Part shown: positions 1 through 64,000 of the stretch, piece after piece
Numbering within the stretch: the stretch's first letter is position 1
Layout: each line of letters opens with the position of its first letter
From: an uncultured delta proteobacterium
GTDB taxonomy: Bacteria > Myxococcota_A > Polyangia > Fen-1088
Length of the DNA: 64,000 nucleotides
Assembly (NCBI GenBank): GCA_963767925.1
Contig: CAVYGB010000006.1
Coordinates: 288,001-352,000, forward strand
Direction of reading: 5' to 3'
Program-made: the position numbers and the translations under genes
The notes under the pieces: generated by a model
Databases searched by the model: none
Seen by the model: only the letters and a program-made list of their open reading frames with translations
Told to the model about the DNA's origin: nothing

Positions 1-425
1 AAGGTGGCCTCGACCAGAGGCGGACTCGAGAGATCGAAGTCCCGGTGTCGCCCTCGCTGCAGCAGCTCCTCGAGCCGCTGTTCCTGATCGGCCCGGCTGA
101 GGTCCGACCAGTCATATTCCTGCCAGGGGAGCGCCACCCTCCGTAGCACCATCTGCCGCGGTTTGCCCTGCTCATCGGTCACGAAGCCGGTGCGCAGGAT
201 CTGGTGCCGGCCGATCACCTGCTCGAAGGACTGTCGAAACGCGGAGGCGTCGACTTCTCCCTCCAGGGCGTAGCTCTGCTGGTTGATATAGGCCCCGGAA
301 TTGGGGGCATTGAGACTGTAGAACAGCATCCCTTCTTGCAAGGGAGTGACGACGTAAACGTCCTCGATCCGTTCGTCAACCAGCGGCTGCGGCTTGAGCA
401 GGGCTGGTTTCGAGTTGAGTCTCAT
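1..425 (-). CDS. NRPS, N-terminal condensation domain (DCL-like), runs off the window edge
   Basis: Manual minus-strand translation from ATG at 425: MRLNSKPALL..IEDVYVVTPLQEGMLFYSL..GAYINQ..FEQVIGRHQILRTGF..PRQMVLRRVALPWQEYDWS..FDLSSPPL. Matches C-domain motifs C1 (IEDxYPLTPLQEGMLF) and C2 (RHxILRT). Not in the ORF track because there is no stop in the window. Confidence 0.88.
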   Translation of the reverse strand, partial: MRLNSKPALLKPQPLVDERIEDVYVVTPLQEGMLFYSLNAPNSGAYINQQSYALEGEVDASAFRQSFEQVIGRHQILRTGFVTDEQGKPRQMVLRRVALPWQEYDWSDLSRADQEQRLEELLQRGRHRDFDLSSPPLVEAT

Positions 426-728
426 GTTGCAGGTCGTTCCTTGGCTGGTTGGGGACGTTCGGGATCGCGCAAGCTTGGAGATGGGGCGGCGGCGCCGTCT
501 CCGGGCAGGCTGCCGCCAGGACCGCCTCATCCCCTTCCTCGCGCGTGCCGCTGACCCGAGCTGCCCGCGCGTTGCGAGCTGGCCGGTGAAGTCCGTCGCG
601 GCAGCTTCGTCCCGAGATTTGCCACGGCGACGATCGCGCCGCACGTCTGCATTTTCGGTACGTGGGGCAGAGGAAGGGCGCCGGCGGCGATTTGACTCGC
701 GCCCGTGGTCGGGGGAAGACTCCCGCCC

Positions 729-1757
729 ATGTCATACTCCCGACGAGGGATCCTCGCCCTGGCGGGCGCTGGCGCGGCGGCGCCGCTCGGGCGGCGGGCG
801 CGCGCGGACTGGGAGGCCAGCCAGCGGTACCCCGATCCGCGCATCCAGGTGCTCGATCCGGCGTTCGCCAAGTACCGGCTCAACCTGGCCAAGGTGGAGC
901 GGCTGGCCACCGGGTTTCGCTGGTGCGAGGGGCCGGTCTGGTTCGGGGACGGGCGCTACGCGCTGTTCAGCGACATCCCCAACAACCGGATCATGAAGTG
1001 GGAGGAGGAGACGGGGGAGGTCAGCGTGTTCCGCAAGCCGGCCAACTTCACCAACGGCAACACCCGCGACCGCCAGGGCCGCCTGCTGAGCTGCGAGCAC
1101 GGCACCCGCCGGATCACCCGCACCGAATACGACGGCTCGATCACCGTCGTCGCCGACCGCTTCGAGGGCAAGCCGCTCAACTCGCCCAACGACGTGGTCT
1201 GCCGGTCGGACGGGTCGATCTGGTTCACCGATCCGCCCTTCGGCATCCTGGGCTACTACGAGGGCTACCAGGCCAAGCAGGAGCTGCCGACCAACGTCTA
1301 CCGGGTCGACGGCAAGACCGGCAAGCTCACGGTGGCGACGGGTGACATCAGCCGCCCCAACGGCCTGGCCTTCTCGCCGGACGAATCGAAGCTGTACGTG
1401 GTGGAGGCCGGCACCACCCCCCGCATCATCCACTCCTTCGAGGTGGCCGACGGCGGCGCCCGGCTCACCGGCAAGCGCAAGCTCATCGACGCGGGCGCGG
1501 CCGGCACGCCCGACGGCCTCCGCTGCGACGTCGACGGCAACCTCTGGGTGGGCTGGGGCATGGGCAAGGAGGGGCTCGACGGGGTGATGGTGTTCTCGCC
1601 CGCTGGCAAGGCCATCGGCCGCATCGACCTGCCCGAGCGCTGCGCCAACCTCTGCTTCGCCGGGCCCCAGCGCAACCGGCTGTTCCTGGCTGGCAGCACC
1701 TCCATCTATTCGCTGTTCATCAACACCCAGGGCGCCGCCCCGCCCCGCACCGCCTAG
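729..1757 (+). CDS. SMP-30/gluconolactonase/LRE family protein, Tat-exported
   Basis: SRRGILAL twin-arginine signal; EGPVW, FSDIPNNRI, NSPNDVV, PNGLAFSPDE and PDGLRCD motifs. Confidence 0.92.
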   Translation: MSYSRRGILALAGAGAAAPLGRRARADWEASQRYPDPRIQVLDPAFAKYRLNLAKVERLATGFRWCEGPVWFGDGRYALFSDIPNNRIMKWEEETGEVSVFRKPANFTNGNTRDRQGRLLSCEHGTRRITRTEYDGSITVVADRFEGKPLNSPNDVVCRSDGSIWFTDPPFGILGYYEGYQAKQELPTNVYRVDGKTGKLTVATGDISRPNGLAFSPDESKLYVVEAGTTPRIIHSFEVADGGARLTGKRKLIDAGAAGTPDGLRCDVDGNLWVGWGMGKEGLDGVMVFSPAGKAIGRIDLPERCANLCFAGPQRNRLFLAGSTSIYSLFINTQGAAPPRTA

Positions 1758-1855
1758 AGAGCCCCGAACAATCACGGCTTTATCGACCGGTATCGGGGAG
1801 GTGCCCGATGCGGGCCGCCCGGCGCGTTAGCAGATTGGTTGCAGGGAGGCGTACC

Positions 1856-2437
1856 ATGTGGCTGATCGCGTTGTGGGTGTGGGGAGGGGCGCTGCCGGCC
1901 GGAGAGGCGGCGCCGGCCGGGGCGGTCGAGGAGCCGCTCGAGGCCGAGGTCGAGGCGGCCGCCGAGGCGGAGACCGGGGTGAACCAGGTGCCGGTGCGGA
2001 TCTACGTCCGCAACGAGATGAGCAATCGGCTGCGCCTGGTGGAGGCCCGGGTCGTGCTCGACGACATCGAGGTGGTGCACGAGACGGCGCGGCCGGCGCA
2101 GGAGCTGGAGCGCAGCTTCAGCGCGCTCGAGACGGTGGTGCCGCCCGGCGATCACGCCTTGACCGCGACCCTGGTCTACGTGGCGAAGAACGCCGGTCCC
2201 TTCAACTACCTCGAAGGCTACCGCTACCGGGTGCAGACGGTGTACCCGTTTTCCCTCGATGGGGTGCGGGAGCCGGCCTCCCTCCACCTGGTGGCGCGCG
2301 AGCGGCGGGGGCCCAACCTGGCGCCCGAGCGCCGGCTGGTGCTCGAGGCGATGAGCACCCCCGGATCGGGTGTCACGCCCCTGCCCGGCGTGACCCGGGC
2401 GAGCGGCCAGAACGTCGTCCGCGCCCCCGCGCCCTGA
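1856..2437 (+). CDS. Secreted hypothetical protein
   Basis: GGGAGG RBS before ATG 1856; hydrophobic N-terminus; beta-rich C-terminal domain; GC3-rich codons. Confidence 0.65.
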   Translation: MWLIALWVWGGALPAGEAAPAGAVEEPLEAEVEAAAEAETGVNQVPVRIYVRNEMSNRLRLVEARVVLDDIEVVHETARPAQELERSFSALETVVPPGDHALTATLVYVAKNAGPFNYLEGYRYRVQTVYPFSLDGVREPASLHLVARERRGPNLAPERRLVLEAMSTPGSGVTPLPGVTRASGQNVVRAPAP

Positions 2438-2491
2438 CCGGGCGATAGCTCTGGCGCCCGCACCGGGTATATTCCCCGCCAGGTGGAAGAC

Positions 2492-5386
2492 ATGGACGGC
2501 ACAGATCATGACAGGGCTGGCCGGGGCCGCAAGACGCCCCGGGTGGTCCTCGTGCTCGGCGCGATCGCGCTGGCGCTCGCGCTGATCGTGGTCGGCGCGG
2601 GCTTCGGCATCGAAGGCTTCGTCAACAAGAAGAAGGACGCCGCGCTCGCCGATCTGTCAGCGCAGCTCGGCCGGCCCGTGACGACGGGGCGGGTGCGGCT
2701 GGCGCTGCTGCGCGGGCGGGTGGAGGTGCGCGACATCCTGGTCGGGCGCGACCCCACCGTCCCCGCCGAGCCCGATCCCGCCTTCCACCTCGACCGGGCC
2801 TACCTGGCCATCGACCTCGGATCGGCCATCTCCTCCCTCGGCAAGCGGGTGGTCGTGCAGGACGTCCTCGTCGAGCGGCCGCTGGTGCAGGTCGTGCGCC
2901 ACCCGGACGGCACGCTCAACTGGCAGAAGATCGCCGAGCGGCTCGACACCGGCCCGCCGGAGGAGCCCGCGCCGCTGGACCCCGCCACCCGCGAGCGGGT
3001 CGAGGGGCTGGTGATCCGCAACGTGCGCATCGACGACGCCAAGATCCGGTTCGTCGACCTGGCCCGGCAGGGCGCGGCCGCCGAGATCGCCGACCTCGAT
3101 CTGGCGGTGGCCAACGTCTCGGTCAAGGGGCCCTTCGAGGCCCGCGTCTCGGCCGCCGTGCTGGCGGCCAGCAAGAACTTCGACTTCCGGGCCCGCTTCG
3201 CCGCCGCCCCCGCCGGGGGCGCCGAGCTGGCCGGGCCGCCGCTCGAGCAGGTCACGATCAAGCTCGAGCCGATGCCCCTGGCCCCCCTGGCCCCCTTCCT
3301 GGGTGCGCTGGCCGGCGCGGGCCTCGAGGAGCTCGCCGAGGGCAAGCTGGCGATGGACTTCCAGGCGGCGCCCGGCGCGGCGGCGCCCGGCGGGCGCGGC
3401 CCCACCTCGGTGCGGGGGTTCGTGGGCCTGGAGGGCCTCAAGTTCGCGGGCGGCGAGCGCTTCGACGCCCGCCTGCAGACCGACGTGGGCGGCGACCCTG
3501 GCCAGGGCACGCTCGAGGTCAACGAGATCAAGGCCCAGCTCGGCACCATGGGGCTGCGGATCACGGGCAAGCTGTCGGACCTGCAGGGGGCCCCGCGCGC
3601 CGACGCCCTCAGCATCGTGTCCGAGGGGCTCGACTTCACCCGCCTGCGCGGCTACTACCCGCCCCTCGACCGCACGGCGGGGGCCGAGCTGCGCGGGCCC
3701 TTCTCCATCGAGGCCCAGGGCCAGGGCAGCGCCGAGCAGCAGCGGCTGACCGCCCGCCTCGACCTCACCACCGCCTCGGTCAACGTGCCGGGGCAGCTCC
3801 GCAAGCCGGCCGGCACCCCCTTGCACCTGGAGCTGCGGGCCACCGCGGGGCCGGAGGTCGTGCGGGTCGAGCGGCTGGCCCTCACCTTCGCCAAGCTCGT
3901 GATGACCGCGACGGCCACCCTGCGCACCCAGGGCACCGGACCCAAGGCCCGGCGCACCTTCGAGGCCACCCTCGACGCCCCCACCTTCGCCGTCCGGGAG
4001 GTGGGCGCGCTGGTGGCCCCCAAGGAGACCGCGGATCTGCCCGACATGCGGGTGGCTTTCAAGGCGAAGGCCAGCGGCACGGTGGGCCGGCCGGAGAGCA
4101 TCAAGGCCGAGCTGCCCGAGCTGCGCCTGCTGTCGGGCAAGTCCGACCTGACCGGCCGCCTCAGCGTCGAGAACGCGGTCAAGCCGCGCATCAGCTTCGA
4201 CGGCCGGTCCAGGTACCTCGACGTCGACGACTTCGTCCCCGCCGCCAAGCCGGCGCCCGGCGCCGCCGAGGCGAAGAAGTCCGACGCCGCGGCCGGCAAG
4301 AAGGCCGCCGAGCCCCTGCCCCCCATCGTGCGGGACCTCGAGGGGACGGTGAAGCTGGCGGTCGAGCGCGGGCGCGCCTCGGGGATCGACTACCAGAACC
4401 TGCGCACCGACGTCACCCTCGAGCAGGGGCGGCTGCAGGCCCGCACCCTGGAGGTGGGGGCCTTCGGCGGGCGCTTCTCGGGCGCCGGCTCGGAGCTGCC
4501 GCTGCCGGGGGCGGCCGAGCCCTTCGTGGCCCGCGGCGAGGTCGAGGGGCTCGACGTGGCCGCGGTGATCGCCCACTTCTCGCGCGACACCGGCATCTTG
4601 ACCGGCAAGCTGAGCGGCAAGCTCGACCTCAACGGCGTCTCGCTCGAACCCGAGCAGATCCTGCGCACGCTCGGGGGCACCCTCAGCGGGCGGGTGGCGG
4701 ACGCCCAGTTCCTGCCGGCCAACCTCGTCGAGCCGATCATCCAGGCCCTCGAGACCGTCGCCAAGGGCCCCGCCCTGGCCGCGCTGCAGGGGGCCTCGGA
4801 GCGGGTCACCCTGCTGCGCGACCGGCGGCTGCGCGACCTGGCCGGTGGGCTCCGTTTCGCCGACGGGTCCATGACCATCACCACCCCGCTCAAGGCCCAG
4901 ACGCCGAGCGGGCCGCTCAGCCTCGCCGGACGCATCGGGCTCGACGGGGTGGCCGATCTCGACGCCGAGCTGGCGCTGTCGCCCGAGACCGCCTCCGCCA
5001 TCCTCGGCGGGCGGGCGCGCTTCGATGGGCCAGTGCCGGTGCAGCTTCGCATCGAGGGCCCCCTGCGCAAGCCGCGCATCCGCCCCCAGCAGCCCACCGC
5101 GCTGGCCAAGGTGTTCCTGACCGCGCTGGCCAAGTCGACCGCCGGCGAGGCGCTGCGGGCCAAGGCCAACGAGGTCAGCCAGCGGGCCAACGAGGCGGTC
5201 CAGCAGCAGACCGCCAGGGCCAACGAGGCCGCCGACAACGCCAGGAAGGCCGCCGAGCAGCGCGCCCGCGAGGAGGCCGAGAAGGCGCGCGAGGCCCGCA
5301 ACGCCGCCGAGCAGCGCGCCCGCGAGGAGGCCGAGAAGGCGCGCGAGGCCGCCGGCCGCAAGCTGCGCGGCATCCTTGGCCGCTGA
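2492..5386 (+). CDS. AsmA family protein with C-terminal coiled-coil repeats
   Basis: N-terminal TM anchor, LSAQLGRPV, VVRHPDGTLNW, long beta-groove-like repeats, GRIGLDG at the AsmA C-terminus; EQRAREEAEKAREA occurs twice at the end. Confidence 0.8.
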   Translation: MDGTDHDRAGRGRKTPRVVLVLGAIALALALIVVGAGFGIEGFVNKKKDAALADLSAQLGRPVTTGRVRLALLRGRVEVRDILVGRDPTVPAEPDPAFHLDRAYLAIDLGSAISSLGKRVVVQDVLVERPLVQVVRHPDGTLNWQKIAERLDTGPPEEPAPLDPATRERVEGLVIRNVRIDDAKIRFVDLARQGAAAEIADLDLAVANVSVKGPFEARVSAAVLAASKNFDFRARFAAAPAGGAELAGPPLEQVTIKLEPMPLAPLAPFLGALAGAGLEELAEGKLAMDFQAAPGAAAPGGRGPTSVRGFVGLEGLKFAGGERFDARLQTDVGGDPGQGTLEVNEIKAQLGTMGLRITGKLSDLQGAPRADALSIVSEGLDFTRLRGYYPPLDRTAGAELRGPFSIEAQGQGSAEQQRLTARLDLTTASVNVPGQLRKPAGTPLHLELRATAGPEVVRVERLALTFAKLVMTATATLRTQGTGPKARRTFEATLDAPTFAVREVGALVAPKETADLPDMRVAFKAKASGTVGRPESIKAELPELRLLSGKSDLTGRLSVENAVKPRISFDGRSRYLDVDDFVPAAKPAPGAAEAKKSDAAAGKKAAEPLPPIVRDLEGTVKLAVERGRASGIDYQNLRTDVTLEQGRLQARTLEVGAFGGRFSGAGSELPLPGAAEPFVARGEVEGLDVAAVIAHFSRDTGILTGKLSGKLDLNGVSLEPEQILRTLGGTLSGRVADAQFLPANLVEPIIQALETVAKGPALAALQGASERVTLLRDRRLRDLAGGLRFADGSMTITTPLKAQTPSGPLSLAGRIGLDGVADLDAELALSPETASAILGGRARFDGPVPVQLRIEGPLRKPRIRPQQPTALAKVFLTALAKSTAGEALRAKANEVSQRANEAVQQQTARANEAADNARKAAEQRAREEAEKAREARNAAEQRAREEAEKAREAAGRKLRGILGR

Positions 5387-5392
5387 GCGAAC

Positions 5393-6172
5393 ATGATCCC
5401 CTACTTCGATCAGCCGCGCCTGGCCCTGGGCCCCCTCACCATCCACGCCTTCGGCGTGCTGGTGGCGACCGCCGTGCTGGTGGGCTACCGGGTCTTCCGC
5501 CGGCAGGAGGACCGGCGCGGCCTGGACCGGCTGACCGGCGATCTCCTGTTCAGCTACATCGTCATGGCCGGGTTCGTGGGCGCCCACCTGGTCGACCGGC
5601 TGGTCTACTTCCCGGCCGAGACGCTGGACGACCCCTGGAGCCTCGTGCGCTTCTGGGACGGCCTCTCCTCGTTCGGCGGCTTCCTCGGCGCGGTGGTGGG
5701 GGCCTGGCTGTTCGCCCTGCGCCGGCGGCCCCCCGGGCTGGACGCCTGGCCCTATATCGACGCGGTCGCCTACGCCTTTCCGTTCGGCTGGATCTTCGGG
5801 CGCCTCGGCTGCTTCCTGGCCTTCGACCACCCGGGCGCGCCGACCGCCTTCGTGCTGGGGCAGCGTTACCGGGACGGCGTGATCCGCCACAACCTCGGCC
5901 TGGAGGAGGCCCTCTTCACGATCGCCCTGAGCGGCCTGTTCTTCCTGCTGGGGCGCCGGTCGCGCCCGGCCGGCTTCTACGTGGGCCTGCTGGCCATGGC
6001 CTACGCCCCCTTCCGGTTCGCCCTCGACTTCTGGCGCCTTGTCGATGTCCGCTACGGCGGGTTCACCCCCGGCCAGTGGGGGTGCCTGGCCCTCTTCCTG
6101 GTCGGCGCCTGGATCCTGCGCGTAAGCGCGCGCCGGCCGGCCCCGGTCACGACCCCGGCGCCGGCGGCCTGA
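5393..6172 (+). CDS. lgt: Prolipoprotein diacylglyceryl transferase family protein (atypical Lgt paralog)
   Basis: LGPLTIHAFG, WDGLSSFGG, GRLGCFL and YAPFRFALDFWR; multiple TM segments. Confidence 0.82.
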   Translation: MIPYFDQPRLALGPLTIHAFGVLVATAVLVGYRVFRRQEDRRGLDRLTGDLLFSYIVMAGFVGAHLVDRLVYFPAETLDDPWSLVRFWDGLSSFGGFLGAVVGAWLFALRRRPPGLDAWPYIDAVAYAFPFGWIFGRLGCFLAFDHPGAPTAFVLGQRYRDGVIRHNLGLEEALFTIALSGLFFLLGRRSRPAGFYVGLLAMAYAPFRFALDFWRLVDVRYGGFTPGQWGCLALFLVGAWILRVSARRPAPVTTPAPAA

Positions 6173-6256
6173 CCCCGGGTGCGAGGCGCGGCGCGGAGGG
6201 CGCCCTCGGGTCGGGCGCGGCATACTTGAAGGCCTGATCGAGGCACCGCTCCCATT

Positions 6257-6303
6257 GTTCGCCCTCGCCCCGCGGCAGCGGGGAGAGGGGGGGGTGAGGG
6301 GTC
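6257..6303 (+). repeat. BoxC/REP-like hairpin repeat, copy 1
   Basis: GTTCGCCCTCGCCCCGCGGCAGCGGGGAGAGGGGGGGTGAGGGGTC between convergent genes; further copies at 15089, 15218 and 45027. Confidence 0.85.
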
Positions 6304-6348
6304 CGGTGGCCGCGGTCGAATCTGTTCGGTGCGCGCGGCCGCGCGCGG

Positions 6349-7650
6349 TCAGCCTCGTTTCCAGGGTTCCTGGCCGCGCCACTTGGCCCAGGGGTCGTAG
6401 TCGGGATCGGGGGGCTCGACGGGGGGGCGCTCGGCTTCGGGGATGGCGGCCAGGTTGACCCGGATGCGGGTCCAGGTTGTCGAGCGGCCGCGCATGCCGT
6501 CGACCAGGTAGTCGGTGGGGCCCAGGCGCGGCACCAGCTCGGGGTGGCGGGCCTTCCAGCGCTCGAGGCCGGCCAGGGCGTCGGCCTTCTCGAGGGCCTT
6601 GGCGACGGTGATCAGCGCCTTGTTGGCGCGGCCCGCGCCGGGCTGGCCGCGCCGCCGCGACGGCGCCACCCGGGCCGGCTCGTCCTCGGTCTTCTGGTAG
6701 TGGGGCGGCCAGGGGGCGTCGCCCTGCCCCTCCGACGCCTGCCGGGCGGACAGCTCGAGCAGGGTGTCCAGGCTGCCCGGGTGGCGATCGATCTCGGCCG
6801 CCGGATCGCCCACCGCCAGCAGGCGCGCCGGCACGGTCAGCAGCGTGAAGTCGGCCGGGTTGCAGACCGGCACCTCGTCCCAGGTCAGCGGGGTCGAGAC
6901 GCGGGCGTCGGGCACCGGGCGCACCGAATAGGCCCCGGCGGTGGTGCGGTCCTTGGCGTTCTGGTTGTAGTCGAGGAAGACGCCCTTGCGCTCCTCCTTC
7001 CACCAGGCGCTGGTGGCCAGCCCGGGGGCGCGCCGCTCCACCTCGCGGGCCACCGCCAGGGCCGCCCGCCGCACCTGCTCGAAGCGCCAGCGCGGGTGCA
7101 GGCGCACGTTGAGGTGCATGCCCCGCGACCCGGAGGTCTTGGCGAAGGAGACCAGGCCGTGTTCGGCCAGGACCTCCCGGCTCAGCAGCGCCACCCGGCG
7201 GATCTCGTCCCAGCCGACGTCCGGGGAGGGATCGAGGTCGATGCGCAGCTCGTCGGGGTGGTCGAGGTCGCTGGCCCGGATGGCGTGGGGGTGCAGCTCG
7301 ATGCACCCCAGGTTGGCCACCCAGGCGAGCTGGGCGGCGTCGCGCAGCACCACCTCGGTCGCGGTGCGCCCCGAGGGGAAGGAGATGGTGACGGTGTCGA
7401 TCCAGTCGGGGCGCTTGTCGGGGGCCCGCTTCTGGTAAAAAGCCGGGCGCTCCGCGCCGTCGACGAAGCGGCGCAGGACGATGGGGCGCCCGCCGTTGTG
7501 CCGCAGGGCCACGTCGGCCACCTCGAGGTAATAGCGGACGAGCTGGAGCTTGCTGTAGCCGGCTTGCGGGAAGTAGATCTTGTCCGGGTTGCTGACCACG
7601 ACCTCGCGGCCAGCCACCGGCAACACCTCGCTCTTCTTCTTGGCGCTCAC
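6349..7650 (-). CDS. Stand-alone LigD-type primase-polymerase (AEP family, PolD/Prim-Pol-like)
   Basis: SNPDKIYFP, FYQKRAP, DELRIDLDP, KTSGSRGMH, FLDYNQN and AYSVRP motifs, plus a C-terminal LERWKARHP..VDGMRGRSTTWTRIRVNL domain. Confidence 0.9.
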   Translation of the reverse strand: MSAKKKSEVLPVAGREVVVSNPDKIYFPQAGYSKLQLVRYYLEVADVALRHNGGRPIVLRRFVDGAERPAFYQKRAPDKRPDWIDTVTISFPSGRTATEVVLRDAAQLAWVANLGCIELHPHAIRASDLDHPDELRIDLDPSPDVGWDEIRRVALLSREVLAEHGLVSFAKTSGSRGMHLNVRLHPRWRFEQVRRAALAVAREVERRAPGLATSAWWKEERKGVFLDYNQNAKDRTTAGAYSVRPVPDARVSTPLTWDEVPVCNPADFTLLTVPARLLAVGDPAAEIDRHPGSLDTLLELSARQASEGQGDAPWPPHYQKTEDEPARVAPSRRRGQPGAGRANKALITVAKALEKADALAGLERWKARHPELVPRLGPTDYLVDGMRGRSTTWTRIRVNLAAIPEAERPPVEPPDPDYDPWAKWRGQEPWKRG

Positions 7651-7679
7651 GCAGCTCCCCCGGCGATCATGGCTCTATC

Positions 7680-8804
7680 ATGCCGCAGCGATTTTACCCC
7701 CCCACCCGCCGCCAGCTCCTGCGCGGTCTGCTCGCCGCACCCCTGGTCAGACCGGAGGGGAACCCTCCCAGGGTTCCGCAGAAGATGAAACAGGAACCGC
7801 TGGAGCCAGCCTACGCGCTCGTCGACGAGGCGGTGAAGGCCGGCAAGGTGCAGGCGGCCGTGCTGCAGGTGCAGGCGGGCAAGACCACCTATCTGCGGGC
7901 CTTCGGCAGCGCCCGCACCAAGACGGTCTTCCTGCTGGCCTCGATCACGAAGCCGATGACGGCCGCGGCGGTGATGGCCCTCGTGGAGGCCGGGCGCCTG
8001 TCGCTCGACGATCCGGCCCAGAAATACGTGCCCGAGCTCGAGGGGCCAGAACGGGCGCGCATCAGCGTGCGCAGCCTGCTCGACCACAGCTCGGGGCTGC
8101 CCGACATGCCGCCGGACAACCTGGAGCTGCGGCGCCGCCAGGCCCCCCTGGCGGAGTTTCTCACCAGCGCCTGCCGGGCGCCGCTCCTGTTTCCCCCGGG
8201 CAGCGCGATCCGCTACCAGAGCATGGGCTTCCTGGTGGCCGGCACCATCGTGGAGCGGCTGACCGGCCTGCCCCTGCGCGAGCACCTGCGCAAGGTGCTG
8301 CTGGCCCCCCTGGCCCTGGCCGACACCTCGCTGGGCCTCGGTGGGCGGGCCCTGGCCGACACCGCGCCCTGTCAGGTGCCCGACGACCCGGGCGGCTGGA
8401 ACAGCCCCTACTGGCGCGACCTGGGCTCGCCCTGGGGCGGGGCCCACGGCACCGCCGCCGACCTGGTCCGCTGGCTGCGGTTCTTCGCCGCCCCCACCCC
8501 GACCCCCGGCACCCTCGAGCCGGAGACGGCCCGCGCGATGTCGACCCCCTCGGGTCCGGCCGGGAGCCGCGATCGGTACGGGCTCGGGTTCCGCCTGGAA
8601 ATGGGGGCCAAGGGCTGCAGCGAGCGGACCTTCGGGCACGGGGGCGCAACCGGGACCCTCGCCTGGACCGACCCGACCCGCGACCTCACCTTCGTCCTGC
8701 TGACGACCTGGCCGGCGGCCCAGTCCCAGGGCCCGCTGCTGACGCCGGTCTCCGAAGCGGTGGCGGCGGCCCTGATCGCGCCTCAGCCGGGAAAGCGCCG
8801 GTAG
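7680..8804 (+). CDS. Serine hydrolase, beta-lactamase class C family, Tat signal
   Basis: TRRQLL signal; SxxK (ASITK), LLDHSSGL, YxS (RYQS) and FGHGG motifs. Confidence 0.88.
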   Translation: MPQRFYPPTRRQLLRGLLAAPLVRPEGNPPRVPQKMKQEPLEPAYALVDEAVKAGKVQAAVLQVQAGKTTYLRAFGSARTKTVFLLASITKPMTAAAVMALVEAGRLSLDDPAQKYVPELEGPERARISVRSLLDHSSGLPDMPPDNLELRRRQAPLAEFLTSACRAPLLFPPGSAIRYQSMGFLVAGTIVERLTGLPLREHLRKVLLAPLALADTSLGLGGRALADTAPCQVPDDPGGWNSPYWRDLGSPWGGAHGTAADLVRWLRFFAAPTPTPGTLEPETARAMSTPSGPAGSRDRYGLGFRLEMGAKGCSERTFGHGGATGTLAWTDPTRDLTFVLLTTWPAAQSQGPLLTPVSEAVAAALIAPQPGKRR

Positions 8805-9685
8805 TCCGTGCCGGCGTGGGCCTGCCCGAACCGTTCGGGGTGGAGCATCTCGGCCAGGCGGGGGATGGTGGCGAACAGGCTGGGGCTCGAGCGGTTGAAG
8901 TAGAGGTTGCCGTCGGCGGCGTAACAGCGGCCGGCCGCGACGGCCTTCAGGGAGGCGAAGCCGGGACGGCGGGCCAGGGCGGGCAGCTCGGACAGGGCGC
9001 GTTCCAGGCCCCAGCCACAGGGCGCCACCACGAGGACGTCGGGATCGGCCGCCACCACGTCCTCCCAGGTGATGGTCCGGGAGTGGACGCCGAGGCTGCC
9101 GAGCAGGTCCTCGCCGCCGGCCAGGGCGACCAGCTCCGGGCCCCAGTTGCCCATGGCGAAGGGAGGATCGATCCACTCCAGGCAGACCACCCGCGGGCGG
9201 GGCAGCCCGGCGGTGCGCGCGCGCCAGCCGTCCAGCTCCGCGCGCAGGCGGGCGACAAGGGCGGCGCCGGCCTCCGGTCGGCCGATCACTTCGGCGACGG
9301 CCTGGAAGTCGGCCAGCACGCCGGCGAGGGTCCCCCCCTGGAAGGTCGCCACCCGCTGCCGGGCCGGGGTGGGCGCGCCCAGGGCCCCGGGACCCACCGC
9401 GCACACCTCGCAGTGGGTCTGGGTGATCACCACGTCGGGGGCCAGCGCGGCCAGCGCCGCCTCGTCGACCTGGTAGAGCGCTTCGCCCGCCCGGAGCTTG
9501 TCTCGCACGCGGCGGTCGATCTCCGCCGAGGTGCCGGCGATGTCGAAGGTGGGGCGGGAGAGCGCCGGCAGCCGCGTGACCCAGGGCGGGTGGTCGCACT
9601 CGTGCGAGCGGCCCAGCAGCTCGTCCCCCGCGCCGAGGGCCACCGCCAGCTCGGTTCCGCTGGCCAGCAACGAGACGATTCGCAT
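8783..9685 (-). CDS. Cobalamin/Fe-siderophore-type (BtuF-like) binding protein, no signal peptide
   Basis: Starts MRIVSLLASGTE at ATG 9685; GRSHECDHP, TQTHCEVCAV, LEWIDPP, PCG and DGNLYFNR motifs. Confidence 0.82.
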   Translation of the reverse strand: MRIVSLLASGTELAVALGAGDELLGRSHECDHPPWVTRLPALSRPTFDIAGTSAEIDRRVRDKLRAGEALYQVDEAALAALAPDVVITQTHCEVCAVGPGALGAPTPARQRVATFQGGTLAGVLADFQAVAEVIGRPEAGAALVARLRAELDGWRARTAGLPRPRVVCLEWIDPPFAMGNWGPELVALAGGEDLLGSLGVHSRTITWEDVVAADPDVLVVAPCGWGLERALSELPALARRPGFASLKAVAAGRCYAADGNLYFNRSSPSLFATIPRLAEMLHPERFGQAHAGTDYRRFPG

Positions 9686-9690
9686 GGACG

Positions 9691-10635
9691 CTAGCGGCCG
9701 GCGATGGAGAGGCGATCGGTGCCGGGGAAGGTGGGCGGGACCGGGATGGTCACCGTGCCGGTGGCGGCCCACTGCACGCTGCGGGTGAAGACGGTGCGGA
9801 AGCCGACGCAGTCGAGGGCGTCGCTGTCGGCCTGATCCCGCCACTGGTGCCCCAGCATGGTGGTGACCACCTGGCCCTTGCCGAAGGGGATCACCCAGGT
9901 CATGGGCTCGTGCTGGCCGCTGCCGCCCCCCTCGACCGAGGAGAAGGCGCTGTCGAGGACGAGCATGTCGGCCGCCGGCCCGCGCTGGCCGTGCGAGAGC
10001 TGGTCCTTGCCGTGCAGCCACTCCGCGGGCAGGCCCGCCATGATCGGGTGCTGCGGCTGGCGGACCTTCACCTTGAAGACGTGGGAGGGCCCGTGCCCCG
10101 CCCCCAGCCCCTCCCCCTTCGGCGTGCGCACCGGCGCGCCGGTGGCGTCGTCGATGGTGAGGCGGTCGCCGTAGTCCGGCTTGCGCCAGCCGAGGCCGAT
10201 CATCCGGTTGAAGGCGGGCCACTCGGGGAAGGGGTTGTTGGCGGCGTGGACCATCACCGCCCCGCCACCGCCGGCGACGAAGGCCTCGAAGTCCCGCTGC
10301 ACCTCGGCCGGCCAGGCCTCGCCGTTGTAGTTGCTGACCACCACCTGGTGGGCGCGGAAGTCGGGACGGAAGCTCTGCCAGGCAGCGGGCGGGCTGCCCT
10401 TGTCCGGCGCGGTGGCCACCCGGGTCTCGAACAGCCCCGCCGCGGCCAGCGCCTGCTGCAGGCGCTCGGTGGTGCGGCGCCAGTCGTGGTTGTTCTGCCC
10501 GTCGACGATGAGCACCGCGATCGGCCGGGACGGCTCGACCGGGGCCGGGGGGGCGGCCGGCCCGCCCGTGGAGGCACAGGCCAGGCCCAGCAGGGAGAGC
10601 GGAAGGGCGAACCGGGCGGCGGCGCTGGCTTTCAC
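9691..10635 (-). CDS. ThuA-like domain lipoprotein
   Basis: Lipobox LGLAC; VLIVDGQNNHDW, VSNYNG, HAANN, HPIMAGLP, EPMTW and TMLGH motifs. Confidence 0.8.
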   Translation of the reverse strand: MKASAAARFALPLSLLGLACASTGGPAAPPAPVEPSRPIAVLIVDGQNNHDWRRTTERLQQALAAAGLFETRVATAPDKGSPPAAWQSFRPDFRAHQVVVSNYNGEAWPAEVQRDFEAFVAGGGGAVMVHAANNPFPEWPAFNRMIGLGWRKPDYGDRLTIDDATGAPVRTPKGEGLGAGHGPSHVFKVKVRQPQHPIMAGLPAEWLHGKDQLSHGQRGPAADMLVLDSAFSSVEGGGSGQHEPMTWVIPFGKGQVVTTMLGHQWRDQADSDALDCVGFRTVFTRSVQWAATGTVTIPVPPTFPGTDRLSIAGR

Positions 10636-10682
10636 GGGGGCCAGTCTACCCCCCGGCCGGGAGGCTGGGGCATACTCGGCGC

Positions 10683-11603
10683 ATGACCGCAAGCAAGGCC
10701 GCAGGTGTCACCCGGCGGCCGCTGGGCGCCACCGGCGTCGACGTGTCCATCCTCTGCCTCGGGGGCTACCACCTCGGCAACTTCGCCCGCCCGGAGGACT
10801 GCAGCCGGCTGGTGCACGAGGCCATGGACGCCGGCGTCGACTTCTTCGACAACGCCTGGGAGTACCACGGGGGCCGCAGCGAGGAGCGGCTGGGAGAGGC
10901 GCTCGTCGGCCGGCGCGACAAGGCCTTCGTGATGACGAAGGTCTGCACCCACGGCCGCGACAGGAAGGTGGCCATGCAGCAGCTCGAGGAGTCGCTGCGC
11001 CGCCTGCGCACCGACTACCTCGACCTGTGGCAGATCCACGAGTGCGTCTACCCGGACGAGCCGGCCAAGCACTTCGCCCCCGACGGCGCGGTGGAGGCGC
11101 TGACCCGGGCCAAGCAGCAGGGCAAGGTCCGCTTCGTCGGCTTCACCGGGCACAAGGACCCGGCCATCCACCTCGACATGCTGGCCCGGGGTTACCCCTT
11201 CGACGTCTGCCAGCTCCCGCTCAACTGCTTCGACCCCCACTTCCGCAGCTTCGAGCGCCAGGTCCTGCCGGAGCTGGCCCGCCAGAACATCGCCGCCCTC
11301 GGCATGAAGAGCATGGGCGGCGACGGCCAGCTCATCCGGGAGGGGGGCGTGCGCCCGGAGGACGCCCTCCGCTATGTGCTGAGCCTCCCGGTGGCCGCGC
11401 TGGTCAGCGGCATCGACACCCCCGAGGTGCTCCGCAAGAACCTGGCCCTCACCCGCGACTTCCAACCGCTGACCGACGCCGAGATGACCGACCTGCGCGC
11501 CCGCCACGCTGCCCGGGCCGGCGACGGCGCCCTGGAACAGTACAAGACCACCCGCAACTACGACGGCATCCCCGGCCAGCAACAACACGGCCTGCTGCCC
11601 TGA
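10683..11603 (+). CDS. Aldo/keto reductase
   Basis: RRPLGATG, FFDNAWEY, MTKV, SLRRLRTDYLDLWQIH and GKVRFVGFTGH motifs. Confidence 0.93.
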   Translation: MTASKAAGVTRRPLGATGVDVSILCLGGYHLGNFARPEDCSRLVHEAMDAGVDFFDNAWEYHGGRSEERLGEALVGRRDKAFVMTKVCTHGRDRKVAMQQLEESLRRLRTDYLDLWQIHECVYPDEPAKHFAPDGAVEALTRAKQQGKVRFVGFTGHKDPAIHLDMLARGYPFDVCQLPLNCFDPHFRSFERQVLPELARQNIAALGMKSMGGDGQLIREGGVRPEDALRYVLSLPVAALVSGIDTPEVLRKNLALTRDFQPLTDAEMTDLRARHAARAGDGALEQYKTTRNYDGIPGQQQHGLLP

Positions 11604-11621
11604 CGGCAGACCGCGGGCGGG

Positions 11622-12215
11622 TTAACGGCGGAAGGGGGGGCCGGCGGCGCGGCCGGCGTTGCGGGTGGGGGCGGGCTCGGCGCCGTCGGGGTCGAGGCGG
11701 TTGAGCCAGCGGACCGTCACCATGCGCAGCTTGATCTGGCGGGGAAACCGGGTCCGCACGAAGCGGCGCAGCTCCTGCACCGAGGCTCCCTCGCGCCGGC
11801 GCTCGAACAGCTCGTTCACGGCCGGAGGGACGGCGACGTTGGCCCGCGCCAGGTCGTTGAGCAAGACCAGCTCGGAGCTGGAGTGCAGGGCCCGCTGCAT
11901 GCCCGCCGGGCTGGTCGGCTCGGAGGTGGGGTTCTCCAGGGCGGCTGCCCCGATGCGGTCGGGGGCCGGACGGCCCCGGCGGGTCCGCGGGGGGAGCAGC
12001 TCGATCTGGGGCGCGGACGGCCGCCGCTCGATCTGGGCCCGGGTGGCCGCCGGAGGCATACCGTCCTCGCCGGACGTGTCCTCCGAGCCCCTGCCGGCTA
12101 TCCACAAGATGCCCGCGACGAGCACGAGCGATGCCCCGACGAGCAAGATTCCCGGCCGAAACCTCCGGCCGGCCCCCTGGCCGATGACCCTCGCGTGCGT
12201 GCGACCGCGTTCCAT
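11622..12215 (-). CDS. Hypothetical single-pass membrane protein
   Basis: AGGAG RBS before ATG 12215; one TM segment (ILLVGASLVLVAGILWIA), then a helical C-terminal domain. Confidence 0.55.
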   Translation of the reverse strand: MERGRTHARVIGQGAGRRFRPGILLVGASLVLVAGILWIAGRGSEDTSGEDGMPPAATRAQIERRPSAPQIELLPPRTRRGRPAPDRIGAAALENPTSEPTSPAGMQRALHSSSELVLLNDLARANVAVPPAVNELFERRREGASVQELRRFVRTRFPRQIKLRMVTVRWLNRLDPDGAEPAPTRNAGRAAGPPFRR

Positions 12216-12339
12216 GATGCTCCTGCTTTCTTGGAGGCCCTGCCGCAATGAGACGGGGTAAGCCGGAGGGTCGAGTTTCGCCAAACCACCCACATCCGCA
12301 AGGACAAAGCGGCGGGGTCCGGTTTCCCCGCACCTGTCT

Positions 12340-12791
12340 TTACACGACAGGCGGATTTGACACGCGTGCCCACCCTGACTCCCCCGGAAGGCGCCCCGCC
12401 GGAGAAGTGTGACGGGAGCCTACACGACGAGACGCTGCATGTCGCGCGCGGGACACCGCCAGCAGCTCTTCCCCGGCGGGCGTCTCGTCGGGCGGGTCGA
12501 GCCAGGCCCGCGGCTCCCAGCGCCGCCGGCGCTTGAGGTGCTCGCTGGCGACCTTGAAGGCGATGCCGCCCAGCCAGGGTCGCAGCGGCCGCCCGGGGTC
12601 GTAGGCGCCCAGCGCCGCCAGGTCACCAGGAACACGTCCTGGGCCAGGTCCTCGGCGTCCGAGGGGCTGACGCCGTGGCGCAGGAGGGCCCGGTGGACGT
12701 AATCGAGCTCGTCCTCGAAGGCGCGCACGCAGGCCGCCGCCGCCGACCGTGTCGCCGCGTCGCCCCGCGGGCTGGTGCCTGCTCGCCGCAT
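12340..12791 (-). pseudogene. Truncated, frameshifted ECF sigma factor (region 2 only)
   Basis: FEDELDYVHRALLRHGVSPSDAEDLAQDVFLVTWRRW, then one G missing at about 12610. The shifted frame gives GAYDPGRPLRPWLGGIAFKVASEH and ends at TAA 12340 with no region-4 HTH. Confidence 0.7.
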
Positions 12792-12829
12792 GATCGCCGT
12801 CTCTCTATAAGTGGCGGGGCCCCCAGCTT

Positions 12830-14215
12830 TCACGTCGGCGGCGTGACGACGATCTGCACCCGGTTGCCGTCGACGACACATCGACGCAGGACGTCCACCA
12901 CGTCCTTGCGCGAATACCGCGCCGCCTCGCTGGCGGTCTTGCCGAGGTCGGCGCGCTTCTGCCCGCGGTTGTCGAAGCCCTCGAGCGCGCTGGCCCAGTG
13001 GGCCGCCTTGAGCTCGGCGGCCCGGGCCTCCGCCTGCAGCTCGGTGCGCGCCGCCGCCAGCTCCGCGGCGTCCGGTCCCTGCCTGGCCAGCCGCTCGACA
13101 AGGGCGCGCGCCTGGCGGGCCACCTCCGCCGCCCGGGCCGGCTCCACCTGCAAGGTGGCCCCCAGCCAGCGGCGCCCGGGAAACCCGGGCGGCAGCACCA
13201 CGGCGACGTCGACCCCGGGCTGCAGGTCGCGGGCCAGCCGGGCGCGCAAGATCCGGCCGGCGACCTGCAGGACCCGCTCGCCCCGCCCGTCGATCTGCGC
13301 CGGCACCCGCCAGCCGACCCGCACCCGCGCGCCCGAGCCGGCGCCCGTATCGGCGACGGTGACGGCCTGCTCGCGGGGCCCGGGGGCGGCCACCCGCTCG
13401 CGCCGGGCGGTGAGCTGAGAGTCGCGCAGCTTGCGCCGCGGGACCGACCCGAAGTACTTGAGCCCGAGCGCCAGCAGGTCGTCTCGCGGCAGGTTCGCCG
13501 CCAGCGCCACCTCGAGCGGCGCCTCGCGGACCTCGGTCTCCAGCCAGGCCTGCGCCGCCGCCAGGGTCAGCCGATCGATCTGCTCGGCGGTGGGTGGCCG
13601 GGCCGCCTCCCCCTCGGGCGCGAGCGCGGCGGCCGTGCTGGCCTCGAGCTGCTGGGCGGCGTCCTTGTCGAACGTGCGGGCCCGGGCGACGGCCTGGCTC
13701 TTCCACACCCGGAAGGCCTCCTCGTCGAGGCGGCCCTCGGTCAGCAGCAGGTGGCCGAGGCGCAGGGCCTCCTCGAGCTGGGCCTGACTGGTGCCGATCC
13801 GCAGGACGAGGGCGTCGGCCGCCCCTTCGCCGCTGGTGGTGACGTGCTTGCCGCGGAAGTGCTCGCGGATGGCCGCCGCCGGCAGGCGGGCGCTGTGGGG
13901 GTGGGAGAAGGCGACCGCGGCGGCGTCGGCGATGCCCCGGTTGGCGTCGGTCTCGCGCAGCTCACCCCCGGCCAGCACCACGCTGACCGAGACGGCCCCG
14001 TCGGGATTGGCGATGCTGCGCGCGTGCACCCGCACGCCGTTGGCCCCGGTGGCCGAGGCCAGCCCCAGCGCGTTGACGTCCTCGCGCACCACCACCCCGG
14101 AGGCGGGGGGATTCTTGGCCAGCAGGTCGGCCGCGCCGGCGGCGGGGGCCGGCAGCAGCGCCAGGGCCCAGGCCAGCACCGGCCACGGGGTTCTCGGCAA
14201 GCTCGTGGGTCGCAT
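12830..14215 (-). CDS. Secreted M16 (insulinase)-family protein, likely non-catalytic
   Basis: Signal peptide; ANGVRV, LAGGELRET..RG, LGLKYFGS; no HxxEH motif. Confidence 0.7.
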   Translation of the reverse strand: MRPTSLPRTPWPVLAWALALLPAPAAGAADLLAKNPPASGVVVREDVNALGLASATGANGVRVHARSIANPDGAVSVSVVLAGGELRETDANRGIADAAAVAFSHPHSARLPAAAIREHFRGKHVTTSGEGAADALVLRIGTSQAQLEEALRLGHLLLTEGRLDEEAFRVWKSQAVARARTFDKDAAQQLEASTAAALAPEGEAARPPTAEQIDRLTLAAAQAWLETEVREAPLEVALAANLPRDDLLALGLKYFGSVPRRKLRDSQLTARRERVAAPGPREQAVTVADTGAGSGARVRVGWRVPAQIDGRGERVLQVAGRILRARLARDLQPGVDVAVVLPPGFPGRRWLGATLQVEPARAAEVARQARALVERLARQGPDAAELAAARTELQAEARAAELKAAHWASALEGFDNRGQKRADLGKTASEAARYSRKDVVDVLRRCVVDGNRVQIVVTPPT

Positions 14216-14293
14216 GGGGGGCCGAGTCTAGCCGGATCCGGAAAAGCAGGCGGAAGGGAGAAAGCGGGGGGGGCCTGGTGGTATCTTCCGCCC

Positions 14294-15058
14294 ATGCGAA
14301 GCGCGCTCTGCACGTTGGTGTTCGCGACCGTGTCGCTGGTGGGCTCGGTCCGCAGCCAGGCCGCCGAACCGGCTACCTCGGCCAAGGCGACCTCGCCCCG
14401 CAAGGCGGTCACCCTGTTCAACGGCAAGGACCTGGCCGGATGGCGGACCGACGTCCCCGCCAAGGACACCGATCCCAGGACGCCCGACAGCTTCGTCGTG
14501 CGCAACGGGTTGCTGGTCAGCCTCGGCAACCCCAAGGGGCACCTCATCACCGACGCCAGCTACCGCGACTACCGCCTCGAGGTGGAGTACCGCTTCCCCG
14601 GCGCGGGGGGCAACTGCGGGGTGCTGGTGCACGCCTCGACCCCCCGGGCGCTGTACAAGATGTTCCCGAAGTCGATCGAGGTGCAGATGAAGAGCGGCGA
14701 CGCCGGAGACTTCTGGGTCATCGCCGAGGACATCCAGGCGCCCGACATGGAGACCCGCCGGCCCCGCAAGGACGGTCAGAAGTGGGGCGGCACCGAGGCC
14801 GACGCCCGCCGCATCATCAACCTCACCGACGACTCGGAGAAGCCCCTCGGGCAGTGGAACAACATGGTGGTCGAGGCCCGCGCCGACACGATCAAGGTCT
14901 GGGTCAACGGCCACCTGGTCAACGAAGGGACCGGGGCCACCGCCAGCAGCGGACAGATCGCCCTGCAGGCCGAGGGGACCGAGGTCGAGTTCCGCAAGGT
15001 CGAGATCGGCCCCCTGCCCAAGGCCACCGCCAAGCCAGCCAAGCAAGCCAGCAACTGA
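14294..15058 (+). CDS. DUF1080 / 3-keto-disaccharide hydrolase family, secreted
   Basis: Signal peptide from ATG 14294; LFNGKDLAGW, GNCGV, IEVQ, GQWN, VWVNG, GQIALQAEG and FRKV motifs. Confidence 0.9.
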   Translation: MRSALCTLVFATVSLVGSVRSQAAEPATSAKATSPRKAVTLFNGKDLAGWRTDVPAKDTDPRTPDSFVVRNGLLVSLGNPKGHLITDASYRDYRLEVEYRFPGAGGNCGVLVHASTPRALYKMFPKSIEVQMKSGDAGDFWVIAEDIQAPDMETRRPRKDGQKWGGTEADARRIINLTDDSEKPLGQWNNMVVEARADTIKVWVNGHLVNEGTGATASSGQIALQAEGTEVEFRKVEIGPLPKATAKPAKQASN

Positions 15059-15088
15059 CCGCCGCCGCCCGGACGGGCCGAGCGGAGT

Positions 15089-15264
15089 CCCCTCACCCCC
15101 TTTCTCTCCCCGCTGCGCGGGGCGAGGGCGAACGCTCGGCGAGGTGCCTGGATCAGCTTCCAGGCCGACTCTGCCGCGGCTCGCGGCTTGCTCGAGATCC
15201 CCGCTCCCCCATTGCCCGTTCGCCCTCGCCCCGCGGCAGCGGGGAGAGGGAGGGGTGAGGGGTC
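15089..15264. repeat. Inverted pair of BoxC/REP-like repeats (copies 2 and 3)
   Basis: 15089-15133 is the reverse complement, and 15218-15264 a forward copy, of the repeat at 6257; the pair lies between convergent genes. Confidence 0.85.
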
Positions 15265-15277
15265 TGCGGCGGTGTGA

Positions 15278-16165
15278 TCAGAGGGCGGCGAAGAAGGCCG
15301 CGGGGTCGCTGGCGGCGGGGAGGTGGCGGCCGCCGGGGTAGGCGGGCTCGAGCCGGCCGTCGCGGAAGCGGCGCACGCCGTACAGCGTGGCGAAGCTGAA
15401 GTCGGGGGCCGCCTCGCCCTGGCCGCCCACGATCTCGCCGCCCCGGCGCACGTTGTCCTGCATCCAGGCTGGCATGCGCAGGTGGTAGGGGTTGCGCAGC
15501 ACCTCGCCGGCGTGAAAGGAGGTCGCCGCCACCAGGTCGGCCACGTCCTCGACGCTCGACTCGACGGTGAGGTTGGGCGCGGGCATGGCGCCCCAATATT
15601 CGGTCTCCACCACCGCCCCGGGGAAGGTCGCGCCCAGCCGGGCCAGCGCGTCCAGCACCAGGAAGTGGGTGCCGATGTGGGTGATGTTCCAGTCGCCGGC
15701 GTGGGGGAGAAAGACGATCGCCGGATCGTGCTCGCGCAGCAGGGCCGCGATCCGGTCGACCGCGCTCTGCCAGTGAACCGGATCCTGCTCGCGGGTGCGG
15801 GGGTTGATCCGCTCGAGGCCTCCGGGAACGGTGGTCAGCACCTCGAAGCCGAGGTGGTCGCAGGCCCCGCGCAGCTCGGCCAGCCGGGGGCCCTGGCGGT
15901 CCTTGCGGCTGCCCTGGGTCACCGCCACGTCGGCCACCCGCGCGCCCGCCTGGCGCAGCAGGCGCAGGGGCAGGCCGCCCACCAGGCACTCGTCGTCGGG
16001 GTGCGGGGCGAAGATCAGGACCCGCGGTCCGCCGGCGGCAGCGACAGCGGCCTCCGCGGGGGCGGCGACCGGCAGGCCGCCGAGCGGGAGAGCCCGCCCC
16101 TCCTGCATGAGGCGGACGTGTTCGGCCACCCAGCGCAGGTAGGGGTTGTCGCCGGCGGGCTTCAC
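15278..16165 (-). CDS. PIG-L/LmbE family N-deacetylase
   Basis: APHPDDE, VTQG, RLAELRGAC and PHAGDWNITH motifs; start overlaps the ROK gene stop. Confidence 0.88.
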   Translation of the reverse strand: MKPAGDNPYLRWVAEHVRLMQEGRALPLGGLPVAAPAEAAVAAAGGPRVLIFAPHPDDECLVGGLPLRLLRQAGARVADVAVTQGSRKDRQGPRLAELRGACDHLGFEVLTTVPGGLERINPRTREQDPVHWQSAVDRIAALLREHDPAIVFLPHAGDWNITHIGTHFLVLDALARLGATFPGAVVETEYWGAMPAPNLTVESSVEDVADLVAATSFHAGEVLRNPYHLRMPAWMQDNVRRGGEIVGGQGEAAPDFSFATLYGVRRFRDGRLEPAYPGGRHLPAASDPAAFFAAL

Positions 16166-17583
16166 GCCGCCACCGGGGCCAGCGCGGGCAAGCTGGCGGC
16201 GGCGATGGCCTGGCCGTGGCGCTTGTTCTTCTCGTCGGGCATGTGAAAGCGGATGGTCTGGGCCAGCTCGGGGAAGTCGACCCGCAGGACCTCCGCCGCG
16301 GTGTCGCGCAGGATGGTCCCGCCCGCTCCCGAGGTCACGCGGCCGAGGACCAGCACGTGGCGGATGGGATAATAGCCGGCAAAGTGCGCCACCGCGTAGC
16401 CGAGGTAGGTCCCCAGGGTCTGGTAGATGCGGGCGGCCCGCGCGTCCCCCTCGGCCATCAGCCCCTGCACCACCTTGAGGCGCTCGGGCAACGGCAGGGC
16501 GTCGTCGACCGCGATCCCGGCCGGGGCCAGCAGCCGCCCCACCGCCTGCTGCGACAGGTACTGCACGCCGCAGCCCCGGTCACCCGACCACTCGTCGCGG
16601 GGGGCCTGGGGGTGGAAGTCGACCGGCACGAAGGCCAGCTCGTTGAGCCAGGAGGTGATGTTTCCCTCGGGCGTGACGTAGCCGGCGGCGGTGCTGGTCC
16701 CGAGGGCGATGCCCAGCACGGCGTTGTCGTGCAGGGCCATCGATCCGGCCAGGGCCGTCACCTCGCCATCGTTGACCACCTCGAAGGGCAGGTCGTGCCA
16801 GCGGCGCCGGATCTCGAGGAACAGGTCCTTCACCTCGCCCTCGAAGCGATCGCGGGGGACGCCCCGGAACAGCGAGGCCACCTTGACCTGGCCGTTGACG
16901 TAGACCCCGGCCGCGCAGCCGCCGATGGCGTCAACCCGCGGCAAATGGGCCGCCGCCCGCTGCAGCGACTCCTCGATGCCGCGCAGGTGGTAGCCGGGAT
17001 CGCCCTGCGGGTAGGGATCCCACTCCACCTCCTCGCTCCACACCACCTCGCCGTCGATGACGGCGGCGGCCTTGCGGTCGCTGCCCCCCAGATCGAAGCC
17101 GATCCGGCAGCCCTCGAGGTGACGGCCCAGGGGGGTGGTGCGGGCCCGCTCGGGCGGCAGCTCGCGGCTGGCCACCACCTCGAGCGGGCGGCCGAAGATC
17201 CGCTGGCCCACCGTCTCCGAATCGAAGCGACCGGTTTCGCTGTCGCGGTAGTGGGCGGCGAGCTGGGCGGCCAGCGCGGGCGGGCCGTCGAGGTGGAAAC
17301 GGAACCCGCCCCGCGACCAGAGGGCCAGCTTGGCCAGCCGCTCGAGGTGAACGAAGTTGGCAGCCGCCTCCGGGTGGGCCGCGGGCAGCAGCTCGGTCTC
17401 GAAGTGAAACACCGAGCCGTCGGTCTGCTCGAGCGCCAGGCGCACCGGCTGGCCGCCGGCCAGGGCCCGGACCTTCCGGCGGAAGGCGCGCGTGCTGAGC
17501 GCCGCCGGGCGGAAGCGGGCATCGAGGCTGGGAATCACGCCGGGGGCGGCGAGCGCCAGGCCCCGGTCTTCATCTTGGGACAT
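16162..17583 (-). CDS. ROK family sugar kinase-like protein
   Basis: IGFDLGGSDRK, VVNDGEVTAL, GIALGTSTAAG, NELAF and VLGRVTSG motifs. Confidence 0.85.
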   Translation of the reverse strand: MSQDEDRGLALAAPGVIPSLDARFRPAALSTRAFRRKVRALAGGQPVRLALEQTDGSVFHFETELLPAAHPEAAANFVHLERLAKLALWSRGGFRFHLDGPPALAAQLAAHYRDSETGRFDSETVGQRIFGRPLEVVASRELPPERARTTPLGRHLEGCRIGFDLGGSDRKAAAVIDGEVVWSEEVEWDPYPQGDPGYHLRGIEESLQRAAAHLPRVDAIGGCAAGVYVNGQVKVASLFRGVPRDRFEGEVKDLFLEIRRRWHDLPFEVVNDGEVTALAGSMALHDNAVLGIALGTSTAAGYVTPEGNITSWLNELAFVPVDFHPQAPRDEWSGDRGCGVQYLSQQAVGRLLAPAGIAVDDALPLPERLKVVQGLMAEGDARAARIYQTLGTYLGYAVAHFAGYYPIRHVLVLGRVTSGAGGTILRDTAAEVLRVDFPELAQTIRFHMPDEKNKRHGQAIAAASLPALAPVAA

Positions 17584-17719
17584 CGACCGGGCATTTGTAG
17601 GCGAGCGGGTGGGCCCCCTTCAAGCGCCGCCCGGCCCTGGCCCCGGTTCGGGCACACGTGTTGATTGGAATGCGCAAGGGCCCGCGCCTTCGTGACCCTG
17701 ACACCCGGAGCCGCAGGGC

Positions 17720-19504
17720 TCAGGACTGGGGGGTGGCCGGGCGTGCGAGCAGGTGGAGGATGGCGTCGACGTCGACCGGCTTCACCAGGTGCTCGTCGAA
17801 GCCGACCGCCAGCGAACGTTTCCGGTCGGACTCCTGCCCGAACCCGCTGACCGCCACCAAACGGATCTTCCCCTTGCCGAGCCGCTTGCGGATCTCGGTG
17901 GCGACGCCGTAACCGTCGAGCTTGGGCAGGCCGATGTCGACGATGGCCAGGTCGGGCTGGCAGCGGGCGATCAGCTCCACGCCCGCGAGGCCATCGCCCG
18001 CCACCTCGACCTTGTGGCCCCAGCTGCTGAGCAGCTCGGACATGGTCTCGCGGATGTCGGGGTTGTCGTCGACCAGCGCGATGACGAGGGGGCGGTCGCC
18101 CGCGCCCGGCGCGGCCGGGGCGCTCGGCTCGACGGTCATCGCCGCCAGCCGGCTTGGGCTGCCCACCGGCACCCAGAGCGTGAAGGTCGCGCCGAGCCCG
18201 GGGCCCTCGCTGTGAGCCTGCACCCGGCCACCGTGCAGGACCACCAGGCGCTGCACCAGGGTGAGGCCCAGGCCCAGCCCGCCCCCGCCCTCCTGCTCCT
18301 GGATGAACATGCCGAAGATGCGCGGCATGACATCGGCGGCGATACCCCGGCCGTTGTCGGTGACCTGGATCCGGATCTCGTCGCGCTGGGCCCCCGCCTG
18401 CAGGGTGATCTGCCCGCCCGGCTCGGTGTAGCGGATGGCGTTGTTGAGCAGGTTGGCGATGACCTGGGTCAGGCGCACGCCGTCGGCCACCAGGGCCACC
18501 GGGTCGGGGGGCAGGTCGAGCGTGAGGGCGTGGCCCCGCTCCTCCAGGGCCGGCCGCACGGTGGCCACCGCCTGCTCGATCACGTCGCGCAGCTCGACCG
18601 TCTCCTTGCGCAGCTCGATCTTGCCCGAGCTGATGCGCTGGACGTCGAGCAGGTCGTCGACGAGGCGGTTGAGGTGCTTGAGCTGGCGACCCATGGCCTG
18701 CCGGGTGCGGTGCAGGCGGATGGCGTCGACCGGGGTGGCGTTGAGGCCACTCTTGAGGATCTCCAGGCCCGCCATCAGCGGGGCCAGCGGGTTGCGCAGC
18801 TCGTGGCCCAGCACCGCCAGGAACTCGTCCTTGCGCCGGTCGGCCGCCTCGAGCGCGCGGTTGAGGAGGATGAGCTCGCTCTCGACCCGGTCCTTCTGCT
18901 CGATGGTGGCGGCCAGCTCCTGGGCCTTGAGGGCCAGGGCCTCGGCCGCCCGCCGGGCCTCGTCGCGCTGGCCGCGCAGCGACTCCTCTTGCCAGCGGCG
19001 CCGCTCCTCCTGCAGCCGCTGCTCGTGCAGGAGCTGCTGCTCGGAGCGGAGGATCTCGATCTGGCGGGCCACCTCGTCGGTGCGCCGGGCGAGCTCGACG
19101 AACACCGCCACCTTGGCCCGCAACACGCGGGGCACGATGGGCTTGAGCAGGAAGTCCACCGCGCCGAGCTCGTAGCCGGCCAGCACCTCCTGCTCGCTGC
19201 GGGGATAAGCGGTCAGAAAGATGATGGGCGTGTGCCGGCAGGACTTGCCCGCCCGGATGAGGCGGGCGGTGGCGAAGCCGTCGAGCGTCGGCATGTTGAC
19301 GTCGATCAACATGACGGCGCAGGGCCGCTCGGCGGCGCGCTCGACCGCCTCCCGGCCGGACTGAGCGCAGATCACCTCGCTGCCCAGTCCCTCCAGCGCG
19401 GCCTTTATGGCGATCAGGTTGGCCGCGTTGTCGTCGACCAGGAGGATGTCACCCGAGCTCGCAGCTACATCAGACGCCATCATTGGATCCGCTGTACGCA
19501 CCAT
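17720..19504 (-). CDS. Cytoplasmic hybrid histidine kinase (REC-coiled coil-HisKA-HATPase-REC)
   Basis: [42 protein letters not shown]-terminal LVDDN..VDIGLP..LVKP. The start may instead be 19483 or 19480. Confidence 0.93.
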
Positions 19505-19732
19505 CCAGGGGGCGGCTACTCCGAAGGAAAACTATGTACGGATCCCCGCCAGGACGCCAGCAGCAACCGCCCCCCGTCTGCCAGAGATCAGCCGAATGTT
19601 GTACAGGATCCTCCCGAGCCCGCGGCCGTCCCGAGGTGCGAAGCCGCCGCCGGCGCAGCGGCGGGCCACGAAAGGCGGCGGTCCGGCAAGAAGGGCAGGC
19701 CAGGCGGGCCACCGGGGGCCCACCGCCTCACC

Positions 19733-22672
19733 TCACTGCGGATCGATGCAGGAGCCGGCCAGGCAGAGCTTGCCCGGTGCGCAGCCCGCGTTGTTGAGCG
19801 GCTCGCAGCTGCTGAGGCAGACGCCGTCCGCGCAGGCAAACGGGTTGCAGCTCGTGGGGGGATCGGCGCTGTCCTGGCAGACGCCGGCGCCGTTGCACAC
19901 CCGGCCCTGGACCGAAGCTCCCCCCGAGACGCAAGTGCCACCACAATTCTGCCCCTGAGCGCGCAGCTTGCAGACGCCGCTGCCGTCGCACTTGCCGGTC
20001 GTGCCGCAGGGGTTGGTCCCCATCTGGTCGCTGCAGCTATCGGGATCGGAGCCCTCGTCGGCGACGTTGGCGCAGGTGCCCTGGGGGTTGCGGCAACTCT
20101 GGCAGGAGCCGCAGCTCGCGCTGCCGCAGCAGGTCCCGTCCACGCAGCTGCCCGAGCCACACTCGCCGGCGTTGGTGCAGCTCGCGCCGAGGGCCTTCTT
20201 GCCGCAGCTCCCGTCGTCCCCGCACACGCCCACCGAGCAGTCGCCGTCGTCCGCGCAGGTCTCGCGGCACCTGGAGGCGCCGTCGCAGGTGAAGGGGGCG
20301 CAGGTCTGCTGCCCGCTGGCCGGGCAGTTGCCGTTGCCGTCGCAGAAGGCGGGGGCCGATCGATCGCTCGACCCGGCCGGGCAGGCGGCCGCCCGGCACT
20401 GGGTGCTCCGGCCCCACTGGCGGCAGGCGCCGCCGCCGTTGCAGGTCCCGTCGTTGCCACAGCTTCGCTCGGGCGACGGGGCGCAGCCCCCCTGGGGGTC
20501 GCTGCCGCCGGGGGGCACGTTGGTGCAGGTGCCCATCGACCCGGGCACCGCGCAGCTCTGGCAAGTGCCCCCGCAGGCGGTGCCGCAGCAGACGCCCTCC
20601 ACGCAGAAGCCGGAGGCGCACTCGGGGCCGTTGCCGCAGGGGCTGCCGTCGGTCTTGGTGCCGCAGCGGCCGTTGTCATCGCACTGGTTGGGCGCCTGAC
20701 ACTGGCCGTTGCCGGTGCAGGAGTTGAAGCAGTCGGTGCCCTCGCCGTTGCAGGCGAAGGGGGCGCAGGCCTGGGTGGCCCCCGGGACGCAGCTCCCGCC
20801 ACCGTCGCAGGCCGATACCAGCGTGCGCTGGCCCCCGTTGCAGCTCGCCGACCGGCAGACCGTGCCGGCGGCGTAGCGCCGGCAGGCGCCCCCGCCGTCA
20901 CACAGGCCGTCGGTGCGGCAGCTCGTGGGCCCCTCGTCGCGGCACTGGTCCGCGGGGTCGGGGCTGCCCGCCGCCACCGCCGAGCAGGTCCCGGCCTGGC
21001 CGACCTGGTTGCAGGAGAAGCAGCTCGCCGTGCAGGCCGACGAGCAGCAGACGCCCTGGGCGCAGAAGTTCGATCCGCACTCGGCCGCCGCCGAGCAGAG
21101 GGCGCCGAGCGGTTTGCGGCCGCAGGAACCGTCCTGGCAGGTGGCGGGGGCGACACACTGGCTGTCGTTGGCGCAGGAGGAGCCGCAGCTCGCCCCGTTG
21201 CAGCGGAAGGGGGCGCAGGAGGTGGCGGCCGGCGTCACGCAGCTGCCCGCGGCGCAGGTCCCGTCCTGGGTCTCCCGGTTGCTGCCGGCGTCGCAGCTCT
21301 CGGCCCGGCAGGCGGTGCCGTTGGGGTAGCGCTGGCAGCCGCGGTTGCCGTTGCAGCGGCCGTTGGTGCCGCAGGAGGCGGCGCCGGTGTCGGCGCAGGC
21401 CGCCCGGGGATCGGGCGTGCCGGGGGGGGTGTTGGTGCAGCGGCCGCGCGAGCCGGGGAAGCCACAGAACACGCAGCTCCCGCCGCAGGCGCTGTTGCAG
21501 CAGAAGCCGTCCACGCAGAAGCTGGACTGGCACTCGGCGGCGCCGGCGCAGGCCTGGCCGTTCTGCTTCTTGCCGCAGGAGCCCTGCTGGCAGGTGTTGC
21601 CCCCGGTGCAGTCGGCGGTGGCGGTGCAGCTCGCCTTGCAGACGTTGTCCGAGCAGGCGTAAGGAGCGCAGGGCACTGGCGCACCCACCAGGCAGGTGCC
21701 CGCCCCGTCACACACGCTCATCGGGAGCTCGCTGCCGCCCGAGCAGCTCCCGGGCCGGCACTCGGTGCCGGCCGCGTATTTGGCGCAGCCGCCCTGGCCG
21801 TTGCAGGTGCCGCTCAGGCCGCAGCCGGCGCGCGGCTCGGCCTGGCAGAGCCCGTGGGGGTCGGGGCTGCCGGCGGCGGCGGGGCTGCATTCGCCCATCT
21901 TGCCGACCTGGTTGCAGGCGACGCAGGGGCCCCCGCAGGCCAGGTTGCAACAGACGCCGTCGGTGCAGAAGTTCGAGGCGCACTCGCCGGCGGCGCCGCA
22001 GGTGGCGCCGAGCGGCTTTTTGCCACAGGAGCTGTCCTGGCAGGCCCGCCCGTCGCACTGGCTGTTCTCGGTGCAGCGGGAGAAGCAACGACCGCTCCCC
22101 GGGTCGCAGCCGTAGGGCGAGCAGACCGTGTTCGAGCCCTCGACACAGGACCCCGCCCGGCAGACCCGGGCCCCCGCCACGGCGTTGCCCTGGCACCGGC
22201 CGGCCGCACACTCGGTGCCGTCGGGGTAGCTGCGGCAGCCCCCGTTGCCGTTGCAGGTGCCGTCCAGCCCGCAGCTCGCGGCGGACTCCTGCTTGCACTG
22301 GCCCGGGACCACCGGGCGCTCACCCGCCGGGATGGGCCCACAGACACCGGGGCGATCGGGCAGGTTGCAGGCCTGGCAGGTGCCGGCGCAGCCGCTGTTG
22401 CAGCAGACGCCGTCCACGCAGAAGCCCGACTGGCAGGCCGAGTTGCAGCCGCAGGCGGTGCCGTTGGCCAGCTTGTCGATGGGCGGGCTGGCGCAGACCG
22501 CGGGCGGTGCCTCACGGATGAAGCCGTCGCGCCCACCTCCATCCCGTGTCCGGCCGTCGGTCCCGCCGTCAGCGGGGAGCACGACGGGGCGCGCCTCCGT
22601 GCGGCAGCCACCCAGCAACAACATCGCCAGCAGCGGCGCCCCCAGAACCCAAGCTCTATTACCCGACATCAA
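19733..22672 (-). CDS. Large Cys-rich repeat lipoprotein (about 6 repeats of about 145 aa)
   Basis: Lipobox LLLGGC; repeats of KxxGxxC..CxSxFCxDGVCCxxAC..CGxxGxCNGxGxC..CxPFxC. Confidence 0.85.
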   Translation of the reverse strand: MMSGNRAWVLGAPLLAMLLLGGCRTEARPVVLPADGGTDGRTRDGGGRDGFIREAPPAVCASPPIDKLANGTACGCNSACQSGFCVDGVCCNSGCAGTCQACNLPDRPGVCGPIPAGERPVVPGQCKQESAASCGLDGTCNGNGGCRSYPDGTECAAGRCQGNAVAGARVCRAGSCVEGSNTVCSPYGCDPGSGRCFSRCTENSQCDGRACQDSSCGKKPLGATCGAAGECASNFCTDGVCCNLACGGPCVACNQVGKMGECSPAAAGSPDPHGLCQAEPRAGCGLSGTCNGQGGCAKYAAGTECRPGSCSGGSELPMSVCDGAGTCLVGAPVPCAPYACSDNVCKASCTATADCTGGNTCQQGSCGKKQNGQACAGAAECQSSFCVDGFCCNSACGGSCVFCGFPGSRGRCTNTPPGTPDPRAACADTGAASCGTNGRCNGNRGCQRYPNGTACRAESCDAGSNRETQDGTCAAGSCVTPAATSCAPFRCNGASCGSSCANDSQCVAPATCQDGSCGRKPLGALCSAAAECGSNFCAQGVCCSSACTASCFSCNQVGQAGTCSAVAAGSPDPADQCRDEGPTSCRTDGLCDGGGACRRYAAGTVCRSASCNGGQRTLVSACDGGGSCVPGATQACAPFACNGEGTDCFNSCTGNGQCQAPNQCDDNGRCGTKTDGSPCGNGPECASGFCVEGVCCGTACGGTCQSCAVPGSMGTCTNVPPGGSDPQGGCAPSPERSCGNDGTCNGGGACRQWGRSTQCRAAACPAGSSDRSAPAFCDGNGNCPASGQQTCAPFTCDGASRCRETCADDGDCSVGVCGDDGSCGKKALGASCTNAGECGSGSCVDGTCCGSASCGSCQSCRNPQGTCANVADEGSDPDSCSDQMGTNPCGTTGKCDGSGVCKLRAQGQNCGGTCVSGGASVQGRVCNGAGVCQDSADPPTSCNPFACADGVCLSSCEPLNNAGCAPGKLCLAGSCIDPQ

Positions 22673-22736
22673 CTTCCCTCGACGTCCCTTCGCCCATCAG
22701 GGCTCAGACGGAGGTAATTGTAATCCATAAATCGGA

Positions 22737-22763
22737 GTGTAAGAGAAAATACTCTCTTGACAC
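22737..22763. promoter_or_regulatory. AT-rich inverted repeat upstream of the Cys-rich lipoprotein gene
   Basis: GTGT-AAGAGA-AAATAC-TCTCTT-GACAC in an AT-rich patch 65-90 nt upstream of the start. Confidence 0.4.
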
Positions 22764-22824
22764 ACCCTAACGAGTCGAGCCGGCGTCCTCCGCCAGCGTC
22801 ACGGGTCCGGCGGGCACCGGCGGG

Positions 22825-22867
22825 AAAAAAGCAGGGAGAGGGGCCCCTTTCCGGTCCCCCTCGTCCC
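22825..22867 (-). terminator. Probable intrinsic terminator of bfr
   Basis: Minus strand GGGACGAGGGG..CCCCTCTCCC followed by TGCTTTTTT, just after the bfr stop. Confidence 0.5.
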
Positions 22868-22879
22868 ATCTCGACGTGG

Positions 22880-23347
22880 TCAGTGGATCTGCTGCGAGAG
22901 GTACTGCTGCTCGCCGACCTGGGCGAGGAGGGTGAGCTGGGCTTCCAGCCAGTTCACGTGCTCTTCCTCGGAGACGAGGATCTCCTCGAGCAGCTCGCGG
23001 GTCCCGTTGTCTCCGAGGCTCCGGCACAGCTCGATGGCGGCGTTGAGCTTGCCGATGGCGGTGCGCTCCAGGTCCAGGTCCAGCCGATGCTGCTCGGGAA
23101 CGGTCTCGCCGATGGTGATCTTCCACAGGCGCTGCACGTTGGGAATGCCTTCGAGGTAGAGGATCCGCGCGATCAGCTTGTCCGCGTGTTTCATCTCGTC
23201 GATGGACTCGGCCCGCCCGTGCTCCCAGAGCCGCTTGTAGCCCCAGTTTTCACACATGCGGGCGTGCAGAAAGTACTGATTCGTCGAGGACAGCTCTCCA
23301 GTGAGGATGTCGTTGAGGGCGTCGATGACTTCCGGTTTGCCTTTCAT
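22880..23347 (-). CDS. bfr: Bacterioferritin
   Basis: [33 protein letters not shown] (heme Met), RILYLEG and EEEH ferroxidase motifs. Confidence 0.97.
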
Positions 23348-23459
23348 CGTGGCCCCATAGTACGCCAAGGGGCGGCAATTGGCCCCACCCGTCTAAACCC
23401 CGGTTTCGACGGGCGATTGACTGACTCTACCTCGCCTGCTACCTAAAGAGAAGGCGATC

Positions 23460-23476
23460 TTGAGAATCAGTATCAA
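23460..23476. promoter_or_regulatory. Fur-box-like site between divergent bfr and bfd
   Basis: TTGAGAATCAGTATCAA has 2 mismatches to the 7-1-7 consensus TGATAATnATTATCA; a TTGACT -35-like hexamer lies at 23417. Confidence 0.7.
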
Positions 23477-23506
23477 ATCTGGACCGATCGCGTCGGGGGT
23501 ACCACG

Positions 23507-23731
23507 ATGATCGTGTGTGTGTGCCATGGCATCTCCGACCGCCACATCGAGGCGCTGGTGGCCAGCGGCGCGCGGACCCCGGAGCAGGTCGAGCAGGCCT
23601 GCGGGGCGGGCAGCGACTGCGGCGCCTGCCGCTCCGAGGTGGAGCGGATCGTCGACTGTGCCGGGGTGTGTGCACCCCACAAGGCCAGCCAGACCTCGCC
23701 CAACCTGATCCTGCTCCGCGCCCGCCCCTGA
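23507..23731 (+). CDS. bfd: Bacterioferritin-associated [2Fe-2S] ferredoxin
   Basis: MIVCVCHGISDRHI..GAGSDCGAC. Confidence 0.92.
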   Translation: MIVCVCHGISDRHIEALVASGARTPEQVEQACGAGSDCGACRSEVERIVDCAGVCAPHKASQTSPNLILLRARP

Positions 23732-23738
23732 GCCCGGC

Positions 23739-24968
23739 TCAGCGTGCCGGTCGAGCCGCGAGCACCGCGTTGGCGGTCGTGGCGCTGGCCTGCTGCGGGC
23801 GGCTGTCGAGCAGGCGGCCGCCGAGCAACAGGCCGAGCAGGCCGACGACGGTGGCGGTGGCCAGCGCAGCCCAGCGGCGGCGCCGGAGGGGGATGGCGCC
23901 GATGCCCGACGTCGGGTCGAGATCGGACCTGGCCAGGCGGGTGCTGGCCTGGGAGGGCCAGGTGCCGGCGGGGCCGGCGTCGATCACGGGCAGGTCAGCC
24001 GGGGTCAGAGAGACGCTGTTCTCTTCCCGCCCGAACAGGTCGTCGAGCAGGTTGGGGATCGCCTCGCTCCGGTAGCGGAGGTCCTGCACCACCGTCTCGA
24101 GGGCGTCGCCCAGCGCGCGGGCGTCGGGGAAGCGGTCGTCGGGCCGGCGCTGCAGCGCGCGCAGCACGATGGCGTCGAGGGCGGGCGGGATGCCCGGGCG
24201 CAGGGTCGAGGGGGCGACGACGGGCCGCTCGAGCACGTTCTGCATGGTCTCGTAGTCGGTCCGCCCCACGAATAGCCGCCGGCCGGTGAGCGCCTCCCAC
24301 ATCAGGACGCCGAGGGTGAAGAGGTCGGAGCGGTGGTCGAGGGGCTGCCCCTCGACCTGCTCGGGCGAGAGGTAGGGGAGCTTGCCCTTGCACACCCCGG
24401 TCTCGGTGTTTTCGCCGAGGGTGAACTCGCCCTGGGTCTTGGCGATCCCGAAGTCGAGCAGCTTCACGCCGCCCGAGCGCAGCAGCATGATGTTGGAAGG
24501 CGTGACGTCGCGGTGGACGATGTTGAGCGGCACGCCGGTCGAGGAGATCAGGCCGTGGGCGTAGGCCAGTCCTCGCACCACCTGCAGGACCACGAAGGCC
24601 ACCGTGGCGGGGTCGAGGCTCAGGTTGCGGGTGGCCAGCTCGCGCAAGATGGTCGACAGATCCCGGCCGCGCAGGTACTCCATCGTGAGGAAATAGCAGC
24701 CCTCGACCTCCCCGAAGTCGTAGGTCTGCACGATGTTCTCGTGGTCGAGGAGCGCCGAGATGCGGGCCTCGTTGACGAACATGTCGACGAAGTTCGTCGA
24801 CTCCGAGCGGTCCGAGCGGATGCGCTTGAGCACGAAGGTTCGCTGGAACCCCTCCGCCCCGTGGGCCACCGCCCGGAACACCTCCGCCATGCCCCCGGCG
24901 CCGATGCGCTCGAGCAGCACGTAGCGGCCAAAACGCACACCCCAATCCCCGGTCTGGCGTGTCCGCAC
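23739..24968 (-). CDS. Hanks-type Ser/Thr protein kinase with C-terminal TM segment
   Basis: IGAGGMAEV, VLKR, HRDVTPSN, DFGIAK, GKLPYLSPEQ and SDLF motifs. Confidence 0.95.
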   Translation of the reverse strand: MRTRQTGDWGVRFGRYVLLERIGAGGMAEVFRAVAHGAEGFQRTFVLKRIRSDRSESTNFVDMFVNEARISALLDHENIVQTYDFGEVEGCYFLTMEYLRGRDLSTILRELATRNLSLDPATVAFVVLQVVRGLAYAHGLISSTGVPLNIVHRDVTPSNIMLLRSGGVKLLDFGIAKTQGEFTLGENTETGVCKGKLPYLSPEQVEGQPLDHRSDLFTLGVLMWEALTGRRLFVGRTDYETMQNVLERPVVAPSTLRPGIPPALDAIVLRALQRRPDDRFPDARALGDALETVVQDLRYRSEAIPNLLDDLFGREENSVSLTPADLPVIDAGPAGTWPSQASTRLARSDLDPTSGIGAIPLRRRRWAALATATVVGLLGLLLGGRLLDSRPQQASATTANAVLAARPAR

Positions 24969-24989
24969 CGTTCGATCTCCCTCATTGAA

Positions 24990-25007
24990 TGGTAATACAA
25001 GTTACCA
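24990..25007. promoter_or_regulatory. Inverted repeat TGGTAA-N6-TTACCA upstream of the kinase gene
   Basis: Perfect 6-bp arms in an AT-rich patch about 20-40 nt upstream of the kinase start. Confidence 0.4.
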
Positions 25008-25067
25008 AAATAACAAGGAGACACCCTCGGGCCCGCCCCCGAGGGAAAGCCCAATCGGCCCCGTGGG

Positions 25068-26447
25068 TTAGCTCAGGAAGAACTTCAGGTAGGGCTTCCC
25101 CTCCGCCTGGCGCAGCAGCAGCAGGGCCAGCTCGCGGGCGTGGTAGTCGCCCCACATGGACGACTCGCCGAGGGGCACCGAGCGGCCATCGGGCACGTGG
25201 TCCCAGCCGTTGGGACGGTGGTAGACCGAGTGGAGCAGGAGTCCCTCGTGGGCCGGGTCGCTCGAGAGGTAGGGTTCGCCGAACAGCGCGCGGGCGACCG
25301 TGAGGCCAGCCTGCTGGTAGCGGCGGGCCTTGGCGGCCTCGCCCTGCGTCGCCAGGTAGTTGCCGAGGCGGATCAGCCCCTGAGCGGCGATGGCCGCCGC
25401 CGAGCTGTCGACCGGCTCGTGCTGGTTGTAGGGGTCGGCGGCGCGGCCCAGGTAGTCGCCCATCCGGGCCAGGCCGGGGGCCCCGGTGTCCCAGTAGGGG
25501 ATGCCGTCGGTGGGCGTGTTGTCGATGTAGAAATCGGCGGTCGCCTCGGCCGCCTCCCGGAAGCGGCTCAGCACCTGCTCGCGGTCGCCCAGCCCGGCGA
25601 AGGCCTGGTCGGGCAGGGTCGAGAGGAACTCGAGCTGCTCGGGGTAGCCGCACAGGACCCAGGCCAGGCCGCGGGTCCAGGTGGAGAAGGGGGAATAGCC
25701 CTGCTGGCTCGAGGGGCAGCGGTAGGCCCCGTCGTTGAGGTTGAAGATCGACTCGTGGGCCACCCGGCCCCGCAGGTCGTAGGAGTCGCGGCCCTTGCCG
25801 TAGTAGACGTTGAAGCGGGCGGTGGCCTCGCCGTGCTGGATGATCCGGCCGAGCAGGGAGATCGGCTTGTCGCCCTCCCCCATCAGCACGTGGCCGAGCT
25901 GGTGGGAGACCGCCAGCGCCCGCAGCGAGCGGATGGTGTCGGCGAACAGCGAGTGGGGGCCGTTGAACGAGTAGATGTACCCCAGCTCGGGCGAGAGGCG
26001 GGTGAAGCGGGCGGCCTGGACGGCGCCCGTGACCTTGAGGGCCAGCTCGTAAAAACGCCGCTCCCAGGCGTCGTCGGGGATGCGCCCCTCCCGCTGCAGG
26101 CGCAGCAGGTTGCCGTAGGTGCTGACGTTGTTGAAGCCGTGGTCGTGCACGCCGACGTGGGTCAGGTGCGAGGCCATGCGCTCGACGGTGGCGGTGCGGC
26201 CGATCTCCAGGAAGCGCGGCTCGCCGGTGGCGTCGAACTGCAAGATGGCGGCGCCGAACTGGAAGCCCTGGGTCCACTCGGTCCAGCCGCGGGTCGTGTA
26301 CTGGCCGCGCACGGTGAAGACGGGGGTGCCCTGGGCCGGGTTCCAGCGCTTCTCCAGCCGATCGATCTTTTGACCGGACAGCTCGAACAGCTTGCGGATG
26401 GCGGGGGCGAGATCTTTGCTGGTGAGGGCGGAGTCGATCTTGAGCAT
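25068..26447 (-). CDS. Glycoside hydrolase, GH88-like (unsaturated glucuronyl hydrolase)
   Basis: Starts MLKIDS at 26447; WTQGF, HDHGF, STWTRGLAW, IPYWD, DSSAAAIAA and WGDY motifs. Confidence 0.85.
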   Translation of the reverse strand: MLKIDSALTSKDLAPAIRKLFELSGQKIDRLEKRWNPAQGTPVFTVRGQYTTRGWTEWTQGFQFGAAILQFDATGEPRFLEIGRTATVERMASHLTHVGVHDHGFNNVSTYGNLLRLQREGRIPDDAWERRFYELALKVTGAVQAARFTRLSPELGYIYSFNGPHSLFADTIRSLRALAVSHQLGHVLMGEGDKPISLLGRIIQHGEATARFNVYYGKGRDSYDLRGRVAHESIFNLNDGAYRCPSSQQGYSPFSTWTRGLAWVLCGYPEQLEFLSTLPDQAFAGLGDREQVLSRFREAAEATADFYIDNTPTDGIPYWDTGAPGLARMGDYLGRAADPYNQHEPVDSSAAAIAAQGLIRLGNYLATQGEAAKARRYQQAGLTVARALFGEPYLSSDPAHEGLLLHSVYHRPNGWDHVPDGRSVPLGESSMWGDYHARELALLLLRQAEGKPYLKFFLS

Positions 26448-26449
26448 GG

Positions 26450-27253
26450 TCAGAGCCTCTGCAGGTGGATGCCGCCGTCGACGTTGATGACGTCGCCGGT
26501 CGAAAACGGGAAGTTCCCCTTGAGCAGCGCGCTCACCGCGAGGCCGACGTCTTCGCCGGTGCCCCAGCGCTTCTGGGGCACGAGCCCCTCGCCGATGAGC
26601 TTGTCGTATTTTTCTTTCACCCCCGCGGTCATGTCGGTGGCCATGATGCCGGGGCGGATCTCGAAGACCTGCACGCCCTCGGTGGCCAGGCGGGAGGCCC
26701 ACAGCTTGGTGACCATGCCCAGCCCCGCCTTGGAGATGCAATATTCGCCCCGGTTGATCGAGGCGAGGTAGGCGGAGATCGAGGAGACGATGATGAGCTT
26801 GAAGCCCCCGGCCAGGCGCGAGGTGCCCTTGCGCTCGAGCCAGTGGCGGACCACCGTCTGTGACAGGAAGTAGGGGCCCTTGAGGTTGACGGCGATGACC
26901 TCGTCGAAGCTCTCCTCGGTGGCCTCGACGATGTCGGCCCGCACGCGGGGGGCCATGCCGGCGTTGTTGACGAGGGCGTCGATGCGGCCGAGGCCAGCCA
27001 GGGTCTCGGTCACGATGCGGGCCCGATCGCCGGCGTCGCCGACGTTGCCGCCCACCGCGAGGAAGCGCTGCTCCGGCCCGGGCGCCAGCTTGCGGCAGGC
27101 GGCCACCGTCTCCTCGGCGGCCTTGACGTTGCTGGCGTAGTGGACCGCCACCGAGAGCCCGTCGCGGGCGAGCACCTCGGCGATGCCGCGCCCAAGCCCC
27201 CGGCTGGCCCCGGTGACCAGCGCGACCGGGGGACCTTTCGTCTCTGGGTTCAT
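26450..27253 (-). CDS. SDR family oxidoreductase
   Basis: TGASRGLG, NNAG, YCISK and PGIMATDM motifs; 2 nt upstream of the GH88 gene. Confidence 0.92.
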   Translation of the reverse strand: MNPETKGPPVALVTGASRGLGRGIAEVLARDGLSVAVHYASNVKAAEETVAACRKLAPGPEQRFLAVGGNVGDAGDRARIVTETLAGLGRIDALVNNAGMAPRVRADIVEATEESFDEVIAVNLKGPYFLSQTVVRHWLERKGTSRLAGGFKLIIVSSISAYLASINRGEYCISKAGLGMVTKLWASRLATEGVQVFEIRPGIMATDMTAGVKEKYDKLIGEGLVPQKRWGTGEDVGLAVSALLKGNFPFSTGDVINVDGGIHLQRL

Positions 27254-27387
27254 GGGCCGCGCATTCAAGCACAGCCCCGGGTGGCGGGGGACCGGAAATC
27301 GCCAGGTGGGCTGGCGCGCCCGGGAGGGTCGCGATTCTCGGGTGCGGGCCCCGGCCGCCGCCAGCGGGAGCGGGGGTCAGGCCGGTC

Positions 27388-28701
27388 TCACCAGCCGAGC
27401 CACTCGGACTGGAGCGCGATGTTGATCTCGTCCTCGAAGGCCAGCTTGCCCCGGGTGTCCATGGAGTAGATCCGGGTGATGTTGGTGGGGCGGTGGTCCT
27501 CGGCGGTGAAGGAGATCGGCGGCGTCAGGCCCCCCGTCTGCAGGCCGCGGAAGGACTCGTAGGCCTCCTTGAGGTTCTTGCCGGTGAGGGGCTTGTCCTC
27601 GTCGAGCAGCTTCTCGATCCCCTCGCGGAAGAGAAAAAACGAGATGTAGCCCTGCACGTAGCGCACGTTGCGCCACCTCGTGTCGTCCTCGCCGTCGTGG
27701 CGCCGCCACTTCTTGTGGATGCGCATCAGCTCCTCCATGCCGACGTGGCGGAGGTCGCCGAAGGCGGCGAAGGCCTGCACCGAGAAGGTGCTGCCCACGC
27801 AGGCCTCGCCACACAGCTCCCAGGTGCGCTCGTCCATGCCGTAGAGGTTCATGATCAGCCGGGCGTCCGGGAGGTACCGCTTGGCCGCCTTGGCGAAGAA
27901 GGTGCTCGTGAGGATGGAGTTGCCGACCCAGAACCACTGCACGTCGGGGTTGGCGCTGGCGTACTCCTTGACCTTGAGATCGATCACCGCCTCGGTGTCC
28001 ATGAGGGCGGGGTTGACGTCGGGGGCGATGGTCAGGCCCAGGCTGACGGCGAAGGTCTTGCCGGGCGGGATGGGCTCCTTGCAGAAAGCGGAGTCCAGGC
28101 AATAGGCGAAGGCGATCTTGCCGCCGCCCCGCTTCTTCACGAACTCCATGCCGATCCGGATCTGGGTGGAGTAGTCGGTGCCGGCGAAGAAGTTGTAGGG
28201 GGCGCCCTCGGCCACGAACTCGCGGGCGCTGGGCTCGGTCGGCACCTGGATGGTGCGGCTCTGGGGCACCGGGGTGGCCAGGGTGGTGGCGTACGACCCG
28301 GAGATCCAGGGGACCTCGCGCATCTTTGCTTCCTTGCTGAAGGCCTGGGTGTCGGGGGTGCCCCAGCTGAAGAACTGGATGACGTCGTTGAAGCTCGGGT
28401 CGTTGGCCTTCCAGTCTTCGTAGGTCGCGATCCAGCGGGCCATCGAGTAGCCGTGGTCGACCGCCTTCTCCTCGATGGCGTGGCCGCGGATGCCGCCCAG
28501 CTCGTTGGCCTCGCGGATGGCGTCCTTGATCCCGATGTAATAGGGGGCGCCGTTCTCGGAGGTCGGCCCGGTGAGGACGGTCATGCTCCGCACCTGGATG
28601 GGCGCCTTGGGCCCCGGGGGCGTGACCGGTGGATCCTCCCCGCAGGCGAGGCCCGTCCCGATCAGCGCGCAACCGATCCAGCCCGCTCGTCTGTTCGTCA
28701 T
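27388..28701 (-). CDS. Orphan LIV-type (type I) substrate-binding lipoprotein
   Basis: GGAGGAG RBS; lipobox GLAC; LTGPTSENG, DAIREANELGGIRG, SWGTPDT and ISFTAEDHR motifs. Confidence 0.85.
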   Translation of the reverse strand: MTNRRAGWIGCALIGTGLACGEDPPVTPPGPKAPIQVRSMTVLTGPTSENGAPYYIGIKDAIREANELGGIRGHAIEEKAVDHGYSMARWIATYEDWKANDPSFNDVIQFFSWGTPDTQAFSKEAKMREVPWISGSYATTLATPVPQSRTIQVPTEPSAREFVAEGAPYNFFAGTDYSTQIRIGMEFVKKRGGGKIAFAYCLDSAFCKEPIPPGKTFAVSLGLTIAPDVNPALMDTEAVIDLKVKEYASANPDVQWFWVGNSILTSTFFAKAAKRYLPDARLIMNLYGMDERTWELCGEACVGSTFSVQAFAAFGDLRHVGMEELMRIHKKWRRHDGEDDTRWRNVRYVQGYISFFLFREGIEKLLDEDKPLTGKNLKEAYESFRGLQTGGLTPPISFTAEDHRPTNITRIYSMDTRGKLAFEDEINIALQSEWLGW

Positions 28702-28750
28702 GGTCTCCTCCAGCGTCCCCGCGTCGGTGACCACACCGCGCCCTGCCCGA

Positions 28751-28795
28751 CTAGTCGGGCCCGAGCGCAGCGAGGGAACCCGGCTACTTCGAAAA
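28751..28795 (+). repeat. Dispersed CTAG-CCCGAGCG(A/C)AGCGAGGG hairpin repeat, copy A
   Basis: 35/37 nt identical to 63130-63166 and 32/35 nt identical to the reverse complement of 51861-51895. Confidence 0.82.
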
Positions 28796-28842
28796 CAGTA
28801 CCTAGACTCGGCCGTCGGGGGACAGGACTTGAGGGCGACGCG

Positions 28843-30291
28843 TCAGCGGCGGCGGCGGCGGAAAAGAGCGACGGGAGGGAGGAGCGCCAGCGGCAGGCCG
28901 GATGCGGAGGGGCCACCGGCGAGCTGGCACCCGAGCGGGGCGGAGGAGGCGCCAGGCAGGAGCGTCTCGGTCCCCCCGTCGAGGATCGCCTCGGGGTGGG
29001 GCCCGCCGGGCAGCGGGTGCTCGGCCGCCAGCGCGAGGCCGAGCGCGAGGAAGGCGGTCCAGTTCTCCTCGGCGGTCGGGATGATCTGCTCGGGCGGCAG
29101 GCCGAAGCCGGCCACCTCCCGGCCGTCGCGCAGCTCGATGGCGAAGCTCTCGCGACCGCTGGTGCGGAACCAGTCGATGGCCCCGCCGCCCTGCCCCTGG
29201 GCCAGGTCGAAGCCCTCGCGGGCCGGGTGCAAAGTGCCGTGGAGCGACCGCAGGGTGTCAGCGTAGAGCTGGGCCCGGGCGGCGCTCGCCTCGAAGCCGT
29301 CGGGGCGCGCGCGGGTGTGGGCGAAGGGGATCATCACCTGCTCGGCGGGGGCGTGGTAGTCGAGGAAGAGCTGCAGGTTGGGCAACGAGTCGGCCAGGTC
29401 CTTGATGGCCCGGGTCTCCGGCTCGGAGAAGGGATGGGGGCCCGGGTAGCTCTCCTCGGCGCAGCCCCCGGCGGGGGCGCCCAGGCCGAAGGCGACGTCG
29501 TAGTTGCGGTTGAGATCGACCGGGCAGCGCGGGTTCATGTTCTTGCGCAGCAGGCGCTGGCCGGTGTGGGTGGCCACGTAGCCGTCGACGTTGACCACCG
29601 GCACCACGAACACGGCGAGGGTGTTGACCACCCGCCGCACGCGCGGATCGACGAGGTACTGGCGAACGAGCGCCTCGGCGATCCCCATCGTCACCATCGG
29701 GGAGGCCCACTCGCGCGCGTGGTGGGTGCCGGTGACGAGGATGGCCGCCCGGGTGATGGTCTCGTCGGCGGGGGCGCCGCCGGCCAGGATGCGCAGGCCC
29801 TGGATGGGCCGCCCTTCGATCGATCGGCCCAGGGTGACGACGCGGGCCCGTCCCCGCGAGGCCAGGGCGAGCTCGCCGAGCCGCCGGTTCACTGCGGCGA
29901 GGTCCTGCACCTGCCCCCACCAGCCGTCGAAGACCCCCAGACGCCCGGGCAAGGTGCTGCCGAGCGCCCGGGTCGCGGGGGCACCGGCGCTGCCGAGCGA
30001 TCCGAGCGAATCGGCGGCCGGGCCCGGCGCGCGCAGGGTGATCCCGCGGGCGGCGAGGCGGTCGGCGGTCGGCCGGCTGATCAGCAGCAGGTGGCGCCCC
30101 GGGCCGGGATCGTGGGGCTCGATGACCTGCTCGGCGAGCCGCCAGATCGCCGCCACCTGCTCCTCGCTGGCGGGCTCCACGGCGACGGGGAACAGGGCGT
30201 CGCTGCGGGGGGCGGCGGCAGCGCTGCGGCTGGTCAGCCCGAGCGCCAGGGCGAGCAACCCGGCGAGGAGGGCGGAGACCCGGCGGCGCAC
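28843..30291 (-). CDS. M14 zinc carboxypeptidase with MYXO-CTERM-like sorting tail
   Basis: Signal peptide; HHAREW, NVDGY, RKN, VDLNRNY, FSEPET and DYHA motifs; C-terminus GCQLAGG..LPLALLPPVALFRRRRR. Confidence 0.88.
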   Translation of the reverse strand: MRRRVSALLAGLLALALGLTSRSAAAAPRSDALFPVAVEPASEEQVAAIWRLAEQVIEPHDPGPGRHLLLISRPTADRLAARGITLRAPGPAADSLGSLGSAGAPATRALGSTLPGRLGVFDGWWGQVQDLAAVNRRLGELALASRGRARVVTLGRSIEGRPIQGLRILAGGAPADETITRAAILVTGTHHAREWASPMVTMGIAEALVRQYLVDPRVRRVVNTLAVFVVPVVNVDGYVATHTGQRLLRKNMNPRCPVDLNRNYDVAFGLGAPAGGCAEESYPGPHPFSEPETRAIKDLADSLPNLQLFLDYHAPAEQVMIPFAHTRARPDGFEASAARAQLYADTLRSLHGTLHPAREGFDLAQGQGGGAIDWFRTSGRESFAIELRDGREVAGFGLPPEQIIPTAEENWTAFLALGLALAAEHPLPGGPHPEAILDGGTETLLPGASSAPLGCQLAGGPSASGLPLALLPPVALFRRRRR

Positions 30292-30310
30292 GCCTACAGG
30301 CTACCACACG

Positions 30311-30360
30311 GGATTACAAATGGAGATTTGTATTACATATCATAATGAAGTGAATCATTC
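30311..30360. promoter_or_regulatory. AT-rich multi-palindrome promoter/operator upstream of the M14 peptidase
   Basis: TACAAAT-GGAG-ATTTGTA, TGTA-T-TACA and AATGA-N6-TCATT within 50 nt. Confidence 0.5.
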
Positions 30361-30450
30361 GCGCGGGCAACCGCGGCGGCCTGCGGCGTGCACGGCTTCC
30401 GCCTGACGTGCACGTCGCACGTGCACGGGTTCCGTTCTGAAGTCCGCCGC

Positions 30451-32014
30451 TCAGCGCTTGAAGGGGTCCGTGAGGGGCGGGTTGCAGGCCAGGTCGACCA
30501 GGGCCTCGATCAGCACGTGCGCGCCGCGGTGGAGGTCCGCGATGGGGACCTGCTCGTCGACGTCGTGGCCGGGGTACGGCCTGTCCGGGAACCACATCCC
30601 GAAGGCGATGCTCCTCGGCATCCGCTTGGCGTACGTCCCGCCGCCGGAGATGGCGGGCCGGGCGACGCGGCCGGTGGCCCGCGCGTAGACGGCCAGCAGG
30701 CGGCGCACCAGCTTCGACCGAGGATCGAACGAGCAGCGGCTCGTCGTCGTAAAAGCCGCCCGCCACCAGGGCAGCGCCGGTGCGCTTGTTGAAGGCGGCC
30801 ACCCAGGCGTTCAGCTTCTTCTCGAGCTGCGGTCCGGTCAGCGGGGGGGTTCGCCGCAGGTTGATCACGAGCTGGTGGCTCCCCCCCTCGATCGGCTTGA
30901 GGGTGGCGACGTTGACCGCGTAGCGGCCCCACAGCGGGTCCTTCCGGGTCAGACCGAAGCCGCTGCCGTACAGATCGCGCCCCGCCAGGCGCGCCACCGC
31001 CAGCAGGTCCCCGGCGCCGCCCGCCGGCAGCAGCCCGTCCACCGCCAGGGCCAGCCCGACCAGCGCGTTGCGCCCCCCCTCGAGGTTCACCCCGCCGTGG
31101 GCGGCCCGCCCGCGGGCGACGGCGGTGAGGGCGTCGTCCCGGGTGTCGATCTCGAGGCGGACGCCCGAGGGCAAGGTGCGGGTCCGGAGCTGTTCGATGA
31201 CCGGCTGCCAGGCCGGGGCGCTGGCCCCCTCCCCGCCCCGCCAGGTGAGCGTGATGCGCGCCTGGTCGGGCACGATGCTGGGCGTGAGCCCCGCCTCGAG
31301 GGCGGTCACCTCGTAGGGCAGCGGCTTGCCCCCCGGGCGGGCGGCCAGCGGCGCGCTCACGTACAGCGCGTTCCAGGCTTTCTCCCCGACCACCACCGGG
31401 AAGGCCGAGTCGAGCACCAGGCTGAAGGCGGGCGGCGGGTGGGTCTCGAGGTACTCGGCGATGTCGCGGTTGCCGCTCTCTTCATCGCTGCCCACCAGCA
31501 GGCGCACGGTGTGGGTGCGGGCGAGGCCGCTGTCGCGCAGGGCGGTCATCGCCAGCAGCGCCTGCACCAGCGGGCCCTTGTCATCGGCCGAGCCGCGCCC
31601 GAGGACCACGTCGTCGCGGACCCGCCCCTCGAAGGGCGGGATGCTCCAGCGGTCCGCCTCGACCGGCTGCACGTCGCCGTGGACCAGCAACCCCAGCACG
31701 GGGGCCAGGTCGGGGCCGGGCAGATCGATCTCGGTGACCAGCCCCGCCTCCCGCACCTCCAGCCCGAGGGCGGTGCCGGCGCTCTTCAGCCAGGCCTGCT
31801 GGTCGCGGCGGGCCTTGTCGTTGCCGGCGACGGTGGGGAAGCGCAGCACCTCCGATAGCAGCGGCAGCAGGCGGTAGCCCCAGCGCTCGTCGTATTGCCG
31901 GTGGGCCGCGGTGGCGTCCCGCACCGGCGCCGGGGCTGACGCCGCTGGTTTTGGGGGGGCCGCTCCGCCAGCGGCCGCTACCTGGGCGAGGAGAGCCGAG
32001 AGGAGGAGCAACAT
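30451..32014 (-). CDS. Secreted M20 (PepV/Sapep-type) dipeptidase; one-base frameshift at about 30733
   Basis: HGDVQP, GRGSADDKGP, GSDEESG and GRAAHG motifs. After DDEPL one extra base shifts into SFDPRSKLVRRLL..SGGGTYAK..FG..GHDVDE, ending at 30451. Confidence 0.85.
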
Positions 32015-32020
32015 GTCGGA

Positions 32021-32614
32021 TCAGCCGCCGCTGGCGACCTTGCGGAACCGGCGGGCCTCGTCGGGCGCCGAGAGCTGCAGGTAGGCGGCCGTCTCCTTGC
32101 CCTGGCGGCCGAGCGGCGTCTCCCGCCCCGGCTCGACCTGCAGGCAGACCAGGGTGGGCCCCGGCGCCGCCAGGATGGCGGGCAGCTCGGCGGCGTAGCG
32201 GGCGGGATCGTCGAAGGCGTAGGCCGAGGGGAACCCGGCCGCCCGGGCCATGCCCGCGAAGTCGACCCGCCGGGCGCCGGGGATGGGCTGGTTGCCCGTG
32301 ATCTCGTAGGTGTCGTTCTGGATCACGAACAGCACCAGGTTGCGCGCGCCGTTGGCGACGGCGGTGACCAGGGTCCCCAGCGTCATCAACATGCTGCCGT
32401 CGCCGTTGAGGCAGACCACCTTCCGCTCGGGGCGGGCCAGGGCGATGCCCACCGCGAGGTCGGCGGCGTGCCCCATGGCGCTGTCGGCCGAGGCGAAGTC
32501 GAGGGGGTGGGTCGAGTGGGCGGCCCAGGGGCGCACCATGCCCATCGTCGTCACCACCACCTCGTCGCGGCGGTTGGCGGCCAGCGGCGCCAGGACCTGG
32601 TCCTTGGTCATCAT
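32021..32614 (-). CDS. ThDP-dependent decarboxylase beta subunit (ComE/phosphonopyruvate decarboxylase-like)
   Basis: SAMGHA; GDGSMLM..QNDTYEITGNQ ThDP-binding motif. Confidence 0.85.
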   Translation of the reverse strand: MMTKDQVLAPLAANRRDEVVVTTMGMVRPWAAHSTHPLDFASADSAMGHAADLAVGIALARPERKVVCLNGDGSMLMTLGTLVTAVANGARNLVLFVIQNDTYEITGNQPIPGARRVDFAGMARAAGFPSAYAFDDPARYAAELPAILAAPGPTLVCLQVEPGRETPLGRQGKETAAYLQLSAPDEARRFRKVASGG

Positions 32615-32645
32615 CGTTGCCTCGCTCGTCGTCTCGCGTGGCCGC

Positions 32646-33182
32646 TCATCGGGTGTCTCCGGTGATGAGGGCGGCCACCGGCGCTTGCAGCGTGCGGGCC
32701 CGCTCGAACACCGTCACCAGCCGGGGCAGGTCCTCGTCCCCGTGGACGAAGTCGTGGTTCAGGCCCCAGGCGCGCAGGGTCGGCTCGGTCATCGGGCCGA
32801 TCGAGTCGACCTCCGACCGGCTCAGCATCTCGGGGTCGGGCGCGGGTGGGGCCTGCCCGAACAGCTTCATCATCTTGGCGTAGCCCCGATAGGTCACCAG
32901 GCAGGGCAGCGGGATGCGCATGCGCATGGCGGTCCCCCGGAAGGCGTCGCCGCTCTCGAGCAGGCCGGTGTTCTGGATCAGCAGGATCGGCTGGCGGCCG
33001 CCCATCCACAGGCCGCAGGCCAGGGAGAAGGCCTCACCCTCCCGGGTGACCGGCCGGACCGCGATGGCGGCGTCGCGCTCGAGCAGCGTGTACAGCGCCG
33101 CCGAGGAGTTGTCGGGCACGCCGACGACGTCGGTGACCGACTCGCGGTGGAGGATGTCGACGATGGATGAGGCGCTCAACAT
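32646..33182 (-). CDS. ThDP-dependent decarboxylase alpha subunit (ComD-like)
   Basis: GVPDN, TREGEA, LIQNTGL, TYRG and TEPTL motifs. Confidence 0.83.
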   Translation of the reverse strand: MLSASSIVDILHRESVTDVVGVPDNSSAALYTLLERDAAIAVRPVTREGEAFSLACGLWMGGRQPILLIQNTGLLESGDAFRGTAMRMRIPLPCLVTYRGYAKMMKLFGQAPPAPDPEMLSRSEVDSIGPMTEPTLRAWGLNHDFVHGDEDLPRLVTVFERARTLQAPVAALITGDTR

Positions 33183-33294
33183 GACGCGTTCGCAGGACCG
33201 CGGCCGCTCCGAGCGCGGCAAGATAACATGGACGCCCGGGACGGTGTAATGTCCGCCCCCTCTTTCGCCCTCTCCTCGCAGGACCGACCCCGCC

Positions 33295-34527
33295 ATGGCC
33301 AAGATCAACTCGAACTACCAGAAGCTGCAGCCGAGCTACCTCTTCTCCGACATCGCCAAGCGCGTGCGCGCTTTCACCGAGCAGAACCCGAGCGCCGCCG
33401 TGATCCGGCTGGGCATCGGCGACGTCGTGTTGCCCCTGCCCCCGCCGATCGTCGAGGCCCTCAAGGCCGGCGCCGACGAGATGGGGCGCCGCGAGACCTT
33501 CGCCGGCTACGGCCCCGAGCAGGGCTACGACTTCCTGCGGACGGCCGTCGCCGCCCAGTACGTCGGCCAGGGCGCCCAGGTGGCGGCCGACGAGGTGTTC
33601 GTCTCCGACGGCTCCAAGTGCGACTCCGGCAACATGCAGGAGATCTTCGCCACCGACAGCGTCGTCGCCGTGACCGACCCGGTCTACCCGGTCTACGTCG
33701 ACACGAACGTCATGGCCGGCCGCACCGGGACCGCCGACGCAAGCGGCCGCTACAGCGGCCTGGTCTACCTGCCCACCACCGCCGAAAACGGCTTCGATCC
33801 GCCGCTGCCCGACCGGAAGGTCGACCTCATCTACCTCTGCTCGCCCAACAACCCGACCGGGGCGGTGCTCTCGCGCGCCTCGCTCACCCGCTGGATCGAC
33901 TACGCCCGCCAGCAGGAGGCGATCATCCTGTTCGACGCGGCCTACGAGGCGTTCATCCGCGAGCCGGGGCAGGTCCACAGCATCTACGAGCTGCCGGGGG
34001 CCCGCGAGGTGGCCATCGAGTTCCGCAGCCTGTCGAAGACGGCGGGCTTCACCGGCACCCGCTGCGCCTGGACGGTCATCCCCAAGGAGGTCGCCGCCCG
34101 CAACGACCAGGGCGAGCGGGTCCCCCTGCAGAACCTGTGGAACCGCCGCCACACAACCAAGTTCAACGGGGTCAGCTACCCCATCCAGAAGGCCGCTCTG
34201 GCGGTCTTCCAGCCGGAGGGCCGCGCCGCGGTCGAGGCCAACGTCGCCTATTACATGGAGAACGCGCGCATCATCCGCGAGGGGCTGAGCAAGGCCGGCT
34301 ACGTGGTCAACGGCGGCGTCAACGCCCCCTACATCTGGGTGCGCACCCCGGGCGGCCTGTCCTCCTGGGCCTTCTTCGACAAGCTGCTCAGCCAGGCCCA
34401 CGTGGTCGGCACGCCCGGCTCCGGCTTCGGGAGCTGTGGCGAGGGCTACTTCCGCCTCTCCGCCTTCGGCGTGCGCGAGAACGTCGAGGAGGCCGTGCGC
34501 CGCATCCAGACCCGCCTGCCCGCCTAG
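33295..34527 (+). CDS. dapL: LL-diaminopimelate aminotransferase
   Basis: [57 protein letters not shown] and TPGSGFG motifs. Confidence 0.97.
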
Positions 34528-34577
34528 GTATTTCTACATATGGGAGGCCAGGGCCTTCCTGACCGACATTCGGGAGC

Positions 34578-36311
34578 GTGACACCGACCTCCGACTGTCC
34601 TGCTCGCGCGTCAACCTCCGGCCGTCCCGCGCGCGGCGCGATCCGCGGGACCGGCGCCCTGCCCCGGGCCTGCGCCTCCGCCCTGCTCCTCGCGCTCGCC
34701 GGCTGCTCGGACAGGGCCGACCCGACCGCGCCCGCGGACCCGCTCCCGCCGACAGGGCCGCAGGTGGCTCCCCCGATCGCGCCGCCCGTCACGCCGCCGG
34801 CCTCCCCACCCTTTCCGCTCCGGCCGACCCCGTTCCGGACGGTCCTCTCCAACTTCGGCGCCGACGCCGCGCCGCTGGTGCGCTTCGACGTCGGCGGCAA
34901 CGCCCTCGACGCCCACGAGGGACACCTGCAGCACTTCGACGACACCTATTACCTGTACGGCACCAGCTACGACTGCGGGTTCACCTGGCAGGAGCGGGGG
35001 ACCCCCTTCTGCGGCTTCAAGGTCTACAGCTCGACCGACCTCGTCCACTGGACCGATCGCGGCTTCCTGTTCGATGCCCGCACCCCGACCTGGCAGTCTC
35101 GCTGCGACGGCGCGACCTTCGGCTGCTACCGGCCCCACGTCGTCCACAACGCGAAGACCGGGCAATACGTCCTCTGGATCAACGGCTACGACGTCGGCGT
35201 CGGCTTCCACGTCTTCCAGAGCAAGAGTCCGGTCGGCCCCTTCGTCGAGGTCGCCGCGCCCACGCTGGCGGTGAACCAGGGCCTGCCGCCCGGGGTGAAC
35301 AACGGCGACCACGCCCTGTTCGTCGACGGCGACCAGCAGGCCTACCTCGTCTACACCGACTGGAAGCGCCAGGGGGACCTCGTGGTCGAGGAGCTCGACG
35401 GGGCGTACCTGACCGGCAGCGGCCGCTTCACCCGGCTGGGCCTCAGCGGCCGCGAGGGGCCGGCCCTGTTTCAGCGGGGGGACCATTACTATCTCACCTT
35501 CACCGATCACGACTGCGCGGCCTGCGCCACCGGCACGGCTTATTTGCGGGCCAGCCACCCGCTGGGCCCCTGGGCCCGCCCCACCGGCGGCGGCCCCAGC
35601 ACCATCAGCGCCAGCTCCTGCGGTGGCCCCTCGGCGGCGGTCACGGCCGTCCCCACCACCGCAGGGCCGGCCTTCCTGTTACAGAGCGACCTCTGGAAGC
35701 CGGGGGACCGGAGCCAGGCGCTCTCCCACCACTTCTGGGGCCCCCTCTCCTTCACCAGCGACGGCGCCATCGAGCCCCTGCGCTGCGAGCCCTCGGTCGA
35801 GCTCGACCTGGCGGCCGGCAAGCCGGGCGCCCTCGAGCCCGCCAGCGGCGTCGACCAGACGACCGGCCGGGAGGGCTTCCGCCTGCAATGTGACATCGGC
35901 GCGCGCGAGCGGCTGCAGACCTTCACCGCCGGCCGGAGCGGGCCGCTGAGCCGGATCGGGATAACCACCTTCGCCATGGGATCGCCGGGGGGCGATCTGG
36001 TGCTGCAGCTCGTGGCGATCGACGCCGACGGCCTGCCCGGCGCGACGCTGGCCACCAGCGCGGTGCCGGGAAACCGGGTGGGGCGCTCGGCGCGCGAGAT
36101 CGCGTTCGAGCTGGCCGACGTCACCCTGGTGGCGGGCCAGCGCTACGGCTTCGTGTTGCGGACCACGCTCGAGGGCGAGGGCTGCTACGGGTTCGCCTAT
36201 CGCGACGACGGGGCCTACCCCCGGGGCGAACATCTGGTGAGCGAGGACGAGGGCGCGAGCTGGAACGTCCAGGACCTGCGCACCCTCAAGTTCAGCACGA
36301 CCATGCCCTGA
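34578..36311 (+). CDS. GH43-family glycoside hydrolase lipoprotein with C-terminal beta domain
   Basis: Lipobox LAGC; LDAHEG, YYLYG, YSSTDLVHW, RPHVVHN..YVLW, GDHALFVD and REGPALF motifs. Confidence 0.85.
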   Translation: MTPTSDCPARASTSGRPARGAIRGTGALPRACASALLLALAGCSDRADPTAPADPLPPTGPQVAPPIAPPVTPPASPPFPLRPTPFRTVLSNFGADAAPLVRFDVGGNALDAHEGHLQHFDDTYYLYGTSYDCGFTWQERGTPFCGFKVYSSTDLVHWTDRGFLFDARTPTWQSRCDGATFGCYRPHVVHNAKTGQYVLWINGYDVGVGFHVFQSKSPVGPFVEVAAPTLAVNQGLPPGVNNGDHALFVDGDQQAYLVYTDWKRQGDLVVEELDGAYLTGSGRFTRLGLSGREGPALFQRGDHYYLTFTDHDCAACATGTAYLRASHPLGPWARPTGGGPSTISASSCGGPSAAVTAVPTTAGPAFLLQSDLWKPGDRSQALSHHFWGPLSFTSDGAIEPLRCEPSVELDLAAGKPGALEPASGVDQTTGREGFRLQCDIGARERLQTFTAGRSGPLSRIGITTFAMGSPGGDLVLQLVAIDADGLPGATLATSAVPGNRVGRSAREIAFELADVTLVAGQRYGFVLRTTLEGEGCYGFAYRDDGAYPRGEHLVSEDEGASWNVQDLRTLKFSTTMP

Positions 36312-36325
36312 GCGGCCGCGGCGCC

Positions 36326-36802
36326 CTACTTCAGGGAGACCTGGCCGCTGGCGTAGGGGACGAACTTGTTCTTCAGGATCTGGCCCACGTTGATGAGGTA
36401 GGTGCGGCCCTTGTTGAAGCCGAGATCGGGCGACAGCTCGTAGCTGCTCTGGAACACGACCGCCGGGCTCTCGAGGGTGGGTGAATACTGGTCGACGATG
36501 TTCTTGCGATCGGTGCTCTCGAAGAACTGGACCGTCATGGGACCCTTGAGGGCCGGCTTCTTGAACACCGCCAGGTAGTGGATGACCCAGGGGCCGTCCT
36601 TCACCTTGGCGGTGATCTCGGCGCCCGGCTTCTTGTCGGCCAGGTAGGCGCCCAGCTTGGCCCCCTCGGTGGCGGGGAAAACCTCCTCCTGCACCCAGAC
36701 CTTGCCGCCGTGGGGCCGCGCCAGCCCAGCGTTGGGATCGGCCGCCCGCGCCGGCACCCCCACCGCGACGACGAACAACGACAAGCACACGACAAGTTTC
36801 AT
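36326..36802 (-). CDS. Secreted hypothetical protein
   Basis: Signal peptide ending ARA-A; strong GC3 codon bias. Confidence 0.7.
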   Translation of the reverse strand: MKLVVCLSLFVVAVGVPARAADPNAGLARPHGGKVWVQEEVFPATEGAKLGAYLADKKPGAEITAKVKDGPWVIHYLAVFKKPALKGPMTVQFFESTDRKNIVDQYSPTLESPAVVFQSSYELSPDLGFNKGRTYLINVGQILKNKFVPYASGQVSLK

Positions 36803-36924
36803 GGCAGCACCCCCGATTTACCGGGAGCATATCCCTCGCGATCACCCTCGAGCAAACCTCCTGGCCGTCCTGGCCGGGGCCCTGTACGCTCCTTGGGATC
36901 CGTATCTGTTCGGGGAGGTAGCCC

Positions 36925-39772
36925 ATGTCACGCAGCAGCCCCCTTCTCGCGCTGGTCCTCGGCGCAGGTTGTGTCACCGCAGCGGCGGACCGGGCCAGTC
37001 CCCGGACGGCCGCCCCTTCACCGGCGCTGCTCGAAGCCCGGGCCCGGGCGGCGACGACCACCCCGGCCCCCGCCGCCGCGGCCAGCGTCGCCCCGCCAGC
37101 GGGCGGGACGGTCAAGGTCACCGCCGTCGAAGGGATCCACGAATACCGGCTGGCCAACGGCCTGAGGGTGCTCCTGTTCCCCGACGCCTCCAAGCCGACC
37201 CTCACCGTGAACCTCACGGTCTTCGTCGGCTCGCGCCACGAGGGCTACGGCGAGACCGGCATGGCCCACCTGCTGGAGCACATGGTCTTCAAGGGGACGC
37301 CCACCCACCCCGACATCTGGAAGCTGCTGCAGGACCGGGGCGCCCAGTTCAACGGCACCACCTGGTTCGACCGCACCAACTACTACGAGGAGCTGCCCGC
37401 CTCGCCCGAGAACCTGGAGTTCGCCCTGCGCCTCGAGGCCGACCGCATGGTGAACAGCACCATCGCCGCCGAGGAGCTGGCCAAGGAGTTCTCGGTCGTG
37501 CGCAACGAGTTCGAGATGGGGGAGAACAACCCCGCCGCGGTGCTCGAGGAGAAGATGTTCGCCGCCGCCTACCAGTGGCACAACTACGGCAAGAGCACCA
37601 TCGGCTCGCGCTCGCGACATCGAGCGGGTGCCGGTCGAGAACCTGCGGGCCTTCTACCGCCGCTTTTACCAGCCCGACAACGCCCTGCTGGTCGTGGCGG
37701 GCAAGTTCGACGAGGCCCAGGCGCTCGCCCTCACCGAGCGCACCTTCGGGGCCATCCCCCGGCCCACCCGCGCGCTCCCCGCCACCTGGACCGAGGAGCC
37801 GGTCCAGGACGGCGAGCGGGCGGTGCTGCTGCGCCGGAGCGGTGACGTCGCGGTGGTGGCCGCGCTCTACCACGCGGTGGCGGGCGCCGACCCGGACTGG
37901 AACGTGTTCAACGCCGTCAGCGACATCCTCACCAGCAAGCCCTCCGGCCGGCTGTACAAGGCCCTCGTCGAGAAGGGGCTGGCCAGCGAGGTCTTCGCCT
38001 CGTTTTACCCGACCACCGAGCCGGGGGCCCTGTTCGTGGGGGCCAAGGTCCGGCCCGGCGGCTCGCCCGAGAAGGTGCGCGACGCCCTCATCGCGGTGGT
38101 CGAGGAGCTGGGCCAGACGCCGGTCAGCGAGGCGGAGGTCGACCGCTGGCGGGCCCGATCGGTCAAGGAGTTCGAGCTGGCGCTCACCGAGACGGCCCGG
38201 GTGGGGGTGGAGCTGTCGGACTGGGCCGCGATGGGCGACTGGCGGCTGTTTTTCCTCACGCGCGATCGGCTCAAGGTGATCAAGGCGGCGGACGTCACCC
38301 GGGTGGCGAAGGCCTACCTGCTGCCGGCCAACCGGACGTCGGGCATGTTCCTGCCGACCAGGAGCCCCCTGCGCCCACCGGTGCCTGCCCGGGTGGACGT
38401 GGCCGCTCTGATGAAGGACTTCAAGAGCGAGGGGACCGTCAGCGAGGGCGAGGCCTTCGTGGCCAGCATCGAGACGGTGGAGAAGCGCACGCAGCGGCTG
38501 GCCCTGCCGGGCGGGCTCGAGCTGGCCTTCCTGCCGAAGAAGACCAAGGGGGCGGCGGTGCGGGTGGTGCTGACCCTGCGCTACGGCAGCGAGAAGGACC
38601 TGCAGGGACGGCGGACGGCGGCCAACGTGGTGCCGAACATGTTGCTGCGGGGGAGCAAGAAGCACAGCTTCCAGCAGCTCAAGGACGAGCTCGACCGCCT
38701 CAAGGCGGAGGTGCAGATCGGCAGCGGGCGCATGTCGGTCTCCTCGCCAGGCGAGCAGCGGGTGCGCATCAAGACGGTGCGCGAGCACCTGCCCGCGGTG
38801 TTGACCCTTGTCGCGGAGGTTTTGCGCGAGCCGGCCTTCCCCGCCCGGGAGTGGGAGACCCTGCGCAAGGAGTCCCTGGCTCGCCTCGAGGAGGAGCTGC
38901 AGGACCCCATGTCCAACGGGTTCCGGACGCTGCTGCAGAAGATCTTCCCTCAGTCCCCCAAAGACGTGCGCTACCTGCCGAGCGTGGCCGAGAGCATCGA
39001 CGAGCTCAAGCGCACCAAGCTGGCCGACGTGGCCCGCATCCACCGCGGCCTGTGGGGCATGAGCGCGGCCCAGCTCTCGATCGTCGGCGACTTCGATCCC
39101 GAGCCGACCAGGGCCCTGCTGCAGCAGCAGCTCGGCACCTGGAAGTCGCCCAGGCCCTACCAGCGGGTGACCCAGCCCTTCAAGGAGGGCAACAGCGAGA
39201 GCGCGGTGATCAACACGCCCGACAAGCAGATGGCCATGGCGGCGGTCGGCCAGCCCCTCGAGGTGCGCGACGACGACCCCGACTACCCGGCCCTGCTGCT
39301 CATCAACCACATCCTGGGCGGCAGCTCCAGCTCGCGCCTGATGGGCCGTTTGCGGCAGAAGGAGGGCCTCTCGTACGGGACCTTCTCCCAGATCAACGCC
39401 CGGCCCGAGGACAAGACGGGCCTGTTCTTCGCCGCCGCCCTGTGCGCCCCCCAGAATACCGACAAGGCCATGACCGCCATCCTCGAGGAGATCGACCGGC
39501 TCCTGCGCGAGGACGTGCCCGCCGCCGAGCTGGCCGACGCCAAGCGCAGCTACGCCGCCGGCTGGGACAGCCGCATGGCCGAGGACGACTTCGTGGCCGA
39601 CGAGCTGGTTCAGGGCCTGTACCTCGACCGCTCGTTCGAGCACTGGCGCAAGATCAACGAGCGGATCCAGAGCCTGACCGCCGCCGAGGTGCAGGCGGTG
39701 GCCCGCAAGCACCTCAAGCCCGACAAGCTGGCCCGGGTCCGGGCCGGCGACCTGGCCAAGAAGTCCTCCTGA
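36925..39772 (+). CDS. M16 zinc protease (PqqL/pitrilysin-like); one-base frameshift at about 37615
   Basis: GGAGG RBS; LANGLRV, AHLLEH (HxxEH), [17 protein letters not shown] plus one extra C rejoins [10 protein letters not shown] (ORF 37628-39772), which carries [10 protein letters not shown]. Confidence 0.88.
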
Positions 39773-39778
39773 CGCCGC

Positions 39779-41048
39779 GTGACTGGCATCCCCACCAACC
39801 GCTCTATCCAGCCCGGCGCCGTTGGCCGGAAGACCCGGGTCCTGCTCGGGACGGCGGTCGCGCTGGCCTGCGCCTGCCGCTCGGAGCCGCCGGCGCCTCC
39901 GCCCGAGCGCCCGCCTCCCGCCACGACGACCTCGCCGGACACCGGGGTGGCCGGCAATCCACCGGCGGCCGTTGCGCCCGGGCGGGCGGCGAGCCCGGCC
40001 GGCGCACCCGAGCCGAAGATCCCGCCCAGGAAGGCACCGGGCGGAGCGAGTGCGCCCCGGGCCAGCGCGCCCGATGCGCGGGCGCCCGGTGGCAAGCCCG
40101 AGAGCCGGGCCGCGGCCGGCAAATCACCGCCAGGAAAGAGCCCCGCCGCGGCAGCGGCCGCCGGCAAGGGCGAGGGCCCGGACGCCGGGGCGCGAGCCGC
40201 CGCGGCGGGAGCGGAATCCGGTGCCGACGAGGGCCCCGCTCGCCAGGCAACGGTCATCCCCGACGAGCTGCTGGCCGAGACCGCTCAGCCCAGACGCCTC
40301 CCCGGTGGCGCGGACGCCGGTGTCCGGACCCGCGAGGTCGGGCTCGGGCGGACCGTCGCCCTCGGCCGAGGACCTGCCGGCCGCCCGGCCAGCCCGCAGC
40401 GGGAGCGTGGCGGACCCCGAGCCGACCGAGCGCGGGGGCCTGCCCATCCCGGGCGCCGATATCACCTTCCAGTCGTCGCGGGTACGGCGGTTCCTCGATT
40501 CAGGTGGCGCCAGCCTGGACGGGAAGGTGCTCGATGCCGATAGTGGTAAGGCCGTGGCGGGAGCGGACATCGAAGCCTGGATGGGCACCAAGTCGGTCGA
40601 GGCCGAGACCGACGAGCTCGGGCGCTTCCGGTTCGAGGGCCTGGTCCCCGGCTCGCAGCTCCGCCTCTGGATCACCTCCGCCCCCACCTACGTGCAGGAA
40701 CGAACCGAGGTGGCGGTGCCCGGGCAGGCCAGCGGGTTTACCGGGACCTTCCGGCTGCTGAGCAAGGCGGTGCAGCCCGGCCCGGTCGACGGCGGCGCGG
40801 GACTGTTCCTCACCCGGCGTGGCTCGCGCACCATCGTCACCGGCCTGGCCGCGTTCGGCCCCGCCGAACGGGCGGGGATCCTGGTCGGCGATGCCGTCGT
40901 CGGCGTGGGCCGGCGCAAGGTCGGCGATCTGGGGCCGGGCGCGATCGACTACCTGCTCCGCGGCGCCATCGGCAGCGAGCTCACGCTGTCGGTGCAGACC
41001 GGATCGGCGCCGGCCCGCCAGGTCGTGGTAAGGAGGTCGGCCCGATGA
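39779..41048 (+). CDS. Lipoprotein with Pro/Ala linker, carboxypeptidase-regulatory-like domain and PDZ; frameshift at about 40292
   Basis: ALACAC lipobox in frame 39779. The C-terminal frame has GKVLDADSGKAVAGADI..TDELGRFRFEGL and GPAERAGILVGD..LRGAIGS (PDZ). Confidence 0.7.
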
Positions 41049-41605
41049 AGCGCACCCTGGTCCTCGGCTCGGCGATCTTTCCTTCGGCGCTGGCGCTCGC
41101 CCTGCTCGCCGCCGGTTGCTCGACCTCGCGGCCCGCGCCTCCTGCCGCCACGCCGGTCGAGCCGGCGCGGATGATCGCCCCGCCCGCCCCGGCGACGCCG
41201 CCGCCCGAGAGCGCGGTGCCGCCCGCGACGCCCGAGGCACCGCCCACGCCGCCGGTGCCCCCCACCCCGCCCGTGCCCCCGTCGCCGCCCGCGCCCGACA
41301 AACCTCCGGCGGCGGCCCGCGGGCAAACCAAGCCCTGCGCGACCACGCAGCAGTGTGGACCGGGGCAGCTCTGCACCGTGGAGACGGGAGACTGCAACCG
41401 ACCGCCGGGCTGCGGGCCCAACGACATCTGTCCCATGATGTGCTGGGGCCACTGCGCCAGGCGGGCCGGGGCGCGGGCCGCCGTCGTCTGCGGCAAGAAG
41501 ACCTGCCCGACGGGTCAGGTCTGCTGCAACCCGAGCTGCGGAATCTGCACGCCGCCGGGTGGCTTTTGCACCAAGCAGCTCTGCGACGACGGCGCTGCGC
41601 CGTAA
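41045..41605 (+). CDS. Pro-rich, Cys-rich lipoprotein
   Basis: Lipobox LAAGC; proline linker; two small Cys modules, including CGKKTCPTGQVCCNPSCGICTPPGGFCTKQLC. Confidence 0.75.
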   Translation: MKRTLVLGSAIFPSALALALLAAGCSTSRPAPPAATPVEPARMIAPPAPATPPPESAVPPATPEAPPTPPVPPTPPVPPSPPAPDKPPAAARGQTKPCATTQQCGPGQLCTVETGDCNRPPGCGPNDICPMMCWGHCARRAGARAAVVCGKKTCPTGQVCCNPSCGICTPPGGFCTKQLCDDGAAP

Positions 41606-41742
41606 AGCCGCCGCGCGGCCGGCCTTGATTGGCCGAAGCGGCCTTTCAAGATCAGGTCCGCCATGGGGGTCCTTGTGGGTGCCGCCGCTCTTTCGGCGAA
41701 AGGGTGGTCAACGTTTCCACACGGTCAGGCGGTAATCAACTC

Positions 41743-42759
41743 GTGTCTTTGACGAGGCGCGGCCTGCTGTCCTTGTCGCGGCCGCAGGCGGCCGCGACAG
41801 GCGGAGGGTACTGGCTGCACATCTCCCGGCGGGCGATGGCGTGCAAGTTCGAGGTCACCTTGCCCTCCGAGCTGGCCGAGAAGATGGACGAGGCCACCGC
41901 CGCGCTCGACACGGTCGACGAGATCGAGGACGAGCTGACCATCTTCCGCAGCTCGAGCGCGCTCGCCCGCATCAACCGCGACGCCGCCGATCAGCCGGTC
42001 GCCGTCGGCGAGGACCTGTTCGCCCTGCTGGCGCTCTGCCAGCGGCTGCACCGGGCGACCGCCGGCGCCTTCGACATCACCTCGACCCCCCTGTCCCGGG
42101 CCTGGGGCTTTCTCAAGCGCGAGGGCCGCCGCCCCACCGACGCCGAGCTGGCGGACGCGCGGGCCCGGGTGGGCATGCAACACGTGGCCCTCGATCCGGC
42201 GGCGCGTACGGTCCGCTTTCTCCGACCGGGCATGGCCCTCAACCTCGGCGCCATCGGAAAGGGCTATGCCCTCGACCGGGTGGGCGCGCAGCTTCTGCGC
42301 GCCGGCGTGTTCACCGCGCTCCTAACCGCGGGGGCCAGCAGCATCAAGTCGCTCGGCACTGGCCCCGACGAGACCGGGTTCAAGGTCGGTATCCGCGACC
42401 CGGCCGCGCACAAACGCCGGTTCGGCAGCTTGCTGCTCGCCGACCAGGCGCTGGGAGTCAGCGGCGCCGGAGAGCAGTTCTTCGAGGTGGACGGCAAGCG
42501 CTATGGCCACATCATCGATCCGCGCACCGGCTGGCCGGTCGAAGGCCGCGCCCTGGTGGCGGTGACGGCTCCGAGCGCCGCCCTGGCCGACGCGCTCGCC
42601 ACCGCGTTTTTCGTCGGCGGACGCGACGTGGCAGAGGCTTACATTCGTGAAAATTCTGATGTGAGTGCCGCCCTCATAGATACGTCACTTATGAATGGAA
42701 ATCGGCGTGCAATCGTTCTCGGTGAGGCTTTAGAGTGGAATCTCCCAAATGCTGCGTAA
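41743..42759 (+). CDS. apbE: FAD:protein FMN transferase (ApbE)
   Basis: AMACKF, SALARIN, GAFDIT, NLGAIGKGYALD, VGIRDP, GHIIDPRTG and ADALATA motifs. Confidence 0.92.
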   Translation: MSLTRRGLLSLSRPQAAATGGGYWLHISRRAMACKFEVTLPSELAEKMDEATAALDTVDEIEDELTIFRSSSALARINRDAADQPVAVGEDLFALLALCQRLHRATAGAFDITSTPLSRAWGFLKREGRRPTDAELADARARVGMQHVALDPAARTVRFLRPGMALNLGAIGKGYALDRVGAQLLRAGVFTALLTAGASSIKSLGTGPDETGFKVGIRDPAAHKRRFGSLLLADQALGVSGAGEQFFEVDGKRYGHIIDPRTGWPVEGRALVAVTAPSAALADALATAFFVGGRDVAEAYIRENSDVSAALIDTSLMNGNRRAIVLGEALEWNLPNAA

Positions 42760-43294
42760 TCCCATGACCGCATTGACCGCACTCCAGCAGACGACCCTGG
42801 TGCTGCTTCGCACCGTCATCGGCTGGCACTTCCTTTACGAGGGTTACTTCAAGTTCCGGCTCCCGGCCTGGACGCCCGACGGCCAGCCGCTCGCGGCCTG
42901 GACCTCGAACGGCTTCATCCGCGCCGCCACCGGACCGCTGGGCGGGCTGGCCCGCGCGACCGCCGAAGCGGGGCTGTTACCCTGGATCGATCGCGCGATC
43001 GTGTTCGGTCTGCTCGCGGTCGGCATCTCGCTGATCCTCGGTTTTCTCACCCGGGCGGGGTGTATCGGCGGGCTGCTCCTGCTGGCGATGTTTTACCTGA
43101 CCGCCATTCCCACCGCGGGTCTGCCCCAGACCGGCGCCGAGGGGACGTACCTGATCGTGAACAAGACGCTCATCGAGGGCCTGGCCGTGCTCGCGTTGCT
43201 CGCGTTCGACACCGGTCGCATCGCTGGACTGGACCGGTTCTGGGCAGAGCGCAGCTCCCGGCTCTATCCCTCCCCTTCTCTGCAGCGGCCCTGA
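42749..43294 (+). CDS. DoxX/DoxD family membrane protein
   Basis: [32 protein letters not shown] and GLDR motifs; 4 TM segments; start may be 42764. Confidence 0.85.
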
Positions 43295-43310
43295 CATAAA
43301 GGAATCGACC

Positions 43311-44603
43311 ATGAACCTCACGGATGAGCAGAAAGAGATCGGTCGCCGCAACTTCCTGAAGGCGCTGGCCGGTACGCCGGCGCTGGCGGCGCTGGCCGGT
43401 GCGGCCGCGGTGAAGGGCCCCAAGAAGGGTGGCCCCGTAAAGGCGGCGCTGGTGGGCGCGGGCCGCGAGGGCCGGGTGCTCCTGGGGCAATGCCAGAAGC
43501 AATGGATCGACATCCGGGCGGTGGTCGACATCAACCCGCTGCACGCCCGCGCCTCCGCCGAGGGCCTCGAGAAGAGCGGCCTGACTCGCCCCCGCGAGTA
43601 CCAGGACCTCAAGGCCATGCTCGAGAAGGAGGACATCGAGGCGGTGCTCGTCGCGACGCCCCTCTGGGCCCACGCCGACACGACGGTCGCCTGCCTCGAG
43701 GCCGGCAAACACGTGCTGTGCGAGAAGATGATGGCCTGGGACGTGGAAGGCTGTCACCGCATGAGCGAGGCGGCCCGCAAGAACAACCGCCTGCTCGAGA
43801 TCGGGTACCAGCGCCTCTACAACCCGACTTACCACGCGGCCTACGACGGCCTGCTCAAGAAGGGCCTGCTCGGGGACGTCTATTACATCCGCAACGTCTG
43901 GCACCGGAACGAGTCCTGGCGGCGCGAGGAGAAGCCACCTTCGCCGGACTTCGATCCCAAGAAGTGGGGCTACGAGAACTTCGAGCACCTGGTCAACTGG
44001 CGCCTCTACCCCAAATATTCGCGCGGCCTGCTGGCCGAGCTGGGCAGCCACCAGGCCGCCATCGCCAACTGGTTCTACGGCGGGGCGCCCGACGCGGTCT
44101 ACGCCTCCGGCGGCATCCACCGCTTCAAGGACGGGCGCGAGATGAACGACCACATCTACGCGACCTTCGAATATAGCGGCGGCCGCACGATGACCTTCAC
44201 CTCGATCCAGTCGAACGCCTTCGACGACTACTACGAGCAGATCCTGGGGACCAAGGGCACCCTCATCCTCAAGCGGGAGACCGAGGCTTACTTCTTCCCC
44301 GAGGGAGATCCCAAGGCCACCACCGTGGCGGTCACCTCGCGCAGCGGAAACGCCATCGTCGACGCCTCCGAGAGCCGGACCGCCGACGTCGCCGGTCGCA
44401 CCGTGGCCGCCGAGGCCCAGGGCGAGCGCTTCCCCCGCCTGCTGTCGTACCGCAACGAGATCAACGGCTTCGTCTCCGCCATCCGCAGCGGCACCCCCCT
44501 CAACTGCGGCCCGGAAAAGGCAACCGCCAGCGCCACCGCCTGCATCCGCGCCTACGAGTCCTGCGACCAGAAGACCCGCCTCACCCTCGCCCGCCCGACG
44601 TAG
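43311..44603 (+). CDS. Gfo/Idh/MocA oxidoreductase with Tat signal
   Basis: AAGGA RBS; GRRNFLK signal; [32 protein letters not shown] and ELGSHQ motifs. Confidence 0.92.
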
Positions 44604-44987
44604 TACCCGGGACCCTCAAAGGGTCCCGATCCCCCCGCGAAGCTTCGCGCCGAGCAAGCTCGGCGGCTCCGCAGTTTCATTCTACCCGGGACCCTCAAAG
44701 GGTCCCATCCCCCCGCGAAGCTTCGCGCCGAGCAAGCTCGGCGGCTCCGCAGTTTCATTCTACCCGGGACCCTCAAAGGGTCCCGATCCCCCCGCGAAGC
44801 TTCGCGCCGAGCAAGCTCGGCGGCTCCGCAGTTTCATTCTACCCGGGACCCTCAAAGGGTCCCGATCCCCCGCGAAGCTTCGCGCCGAGCAAGCTCGGCG
44901 GCTCCGCAGTTTCATTCTACCCGGGACCCTCAAAGGGTCCCGATCCCCCCGCGAAGCTTCGCGCCGAGCAAGCTCGGCGGCTCCGCA
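44604..44987. repeat. Tandem array of about 4.9 copies of a 79-bp triple-hairpin unit
   Basis: Units start at 44604, 44683, 44761, 44840 and 44918. Unit: TACCCGGGACCCTCAAAGGGTCCCGATCCCCCCGCGAAGCTTCGCGCCGAGCAAGCTCGGCGGCTCCGCAGTTTCATTC. Copies differ only by 1-nt deletions. Confidence 0.97.
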
Positions 44988-45026
44988 CGCGAATATTCGG
45001 GACCCGGTCGGGGCTCATCGCTGGTT

Positions 45027-45075
45027 GTTCGCCCTCGCCCCGCGGCAGCGGGGGGGGAGAGGGAGGGGTGAGGGG
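45027..45075 (+). repeat. BoxC/REP-like hairpin repeat, copy 4
   Basis: GTTCGCCCTCGCCCCGCGGCAGCGGGGGGGGAGAGGGAGGGGTGAGGGG. Confidence 0.82.
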
Positions 45076-45232
45076 CTCCGGGGCCGACATCGGTGAGGGG
45101 CGAGGGGGCTGGAGTTTTCGGGCCTACCTGGGGTGGAGCGATGCTCCGGGCGGTTGGCGGCTCTGCACGATCGGGGCTCAAGGTGAAGAGGGATTCCGCA
45201 GATGGGATAGGTGCCTATCGGCGGAATTCCTA

Positions 45233-47380
45233 GTGAGCCAACCTAGACGAACCACCAAATCGGTCGGGGCTATGGCCCTGGCTTTCACCCTTTTCGGTCA
45301 GTCCCTCCGCGCGCAAGCTGGCGGGGACATAGAGGAGGTCGACCTCGCGGCGCTGCTGAGCACGCCCGAAGAGGTCTGGACCGCCACCAAGACCGAGCAG
45401 AAGAACTACGAGGCGCCCGCCATCATCACCACGGTGACGCGGGAGCAGATCGGGGTGTGGGGCTATCGCTCCATCTCGGAGGTGCTCAGCCACTTGCTCG
45501 GGTTCTACGTGGTGGATGACCACACCTCCCCCAACCTGGCGGTGCGGGGCATCTCGGGCGGTCTGTACGCCGACAGCAGCATCGTCAAGGTCCTCATCGA
45601 CGGACAGTCGGTCGCGTTTCACTCCACCGGCGGCAACTGGCTGGGGCCGGAGCTGATCCCCCTCTCCGCGGTCGAGCGCATCGAGGTCGTGCGCGGTCCC
45701 GCCTCGGCGCTGTTCGGCGCCGACGCCTTCCTGGGGGTCATCAACATCAAGACCCGCAGCGGCAAGAGCCTGACCGGCGCCACCGCCTGGCTGGCGGGCG
45801 GACGGGCGGGCACCAAGCTCGCCACCGACATCGACGTCTCGGCCGGCTTCGAGAAGGGCGACTTCGACGTCGTGGTGGCCGTGCGGCAGAGCAACCAGGA
45901 TCTCTCCGGCCTCACCATCCCCGACAGCTCCCCGGCCCCCTCGGTCCCCAACAACGGCGGCGAGGAGCCGCTGACCGCCGAGGGCCTGGACCAGGCCTCC
46001 AGCTCGGCCCTCGCCCGCGTCACCTACCGGCCGCGCACCGGCACCGAGCTGGGCGTGTTCGGTTACTACTCGTCGATGCGCCGGGGCGAGGAGTTTGGCT
46101 CGCTCTTCCAGCTCGTCAACAACCGGGTGTCGCTGTCGCAGATGCGGGCCGGCCTGTTCCTCGAGCAGACCCTCACCCCCACCCTGCGCCTGTCGTTCAA
46201 GGGCTCGGTCTTCCGGGGCGGGCCCGGGGACGACAACCGCCTGGAGGTCGGCAGCGAGTTCTATTACGTGCGCCGCCAGTTCGGCTTCCGGGGCGGCGAC
46301 GTGGACGGCCAGGTGGAGTGGACGCCCGGCTGGGCCAAGGACGGCTCGGTCCGGCTGGTGGCGGGCGCCAGCGCCTTCCTCGACGACGAGCAGCTCCCCT
46401 CGCGGGTGGGCATCTCCAAGCAGGCCACCGACCTGGTCCAGCCCGGCGACGTCATCGCGCCAATCTCGATCTACCAGGGGCGCAAGAGCTTCCTCAACTC
46501 GGGCGTGTACCTGCAGGGCATGTGGACGGCCATCGAGAACTGGCTCAGCCTCACCGGCGGTCTGCGCTACGACCGGCATAACGTCTACGGTGGCCAGATC
46601 AGCGAGCGCGTCGGCCTGGTCTCGAACCCGCTGTCCAACTTGCACGCCAAGCTGCTCTACGGCAGCGCCTTCAAGTCTCCCTCGCCGCTGCTGCTGTACG
46701 CCATCCCCTCGGCCATCGGGGACGTGGTGGGCAACCCCCAGCTCAAGCCCCAGTTCGTGCGCACGGTGGAGTTCCAGCTCGCCTGGGAGCCGACCGACTA
46801 CATCAGCCTGTCGGGGAACACCGCCTACAACGTCCTGTCCGACAAGACCGAGTTCGTGCAGCAGGGGATCAACAAGGTCGCGCGCAACGTGGCCCGGGCG
46901 GCGACGCTGACCTGGGAGCTCATGGGGGAGTACAAGTACCAGTCGGTGTTCCGGGCGCACCTCAGCTTCGAGACGCAGCGGACGGTGCGGCGGACGGGGC
47001 AAGACGGCTACTCGGCGGAGGTCGTGGGGGACGCGGGGGGGATCTATCCCAACATGATGCTGCACGGGGGGCTGGCGGCGCAGCCGACGAGCTTGCCGTT
47101 GCGGGCGACCGTGCAGGCTTCCTGGATCGGGGAGCGGCGGCCGAGCGATACCAACATCCTGCTCAACGGGGGGCCTTATGTGTTGCCCTCTTATTTGCTG
47201 CTCGAGGCGGGGCTGGCGACGACGCGGTTCGATCTGTTCGGGCTGGACCGGCACGAGGTCTCGTTTGCTTTGACGGGGAAGAACCTCCTCGGTGCGGGAG
47301 GGCCGGCGCCCGGCTTCTCCGGCGTCGACTACCCGCTCACGCCGCGCACCTTCTTCCTGCAGGCCAACCTCGCCCTCTGA
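45233..47380 (+). CDS. TonB-dependent receptor (YfiR-associated type)
   Basis: Signal peptide; DIEEVDLAALL..TATKTEQ..EAPAIITTVTREQI; plug motifs VKVLIDG and VERIEVVRGPASALFGADA..GVINI; GLRYD, GNPQLKP, GKNLL; C-terminal PRTFFLQANLAL. Start is 45233 (GTG) or 45272 (ATG). Confidence 0.92.
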   Translation: MSQPRRTTKSVGAMALAFTLFGQSLRAQAGGDIEEVDLAALLSTPEEVWTATKTEQKNYEAPAIITTVTREQIGVWGYRSISEVLSHLLGFYVVDDHTSPNLAVRGISGGLYADSSIVKVLIDGQSVAFHSTGGNWLGPELIPLSAVERIEVVRGPASALFGADAFLGVINIKTRSGKSLTGATAWLAGGRAGTKLATDIDVSAGFEKGDFDVVVAVRQSNQDLSGLTIPDSSPAPSVPNNGGEEPLTAEGLDQASSSALARVTYRPRTGTELGVFGYYSSMRRGEEFGSLFQLVNNRVSLSQMRAGLFLEQTLTPTLRLSFKGSVFRGGPGDDNRLEVGSEFYYVRRQFGFRGGDVDGQVEWTPGWAKDGSVRLVAGASAFLDDEQLPSRVGISKQATDLVQPGDVIAPISIYQGRKSFLNSGVYLQGMWTAIENWLSLTGGLRYDRHNVYGGQISERVGLVSNPLSNLHAKLLYGSAFKSPSPLLLYAIPSAIGDVVGNPQLKPQFVRTVEFQLAWEPTDYISLSGNTAYNVLSDKTEFVQQGINKVARNVARAATLTWELMGEYKYQSVFRAHLSFETQRTVRRTGQDGYSAEVVGDAGGIYPNMMLHGGLAAQPTSLPLRATVQASWIGERRPSDTNILLNGGPYVLPSYLLLEAGLATTRFDLFGLDRHEVSFALTGKNLLGAGGPAPGFSGVDYPLTPRTFFLQANLAL

Positions 47381-47603
47381 GACGCTTCGCGGCTGCAGCG
47401 GCGCCCTCGTTCGTTTGACGAGGCTGTTGTCGGCGGGGGCCGCTGCGCTTCGAGGGAGGCTTGCCTGAGGCTGTCCGTGCGGCGGCGGGCCGCTGCGCTT
47501 CGTCCGGCTCGAGCGAGCGACGGAGTAGGCGCCTGCCGGCCATGGCGATGCTCACTCGGCTCGCCGGCATGCACCGCCACCAACCCTGATGACTGCCGCG
47601 GCT

Positions 47604-47782
47604 GTCGTGGTCGTGCTCGTGTGCGAGCGCCTGTTCGAGTTCGTGTCCGTGTGTGGTGAGCGTGTTCGGCCCGCGGGCCTCGGCTCGCGTGATTTACGCG
47701 CACCGAGAGCCGCCTGGCCGCTCAACGCTCGCCCCACACGAACTCGAACACGAACACGCGCTCGAACACGCCCACGAGCACG
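47604..47782. repeat. Long imperfect inverted repeat built from CACGAR/YTCGTG hexamers
   Basis: TGTTCGAGTTCGTGT (47632) pairs with ACACGAACTCGAACA (47736); CGTGCTCGTG (47612) pairs with CACGAGCACG (47773); lies between convergent genes. Confidence 0.7.
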
Positions 47783-47941
47783 CGTCCCGGCCTCGAATAC
47801 TCGTTTCGCCCATCGGCGCAAATTCTCCACAGGTTTCAGCGGCTGGCTCTTAGCAGCCCGTGGCTGTTAGATCAGGGCCGGGGGGGGGCTCTGCCGGCGG
47901 TTCGGGGCAGGTGGAGTCGACCCTCTGGGGCGTCCCTGGGG

Positions 47942-49186
47942 TTACTGGCAGGTGTTGGTGTGGGGGAGGTCGACGAAGTTGGCGTCGGCGATGGTCCACC
48001 ATTTGGTGCTGGCGGTGAGGGTCTGGCCGGCGGCGTCGAACTGGAGCTGGCCGGTTAGGCCGAAGAACTCGATCTCGTAACCCTCGCGGAGGAGCTGCAA
48101 ACCCTTGCCGAGCTCGTTCCATTTGACCGAGAGGCCGCCGGCGCGGGTGATGGCGGCGATGTGCTGGGAGAGGCCGGTGCCGGTCGGGATGGCGTTGCCG
48201 CCGCGGGTGGCGCGCTGGATGGCCAGCACCGCGATGGCGCCGGCGTCGTAGAAGGGGTAGGCGTCGTCGAGGGGGGCGTCTTGCCAGCGGGCCAGGAACC
48301 GGGCCCGGAAGTCGCCGGCGCCGGCCACCGTGCCGGGGGCCACGCCCTTGGCGCCGTTCAGGATCCCCTTGGGGATCGAGTCGAGGAAGGCCGGGGTATG
48401 CAGCGTTGGCGACAGGTACCAGCGCCTGGGATCGTCGAGGGCGTCCGAGCCCGCGGCGAGGGCGTAGATCAACGACGAGGCGATCTCCGGGGGGGCCGCC
48501 AGCACGTAGGCCTCGCGGGTCGCGAGCAGGTTGGCCAGCGATTGCACCGATTCGACGCTCGCGGACTGGGTGCTCGCCAGGACGTTCTTGAACAGCTCGA
48601 AGCTGTTGTTGAGGGCAAAGCCGAGGGAGGCGTTGTAACCGCTGGTCCCGACGAGCTGGACCGACCGCCGGCGGTCGTGTCCATCGCGCTCGAGCTGGGT
48701 CACCAGCTCGCAGGCCACGCGGCGCATTCCGGCGCCCATGACGAACCAGGAGGGCGGCTTCCACTCCACGTCGGAGGCGGTGGCGAAGCTCGGCAAGATG
48801 ACGGTGCGGGCCTCGATCAGCGGCCGCACCTGGGTGACCAGGTCGGTGTAGTCGGGGCCGATGAGGACCGCCGATCCAGCGTCGATCAGCTCCTGCAGGG
48901 GGGCGGCCGCCTTGTTGGGATCGCTGCGGCTGTCGCGGGCCAGGACCTTGATCCGCCGGCCGTCGATGCCTCCCGCCGCGTTGGCGTTCTCGATCGCCAT
49001 CAGGAGGGCCCGCTCGGAGTTGATGCTGTTCGAGGACAGAAACCCCGTGTAAGAGAGCATCAGCCCGATCTTGATGGGATCGTCTTTGGGCGGCGCCTCA
49101 CAGTTGAGCGCGCCGCCCAAAAACACCAACCCAGCTACTGCGAGGCCGAACCCGCCAGGGCTCCGTTTCACAGTAGACGCTCGCAC
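47942..49186 (-). CDS. LIV-type (type I) substrate-binding lipoprotein, copy 2
   Basis: Lipobox ALNC; IKIGLMLSYTG, NAAGGIDGR, RDSRSDP and YDAG motifs; paralog of 50627-51835. Confidence 0.85.
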   Translation of the reverse strand: MRASTVKRSPGGFGLAVAGLVFLGGALNCEAPPKDDPIKIGLMLSYTGFLSSNSINSERALLMAIENANAAGGIDGRRIKVLARDSRSDPNKAAAPLQELIDAGSAVLIGPDYTDLVTQVRPLIEARTVILPSFATASDVEWKPPSWFVMGAGMRRVACELVTQLERDGHDRRRSVQLVGTSGYNASLGFALNNSFELFKNVLASTQSASVESVQSLANLLATREAYVLAAPPEIASSLIYALAAGSDALDDPRRWYLSPTLHTPAFLDSIPKGILNGAKGVAPGTVAGAGDFRARFLARWQDAPLDDAYPFYDAGAIAVLAIQRATRGGNAIPTGTGLSQHIAAITRAGGLSVKWNELGKGLQLLREGYEIEFFGLTGQLQFDAAGQTLTASTKWWTIADANFVDLPHTNTCQ

Positions 49187-49187
49187 G

Positions 49188-50555
49188 TTAACGGTGGGCC
49201 GCCAGGGCGTCGTTCGCGTCCTTCTGCATGTCCGCAATCGCCTGGTCGACGGTCTTGGCGCCGGTGGCGGTCGGGGTGAGCCGGCCCTTCACAGCTGCAA
49301 AGAAGTTGCTCATCAGCGCCCCCTCGACGGTCTCGATGGCGCCGCCCGGGATGTAGCCCACCCACTGCCCCTTCTCGAGCAGCGGCTGGACCTTGGCCAG
49401 GGTGGGGTCGCCCGCGGCCGCCGCCGGGGTGCCGTTCACCTTCAGGGCCGGCAGCGCGCCGGTGGTGGCCGACCACTTGCGCATGGCCTCGGGCGACAGA
49501 GCGAGGGCCTTCAGGAAGTCGAAGGCCGCCTTCTGGTTCTTGCTGGTCTTGGGGACCACGAAGGCCCAGCCCGAGTTCTGCACGAACTTGTGCTCGCCGC
49601 CGTCCATCGGCGGCAGCACGAAGTATTCGTACACGGTGCTGCTCCCGGCGGGGACCTGCCCGCGGACGTTGGGGATGCCCCAGGTGCCGACGTAGCCCAT
49701 CACCGACAGGGGCTTGGCCGGGTCGCTCCAGCCGTAGCCGGTGGCGCCGAGCGCGAGGCGGGTGGTCACGAAGGTGTTCTCACCGGGGATCAGGCTGGTG
49801 TGCATGACCTTGCTGTCGGCCACCCAGCCCACCATCTCGCCCAGGGCGGCCTTGGCCTCGGTGGTGTTGAAGTTGAAGGTCCCGTCGTTGGCCCAGTAGT
49901 TGCCACCCTTCTGCAGGATCTTGCTGAAGAAGATGTGCTTGACCGGCTGGGGCCATTCCATCGCGATGTCGAGGCCGTTGGCCTTCGGCATGGTGCCGGT
50001 GCTGTCGTATTCGGTCAGCATGGCCGCCTCCTGGATGAACTGGGCCCAGGTGGTCCAGTTGGGCTTCATGCCGGCCCCGAACTTGTCCTGGTACTTGGTC
50101 AGGTTGACCACCACGCCGCCGTATTCGAGGTTGTACTCCATCGGCAGGCCCTTGAGCTTGCCACCGCAGGTCGTCCCCTGCAGGGGGGCGGCGAAGTACG
50201 TGTTCTGGGCCTCGCTGAGGGTGACGACGTCCTCGGGGATGTCGGCGATCTGATCGGCGAAGGTGCACACCCAGGAGGGCTGCACGCGGACGAGGTCGTA
50301 CTGGAGGGTGCCGGCCTTGAGGTTGCCCAGGAGCTGCGTGCCGAGCTCGGTGTAACGGAGGGTCGTCGCGTTCACCGTTACGTGGCTGTTGGTCTTGCGA
50401 TAATCCTCGATGAAGGCCGTGTCCGCGGTGTTGTAGTCGGGGTTGTCGTGCCGCAAGACAGTCAGAGTCACGGCCTGCGGTCCCGTGGGACCTTCGTTGT
50501 CATCGCCGCAAGCACCAACTAACCCCACCAGCGCCACCCAATAAAGTCTTCTCAT
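49188..50555 (-). CDS. Carbohydrate-type (type II) extracellular solute-binding lipoprotein, copy 2
   Basis: GAGAGG RBS; lipobox LVGAC; GLPMEYN, WTTWAQF and FVQNSGWAFVVPKTSKN motifs; paralog of 51892-53256. Confidence 0.88.
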   Translation of the reverse strand: MRRLYWVALVGLVGACGDDNEGPTGPQAVTLTVLRHDNPDYNTADTAFIEDYRKTNSHVTVNATTLRYTELGTQLLGNLKAGTLQYDLVRVQPSWVCTFADQIADIPEDVVTLSEAQNTYFAAPLQGTTCGGKLKGLPMEYNLEYGGVVVNLTKYQDKFGAGMKPNWTTWAQFIQEAAMLTEYDSTGTMPKANGLDIAMEWPQPVKHIFFSKILQKGGNYWANDGTFNFNTTEAKAALGEMVGWVADSKVMHTSLIPGENTFVTTRLALGATGYGWSDPAKPLSVMGYVGTWGIPNVRGQVPAGSSTVYEYFVLPPMDGGEHKFVQNSGWAFVVPKTSKNQKAAFDFLKALALSPEAMRKWSATTGALPALKVNGTPAAAAGDPTLAKVQPLLEKGQWVGYIPGGAIETVEGALMSNFFAAVKGRLTPTATGAKTVDQAIADMQKDANDALAAHR

Positions 50556-50626
50556 CAAAGCACCTCTCCGGTAGTTCACCAACCCGCTATCGGTCAACCG
50601 GGGTGCGACCTTGAGGGAATCGGGTG

Positions 50627-51835
50627 CTACTGGCAGGCCCCTGCCCGCGGAATATCCTCGAAGCCGTCTTCGCCGACGGTCCACCACTTGGTGGTCGCGG
50701 TGGGTGTCTGTCCGGAAACGTCGAACTGGATGAGCCCGGTCAGGCCGAAATATTCGATCTCCTGGCCCTGCCCCAGCAGCGCGAGCCCGCGCTCGAGCTC
50801 GTGCCACTGGATCGGCTGACCGCCGGCCCTGGTGACCTCCAGCACATGCGGGGCCAGCCGGTTGGTATCGGGGATCGCCCCCTCGCGGCTCATCGCCCGG
50901 GCCAGGGCGAAGACGGCGATCGCACCGGCATCATAGAAGGGATAGGCGTCGTCGAGGGGCACGTCCTGCCAGCGCTCGGCGAAGGCGGTCCGGAAGGCCC
51001 CCGCGCCGCCCACCGTTCCGGTCGAGACGCCCCGAGCGCCGTTCATGCCCCCCTTGGGGATTGACTCGAGGAAGGCGGGGGTGTGCAGGGTCGGCGAGAG
51101 GTACCAGCGGGTCGGATCGCCGAGCTCGCCGGTGGCGGTCAACGCGTAGACCAGGGCCGAGGCCGAGGTGGGGAAGGCGGCCAGCACGATGGCGTCCCGG
51201 TCGAGCACGGACCGGGAGATCATGCGCAGGCTCTCGCTGTCGGCGGCCAGGTCGGTCGGAAAGACCAGCTTCGGCATGCCGTAGGTGAGGCCCAGGTCCC
51301 AGGACAGGGCGTTGTTCTGGCCGGTCGGGTTGACCAGCAGGAGCGGGTTGGTGCGACCATCGCCGCGGAGCTGCGCCACCAGCTCGCAGGCGATCCGGGT
51401 GGTGCCGGCCCCCATGACGAACCAGGACGGGCGCCGCCACTCGACGTCGGAGGAGGTGTTGCTGCTGGGGAGAATGACGGTGCGGTCGATGAACAGCGGC
51501 CCCAGGTTGGCGATGAGGTCGGTGGTGTCTGGACCGATGACCAGCGCCACCCCGGCGTCGAGCAACTCGCGGGCGGGGACTCCTACCTTGCGGGGGTCGC
51601 TGCGGGTGTCCCGGGCCAGCAGCCGCAGCGGCCGGCCCCCGATCCCGCCCGCGGCGTTGGCCGCCTCGAAGGCCATCCGCAAGGCCCGCTCGGAGTTGAC
51701 GCTGTTGGCGGCCAGGTACCCCGTGTAAGAGAGGAGCAGGCCGACCGAGACGGCATCTCCCGGCGGCGGCTCGCGGTCACAAGCGAGCACGCCGCCGAGA
51801 GCAAGACAAATGAGGACGAGCCTGCTTACCGGCAT
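50627..51835 (-). CDS. LIV-type substrate-binding lipoprotein, copy 1
   Basis: Lipobox VLAC; VGLLLSYTG, NAAGGIGGR, RDTRSDP, WYLSPTLHTPAFL and PLDDAYPFYDAGAIAV. Confidence 0.85.
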   Translation of the reverse strand: MPVSRLVLICLALGGVLACDREPPPGDAVSVGLLLSYTGYLAANSVNSERALRMAFEAANAAGGIGGRPLRLLARDTRSDPRKVGVPARELLDAGVALVIGPDTTDLIANLGPLFIDRTVILPSSNTSSDVEWRRPSWFVMGAGTTRIACELVAQLRGDGRTNPLLLVNPTGQNNALSWDLGLTYGMPKLVFPTDLAADSESLRMISRSVLDRDAIVLAAFPTSASALVYALTATGELGDPTRWYLSPTLHTPAFLESIPKGGMNGARGVSTGTVGGAGAFRTAFAERWQDVPLDDAYPFYDAGAIAVFALARAMSREGAIPDTNRLAPHVLEVTRAGGQPIQWHELERGLALLGQGQEIEYFGLTGLIQFDVSGQTPTATTKWWTVGEDGFEDIPRAGACQ

Positions 51836-51860
51836 CGGAGTGGTTGAACCGTTATCACGG

Positions 51861-51895
51861 AGCCGGGCTCCCTCGCTTCGCTCGGGCCTGACTAG
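51861..51895 (-). repeat. Dispersed CTAG-CCCGAGCGAAGCGAGGG hairpin repeat, copy B
   Basis: Reverse complement reads CTAGTCAGGCCCGAGCGAAGCGAGGGAGCCCGGCT; its TAG is the stop of the upstream SBP gene. Confidence 0.8.
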
Positions 51896-53256
51896 CGGTG
51901 GTTGGCCAGCTCGGCGTTGGCCGCCGTCTGCATGTCGGTGAGCGCCTGCATGACCGTCTTGGTGCCCTTGACCGCGTCGAAGTAGTTGCTGACGAGGATG
52001 CCCTCGATGGTCTCCAGGCCGCCGGCCGGGATGTAACCCACCCACTGCCCCTTCTCGAACAGGGGCTGCACCTTCTGGAGCTGGGGATCGGCGGCGGCGG
52101 CGGCGGGAGTGCCGTTGGCCTTGAGGGCCGGGAGCGAGCCGGCGGTGGCGGCCCACTTGCGCATGGCCTCGGGTGACAGGGCCATCGCCTTGGCGAGGTC
52201 CCAGGCGGCCTTGGGGTTCTTGCTGGTCTTCGGCACGACGAAGGCGAAGCCCGAGTTCTGCACGAACTTGTGCTCGTCGCCCACCATGGGCGGCAGGGCG
52301 ACGAAGTCGTAGCGGATCGAGCTACCCGCCGCGAGCTGGCCCACGGTGTTGGCCAGGGCCCAGGTGCCGGCGTAGCCCATCACGCTGAGGGGCTTGGCGG
52401 CGTCGCTCCAGCCGTAGCCGCTCGCGCCGCTGGCCAGGCGCACGGTCACGAAGGTGTTCATGGCCGGCACCAGCTCGGGGAACATCACCTTCTCGGTGGC
52501 GACCCAGCGGACCATCTCGGTGAGGGCGGCCTGCCCGGCGGCGTTGGTGAAGTTGAAGTTGTGCTTGTTGCCGTCGAAGGCGGCGTCGGCGCCGTCCCAG
52601 TATTTGCCTCCGTTCTGGAGGATCAAGCTGAGGAAGATATGCTTGACCGGCTGGGGCCAGCCGTTGTCGATGTCGAGGCCGTTGGCCGCCGGCTTGGCGC
52701 CGTCGTATTCGGCGAGCTCGGAGGCCTGGCGAATGAAGTCCGTCCAGGTGGCCCAGCTCGGCTTGGCGCCCTGGTATTCGGCCTCGTATTTGGTCATGTT
52801 GACCACCACGCCGCCGTATTCCAGATTGTATTCGGTGGGCAGACCCTTGAGCTTGCCGCCGCAGGTCGAGCCGGCCAGCGGGGCGGCGAAGAAGGTGTTC
52901 TGCGCCTCGGGCAGCGTGATCACGTCCGTGGGCACGTCCTGGACGTTGTCGGCGAAGCCGCACACCCAGGAGGGCGGCACGATGACGAGGTCGGCGTCGA
53001 GCTTGTTCTGCCTCAGCTCGGCGAGGAGGGTGGAGGTCAAGGTGGGGTAACGGACGGTCGTCGGTTCCACCGTGATGTTGGGCTTGAGGGCCTTGTAGTC
53101 GGCCAGGAACTCGTCGTCTGCCTTCGCGTAAGGCGGATTGTCGTGCCGCAGGTACTTGAGGGTGACCGGCTTGTTCGGGTCCTCGGTCTCCCCCTCGCCA
53201 CAGCCGCCCAGCAGCGCCGCTCCCACCACCACCGCCCAATATGATGTTCTCTTCAT
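51892..53256 (-). CDS. Carbohydrate-type extracellular solute-binding lipoprotein, copy 1
   Basis: GGAGAGG RBS; lipobox LLGGC; GLPTEYN, EHKFVQNSGFAFVVPKTSKN and EKGQWVGYIP. Confidence 0.88.
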   Translation of the reverse strand: MKRTSYWAVVVGAALLGGCGEGETEDPNKPVTLKYLRHDNPPYAKADDEFLADYKALKPNITVEPTTVRYPTLTSTLLAELRQNKLDADLVIVPPSWVCGFADNVQDVPTDVITLPEAQNTFFAAPLAGSTCGGKLKGLPTEYNLEYGGVVVNMTKYEAEYQGAKPSWATWTDFIRQASELAEYDGAKPAANGLDIDNGWPQPVKHIFLSLILQNGGKYWDGADAAFDGNKHNFNFTNAAGQAALTEMVRWVATEKVMFPELVPAMNTFVTVRLASGASGYGWSDAAKPLSVMGYAGTWALANTVGQLAAGSSIRYDFVALPPMVGDEHKFVQNSGFAFVVPKTSKNPKAAWDLAKAMALSPEAMRKWAATAGSLPALKANGTPAAAAADPQLQKVQPLFEKGQWVGYIPAGGLETIEGILVSNYFDAVKGTKTVMQALTDMQTAANAELANHR

Positions 53257-53363
53257 GGTCTATCCTCTCCCTTTCCTGATGCCCCAGCCGATTTCGGCAA
53301 TTCTCGGGAAATACCTTAGACGGATCGGTCGGCGCCGATCACCGATCACCGATCACCCACCGA

Positions 53364-53966
53364 TCACTTGATGACCTTGGCCAGCCGGAGCAGGTCGCTG
53401 CTGAAGGCGGAGCCCTCGGCCTTGGCGGCCGGCAGGTTGACGACGATGGTGGGCTTGCCGTCCACCGGGAACACCCCGAGGGCGAGCCCCTTCTGCACGT
53501 GCTCCTCACGGCTACCGATGCTCACCATCTTCCGCTTGCGGGTCACCTCGAAGATGGCGGGCAGGTCGGCCTCCATCCCGATGCAGACGTAGAGCACGTC
53601 GACGCTCTGGCTGCTCACCGTCGTCATCAGGGTGGGGCCGTTGCTGAACGAGAGCTGGCTGATCTTCACCCCCAGCCCCTGTACCTTGGTGCCGCCGATG
53701 CCCCGGAAGGCCTTCACCATGGCGGCGGCCATGGTCTCGGAGGCGGGGTTGCCCGCCTTGGCCATCACGGCCACCGTGACGTCGTCGCCCGCGCGGTTCT
53801 TGATCTCGTCATCGTAGGCCAGCGCGCGGGTCAGGATGAGGACCTGGCGCTCGGGCGGGACCTCCTGCGCCGCCAGGGGCGCGGCCAGCCCGAGGACGAT
53901 GAGCAAGCAGAACGCCCCGACGAGGGACTCGACCCGGCGCCGTATGAAAGGTCCACTGCAGCTCAC
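53364..53966 (-). CDS. YfiR/HmsC (DUF4154) family periplasmic protein
   Basis: Signal peptide ending LAA-Q; C-terminus GKPTIVVNLPAAKAEGSAFSSDLLRLAKVIK matches the YfiR-family INxxAAxxxGxxxSSxLLxLA signature. Confidence 0.85.
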   Translation of the reverse strand: MSCSGPFIRRRVESLVGAFCLLIVLGLAAPLAAQEVPPERQVLILTRALAYDDEIKNRAGDDVTVAVMAKAGNPASETMAAAMVKAFRGIGGTKVQGLGVKISQLSFSNGPTLMTTVSSQSVDVLYVCIGMEADLPAIFEVTRKRKMVSIGSREEHVQKGLALGVFPVDGKPTIVVNLPAAKAEGSAFSSDLLRLAKVIK

Positions 53967-54224
53967 GTCATCTAACCGAGTAGCTCTAAGTCAAGGCCTC
54001 AAAGGTGAGTCGATATGCTCGCGCCTAGGTCATGGCCTTGCCCATCGACCCAACGCACGCGAACCTTTACCGGGGCTTCCATGGACGCCCAAGGAGTGTA
54101 GGGAGGCTTTCATTTCCTTCTATGACGATCATCGAGCGCGCCAGCTTCGATTCGGGATCGAGCGCCCGCGTCTAAAGTCGAACCGGAGGGGTGCCGACCA
54201 TAAGGGCCGACAAAGGCGCGGAAC

Positions 54225-54794
54225 ATGGCACTCGAGAATCAATTGGCCGACCTGTCCACGCCCAGCGCGGAGCTCGCCGAGCTCGCCGCCCGCAACGAGA
54301 AGAGCGCCGACGCCGACGATGGCTCCGCCCCGCTCGAGCAGGCCGAGCCCCCGCTGTCGCTGCTGTTCCTCCGCGTCGGACGGCGCTGGTTCAGCGTCAA
54401 GTCCGAGTCGGTGCGAGAGGTGAGCACCAAGGGCTACGTCACCCGTGTACCGACCGCTCCCACCTACGTGCTGGGCGTGACCCTCATCCGGGGGCGGCTG
54501 GTGCCGGTGCTGGCCCTCGAGGGCATGCTGGGCGCCATCACCGCCGGTGACACGGCCCAGACCCTGCCCCGGCTGGTGATCTTGCGTCACGAGGAGACCG
54601 AGATCGCGGTGGTGGCCGACGAGACCCGGGGCATCATCGAGCATCGCCTCCAGGACGCCGGCGACGGCAAGCGGTCGGCCGACCGCCCCCGCTACCTGGG
54701 CTCCGAGTTCACCTGGGACGGGCGCCTGGTCTGCATGATCGACGTGCCTCTGTTGATAGCCGAGGCCACGCCCCAGGGAACGGCCCGCCCGTGA
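54225..54794 (+). CDS. cheW: CheW coupling protein (FrzA-like)
   Basis: LFLRVG..VREV..TRVPTAPTYVLGVTLIRGRLVPVL..AVVAD. Confidence 0.9.
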   Translation: MALENQLADLSTPSAELAELAARNEKSADADDGSAPLEQAEPPLSLLFLRVGRRWFSVKSESVREVSTKGYVTRVPTAPTYVLGVTLIRGRLVPVLALEGMLGAITAGDTAQTLPRLVILRHEETEIAVVADETRGIIEHRLQDAGDGKRSADRPRYLGSEFTWDGRLVCMIDVPLLIAEATPQGTARP

Positions 54795-55198
54795 TCGTGC
54801 GGCCCACCATCCCCATCTTGCGCTGCTCGGCCGCCGGGATTCCGCTGGGCTTCGCCGCCGAGGAGGTGGCCGAGTTCCAGGTGGCGGGCCAGCGCACGCC
54901 CCACCTGGCCACCCTGCTGGGGATGAGGCCGGCGGGATCGACCCCTCCCGAGCCGAGCGAGACCGAGAAGCGCGAGCGGAAGACCCTCCGCCTGCGCGCG
55001 GGCCGCACGGCGGCCCTGGTGGCGGTGGACGGCCCCCTCAGCCTGCGGGCCGTCGCCCAGGCCGACGTCTTGCCTTTGCCGAAGCTGTTCAGGAAGGGAG
55101 CCATCGCGCCGATCATCGGATTCGCCGAGGAGGAAGGTCGGGTCGTCCTGCTGCTGGACGTACCCGGCATCATCCAGATGGCGACGGGCGCCTGGTGA
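54791..55198 (+). CDS. Short, degenerate CheW-like protein (FrzB-like)
   Basis: GTGA overlap with cheW; ALVAVD..VLPLP..IIGF..VVLLLDV C-terminal CheW pattern. Confidence 0.7.
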   Translation: MIVRPTIPILRCSAAGIPLGFAAEEVAEFQVAGQRTPHLATLLGMRPAGSTPPEPSETEKRERKTLRLRAGRTAALVAVDGPLSLRAVAQADVLPLPKLFRKGAIAPIIGFAEEEGRVVLLLDVPGIIQMATGAW

Positions 55199-55217
55199 CG
55201 CAAACAAGGATGGGAAA

Positions 55218-56573
55218 ATGAAGAAACTGGGCCTACGTTCGCGCTTGATGTTGACGATCTCGCTGCTCATCACGGCGATCGCCGGCTTCTTCGCGGTCTA
55301 TTTTCCCAGGAAGCAAGAAGAGGCGGCCAACATCGCGCTGCAGACGCGGGCCCTGGCGGTGTCGACGATCCTGGCCAAGCTTGTCGCGCCGGCGGTCGAG
55401 TTCGACGACGAGAAGGGGGGCTCGGCCGAGCTCCGCAACGTCAAGGACCAGCCCGACCTCCTCTACATCGCCGTCCTCCGCCAGGACGGCTCCTCCTTCT
55501 TCCGCCATCGCAGCAAGGGGGTGAACGCCAACCAGGAGCTGATCGAGCCGGTCACCGAGCAGAAGATCACCGATCGGAACAACGCCCTGCACGTGAGCAT
55601 GCCCCTCGTCAGCAAGGACGTCTCGGTGATCGGCACGGTGGTGGCGGGGTTCTCCCGGCAGTCGATAATCACCACCCAGAAGCAGAGCTTGCGGGCCGCC
55701 CTGGTCGTGAGCGCGGGCATCTTCCTGATCGGCCTGATGGTGGCCTGGGTGCTCAGCGTGGGGATCTCCAAACCCCTGCACGACGCCTCCCGCCGCCTCT
55801 CGGTGCTGTCCCAGGAGCTGGTGGGCGCGGCCCGCGGTCAGGAGTCGGCGGGCGCCGAACACGCCGCCGCGATCGAGGAGACCCGCCGCACCATGGAGCT
55901 GGTGCTGGGATCGGCCCAGGAGATCGCCCAGAGCTCCAGCATGGTGCTCGGCAACGCCGAGCGGACGGTGCAGGGCAACCGGGACGTCGCCCAGCGGATC
56001 AAGGAGCTCAACACCCACGCCGAGAAGGTGGCGGAGGTGCTCGCCACGATCATGCAGGTGGCCGACCGCACCGACCTGCTCGCCCTCAACGCCGCCCTCG
56101 AGGGGACCAAGGCCGGCGAGGCGGGCCGGGGCTTCGCCCTGGTGGCGGCCGAGATGCGCCGGCTGGCCGAGAGCGTGATGGAGTCGGTGGCCGTCATCCG
56201 CAAGCTGATGAACGACGTGCGCTCCGCCTCCCAGTCGGCGGTGCAAGCCGGTCAGGAGGGCATCGCCCTGTCCGAGCAAACCACCCGTTCGGCCGGGGAC
56301 ATCGCCCTCGTCACCCAGAAGCAGCGCCAGGCCACCGAGGAGGTGGGGCGCAGCATGGACGAGATGGCCGGCGCGGTGGCCAACACGATGGCCAACACCC
56401 GCCAGACCGTGCGCACGGCGGGCGAGCTGGCCGAGCTGGCCGGCGCCATCTCCTCGCTCATCGGGCGGGCGGGCCGCGAAGCGGGCGACCCCCGCGGGCC
56501 CGGCGGGATCACCCGCACCCGGCAGAATCAATCCCTGAACCACGAGGACTCGGAGGCCGCCGGGGGGGTCTAG
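55218..56573 (+). CDS. Methyl-accepting chemotaxis protein, 2 TM segments, CHASE8/YfiN-like periplasmic domain
   Basis: Two TM segments; periplasmic LAKLVAPAVEFDD..IAVLRQDG..LHVSMPL..IGTV; hairpin tip ADRTDLLALNAALEG..GEAGRGFALVAAEMRRLA. Confidence 0.92.
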   Translation: MKKLGLRSRLMLTISLLITAIAGFFAVYFPRKQEEAANIALQTRALAVSTILAKLVAPAVEFDDEKGGSAELRNVKDQPDLLYIAVLRQDGSSFFRHRSKGVNANQELIEPVTEQKITDRNNALHVSMPLVSKDVSVIGTVVAGFSRQSIITTQKQSLRAALVVSAGIFLIGLMVAWVLSVGISKPLHDASRRLSVLSQELVGAARGQESAGAEHAAAIEETRRTMELVLGSAQEIAQSSSMVLGNAERTVQGNRDVAQRIKELNTHAEKVAEVLATIMQVADRTDLLALNAALEGTKAGEAGRGFALVAAEMRRLAESVMESVAVIRKLMNDVRSASQSAVQAGQEGIALSEQTTRSAGDIALVTQKQRQATEEVGRSMDEMAGAVANTMANTRQTVRTAGELAELAGAISSLIGRAGREAGDPRGPGGITRTRQNQSLNHEDSEAAGGV

Positions 56574-56628
56574 ACCCCGGTGGATGGCGGCGGGCTCTTC
56601 GAGGCGCGACTAGCTCCGGTGGGGTTTC

Positions 56629-58839
56629 GTGGCGGGTGATCAGGATGCAAAGCTCCGCAGACGGCTCGAGACGTTCAGAACCGTCGCGCAGGAGCGGCTG
56701 GACCGGCTGAACCTCGGCTGGATCCAGTTCGAGCAGGGGACCGGCGGGCCCAACGCCGGGACCGTCTTCCTGCGCGAGATCCACACCCTCAAGGGGGAGG
56801 CGGGCCTGACCGGCTTCGCCTCGGTCTCGCGCCTGCTGCACCGGCTGGAAGACCTGGTCGGGGCGGTGGTCAAGTCGGGGGCTGCCCTCGACGCCAGCGC
56901 CGGCGACCTGGTGATGCGGGGCCTCGATCTGGCCGGCACGGTCATCAAGCGCGCGCCCGAGGCGGAGTCCCCCGACATCAACACCTTCCTCGAGGAGGTG
57001 CCCAAGCCCGATTCCAGGCCCAGCGCCCCGGTGGCCAGTCCGGTGCCGGTCGCGCCGGCGCCGGCGCCGCCACCTCCCGCGGCGGCGAGCGTGCCCCATC
57101 CGCCCGCCGCGCCCGCGGCCGCGGCCCACCCCCCCGAGGCGCCCCGCCGGGCCCAGGAGGCCGTGCGCCTCACCTCGGAGAAGCTCGACAGCCTGCGCGA
57201 TCTGGTGGCCGAGCTGCTGCTGACCCGGGTCCGCCTGGAACGATCGGCGGCCGAGCTGCGCAACGCCAAGGAGACCGCCCTCGAGCTGCGGCAGACCACC
57301 CGCCAGCCCGGGCAGCTCGCCAGCCGGGAGATCAACCAGCTCGGCGAGGCCCTCTCCGGCCTGGAGGTCCGCCTGCGCGACGAGGCCCACCAGGTCAGCC
57401 GGCTGGTGGGGGGCCTCGACTCGTCCACCCGCGATCTGCGCATGGTGCCCCTGGGCTTCCTGCTCGATCGCTTCCCGGTGGCGGTGCGGACCCTCTCGCG
57501 CAAGCTCGGCAAGCAGGTCCAGCTCCGCACCGAGGGCGACGTCACCGAGGTCGACCGGGAGGTGCTCGAGCGGCTGGCCGAACCGCTGCTCCACCTCATC
57601 ACGAACGCCGTCGACCACGGGATCGAGGACGTCGAGAAGCGGACCAAGTCCGGCAAGCCCGCCGAGGCAACCCTGGTGCTGCGGGCCTGGCTGGCCGGTC
57701 AGACCCTGCACGTGGAGGTGACCGACGACGGCGGCGGCATCGACGCCCGGTCGGTGCGCGAGCGGGCCATCAGCCTCAAGATCCTCGACCCGATGAGCGC
57801 CCGCCAGGTCAGCGACGACCAGATCATCCGCACCATCTTCTCGGCCGGCTTCTCCAGCCGCAGCCAGGTGACCGAGACCTCGGGGCGAGGCATCGGCCTC
57901 AACGTGGTGCTCTCGGCGGTCGAGGGGCTCGGCGGCCGGGTCGAGGTACGCACCACCCTGGGCCACGGGACGGTGTTTCACCTGCAGGTGCCCGTGACGG
58001 TGGCCATCTCGGCGGTGGTGCTGTTCCGCACCGGCGCCTCCCGCTACGCCATCCCCACCTCGGCGGTGGAGACCATCATCGAGAACACGGCCGAGGCCAG
58101 CGTCGACAGCGTCGACGGGCGGGCCATCAAATACTCCGGCCGGGTGATCCCCTTGATCTCCCTGGAGTCGCTGCTGGGTGAGCAGAGCATCGGGGTGAGC
58201 AAGGCCGGGCGGGGCGGGCGGATCCTCATCGTGCGCAGCGGCGGCGATCGGGTGGCCCTGGGCGGCAGCTTCGATCACGTCGAGCGCGAGGTCGTGCTCA
58301 AGCCGGCGGGCAAGTTCTTCGAGCAGCAGCGCCTGGTGAGCGCCGCCGTGCACCTCGAGGACGGGTCGCTGGCCCTGGTCCTCAAGCCGGCCGAGCTGGT
58401 GTTCGCCGCCCGGGGCGAGCGGCGCCCCGAGGTCGTGGTGGCGGGAAACTCGGCCCCCCGCACCGGGTTCGGCAAGACCGTGCTGGTCGTCGACGACTCG
58501 CCGGTGGTGCGGGACCTGATCGCGGACGCGCTGCGAGCCCACGGCATGCGGGTCATCGAGGCGGGCGATGGCGAGGAGGCCCTCAGTCTGCTGGCCACCC
58601 ATCCGAGTATTGATCTGGTGGTAACCGACTTCGAGATGCCGCGCCTCGACGGCATCGGCCTCATCCGGGCCAACCGGGCCCGGGAGAGCGGCCGCCGGCT
58701 GCCCATGGTGGTGGTCTCGATGCGTGGGAGCGAGAGCGACAAGCGGCTCGCCCTCGACGCGGGCGCCGACTCCTACCTGGTCAAGAGCGACTTCTCCCAC
58801 GCCGGCCTCTGGACGATGATCTCGCGTTTCCTGGGGTGA
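56629..58839 (+). CDS. cheA: CheA-REC hybrid kinase (FrzE-like)
   Basis: Hpt REIHTLKG; HLITNAVDHGIE, DDGGGID, GFSS, SGRGIGL; CheW domain; C-terminal VVDDS..TDFEMP..YLVK. Confidence 0.95.
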   Translation: MAGDQDAKLRRRLETFRTVAQERLDRLNLGWIQFEQGTGGPNAGTVFLREIHTLKGEAGLTGFASVSRLLHRLEDLVGAVVKSGAALDASAGDLVMRGLDLAGTVIKRAPEAESPDINTFLEEVPKPDSRPSAPVASPVPVAPAPAPPPPAAASVPHPPAAPAAAAHPPEAPRRAQEAVRLTSEKLDSLRDLVAELLLTRVRLERSAAELRNAKETALELRQTTRQPGQLASREINQLGEALSGLEVRLRDEAHQVSRLVGGLDSSTRDLRMVPLGFLLDRFPVAVRTLSRKLGKQVQLRTEGDVTEVDREVLERLAEPLLHLITNAVDHGIEDVEKRTKSGKPAEATLVLRAWLAGQTLHVEVTDDGGGIDARSVRERAISLKILDPMSARQVSDDQIIRTIFSAGFSSRSQVTETSGRGIGLNVVLSAVEGLGGRVEVRTTLGHGTVFHLQVPVTVAISAVVLFRTGASRYAIPTSAVETIIENTAEASVDSVDGRAIKYSGRVIPLISLESLLGEQSIGVSKAGRGGRILIVRSGGDRVALGGSFDHVEREVVLKPAGKFFEQQRLVSAAVHLEDGSLALVLKPAELVFAARGERRPEVVVAGNSAPRTGFGKTVLVVDDSPVVRDLIADALRAHGMRVIEAGDGEEALSLLATHPSIDLVVTDFEMPRLDGIGLIRANRARESGRRLPMVVVSMRGSESDKRLALDAGADSYLVKSDFSHAGLWTMISRFLG

Positions 58840-58840
58840 G

Positions 58841-59854
58841 ATGTCCGTCCGGGTGGTGATCGTCGACGATTCGCCGCTCGTGCGGGGTCTGCTCCGGGAG
58901 GCGCTCAGCGAGCAGCCGGACCTGCAGGTGGTGGGCGAGGCCGGCGATGGTCTGGCCGCGCTCCGGCTCATCAAGCAGGCCCGGCCCGACGTCGTCACCA
59001 TGGACGTCCTCATGCCCATCATGGGTGGACCGGAGGCCATCCGCCGGGTGATGCAGGAGTGTCCCACCCCCATCGTCGTGTTCGCCGCCGCGCGCGCCGA
59101 CCAGAACCTGGCCTGGCAAGCGCTCGAGAGCGGCGCAGCCGAGGTGTTCGCCAAGCCGACAGCCGGGCTCGACGCGGTCACGGTGGCCAACCTGGCCGCC
59201 GCCCTCCGCCGCGCCGCCAGCGCCCGGGTGGCCCGGCGGCCGGCCTTCGAGCCCGCCCCCGCCCCCCGCCCCCACGCCGTCCGGGCCCACACCGCCGTGA
59301 TCGGCATCGTGGGATCGACCGGCGCCCCCCGGGTGCTCCAGGCCATCCTCTCGGCGCTGCCCGCCTCTTTCCCCTGGCCCATCGCGATCGTGCAGCACAC
59401 CCTGCGCGGCTTCGCCGATTCGCTCGCCAAGTGGCTGGCCGGCTACACCGCGCTGCGGGTCGAGCTGGCCCGCAACGGCACCGAGCTCAAGCGGGGCACC
59501 GTGCTGGTCGCCCCCGACGACGCCCACCTCGAGATCCAGTCCAAGGGGCGGGTCCACCTCAACCCGGGGCCCTCGGTCGACGGACACCGGCCCTCGGCCA
59601 CCGTGCTGCTGCGCTCGCTGGCCAGCGCCTACGGCATCCGGGCCGCCGGCCTGGTGCTCACCGGCATGGGCCGTGACGGCGCCGAGGGGGCGGCGGCCAT
59701 CGACGCGGCCAGGGGGCTCATGATCGTCGAAGAGCCGCGCACCGCCATGTTGCCGAGCATGCCGGGGGAGGCCCTGGGGCGCGTCCCCAGCGCCATCCGC
59801 GAGGAGGCCGAGCGGCTGGGCCACCTCTTGCTGGAGCTGTCGGGGCGGCCATGA
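58841..59854 (+). CDS. cheB: CheB methylesterase with REC domain (FrzG position)
   Basis: IVDDS..MDVLMP; catalytic GSTG, VQH and LTGMGRDG. Confidence 0.93.
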   Translation: MSVRVVIVDDSPLVRGLLREALSEQPDLQVVGEAGDGLAALRLIKQARPDVVTMDVLMPIMGGPEAIRRVMQECPTPIVVFAAARADQNLAWQALESGAAEVFAKPTAGLDAVTVANLAAALRRAASARVARRPAFEPAPAPRPHAVRAHTAVIGIVGSTGAPRVLQAILSALPASFPWPIAIVQHTLRGFADSLAKWLAGYTALRVELARNGTELKRGTVLVAPDDAHLEIQSKGRVHLNPGPSVDGHRPSATVLLRSLASAYGIRAAGLVLTGMGRDGAEGAAAIDAARGLMIVEEPRTAMLPSMPGEALGRVPSAIREEAERLGHLLLELSGRP

Positions 59855-61314
59855 ACCGGGCAGAGACCTTCCACCTGCTGCGCGAGCGCTTCCGGGTGTG
59901 GACCGGAAACCTGCTCTCGGTGACCCGCTCGACCGCGGCCATGGAGGCCCTGAGCGACCTGTCGGCCCGCCGCCGGGTTCCCCCCGATCGCTTCCTCGAC
60001 ATGGCCGATCGCAGCCCCAGCGATCGCCAGGAGCTGATCGAGCGCCTCACCATCCGCACCACCTGGTTCATGCGTGAGCCCGACGCCATCCTGGCCCTGG
60101 CGGCGGCGTTCAAGAAGCGGGCCGGCCTGCACGGCAGCCACCGGGTGACGCTCTGGTCGGTGGCCTGCGCCACCGGCGAGGAGCCCTACACGCTGGCGAT
60201 GGCCCTCATCGACGCCGGGCTCGAGCCCATCATCCTGGCCACCGACATCAGCGGTGACGCCCGGGCCACCGGTGAGCTCGGGCAATACCCGCGCAACCGC
60301 ATCGACGAGCTGCCCCTGCGCTGGCGCCAGCGCTTCTTCCTCTCGGCGGGGGCCGACCGGGTGCAGGTGGCGCCCGGCATCCGCGACGCGGTCTCCTTCG
60401 TCGAGCACAACCTCGTGCAGTCGCAGCGCCCCCCGCCCGGCTGGGCCATGTTCGACGCCATCGTGTGCCGGAACGTGCTGCTCTACTTCGATCGAAGCGA
60501 AGCGGTGCGCCTGCTGCGCGAGCTCTCCCTGGCCTGCCGGGAGGAGGGCTACGTGCTGCTGAGCGCGGCCGAACATCCGCTGGCCTGGTCCATCTCCACC
60601 CTGGGCTTCGAGCCCAAGAGCGAGACGCCTCTGCTGCGCCGGCGCCGGCGCAACGACCCCTCTTCCACACTGGCGGCCTTCGATCGGAGCGAGACGTCTG
60701 GTTTCTTCAACCCCGACGGGGTTTCGCGCCGGGACATCTCCGGCCTCATCGCGCTGCACCCGCCCGGCCTGGTCAACGGCGGGCCCCGGCCCGCCCCGCC
60801 GCCGGCCGCGCCCCCGGTCGAGGCGCCGCCACCCCCACCCCCCGCCAGCGCCAGCACGAGCGGAGGGGCCACCCCCCAGCCGACGCTCAACCCGGCGGCC
60901 TACGCCAAGGATCTGCACGCCGCCAACGCGGTCGCGCGTCAGGGCGACCTCGACAGCGCGCTGGGGCTGCTCAAGCGCATCGTCGAGCGCGACGCCCTCG
61001 CCGCCCACGCCCACCTGGCGATCGGGCTGCTCCTCAAGAAGCAGGGCCGTCTGGCCGAGGCCACCTCCGCCCTGCGGCGGGCGCGTTTCCTCTTCGGCGA
61101 CGACTCCTGGCTGGCCCCCTACACCCTGGCGGTCTGCCTGGAGGCCCGTGGCGACTGGCGCGAGGCGCTCGAGGGATACCGGCAAGCGGCCGCCGTGCTC
61201 GAGTGGGGGGGACCGTCGGGGCTGCTCGACCTCGAGGCCAACGAGCAAGATTTCGCTTCGACCGTTCTGGAGAGTTGTCTTCGACGAATGGGGACGCTGC
61301 AAAGTCGCACCTGA
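59851..61314 (+). CDS. cheR: CheR methyltransferase with C-terminal TPRs (FrzF-like)
   Basis: TTWFMRE, WSVACATGEEPY, ATDIS, HNL and CRNVLLYF motifs; TPR helices at the C-terminus. Confidence 0.92.
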   Translation: MNRAETFHLLRERFRVWTGNLLSVTRSTAAMEALSDLSARRRVPPDRFLDMADRSPSDRQELIERLTIRTTWFMREPDAILALAAAFKKRAGLHGSHRVTLWSVACATGEEPYTLAMALIDAGLEPIILATDISGDARATGELGQYPRNRIDELPLRWRQRFFLSAGADRVQVAPGIRDAVSFVEHNLVQSQRPPPGWAMFDAIVCRNVLLYFDRSEAVRLLRELSLACREEGYVLLSAAEHPLAWSISTLGFEPKSETPLLRRRRRNDPSSTLAAFDRSETSGFFNPDGVSRRDISGLIALHPPGLVNGGPRPAPPPAAPPVEAPPPPPPASASTSGGATPQPTLNPAAYAKDLHAANAVARQGDLDSALGLLKRIVERDALAAHAHLAIGLLLKKQGRLAEATSALRRARFLFGDDSWLAPYTLAVCLEARGDWREALEGYRQAAAVLEWGGPSGLLDLEANEQDFASTVLESCLRRMGTLQSRT

Positions 61315-61323
61315 GAGGGAAAC

Positions 61324-61698
61324 ATGGACACTGGTATCGTGTACCTGGATGACAGCGAAGTTTCGCTCGAGGCGGTCAAGGACGGCCTCGAAGCTTGCGG
61401 ACTACAGGTCACCACCCACCGCAACCCGGTGACCATTTACGCGGCGCTGGCCTCGGTCAAACCGGCCCTGCTGCTGCTGGACGCCAACATGCCGACGCTC
61501 GACGGCAAGACGATCTGCGCGCTGGTCAAACGCCACCTGCCCAAGCTGCCGATCGCCCTGTTCTCGTCGCTCTCGGCGGCCGAGCTGGCGGCGCTGGTGC
61601 GCCAGTGCGGGGCCGACGGCTACATCGTCAAGACCGGGGACTACGCCAAGGTGGCCAAGGACATCCGCGGCATCATCGCCCGCAGAGCAGCCGGCTGA
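61324..61698 (+). CDS. Single-domain response regulator
   Basis: GAGGGA RBS; LDDS, LLDANMP, FSS and YIVK. Confidence 0.9.
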   Translation: MDTGIVYLDDSEVSLEAVKDGLEACGLQVTTHRNPVTIYAALASVKPALLLLDANMPTLDGKTICALVKRHLPKLPIALFSSLSAAELAALVRQCGADGYIVKTGDYAKVAKDIRGIIARRAAG

Positions 61699-61783
61699 CG
61701 TACAGGCCCGCACCCGTGAAGTCGGACCGGGCATCTGCCGATGAGAAGCGAAAGGCCCCAGCTCAACCGCTGGCTTCTCGATC

Positions 61784-63127
61784 GTGACTTTGCAGCCCAG
61801 TCGAATCCCCATAGCAGACCCCGAGGACGGCGGCGCGCCGGAGTCCGGCGAGGCGAGCTCCAGTCCCGGTGCGCCCGGGCGCCTGCTGGTCGTCGACGAC
61901 TCGCTCGTGACGGTGGATGTGGTCTCCGACTTCATGCAGGACCAGGGCTGGGAGGTGGAGACCGCCCTGTCGGCCGCCCAGGCCCTCGAGAAGCTGAGCG
62001 CCTTCCGGCCCGAGGTGGTGGTCTCGGACCTCAACATGCCCGACCTCGACGGCCTGGGCCTGTTCCGTCGCATCCGCCAGGTCGACGCCACCGTGCCGGT
62101 GATCATGTTGTCGGGGGAAGACCGGCTCGAGTCGGTGCTCGCCAGCATGCACGCCGGGGTGTTCGATTTCGTGCAGAAGCGGGACTGCGTGCACACCCTC
62201 CCGGCGGCTGCGCTGCGAGCGGTGGCCCACTGTCGGGTGGTGCGCGAGAACCGCCGCCTCAACGGCGACCTCATGCGCATGAACGAGGCGCTCGAGCGGC
62301 GGGTCCAGGAGCAGACCGCCTTGCTGGAGGATCGCATGCGCCGGGCGGCCGCCCTCGAGACGGCGGCCGCCGTGGCTCCCCTGCGCAAGGAGCTGGAGAT
62401 CGCCCAGCACATCCAGACCTCGATCCTCCCGAAGAACTTCGACGTGGCCGGGCTGAAGATCGCCGCCCACATGTTGCCGGCGGCGGTGGTGGGGGGCGAC
62501 TACTTCGACGTGCGGCCGGTGCCCGACGGGGCCTGGATCGGGGTGGGCGACGTGTCGGGCCACGGGCTCACCGCCGGCCTGCTGATGCTGATGATCCAGA
62601 GCGGCATCTCCGCCCTCACCCTGCAGCGCCCCGAGGCCCTGCCCCACGAGCTCCTGCCCCACCTCAACCGGCTCATGTGGGAAAACGTCCGCGAGCGCCT
62701 GGGGCGGGACGACTTCGCCACCTTGTGCCTCATCCGCTACTTCCGCGACGGCCGTCTGCTGCACGCCGGCGCCCACGAGGACATCCTGGTGTGTCGCGCG
62801 GCCGGGGGACCCTGCGAGCGGATCGCCGCGCCGGGCACCTGGCTGGGAGGGGTGCGGGACATCCGCCGCGCCACCAAGACCCACAACATCCAGCTCGCCG
62901 ATGGAGACACGGTGGTGCTGTTCACCGACGGCATCACCGAGGCTCGGGCCGGCGACCGCAGCTTCTATGGCCTCGACGGCCTGTGCGGGGCCATCGAGAC
63001 CAACCGCTCGCTGGAGGTGGAGGACCTGCGCGAGGCGGTCATGCGCGACGTGCTGAGCTGGTCGCCCACCCCGGAAGACGACATGACCATCATGGTCATG
63101 CGCTACCAGAGCCCCCCGCCCGCCTAG
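61784..63127 (+). CDS. REC-coiled coil-SpoIIE/PP2C phosphatase
   Basis: VVDDS..SDLNMP; ELEIAQHIQTSILP, VGGDYFD, GDVSGHG, FTDGITEA and DDMT motifs. Confidence 0.93.
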   Translation: MTLQPSRIPIADPEDGGAPESGEASSSPGAPGRLLVVDDSLVTVDVVSDFMQDQGWEVETALSAAQALEKLSAFRPEVVVSDLNMPDLDGLGLFRRIRQVDATVPVIMLSGEDRLESVLASMHAGVFDFVQKRDCVHTLPAAALRAVAHCRVVRENRRLNGDLMRMNEALERRVQEQTALLEDRMRRAAALETAAAVAPLRKELEIAQHIQTSILPKNFDVAGLKIAAHMLPAAVVGGDYFDVRPVPDGAWIGVGDVSGHGLTAGLLMLMIQSGISALTLQRPEALPHELLPHLNRLMWENVRERLGRDDFATLCLIRYFRDGRLLHAGAHEDILVCRAAGGPCERIAAPGTWLGGVRDIRRATKTHNIQLADGDTVVLFTDGITEARAGDRSFYGLDGLCGAIETNRSLEVEDLREAVMRDVLSWSPTPEDDMTIMVMRYQSPPPA

Positions 63128-63166
63128 CAGCCCGAGCGAAGCGAGGGAACCCGACTACTTCGAAAA
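63124..63166 (+). repeat. Dispersed CTAG-CCCGAGCGAAGCGAGGG hairpin repeat, copy C
   Basis: CTAGCAGCCCGAGCGAAGCGAGGGAACCCGACTACTTCGAAAA fills the gap between the PP2C stop and the next ATG. Confidence 0.82.
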
Positions 63167-63814
63167 ATGTCCTCTGACGCAGCTACGCGGACCCGGCCCG
63201 CCCGCTCAACTTCACCGCCTGTCCCTCCGATATCAGCCTGGTCCGCTCGCGGTGTGGCGCCGACGGAGACCTTCCCCCTGAGCAGCAGCAAGACAAAGAC
63301 CCAGCCGTTGCCGATTCCCGAGCTGCCCCGGGCCTTCGGCTTCGATCTCAGCATCGATCCCAACCCCCGGTTCGTGTCGGTGGTGCGGCGCTTCGTGGAG
63401 GCCTCCTGCGAGCGGCTGCTCTGTGACCCGGAGGCCGTGTTCCGGGTGTCGATGAGCGCCCACGAGCTGATGGAAAACGCCGCCAAATACGCTATCGGGT
63501 CCAAGAGCCTGTTGCGGGTCTCGTTCAAACGCGACGAGCACGGCGACGCCCAGGTCGCCCTCTACCTGAGCAACGAGACCACCCCCGAGCACATCGAGCG
63601 GCTGCGCGAGCGGGTCACCGCCATCATCTCGGCGCCCGACCCCTTCGAGCACTATCAGAAGTTGATGCGACAAAACGCCCGCATCACCTTCGAGTCGGGG
63701 CTGGGCCTGGCCCGCATCCGGGCCGAAGGCCACATGGTCCTGGACCTGGAGGTCCGGGGTAACTCCGTTGCGATAATCGCCAACACCCGCGTGGAAAAAG
63801 AGGCAGTGCGATGA
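63167..63814 (+). CDS. GHKL anti-sigma/switch kinase-like protein (SiaB/slr1658-like)
   Basis: N-box AHELMENAAKY; G-box ESGLGLARI; DPFEHYQKLM; true start may be downstream. Confidence 0.75.
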   Translation: MSSDAATRTRPARSTSPPVPPISAWSARGVAPTETFPLSSSKTKTQPLPIPELPRAFGFDLSIDPNPRFVSVVRRFVEASCERLLCDPEAVFRVSMSAHELMENAAKYAIGSKSLLRVSFKRDEHGDAQVALYLSNETTPEHIERLRERVTAIISAPDPFEHYQKLMRQNARITFESGLGLARIRAEGHMVLDLEVRGNSVAIIANTRVEKEAVR

Positions 63815-64000
63815 GCGCAATCGCGTCCGTTTCCGAGCCGGATTTCAACGCCGAAGCCGGCAGCAACAACGGGATCTTGACCATTTCGCTGACCGGAAAC
63901 GCCGATCTGAACGTGAAGACTCAGCTCGACGGGTTCCTGATCGCCGTCCACGAGGAGGCCCGCCGCCTCTCGGTGACCGACGTCGAGGTCGACGTGCGGC
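63811..64000 (+). CDS. STAS-like anti-anti-sigma protein (SiaC/slr1659-like), truncated by the window edge
   Basis: ATGA overlap with the upstream gene; manual translation MSAIASVSEPDFNAEAGSNNGILTISLTGNADLNVKTQLDGFLIAVHEEARRLSVTDVEVDVR, where ISLTGNAD and VEVD fit the STAS pattern. Confidence 0.7.
   Translation, partial: MSAIASVSEPDFNAEAGSNNGILTISLTGNADLNVKTQLDGFLIAVHEEARRLSVTDVEVDVR

Follow-up and report, generated by a model that had tools for sequence, protein, structure and literature searches.

The stretch of DNA analysed here, 64,000 nucleotides long and referred to below as the window, holds a head-to-tail array of near-identical units between two co-oriented genes. Upstream, on the + strand at 43311-44603, is the gene for a 430-aa Gfo/Idh/MocA oxidoreductase with a TAT signal (Pfam PF01408, PF22725, PF02894 and PF10518) that ends with the TAG at 44601-44603, and downstream, on the same strand at 45233-47380, is a TonB-dependent receptor gene (Pfam Plug and TonB_dep_Rec_b-barrel). 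The likely receptor start is GTG 45233 or ATG 45272, with the ORF open from 45068 and homology to the related genome G001 running from about 45301; the gene thus begins about 230-270 nt past the end of the array, in keeping with the ~250 nt given in an earlier note on this DNA. The row of ORFs upstream of the receptor at 41629-44603 (a gene for an ApbE-family flavin transferase, a 181-aa ORF without a Pfam match, and the gene of the TAT-signal oxidoreductase) may be a periplasmic flavinylated redox module tied to uptake. Between array and receptor, at 45025-45075 on the + strand, lies a G-rich hairpin repeat (..CGCCCTCGCCCCGCGGCAGCGGGG..GAGAGGGAGGGG..) that gives 236 BLAST hits in this genome and numerous ones in G001; it had been labelled 'BoxC-like', a name we find unsupported, and it belongs to a different and very abundant repeat family of this genome. 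Scans of 44400-45400 returned no sigma-70 promoter and no terminator-like site with a U-tract consensus, and ARAGORN found no tRNA or tmRNA gene. The Rfam search that had been proposed for the unit yielded no match when run on this region and six other loci, with only chance-level microRNA-type hits at permissive thresholds and nothing near gathering scores.

TRF reports the array as a tandem repeat at 44604-44987 with a period of 78, 4.9 copies, 98% matches and a score of 754. Its units start at 44604, 44683, 44761, 44840 and 44918 and follow one another directly, the first four being 79, 78, 79 and 78 nt long and the fifth diverging past 44987. The earlier note had described a spacer-less array of five near-identical units that begins on the base after the oxidoreductase stop codon and is followed by a degenerate sixth start, and all of this is borne out. 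A CRISPR array is ruled out, as the units are contiguous with no unique spacers between the repeats. Unit 1 (44604-44682, 79 nt) is made up of a TACC leader, a first hairpin at 44608-44628 (hairpin 1), a C-rich linker at 44629-44636, a composite hairpin at 44637-44672 and the linker AGTTTCATTC; unit 2 (44683-44760, 78 nt) has one G fewer after hairpin 1, unit 3 (44761-44839, 79 nt) equals unit 1 exactly and unit 4 (44840-44917, 78 nt) has a C-run one base shorter. Unit 5 (44918-44997) closes with the usual family tail GCACGCGAATATT and not with the internal linker, and such a tail (...GCACGCGAT..) also terminates single copies elsewhere in the genome. It is followed at 44998-45005 by the sixth-unit stub, which is the 5' half of hairpin 1 (CGGGACCC) and, like all five units, is on the + strand. 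Similar stubs terminate other copies in this genome, and at 21 of 129 loci in relatives a regular expression for the half-hairpin motif matches no more than ~65 nt downstream, some of these matches being whole further units. No reading frame is maintained across units of 78/79 nt. The units of the window differ from one another by 1-nt indels at base runs only, which could be long-read errors in this 13-contig assembly. Caution on these differences is also suggested by one of the two groES copies of the genome (G000:C2:765692-765974), which matches as two overlapping pieces in different frames and so carries either a frameshift or a long-read indel error.

Each unit had been read as three back-to-back hairpins, a description of which only part stands. 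All three palindromes are present in unit 1 (CGGGACCCTCAAAGGGTCCCG at 44608-44628, CGCGAAGCTTCGCG at 44636-44649 and CGCCGAGCAAGCTCGGCG at 44648-44665), but they are not independent hairpins: the second and third share 2 nt, so the three palindromes cannot form simultaneously, and CGCGAAGCTTCGCG is peculiar to the subfamily of this genome and is unconserved elsewhere. We therefore reject the three-hairpin fold in favour of a two-hairpin fold, hairpin 1 followed by one long composite hairpin, which is both conserved and of minimum energy (-37.4 kcal/mol and z -3.5 for 44598-44682), with the C-rich linker between the two predicted to be single-stranded in every unit. The array as a whole folds well below its shuffles on either strand (z -10.5 on + and z -9.6 on -). 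Hairpin 1 is a 9-bp, 21-nt palindrome with a variable centre that keeps its sequence, whereas the composite hairpin, built of a CGCG/CGCG closing stem, a middle stem of 3-4 bp and a distal stem of 7-8 bp with an RRA loop, keeps mainly its pairing. Across the family the layout reads CGATC-NNN-TT, then CGGGACCC-TNNNA-GGGTCCCG, then 2-3 nt and a C-run, then CGCG-A(T)-GRG(C).., the 7-8 bp stem with its RRA loop, and ..(G)CYC-(G)A-CGCG-ATC. In two single folds a further closing helix pairs a 5' CGATC with a 3' GATCG, a feature we set aside because the junctions in arrays have a single GATC each.

A search of the whole genome (G000; 9.34 Mb, 71% G+C, 13 contigs) by BLAST and iterated nhmmer recovered 21 loci with ~40 units, and the unit thus belongs to a dispersed, non-coding, REP/BIME-like repeat family, as the earlier note had supposed. 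Five loci are tandem arrays of 2.5 to 7 units: besides that of the window there are seven 76-nt units of a diverged subfamily at C10:1646685-1647191, three units at C10:1256305-1256518, and ~2.5 units each at C10:1464507-1464712 and C8:2532339-2532537. Each of the five arrays has its own linker, and units are 94-100% identical inside arrays against a mean of 85% between loci, which fits local amplification and agrees with the suggestion that the array had been recently amplified. The closest relative of the window unit is a single copy at C8:3148996 (92%), which has the same GTTTCATTCTAC linker. Outside the family the genome also contains 26 solo GGGACCC/GGGTCCC hairpins, compared with 2 in a reversed-sequence control; C8:394663, C8:2879544 and C10:1550221 are examples, with 23 other sites, and several are followed by a T-run, like ordinary terminators. 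One solo hairpin with a T-run lies ~1.8 kb downstream of groES at C10:1552006, presumably about where groEL would be expected to end by length.

Beyond this genome, a covariance model built from 17 of its copies (R1) matched 50 of the 60 further genomes sampled from the same taxonomic family, all of them uncultured Polyangia. The matches cover 14 of 19 genera and range from 0 to at least 76 per genome. In a class-wide sample of 141 genomes, matches occurred in 14 of 16 genomes of family f1, 2 of 2 of f12 and 1 of 3 of f20, and there were none in the 27 other families of that sample. The exact hairpin-1 pattern was present in 106 stretches of a species-representative collection, and among the 80 matches listed all are in records titled uncultured Polyangia, Myxococcales, Myxococcota or 'proteobacterium' MAGs. 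An exact-pattern scan of species contigs that included the middle palindrome of G000 gave no match, whereas the shorter pattern did. Arrays of 2-4 units stand at 17 of 125 loci of relatives, in other assemblies, and no match to the element was found in the plasmid and phage collections. The array of the window is thus a locally multiplied copy of an undescribed ~79-base two-hairpin repeat family that lies behind stop codons in many uncultured soil myxobacteria.

The covariation analysis called for in the earlier note gave a strong signal. In 112 copies of relatives the cells pair at 91.9%, with changes on both sides in 17 of 23 pairs; none of 500 shuffles came up to this, and slid controls pair at 32-49%. 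These counts come from an alignment fitted to the model and from related copies and genomes, among which subfamilies may have multiplied as a whole. Covariation extends to all seven distal-stem pairs. The middle stem, which the model aligned poorly, was parsed directly in 100 of 155 distinct units, where GAG/CTC occurred 44 times, GGG/CCC 30 times and the crossed GAG/CCC once; it is fully paired in 79 of the 100 parsed units against a shuffle mean of 55, and no shuffle of 1000 was as high. The pairing is almost purely Watson-Crick, and outside the poorly aligned middle stem 12 G-U stand against 7 A-C, so that, with no clear excess of G-U, single-stranded DNA or the other strand could just as well be where the structure matters. 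Four loci (L136, L138, L148 and L159) have an extra hairpin of ~39 nt (..CCCCACGCGCG-TCC-GCGCGAGTGGGG..) inside the loop of the distal stem. The apparently orthologous L163 is without this hairpin, and the loops thus seem to be the target of a further miniature element.

Family members follow stop codons directly and in the sense orientation, whether in a 3'UTR or between two cistrons. With genes called by a GC3-based ORF heuristic, 10 of the 21 loci of G000 begin 0-7 nt past the stop of a co-oriented gene, and in the window 4 nt separate the oxidoreductase TAG from the first hairpin stem. We also took a census of 124 elements from relatives and G000 with at least 230 nt of flank on both sides, the loci for which were chosen by the exact hairpin-1 pattern (the 106 stretches) and are thus a biased set from genomes that are related and not independent: a co-oriented coding-like ORF ends upstream in 58 of them, and in 37 of these 58 the stop codon starts 5-8 nt before GGGACCC, i.e. 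1-4 nt lie between stop and stem. All three stop codons are used (TGA 22, TAG 22, TAA 14). On the 5' side, 30 of the 124 elements have an opposite-strand coding-like frame and for 36 no frame was detected, while on the 3' side there is a converging gene in 40, the stop of which often overlaps the GATCA or GATCTA tail. Between co-directional genes, 15 elements are sense and 8 antisense. Several copies are squeezed in between the stop of one gene and the ribosome-binding site of the next, and at three convergent gene pairs in G000 an array occupies nearly the whole spacer. The leader is AT-enriched, with T-A-R at -6..-4 and CTAG in many copies, and is of low information content.

Comparison with G001, a genome of the same genus with ~84% nucleotide identity, bears on how this position came about. 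G001 is without the element at all four loci compared, and at three of these the protein end is unchanged. At the oxidoreductase locus it keeps the oxidoreductase-receptor pair with no array, and both proteins end in ..RPT*, with TAG here and TGA in G001. At C8:2532 the G001 spacer is 175 nt of unrelated or decayed sequence behind the same protein end NADYRS*, and at C8:3148996 the protein end is of equal length, with TAA here and TGA there. The fourth locus, C10:1646, has 12 nt between convergent stops in G001 as against seven units in G000, and here the G000 protein takes two extra codons and its TAG from the element leader. The empty alleles thus all end in TGA (4/4), and the filled ones in TAG, TAG, TAA and TAG. 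For C10:1464 and C10:1256 only one flank could be matched in G001. A fifth comparison comes from the Pfam-confirmed groES-groEL spacer. Of the 29 genomes assessable there, 5 have an element that starts 3 nt past the native stop of groES (G054 and G002 of genus g2, G015 and G044 of g15, and G058 of g11); neighbours with nearly identical GroES have short, empty spacers, as do both groESL spacers of G000. Between the orthologous groES-groEL copies of G054 and G015 there is a compensatory change in the middle stem, GGGT/ACCC versus GAGT/ACTC. The five filled and empty comparisons place the element at the native stop, which points to targeted insertion or strong selection for position. In the G001 oxidoreductase-receptor spacer (L064 2430-3050, G001:C71) an opposite-strand ORF of ~200 aa takes the place of the array.

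In general kind this new family is REP/BIME- or MIRU-like, and it is unusual in its fixed relation to stop codons and has no RAYT link. REPs have a GTAG-type tetranucleotide at the 5' foot of the palindrome, and BIMEs combine the REP variants Y and Z in alternating orientation; here there is no such alternation, all units and both hairpins having one orientation, and the reverse-strand nhmmer matches come from the self-symmetry of each palindrome. MIRUs are direct repeats of 40-100 bp that stand in tandem within operon spacers, run in the direction of the operon and abut the upstream stop; their copy number varies between loci, and their units are described as having small frames that overlap the flanking stop and start codons. 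The tandem, gene-oriented units in operon spacers described here (including that between groES and groEL) are MIRU-like in this sense; unlike MIRUs, they are 78/79 nt long without a reading frame and are strongly folded. The 21-nt palindrome of hairpin 1, at 21 loci in ~40 units here and with up to at least 76 R1 matches in relatives, is what one would expect of a REP, and the five arrays of G000, each with its own linker, recall the tandem BIME clusters with fixed linkers. REPs and BIMEs are short GC-rich palindromic extragenic repeats of enterobacteria and pseudomonads (PMC3116915, PMC3337134). Like the present family, they occur outside genes in tens of copies per genome, often downstream of a gene or in the space separating two cistrons, and cluster as tandem mosaics in which the linkers are fixed. 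A REPIN is an inverted doublet of one REP that forms one long hairpin, whereas we see two unlike hairpins in one orientation. The family further differs from REP/BIME in its fixed distance of 1-4 nt behind the stop codon and in that one hairpin alone is sequence-conserved. A search of the literature on REP-type repeats found nothing comparable for myxobacteria.

In a REPIN-RAYT system the repeat flanks a cognate Y1 (HUH) transposase gene and co-occurs with it. The earlier note had asked for neighbouring HUH/RAYT genes, and a partner of this kind is not supported. G000 has 11 closely related Y1/HUH transposase-like genes (PF01797, ~230 aa, motif HVHLLVEA), located at C10:1274370, C10:706556, C10:1014814, C2:815154, C6:52814, C9:134756, C2:130424, C2:2017575, C6:81897, C2:1804660 and C6:378019. 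RAYTs are usually single-copy, and a multi-copy family of this sort is unusual. These genes share an upstream leader of ~50 nt beyond which their flanks align poorly, and the majority consensus of the weakly aligned flanks has GTGGGCA-type stretches unlike the element. In G000 kilobases separate these genes from the elements, their flanks show no alignment to the element, and a PF01797 match (E<=1e-5) is absent in 34 of 51 element-bearing genomes, several of them with 66-76 R1 matches, these genomes being incomplete MAGs. A REPIN-RAYT system is rejected on these grounds. Nor is the element a clear MITE, of which terminal inverted repeats and a target-site duplication would be typical: the former were not found, and no duplication recurs consistently among the copies. 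CGATC stands at both ends in about half of the copies in relatives and a half-hairpin stub follows some, neither consistently.

Two further kinds of structure at gene ends resemble the element. The ribosome termination structures (RTS) of Chemla et al. 2020 are stable mRNA structures just past stop codons of any kind, proposed to insulate against re-initiation (PMC7518266). The element shares with them a stable structure directly past the stop, in our case a 9-bp GC-rich stem at 1-4 nt in 37 of 58, but the RTS are a statistical property of unrelated sequences, while here it is one homologous repeated module that can be multiplied in tandem. Intrinsic terminators share with it a GC-rich hairpin at gene ends and differ in their U-tract, the hairpins of the element being followed by a C-run or mixed sequence, and a canonical terminator is rejected because no U-tract is found in 44400-45400.

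Taken together, we lean towards a reading, which we regard as somewhat probable, in which a structured intergenic repeat specific to this lineage has been amplified locally into the array and acts as an RNA hairpin barrier. The module would be transcribed with the upstream gene as 3'UTR or intercistronic RNA, and its hairpins would act in cis on that RNA to block 3'-to-5' exonucleases, which would protect the upstream message. They might also uncouple the terminating ribosome from downstream sequence, damp read-through and form a post-stop structure of the sort reported for the RTS to insulate against re-initiation (PMC7518266), in which case the five units here would set ten hairpins between the oxidoreductase and the receptor gene. 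Arrays would probably arise by slippage or unequal recombination between units, such that copy number could drift and the strength of the barrier change with it. Work in E. coli has dealt with REPs close to stop codons and tmRNA. Several observations stand against the barrier: orientation is not absolute (an opposite-strand frame lies 5' of 30 of the 124 elements, and the 15 sense copies between co-directional genes are met by 8 antisense ones), pairing is almost purely Watson-Crick with G-U not clearly above A-C, there is no U-tract terminator signal, and a passive barrier needs no specific partner while hairpin 1 is strictly conserved in sequence. This conservation hints at a specific binding partner whether the element is an RNA barrier or selfish DNA.

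The main rival to the barrier reading is in fact that the family is selfish miniature mobile DNA, for which a putative non-RAYT enzyme would recognise hairpin 1 in single-stranded DNA and insert the element by stop codons, the hairpins being kept for mobility and not for the host; we consider this possible but on the whole unlikely. It would account for the presence/absence polymorphism between same-genus genomes (4/4 loci), the patchy groES-groEL occupancy (5/29 genomes), the spread from 0 to at least 76 matches per genome, a hairpin 1 conserved in sequence next to a remainder that keeps pairing only, and the other small hairpin nested in some copies. The empty TGA at 4/4 loci against filled TAG or TAA also looks as if the element brings or needs TA. 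However, no candidate enzyme has emerged, the Y1 genes of this genome having other flanks and not co-occurring with the element, and there are neither terminal inverted repeats nor a consistent target duplication, nor any match in the plasmid or phage collections. Moreover, the compensatory change at an orthologous co-transcribed site and the copies wedged between stop codon and ribosome-binding site argue for constraint after insertion, and against selfish DNA.

A bolder version joins mobility to function, and we put it forward as a speculation that is rather doubtful. Here the element would be a mobile 'post-stop-codon module', placed at native stops either through some process able to sense where translation ends or through very strong selection for that position, with hairpin 1 read by a putative dedicated protein that sets mRNA 3' ends or the fate of the terminating ribosome, and with tandem copy number acting as a heritable dial for the two genes it separates. 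At one locus at least (C10:1646) the stop codon itself comes from the element.

It is very unlikely, to our minds, that the units are a source of small RNA, cut from 3'UTRs so that the C-rich linker (CCCCCC, or in some subfamilies CCUCCC, like the anti-Shine-Dalgarno core) pairs in cis or trans with G-rich ribosome-binding sites. In every unit the C-run is indeed single-stranded and held between two stable hairpins, a CCTCC linker is present in 10 of 143 units (linker statistics that are biased by the exact-pattern choice of loci), some copies stand a few bases ahead of a GGGAG ribosome-binding site, and the C-runs of the array are partly complementary to the downstream G-rich repeat (inverted-repeat pairs I1 and I2). 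Against this, the sigma-70 scan gave no promoter signal of the element's own, and a regulator would not usually be present in dozens of near-identical copies per genome.

Binding of nucleoid proteins or topoisomerase has been proposed for E. coli BIMEs, and a similar DNA-level protein binding site, in which the hairpin 1 palindrome is read as duplex DNA, could be considered here, although we think it highly improbable. The perfect palindrome of hairpin 1, conserved but for its variable centre, pairs that are almost all Watson-Crick, and the 26 further solo palindromes, versus 2 in the reversed-sequence control, would suit such a site. A duplex site, however, has no need to keep the pairing of a distal stem whose sequence changes freely, and the fixed stop-codon spacing and sense bias are hard to explain at the DNA level. 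Finally, an assembly artefact in which a long-read assembler expanded one unit is extremely unlikely in view of the five arrays at different loci of this genome and the arrays of 2-4 units at 17 of 125 loci of relatives in other assemblies, even though the units differ by 1-nt indels at base runs only and, among Logan contigs of public runs, none covers 44651-45060 (the best run had 22% of the sampled words).

REP/BIME-type repeats are well studied in enterobacteria and pseudomonads. The present family combines a fold that clearly covaries, the lack of a RAYT partner, a set distance of 1-4 nt from the stops of unrelated genes (groES-groEL included) and tandem multiplication, and these four features together make it a natural system for studying how structure past the stop affects termination, re-initiation and mRNA decay, and how such a module spreads. 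For the annotation of these soil genomes, the element explains numerous spacers between genes as well as some gene ends.

The G-rich hairpin repeat next to the array (..CGCCCTCGCCCCGCGGCAGCGGGGAGAGGGAGGGG..) has further copies in the window at about 6255-6301 and 15218-15262. It also forms a tandem array of its own, 7 x 81 nt at G000:C2:1390782-1391348, in which its core is joined to another small hairpin, and tandem two-hairpin units of ~80 nt are thus a recurring theme in this genome.

Follow-up and report, generated by a model that had tools for sequence, protein, structure and literature searches.

A YfiR-like protein, a TonB-dependent receptor and a chemotaxis-type pathway in a conserved gene neighbourhood of Myxococcota

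The window analyzed here, the whole 64,000-nucleotide stretch of a contig from an uncultured delta proteobacterium, carries from position 45233 to its end a TonB-dependent receptor (TBDR) gene, a minus-strand operon of periplasmic protein genes and a plus-strand run of chemotaxis-type and partner-switch genes. Every gene of the original prediction (TBDR, yfiR, cheW-cheW'-MCP-cheA/REC-cheB-cheR/TPR, REC, REC-PP2C, GHKL and STAS) was found in the window at closely matching coordinates, including the likely TBDR start, while four solute-binding lipoprotein genes that separate the TBDR from yfiR (two SBP_bac_8 + Peripla_BP_6 pairs, 47942-53256, minus strand) had been overlooked. The features are as follows.

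45233..47380, plus strand: TBDR; open reading frame (ORF) open from 45068, signal-peptide-like start at 45233
47942..49237, minus strand: Peripla_BP_6 (type I) binding protein, copy a; PF13458 E=1.1e-19
49188..50555, minus strand: SBP_bac_8 (type II) binding lipoprotein, copy a; PF13416 E=2.2e-19
50627..51835, minus strand: Peripla_BP_6 binding lipoprotein, copy b; PF13458 E=4e-19
51892..53256, minus strand: SBP_bac_8 binding lipoprotein, copy b; PF13416 E=1.3e-19
53364..53966, minus strand: YfiR-like periplasmic protein (DUF4154); PF13689 E=1.1e-10 (42.2 bits; cut-off 24.9)
53967..54224, no strand: intergenic stretch separating the divergent yfiR-like and cheW genes, read as sequence
54225..54794, plus strand: cheW; PF01584 E=9.8e-21
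54791..55198, plus strand: second, divergent cheW-like gene (cheW'); PF01584 E=0.003, below cut-off
55218..56573, plus strand: chemoreceptor (MCP); MCPsignal E=2.5e-21
56629..58839, plus strand: CheA with C-terminal receiver; Hpt, H-kinase_dim, HATPase_c, CheW, REC
58841..59854, plus strand: CheB methylesterase; PF01339 E=5.7e-49, with REC
59851..61314, plus strand: CheR methyltransferase with TPR tail; PF01739 E=5.2e-35, with TPR families
61324..61698, plus strand: single-domain receiver (CheY-like); PF00072 E=4.9e-15
61784..63127, plus strand: REC-PP2C (SpoIIE-type) phosphatase; SpoIIE E=2.9e-37, REC E=1.7e-22
63167..63814, plus strand: GHKL-like protein, slr1658 superfamily; NF047703 E=3.5e-10, HATPase_c_2 E=2.3e-5
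63811..64000, plus strand: STAS-like protein, slr1659 superfamily, 124 residues; NF047705 E=1.7e-8

The mature TBDR (Pfam Plug, E=4.8e-17; barrel, E=2.2e-16) begins with an acidic N-terminus followed by a TonB-box-like V-W-T-A-T, and an acidic D-L-x-x-L-L-x-T-P motif precedes the TonB-box-like stretch in six aligned yfiR-linked TBDRs (that of the window and 5 others). Pfam reported no STN domain on the window TBDR and found no STN-type signalling domain on any TBDR of the loci examined. The TBDR gene is convergent to the yfiR operon on the opposite strand and thus not co-transcribed with it, and the four binding-protein genes belong to the operon, of which yfiR-like is the first gene. Copy a of Peripla_BP_6 has a Cys after its signal sequence and is a likely lipoprotein (true start probably near 49171), and lipobox-like sequences occur in SBP_bac_8 copy a (LVGAC; likely start Met at 50555, ORF open to 50807), Peripla_BP_6 copy b (GVLAC; likely start Met at 51835, ORF open to 52156) and the translation of SBP_bac_8 copy b (LLGGC). 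Because ABC permease and ATPase genes are absent among the families found in this genome's three sensor loci, the binding lipoproteins seem to serve sensing rather than import. The divergent intergenic region contains no sigma-54-like match, and no Rfam family was found for it.

For the YfiR-like protein, the DUF4154 assignment made originally holds above the Pfam cut-off, and a structure model (pLDDT 89.6) points to a YfiR fold, with P. aeruginosa YfiR (4zhu_B; TM 0.80, rmsd 2.8) as the nearest Foldseek match by target TM-score and small substrate-binding proteins as the top matches by E-value. This fold amounts to half a binding protein with a ligand pocket (PMC4887326), and in P. aeruginosa the YfiR pocket for YfiB F57 also binds small molecules (PMC4887326). 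The two disulfides of P. aeruginosa YfiR (PMC4887326) are both missing from the window protein, whose mature form has one Cys only, and a sequence profile of its subfamily failed to retrieve any YfiR chain at E<=1.

The MCP consists of TM1, a ~130-residue CHASE8-type PAS-like periplasmic domain, TM2 and the MCP signalling domain, with no match to HAMP. The predicted CHASE8 domain fell short in Pfam itself (22.6 bits; cut-off 27), yet it drew support from a match of residues 10-191 to NF053592 (E=3.3e-11), a 99.7% profile-profile match to the sensors of CHASE8 kinases (hhalign) and a model (pLDDT 83.8) with a PAS/PDC fold that resembles CitA and WalK. On sequence and model we class the sensor as a CHASE8/PAS-like module of the YfiN type. 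Its most conserved stretch, A-P-A-V-E-F (residues 57-62), would by residue pattern align with YfiN positions 62-70, to which 6 of the 10 periplasmic YfiR-insensitive mutations map (Table 1, PMC3375315).

Among the downstream genes, the divergent cheW' is conserved in G001 (69%) and L055 (43%). The kinase and STAS genes of the partner switch proposed originally are both in place; both proteins score below every curated cut-off. For the GHKL-like protein (HATPase_c_2 24.9 bits against 27.4; NF047703 also below cut-off), an N-box-like HELMENAAKYA is present and no DxGxG-type ATP-lid motif is evident; given these scores and the missing lid motif, its kinase activity is uncertain, and we regard it as a candidate serine kinase or anti-sigma-like partner. 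Its start is uncertain as well, since the annotated ATG falls within a 43-base genome-wide repeat. The STAS-like gene, whose last 185 bases lie beyond the window, encodes an F-M-N-S-S motif and matches NF047705, TIGR00377 (E=9e-5) and STAS_2 (E=9e-4), all below cut-off. A second, inverted slr1658/slr1659 pair comes after it. No sigma factor, transcription factor or other target was found in the neighbourhood examined around the partner-switch genes, and, in line with what was originally reported for the window, we found no cyclase in the region examined; the absence of OmpA-family genes extends to the whole 445-kb contig (C6; 30 OmpA matches in the genome).

Evaluating the distribution of these families in the same 9.3 Mb genome, we found that 3 of 4 CHASE8-like matches adjoin a DUF4154 gene (2 matches are above cut-off, both among those 3), that 3 of 5 DUF4154 genes adjoin a CHASE8-like sensor, and that a true member of the NF053592 kinase family (212 bits, above cut-off) adjoins another DUF4154 gene. 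SBP_bac_8 paralogues number only 4 in the genome, and all of them, like all 4 close TBDR paralogues, are confined to three loci, each of which also encodes a YfiR-clan protein (DUF4154 or PF04392) and a membrane-bound sensor, be it an MCP, a CHASE8 kinase or a HAMP kinase. The window TBDR is 59-68% identical to its three paralogues at the other two loci.

Collection scans placed a TBDR within the fetched flank at 8 of 16 yfiR-like loci and a homologous CHASE8-type sensor at 8 of 16 (7 MCPs), with 5 loci being 2.1 kb or shorter. In other genomes of the phylum, the TBDR was within the fetched flank at 11 of 12 loci, which makes its pairing with yfiR the least variable feature here, and a CHASE8-type sensor at 7 of 12. 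For comparison, the 27 Plug genes of the window's own genome (9.3 Mb) would place one in a random 20-kb span ~6% of the time. Gene orders vary (yfiR>MCP>cheA in L062; TBDR>MCP>yfiR in L052; cheW>MCP>cheA>cheB>TBDR>yfiR in L058), and the pairing of yfiR with the sensor survives these changes, the two genes being directly adjacent on the same strand at six loci (L056, L062, L078, L084, L086, L087). Type I binding-protein genes lie between TBDR and yfiR in single-strand cassettes at L079, L086 and L087, TctC adjoins the TBDR at L049, and L048 and L027 have a yfiR-like gene with neither TBDR nor sensor nearby. The co-occurrence of TBDR, yfiR-like and CHASE8-type MCP/che genes, whose absence had been posed beforehand as refuting, was thus seen in related and unrelated Myxococcota genomes, in several gene orders. 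Strict coupling did not extend to the closest relatives of the MCP beyond the genus (orthologues in G008, G023 and G029; sensors 37-44% identical), which occur in REC-PP2C/che clusters with no adjacent yfiR, and one of these genomes (G029, 93% complete) has no DUF4154 match at E<=0.01; the sensor can therefore exist without a YfiR-like partner.

To summarize the biology, the module of TBDR, binding proteins, YfiR-like protein and chemotaxis-type chain is real as regards its genes, their domains and folds, and the conservation of its neighbourhood, and for its working we infer all protein contacts, the ligand, the sign of regulation, the direction of signalling and the flow of phosphate. The reading that we prefer, with belief and doubt in about equal measure, has a module for sensing in the periplasm feed a chemotaxis-type pathway of the Wsp/Frz-like, non-motility kind. 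The TBDR would carry a solute over the outer membrane, where the lipid-anchored SBP_bac_8 and Peripla_BP_6 proteins and the soluble YfiR-like protein would handle it in the periplasm. The YfiR-like protein would bind the CHASE8/PAS-like domain of the MCP, as YfiR binds YfiN, and its bound or unbound state would set MCP signalling, passed on through two CheW proteins to CheA-REC with adaptation by CheB and CheR-TPR. Phosphate would then reach the CheY-like receiver and the REC-PP2C phosphatase, which may act on the STAS protein paired with its GHKL-like partner.

Sensor systems often adjoin transport genes under their control, and gene neighbourhood cannot distinguish an input from a regulated target; the YfiR-like protein and MCP might accordingly form a sensor pair that switches on the TBDR and binding proteins as an uptake system. 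We consider this arrangement unlikely, even though the window TBDR forms a separate, convergent transcription unit and, at the C2 locus, the set of kinase, binding proteins and TBDR has an MFS transporter close by. TOL_0244 of T. oleivorans, from which an NCBIfam TBDR family takes its name, moreover shows sevenfold induction when a long-chain alkane is supplied (PMC6304351). What argues against it is that the four binding-protein genes are in the yfiR-like operon rather than the TBDR unit, that the single-strand cassettes place type I binding-protein genes between TBDR and yfiR, and that the pathway here ends in a partner switch, around which no transcription factor was found. It is also compatible with the preferred sensing module, as both can hold in the manner of Fec-type feedback.

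Less probable again is a protein relay of the kind proposed originally, in which the TBDR replaces YfiB, such that ligand binding or TonB action lets its periplasmic N-terminal stretch capture the YfiR-like protein and free the MCP, no small molecule needing to reach the YfiR-like protein. An outer-membrane protein does sequester YfiR in YfiBNR (PMC3375315), and on a contig lacking OmpA/YfiB such sequestration, if kept, needs another outer-membrane partner, for which the constancy of the TBDR-yfiR pairing and the shared acidic motif would speak. Set against this, the TBDRs have no STN-type signalling domain by Pfam, the recurrent binding proteins are left without a role, and the YfiR fold offers a ligand pocket. 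That the YfiR-like protein is only a cargo-binding protein of TonB-dependent uptake, with the MCP sensing its own ligand alone, is the most doubtful reading: seven loci with yfiR-like and TBDR genes but no sensor nearby (L050, L051, L057, L081, L082, L085, L089), the MCP orthologues lacking yfiR and the substrate-binding Foldseek matches favour it, whereas the same-strand adjacency at six loci, the 3 of 4 CHASE8-like matches beside DUF4154 genes and the persistence of the pairing through changes of gene order oppose it.

Compared with known systems, the sensing module is less new than originally claimed. It resembles YfiBNR of P. aeruginosa and E. coli (TpbB/DgcN; HmsCDE in Yersinia) in having a YfiR-fold DUF4154 gene beside a YfiN-type CHASE8/PAS-like sensor, and differs in the missing cyclase, YfiR disulfides and YfiB/OmpA lipoprotein, in its output of a whole Che pathway and in the accompanying TBDR and solute-binding lipoproteins. 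Malone et al. (2012) already described the YfiR-YfiN[PAS] core as modular, and their in silico list of its outputs names 'MCP domains' along with HPT, kinases and GGDEF/EAL pairs, whereas the word 'TonB' does not appear in that paper (PMC3375315). The same three-part logic defines the NCBIfam trio NF053590 (TOL_0244 family TBDR), NF053591 (TOL_0243 family YfiR-like) and NF053592 (YfiR-like protein-associated kinase), from which the window differs by an MCP rather than kinase output and by scores far below cut-off (60.8 against 645, 26.9 against 125 and 43.2 against 194, respectively); our literature search found no paper on how this trio works.

The Che genes recall Wsp of Pseudomonas and Frz of Myxococcus (two CheW-like genes, membrane MCP, CheA-REC hybrid, CheB, CheR-TPR), from which the window differs in its transmembrane receptor with a CHASE8 sensor and in an output of REC-PP2C, STAS and GHKL-like proteins instead of REC-GGDEF (Wsp) or motility control (Frz). 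CheR-TPR marks chemosensory pathways with alternative cellular functions (PMC3447774), and Che clusters that include anti-sigma antagonists and a serine phosphatase (stage-1 F7 systems) have been described (PMC7184735, PMC9239204). The row of receiver-PP2C, small STAS-like and GHKL-like genes is that of partner switches (RsbU/RsbV/RsbW, SpoIIE/AA/AB, SiaABC), here with STAS and GHKL proteins of the little-studied slr1658/slr1659 superfamilies, all sub-cut-off, and no sigma factor nearby. Cell-surface signalling by FecA-FecR-FecI likewise ties a TBDR to a signalling chain, there with the STN domain, anti-sigma factor and ECF sigma factor that the window lacks. A periplasmic binding-fold protein setting the state of a PAS-like sensor is familiar from LuxP-LuxQ, the binding-protein co-sensor pair TorT-TorS, and WalK with YycH/YycI (LuxP-LuxQ chains and a WalK-YycH model were among our fold matches), whereas, unlike in these and Fec, the shuttle here would be a DUF4154 protein and the receiver a chemoreceptor. 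The window module is an uncommon form of an envelope sensor that is itself widespread, and our search found no study of the sensor's mechanism. In this form, a soil-type Myxococcota genome appears to have linked a receptor for import across the outer membrane, four binding lipoproteins and a YfiR-like periplasmic protein to a chemotaxis-type signalling chain.

Seeing that the region runs at ~68-73% G+C, we picked reading frames through Pfam matches and third-position G+C, and across the window and adjoining genome sequence we found every gene named in the original prediction. That gene list had, however, missed four binding-protein genes lying between the TonB-dependent receptor (TBDR) gene and yfiR.

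Features of the region (window positions; assigned by Pfam unless stated otherwise)
45068-47380, forward strand: TBDR open reading frame, likely start at 45233
47942-49237, reverse strand: Peripla_BP_6 binding protein
49188-50555, reverse strand: SBP_bac_8 binding protein
50627-51835, reverse strand: Peripla_BP_6 binding protein
51892-53256, reverse strand: SBP_bac_8 binding protein
53364-53966, reverse strand: YfiR-like (DUF4154) protein
Divergent from the yfiR-like gene, forward strand: cheW, a weak second cheW, the chemoreceptor (MCP), cheA-REC, cheB, cheR-TPR and a single receiver
61784-63127, forward strand: REC-PP2C phosphatase
63167-63814, forward strand: GHKL-like protein of the slr1658 superfamily, at scores below curated cut-offs
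63811 to beyond the window end, forward strand: STAS-like protein of 124 residues, slr1659 superfamily, at scores below curated cut-offs

All four binding proteins carry a cysteine directly after the signal sequence and are thus probably lipoproteins. Since their genes lie on the yfiR strand, the yfiR operon encodes five periplasmic proteins, with the TBDR forming a separate, convergent unit. Just upstream of the TBDR sit a Gfo/Idh/MocA oxidoreductase gene with a twin-arginine signal (43311-44603) and, ahead of it, a DoxX-like membrane protein gene (42749-43294). Sigma-54 activators occur near related loci, so we searched the yfiR-cheW spacer (53967-54224) for the sigma-54 consensus; it held no match, and matches across the window were fewer than in shuffles.

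For the YfiR-like protein, the proposed PF13689 (DUF4154) assignment was confirmed at 42.2 bits against a cut-off of 24.9 (E=1.1e-10), the match being confined to positions 44-143, the C-terminal two thirds of the model; among 114 relatives in a large protein collection, 113 carry the same family. Its predicted structure (pLDDT 89.6) has the three-dimensional fold of YfiR, aligning with the P. aeruginosa protein (4zhu_B) over 161 columns at a TM-score of 0.80 by target length, an rmsd of 2.8 and 17% identity, and the fold search also superposed it on small and half-size substrate-binding proteins. Among solved structures the link to YfiR comes from the fold search only, a sequence search with the subfamily profile returning zero YfiR chains at E<=1. 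A hydrophobic stretch ending A-A-Q before residue 35, read by eye in the translation, marks it as a predicted exported periplasmic protein. The best-conserved part of the subfamily is a C-terminal F-x-S-x-L-L-R-x-A, and Malone et al. assigned the YfiN-binding surface of YfiR to its C-terminus (PMC3375315). A close paralogue (51% identity) lies elsewhere in the genome on contig C8 (L027:9904-14577), where genes for an AraC-family regulator and a GH9 cellulase precede it; the arrangement is kept in the sister genome (L048), and no TBDR or CHASE8 sensor is nearby.

The MCP possesses two membrane helices flanking a ~130-residue domain and no HAMP match. Its proposed CHASE8 identity fell below the Pfam cut-off for PF17152 (22.6 bits vs 27) but was upheld by other tests of homology and fold. 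The N-terminal module of NF053592 ("sensor histidine kinase, YfiR-like protein-associated") matches MCP residues 10-191 (E=3.3e-11), PF17152 is carried by 14 of 29 close MCP homologues, and more distant homologues adjoining yfiR-like genes exceed the cut-off (38.5, 39.5, 36.9 and 28.2 bits at loci L049, L058, L078 and L052). Aligned by hhalign with six accepted CHASE8 kinase sensors, the MCP family scored 99.7% (E=7.8e-27, 187 columns), and by these profiles its homology to such sensors extends across the entire module of TM1, sensor and TM2. The sensor model (pLDDT 83.8) runs from a long helix through a five-stranded sheet to a second long helix and matches CitA (2v9a_B, TM 0.74 by target), WalK and KinD, so that the part between the membrane helices is modelled as one PAS/PDC-like fold in the periplasm. 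Profile matches and fold together place the sensor in the CHASE8/sCache-like type. Its most conserved stretch is A-P-A-V-E-F (residues 57-62). Six of ten periplasmic YfiR-insensitive mutations fall in YfiN positions 62-70 (Table 1, PMC3375315), and the stretch appears to fit the pattern there (Y62, A66, A67, V68, F70) when compared by printed residue names instead of by alignment. A complex prediction pairing MCP residues 30-160 with mature YfiR-like residues 34-200 scored 0.31 against a mark of 0.32, which, run without controls, counts neither for nor against binding.

One operon encodes the Che core (CheW, MCP, CheA-REC hybrid, CheB and CheR-TPR), with strong Pfam scores for all but the second CheW (E=0.003), and its two CheW proteins, CheA-REC and CheR-TPR fit a Wsp/Frz-type pathway of alternative function. 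The PP2C phosphatase scored 128.9 bits for SpoIIE (cut-off 25) and carries an N-terminal REC domain; an overlapping frame (61741-63177) was rejected as the phosphatase gene, having no Pfam match. The two remaining genes score below the cut-offs. The STAS-like protein scored 19.8 vs 29.2 for STAS_2, 22.3 vs 53.45 for TIGR00377 and 34.8 vs 100 for NF047705, and its translation contains F-M-N-S-S, a stretch that may include the serine position of SpoIIAA. The GHKL-like protein scored 24.9 vs 27.4 for HATPase_c_2 and 39.6 vs 100 for NF047703; N-box-like and G-L-G-L stretches are visible and D-x-G-x-G is not evident, leaving its competence as a kinase uncertain.

The annotated ATG of this slr1658-like frame is doubtful, as it falls within a 43-base element (63130-63172, between it and the REC-PP2C gene). 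A second copy of the element lies near 28738-28795 and at least 40 other genome sites match it at 80-100% identity; no Rfam family was found across 44000-64000, the element included. Past the STAS-like gene, the genome carries another slr1658/slr1659 pair in inverted orientation, then genes for an IS5/ISNCY transposase, UbiD and a Ser/Thr kinase, with no sigma factor or other switch target seen within 7.3 kb downstream. This second pair (L009:1310-3833) begins 1.3 kb and ends 3.8 kb beyond the window; it is encoded on the other strand, converges on the first pair and is followed by the IS5/ISNCY-type transposase gene. The DNA of the two pairs is 70% identical over 440 bases, and the second may have arisen through a duplication connected with the insertion sequence.

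Elsewhere in the same genome we found five DUF4154 genes and four CHASE8-like matches in all, three of each adjoining one another: the window pair and two canonical operons of yfiR, CHASE8-HAMP-kinase and receiver on contigs C4 and C8. The C4 locus also carries paralogues of the window TBDR (59% identity), SBP_bac_8 (52-54%) and Peripla_BP_6 (52-55%) genes. Genome-wide there are only four SBP_bac_8 copies and four close TBDR copies, all of which fall in just three places: the window, C4 and C2. The last of these (L090, G000:C2:1955000-1974900) holds an SBP_bac_1/8 and Peripla_BP_6 pair, two TBDRs, a HAMP kinase and a receiver, with a PF04392 (ABC_sub_bind) protein, divergent from the kinase, in place of the DUF4154 gene; genes for an MFS transporter and for a LytS-type kinase lie nearby. 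No ABC permease or ATPase families were among the matches at these three loci. Up to its contig ends, a genome of the same genus (G001) keeps the window order of SBP_bac_8, Peripla_BP_6, SBP_bac_8, yfiR, then cheW, cheW', MCP, cheA, cheB and cheR. Three genomes from other genera of the family (G008, G023, G029) possess MCP orthologues with sensors 37-44% identical, in clusters of REC-PP2C beside REC-cheW-MCP-cheA-cheB without yfiR; the sole DUF4154 match of G023 is on a different contig, that of G008 is sub-threshold and elsewhere, and G029 (93% complete) has none at E<=0.01.

To survey the wider neighbourhood, collections were scanned with a narrow subfamily alignment, which found few loci (6 genome and 10 metagenome, 5 of the 16 spanning <=2.1 kb) and so covers close relatives only. 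A TBDR was present in 8/16 loci, a homologous sensor in 8/16 (seven MCPs and one hybrid kinase) and che genes in 5/16. Gene order varied, from TBDR>MCP>yfiR in Pyxidicoccus caerfyrddinensis (L052) to cheW>MCP>cheA>cheB>TBDR>yfiR (L058), yfiR>MCP>cheA>cheB (L062), yfiR>MCP (L056), TctC>TBDR followed by yfiR convergent to cheW-MCP-cheA-cheB (L049), and the window order itself (L055). Six pairs of metagenome homologues sharing an identical "longest contig" value suggest further linked pairs. In a sample of 401 genomes of the phylum, the subfamily was found at E<=1e-20 in 11, our own genome among them. The 12 loci of the other ten held a TBDR in 11 cases, a CHASE8-type sensor in seven (one MCP, at L078 of genome G037, five kinases and one membrane HAMP-Hpt-HATPase protein) and a type I binding-protein gene between TBDR and yfiR in three. 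As a baseline, 27 Plug genes per 9.3 Mb in our own genome mean that ~6% of random 20-kb spans hold one. These genomes are kin, so locus counts overstate independence, and the variety of gene order is the stronger argument for a module.

Other loci depart from the pattern: TBDR and yfiR-like genes adjoining nif genes with no sensor (L050, L051), the AraC-GH9-yfiR-like loci (L027, L048), and yfiR>TBDR pairs without a sensor (L057, L081, L082, L085, L089). At L050 and L051, both from uncultured deltaproteobacterial MAGs, the TBDR is divergent from yfiR-like, a NifA-type GAF/sigma-54 activator lies further on and a CHASE8 sensor is absent from the flank; a DUF6599 gene was called in L050 only, and nifHDK-like genes follow the activator there, L050 being the only one of the two scanned for them. 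HAMP-Hpt-HATPase membrane proteins, in which a CheA-like kinase core is joined to a transmembrane sensor, adjoin yfiR-like and TBDR genes in three genomes (L083:7382-9634, L085:4844-7093, L088:2081-4315), with a weak CHASE8 match in only one of the three.

Domains, folds and gene linkage are what we observe of this module, and in these respects (sensor type, fold, linkage) the original prediction held, the YfiR-MCP contact and its control by the TBDR being what we infer. By analogy with YfiR and YfiN, the YfiR-like protein would contact the MCP at the CHASE8 domain, under the governance of something TBDR-dependent. We favour a ligand relay in which a solute imported by the TBDR would be bound by the YfiR-like protein, by the lipoprotein binding proteins or by both, and solute occupancy would alter YfiR-like binding to the receptor; REC-PP2C would then likely have the STAS protein as its target, and the GHKL-like protein would serve either as kinase or as binding partner. 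We prefer this relay because binding proteins recur with the module, because the TBDRs lack an STN signalling domain, because the YfiR fold is half a binding protein, its partner pocket in P. aeruginosa YfiR being reported also to take small molecules (PMC4887326), and because yfiR-TBDR pairs occur without a sensor, much as a receptor would be paired with a binding protein in the periplasm.

A protein relay, as first proposed, is a less likely alternative: the TBDR would stand in for YfiB, and an acidic motif ahead of a TonB-box-like stretch is common to the yfiR-linked TBDRs. Alternatively, or in addition, the pathway might regulate the genes for the TBDR and the binding proteins. A FecA-type transducer role for the TBDR was rejected, Pfam reporting no STN domain. 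Beyond the ligand relay in the window, we venture, quite tentatively, a general form of ECF-independent TBDR signalling in which a YfiR-like shuttle would be titrated away from its CHASE8 sensor, either by the receptor or by cargo passed along through lipid-anchored binding proteins. One such input could then serve kinases, CheA-like kinases in the membrane or, at this locus, a complete chemosensory pathway ending in a serine-phosphorylation partner switch.

To our knowledge, work on YfiR has so far treated it solely as a repressor of a single diguanylate cyclase, in a few Proteobacteria. In Myxococcota its relatives are tied to TBDRs (8/16 and 11/12 loci) and often accompany type I binding proteins as well as CHASE8 sensors of three output types, and if receptor or cargo controls the sensor through them, they would constitute a general outer-membrane-to-cytoplasm signalling route besides Fec-type sigma/anti-sigma systems. 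We know of no stimulus for most Che pathways that do not serve motility, and the module, if the reading is true, would supply such a pathway with a first input. The window version offers readable outputs (MCP methylation, CheA activity, STAS phosphorylation), and three paralogous loci in one genome permit swap experiments.

Evaluating the module against catalogued families, we found three linked NCBIfam models for a TBDR (TOL_0244), a YfiR-like protein (TOL_0243) and an associated kinase; on scores (60.8 vs 645, 26.9 vs 125, 43.2 vs 194) the window trio was rejected as members of these families. TOL_0244, the name-giving TBDR, is reported to be induced on long-chain alkane in T. oleivorans (PMC6304351). 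The claim that this combination had not been described gives way in part to the NCBIfam catalogue and to Malone et al. 2012, a literature search linking YfiR or DUF4154/CHASE8 with TBDRs or chemoreceptors having found none of the trio, with most subscription journals outside its reach; the trio is of a known kind, catalogued and experimentally unstudied. Anti-sigma antagonists and a serine phosphatase are reported in Che clusters of stage-1 F7 systems (PMC7184735) and of Campylobacterota (PMC9239204). Malone et al. 2012 (PMC3375315), who name MCP domains as one output of the YfiR-YfiN[PAS] core, do not mention TonB.

Compared with YfiBNR, the window differs in three respects. P. aeruginosa YfiR has two disulfides, Cys71-Cys110 and Cys145-Cys152, with roles in redox sensing and folding (PMC4887326), whereas the mature YfiR-like protein has a single cysteine (C128), so that both are missing, and no cysteine column is conserved across its subfamily. 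YfiB, the OmpA/Pal-like lipoprotein encoded with yfiR, is absent, as originally stated, none of the 30 OmpA-family matches in the genome being on contig C6. The GGDEF output is likewise absent from Pfam matches for the genes from 45068 to the operon end, agreeing with the earlier reading that no cyclase is present, and the window sensor carries an MCP signalling domain in its place. Three features are particular to the window: the yfiR operon includes two pairs of SBP_bac_8 and Peripla_BP_6 lipoproteins, a complete Che pathway is accompanied by an slr1658/slr1659-type partner switch, and one genome holds three paralogous input sets with three different sensors.
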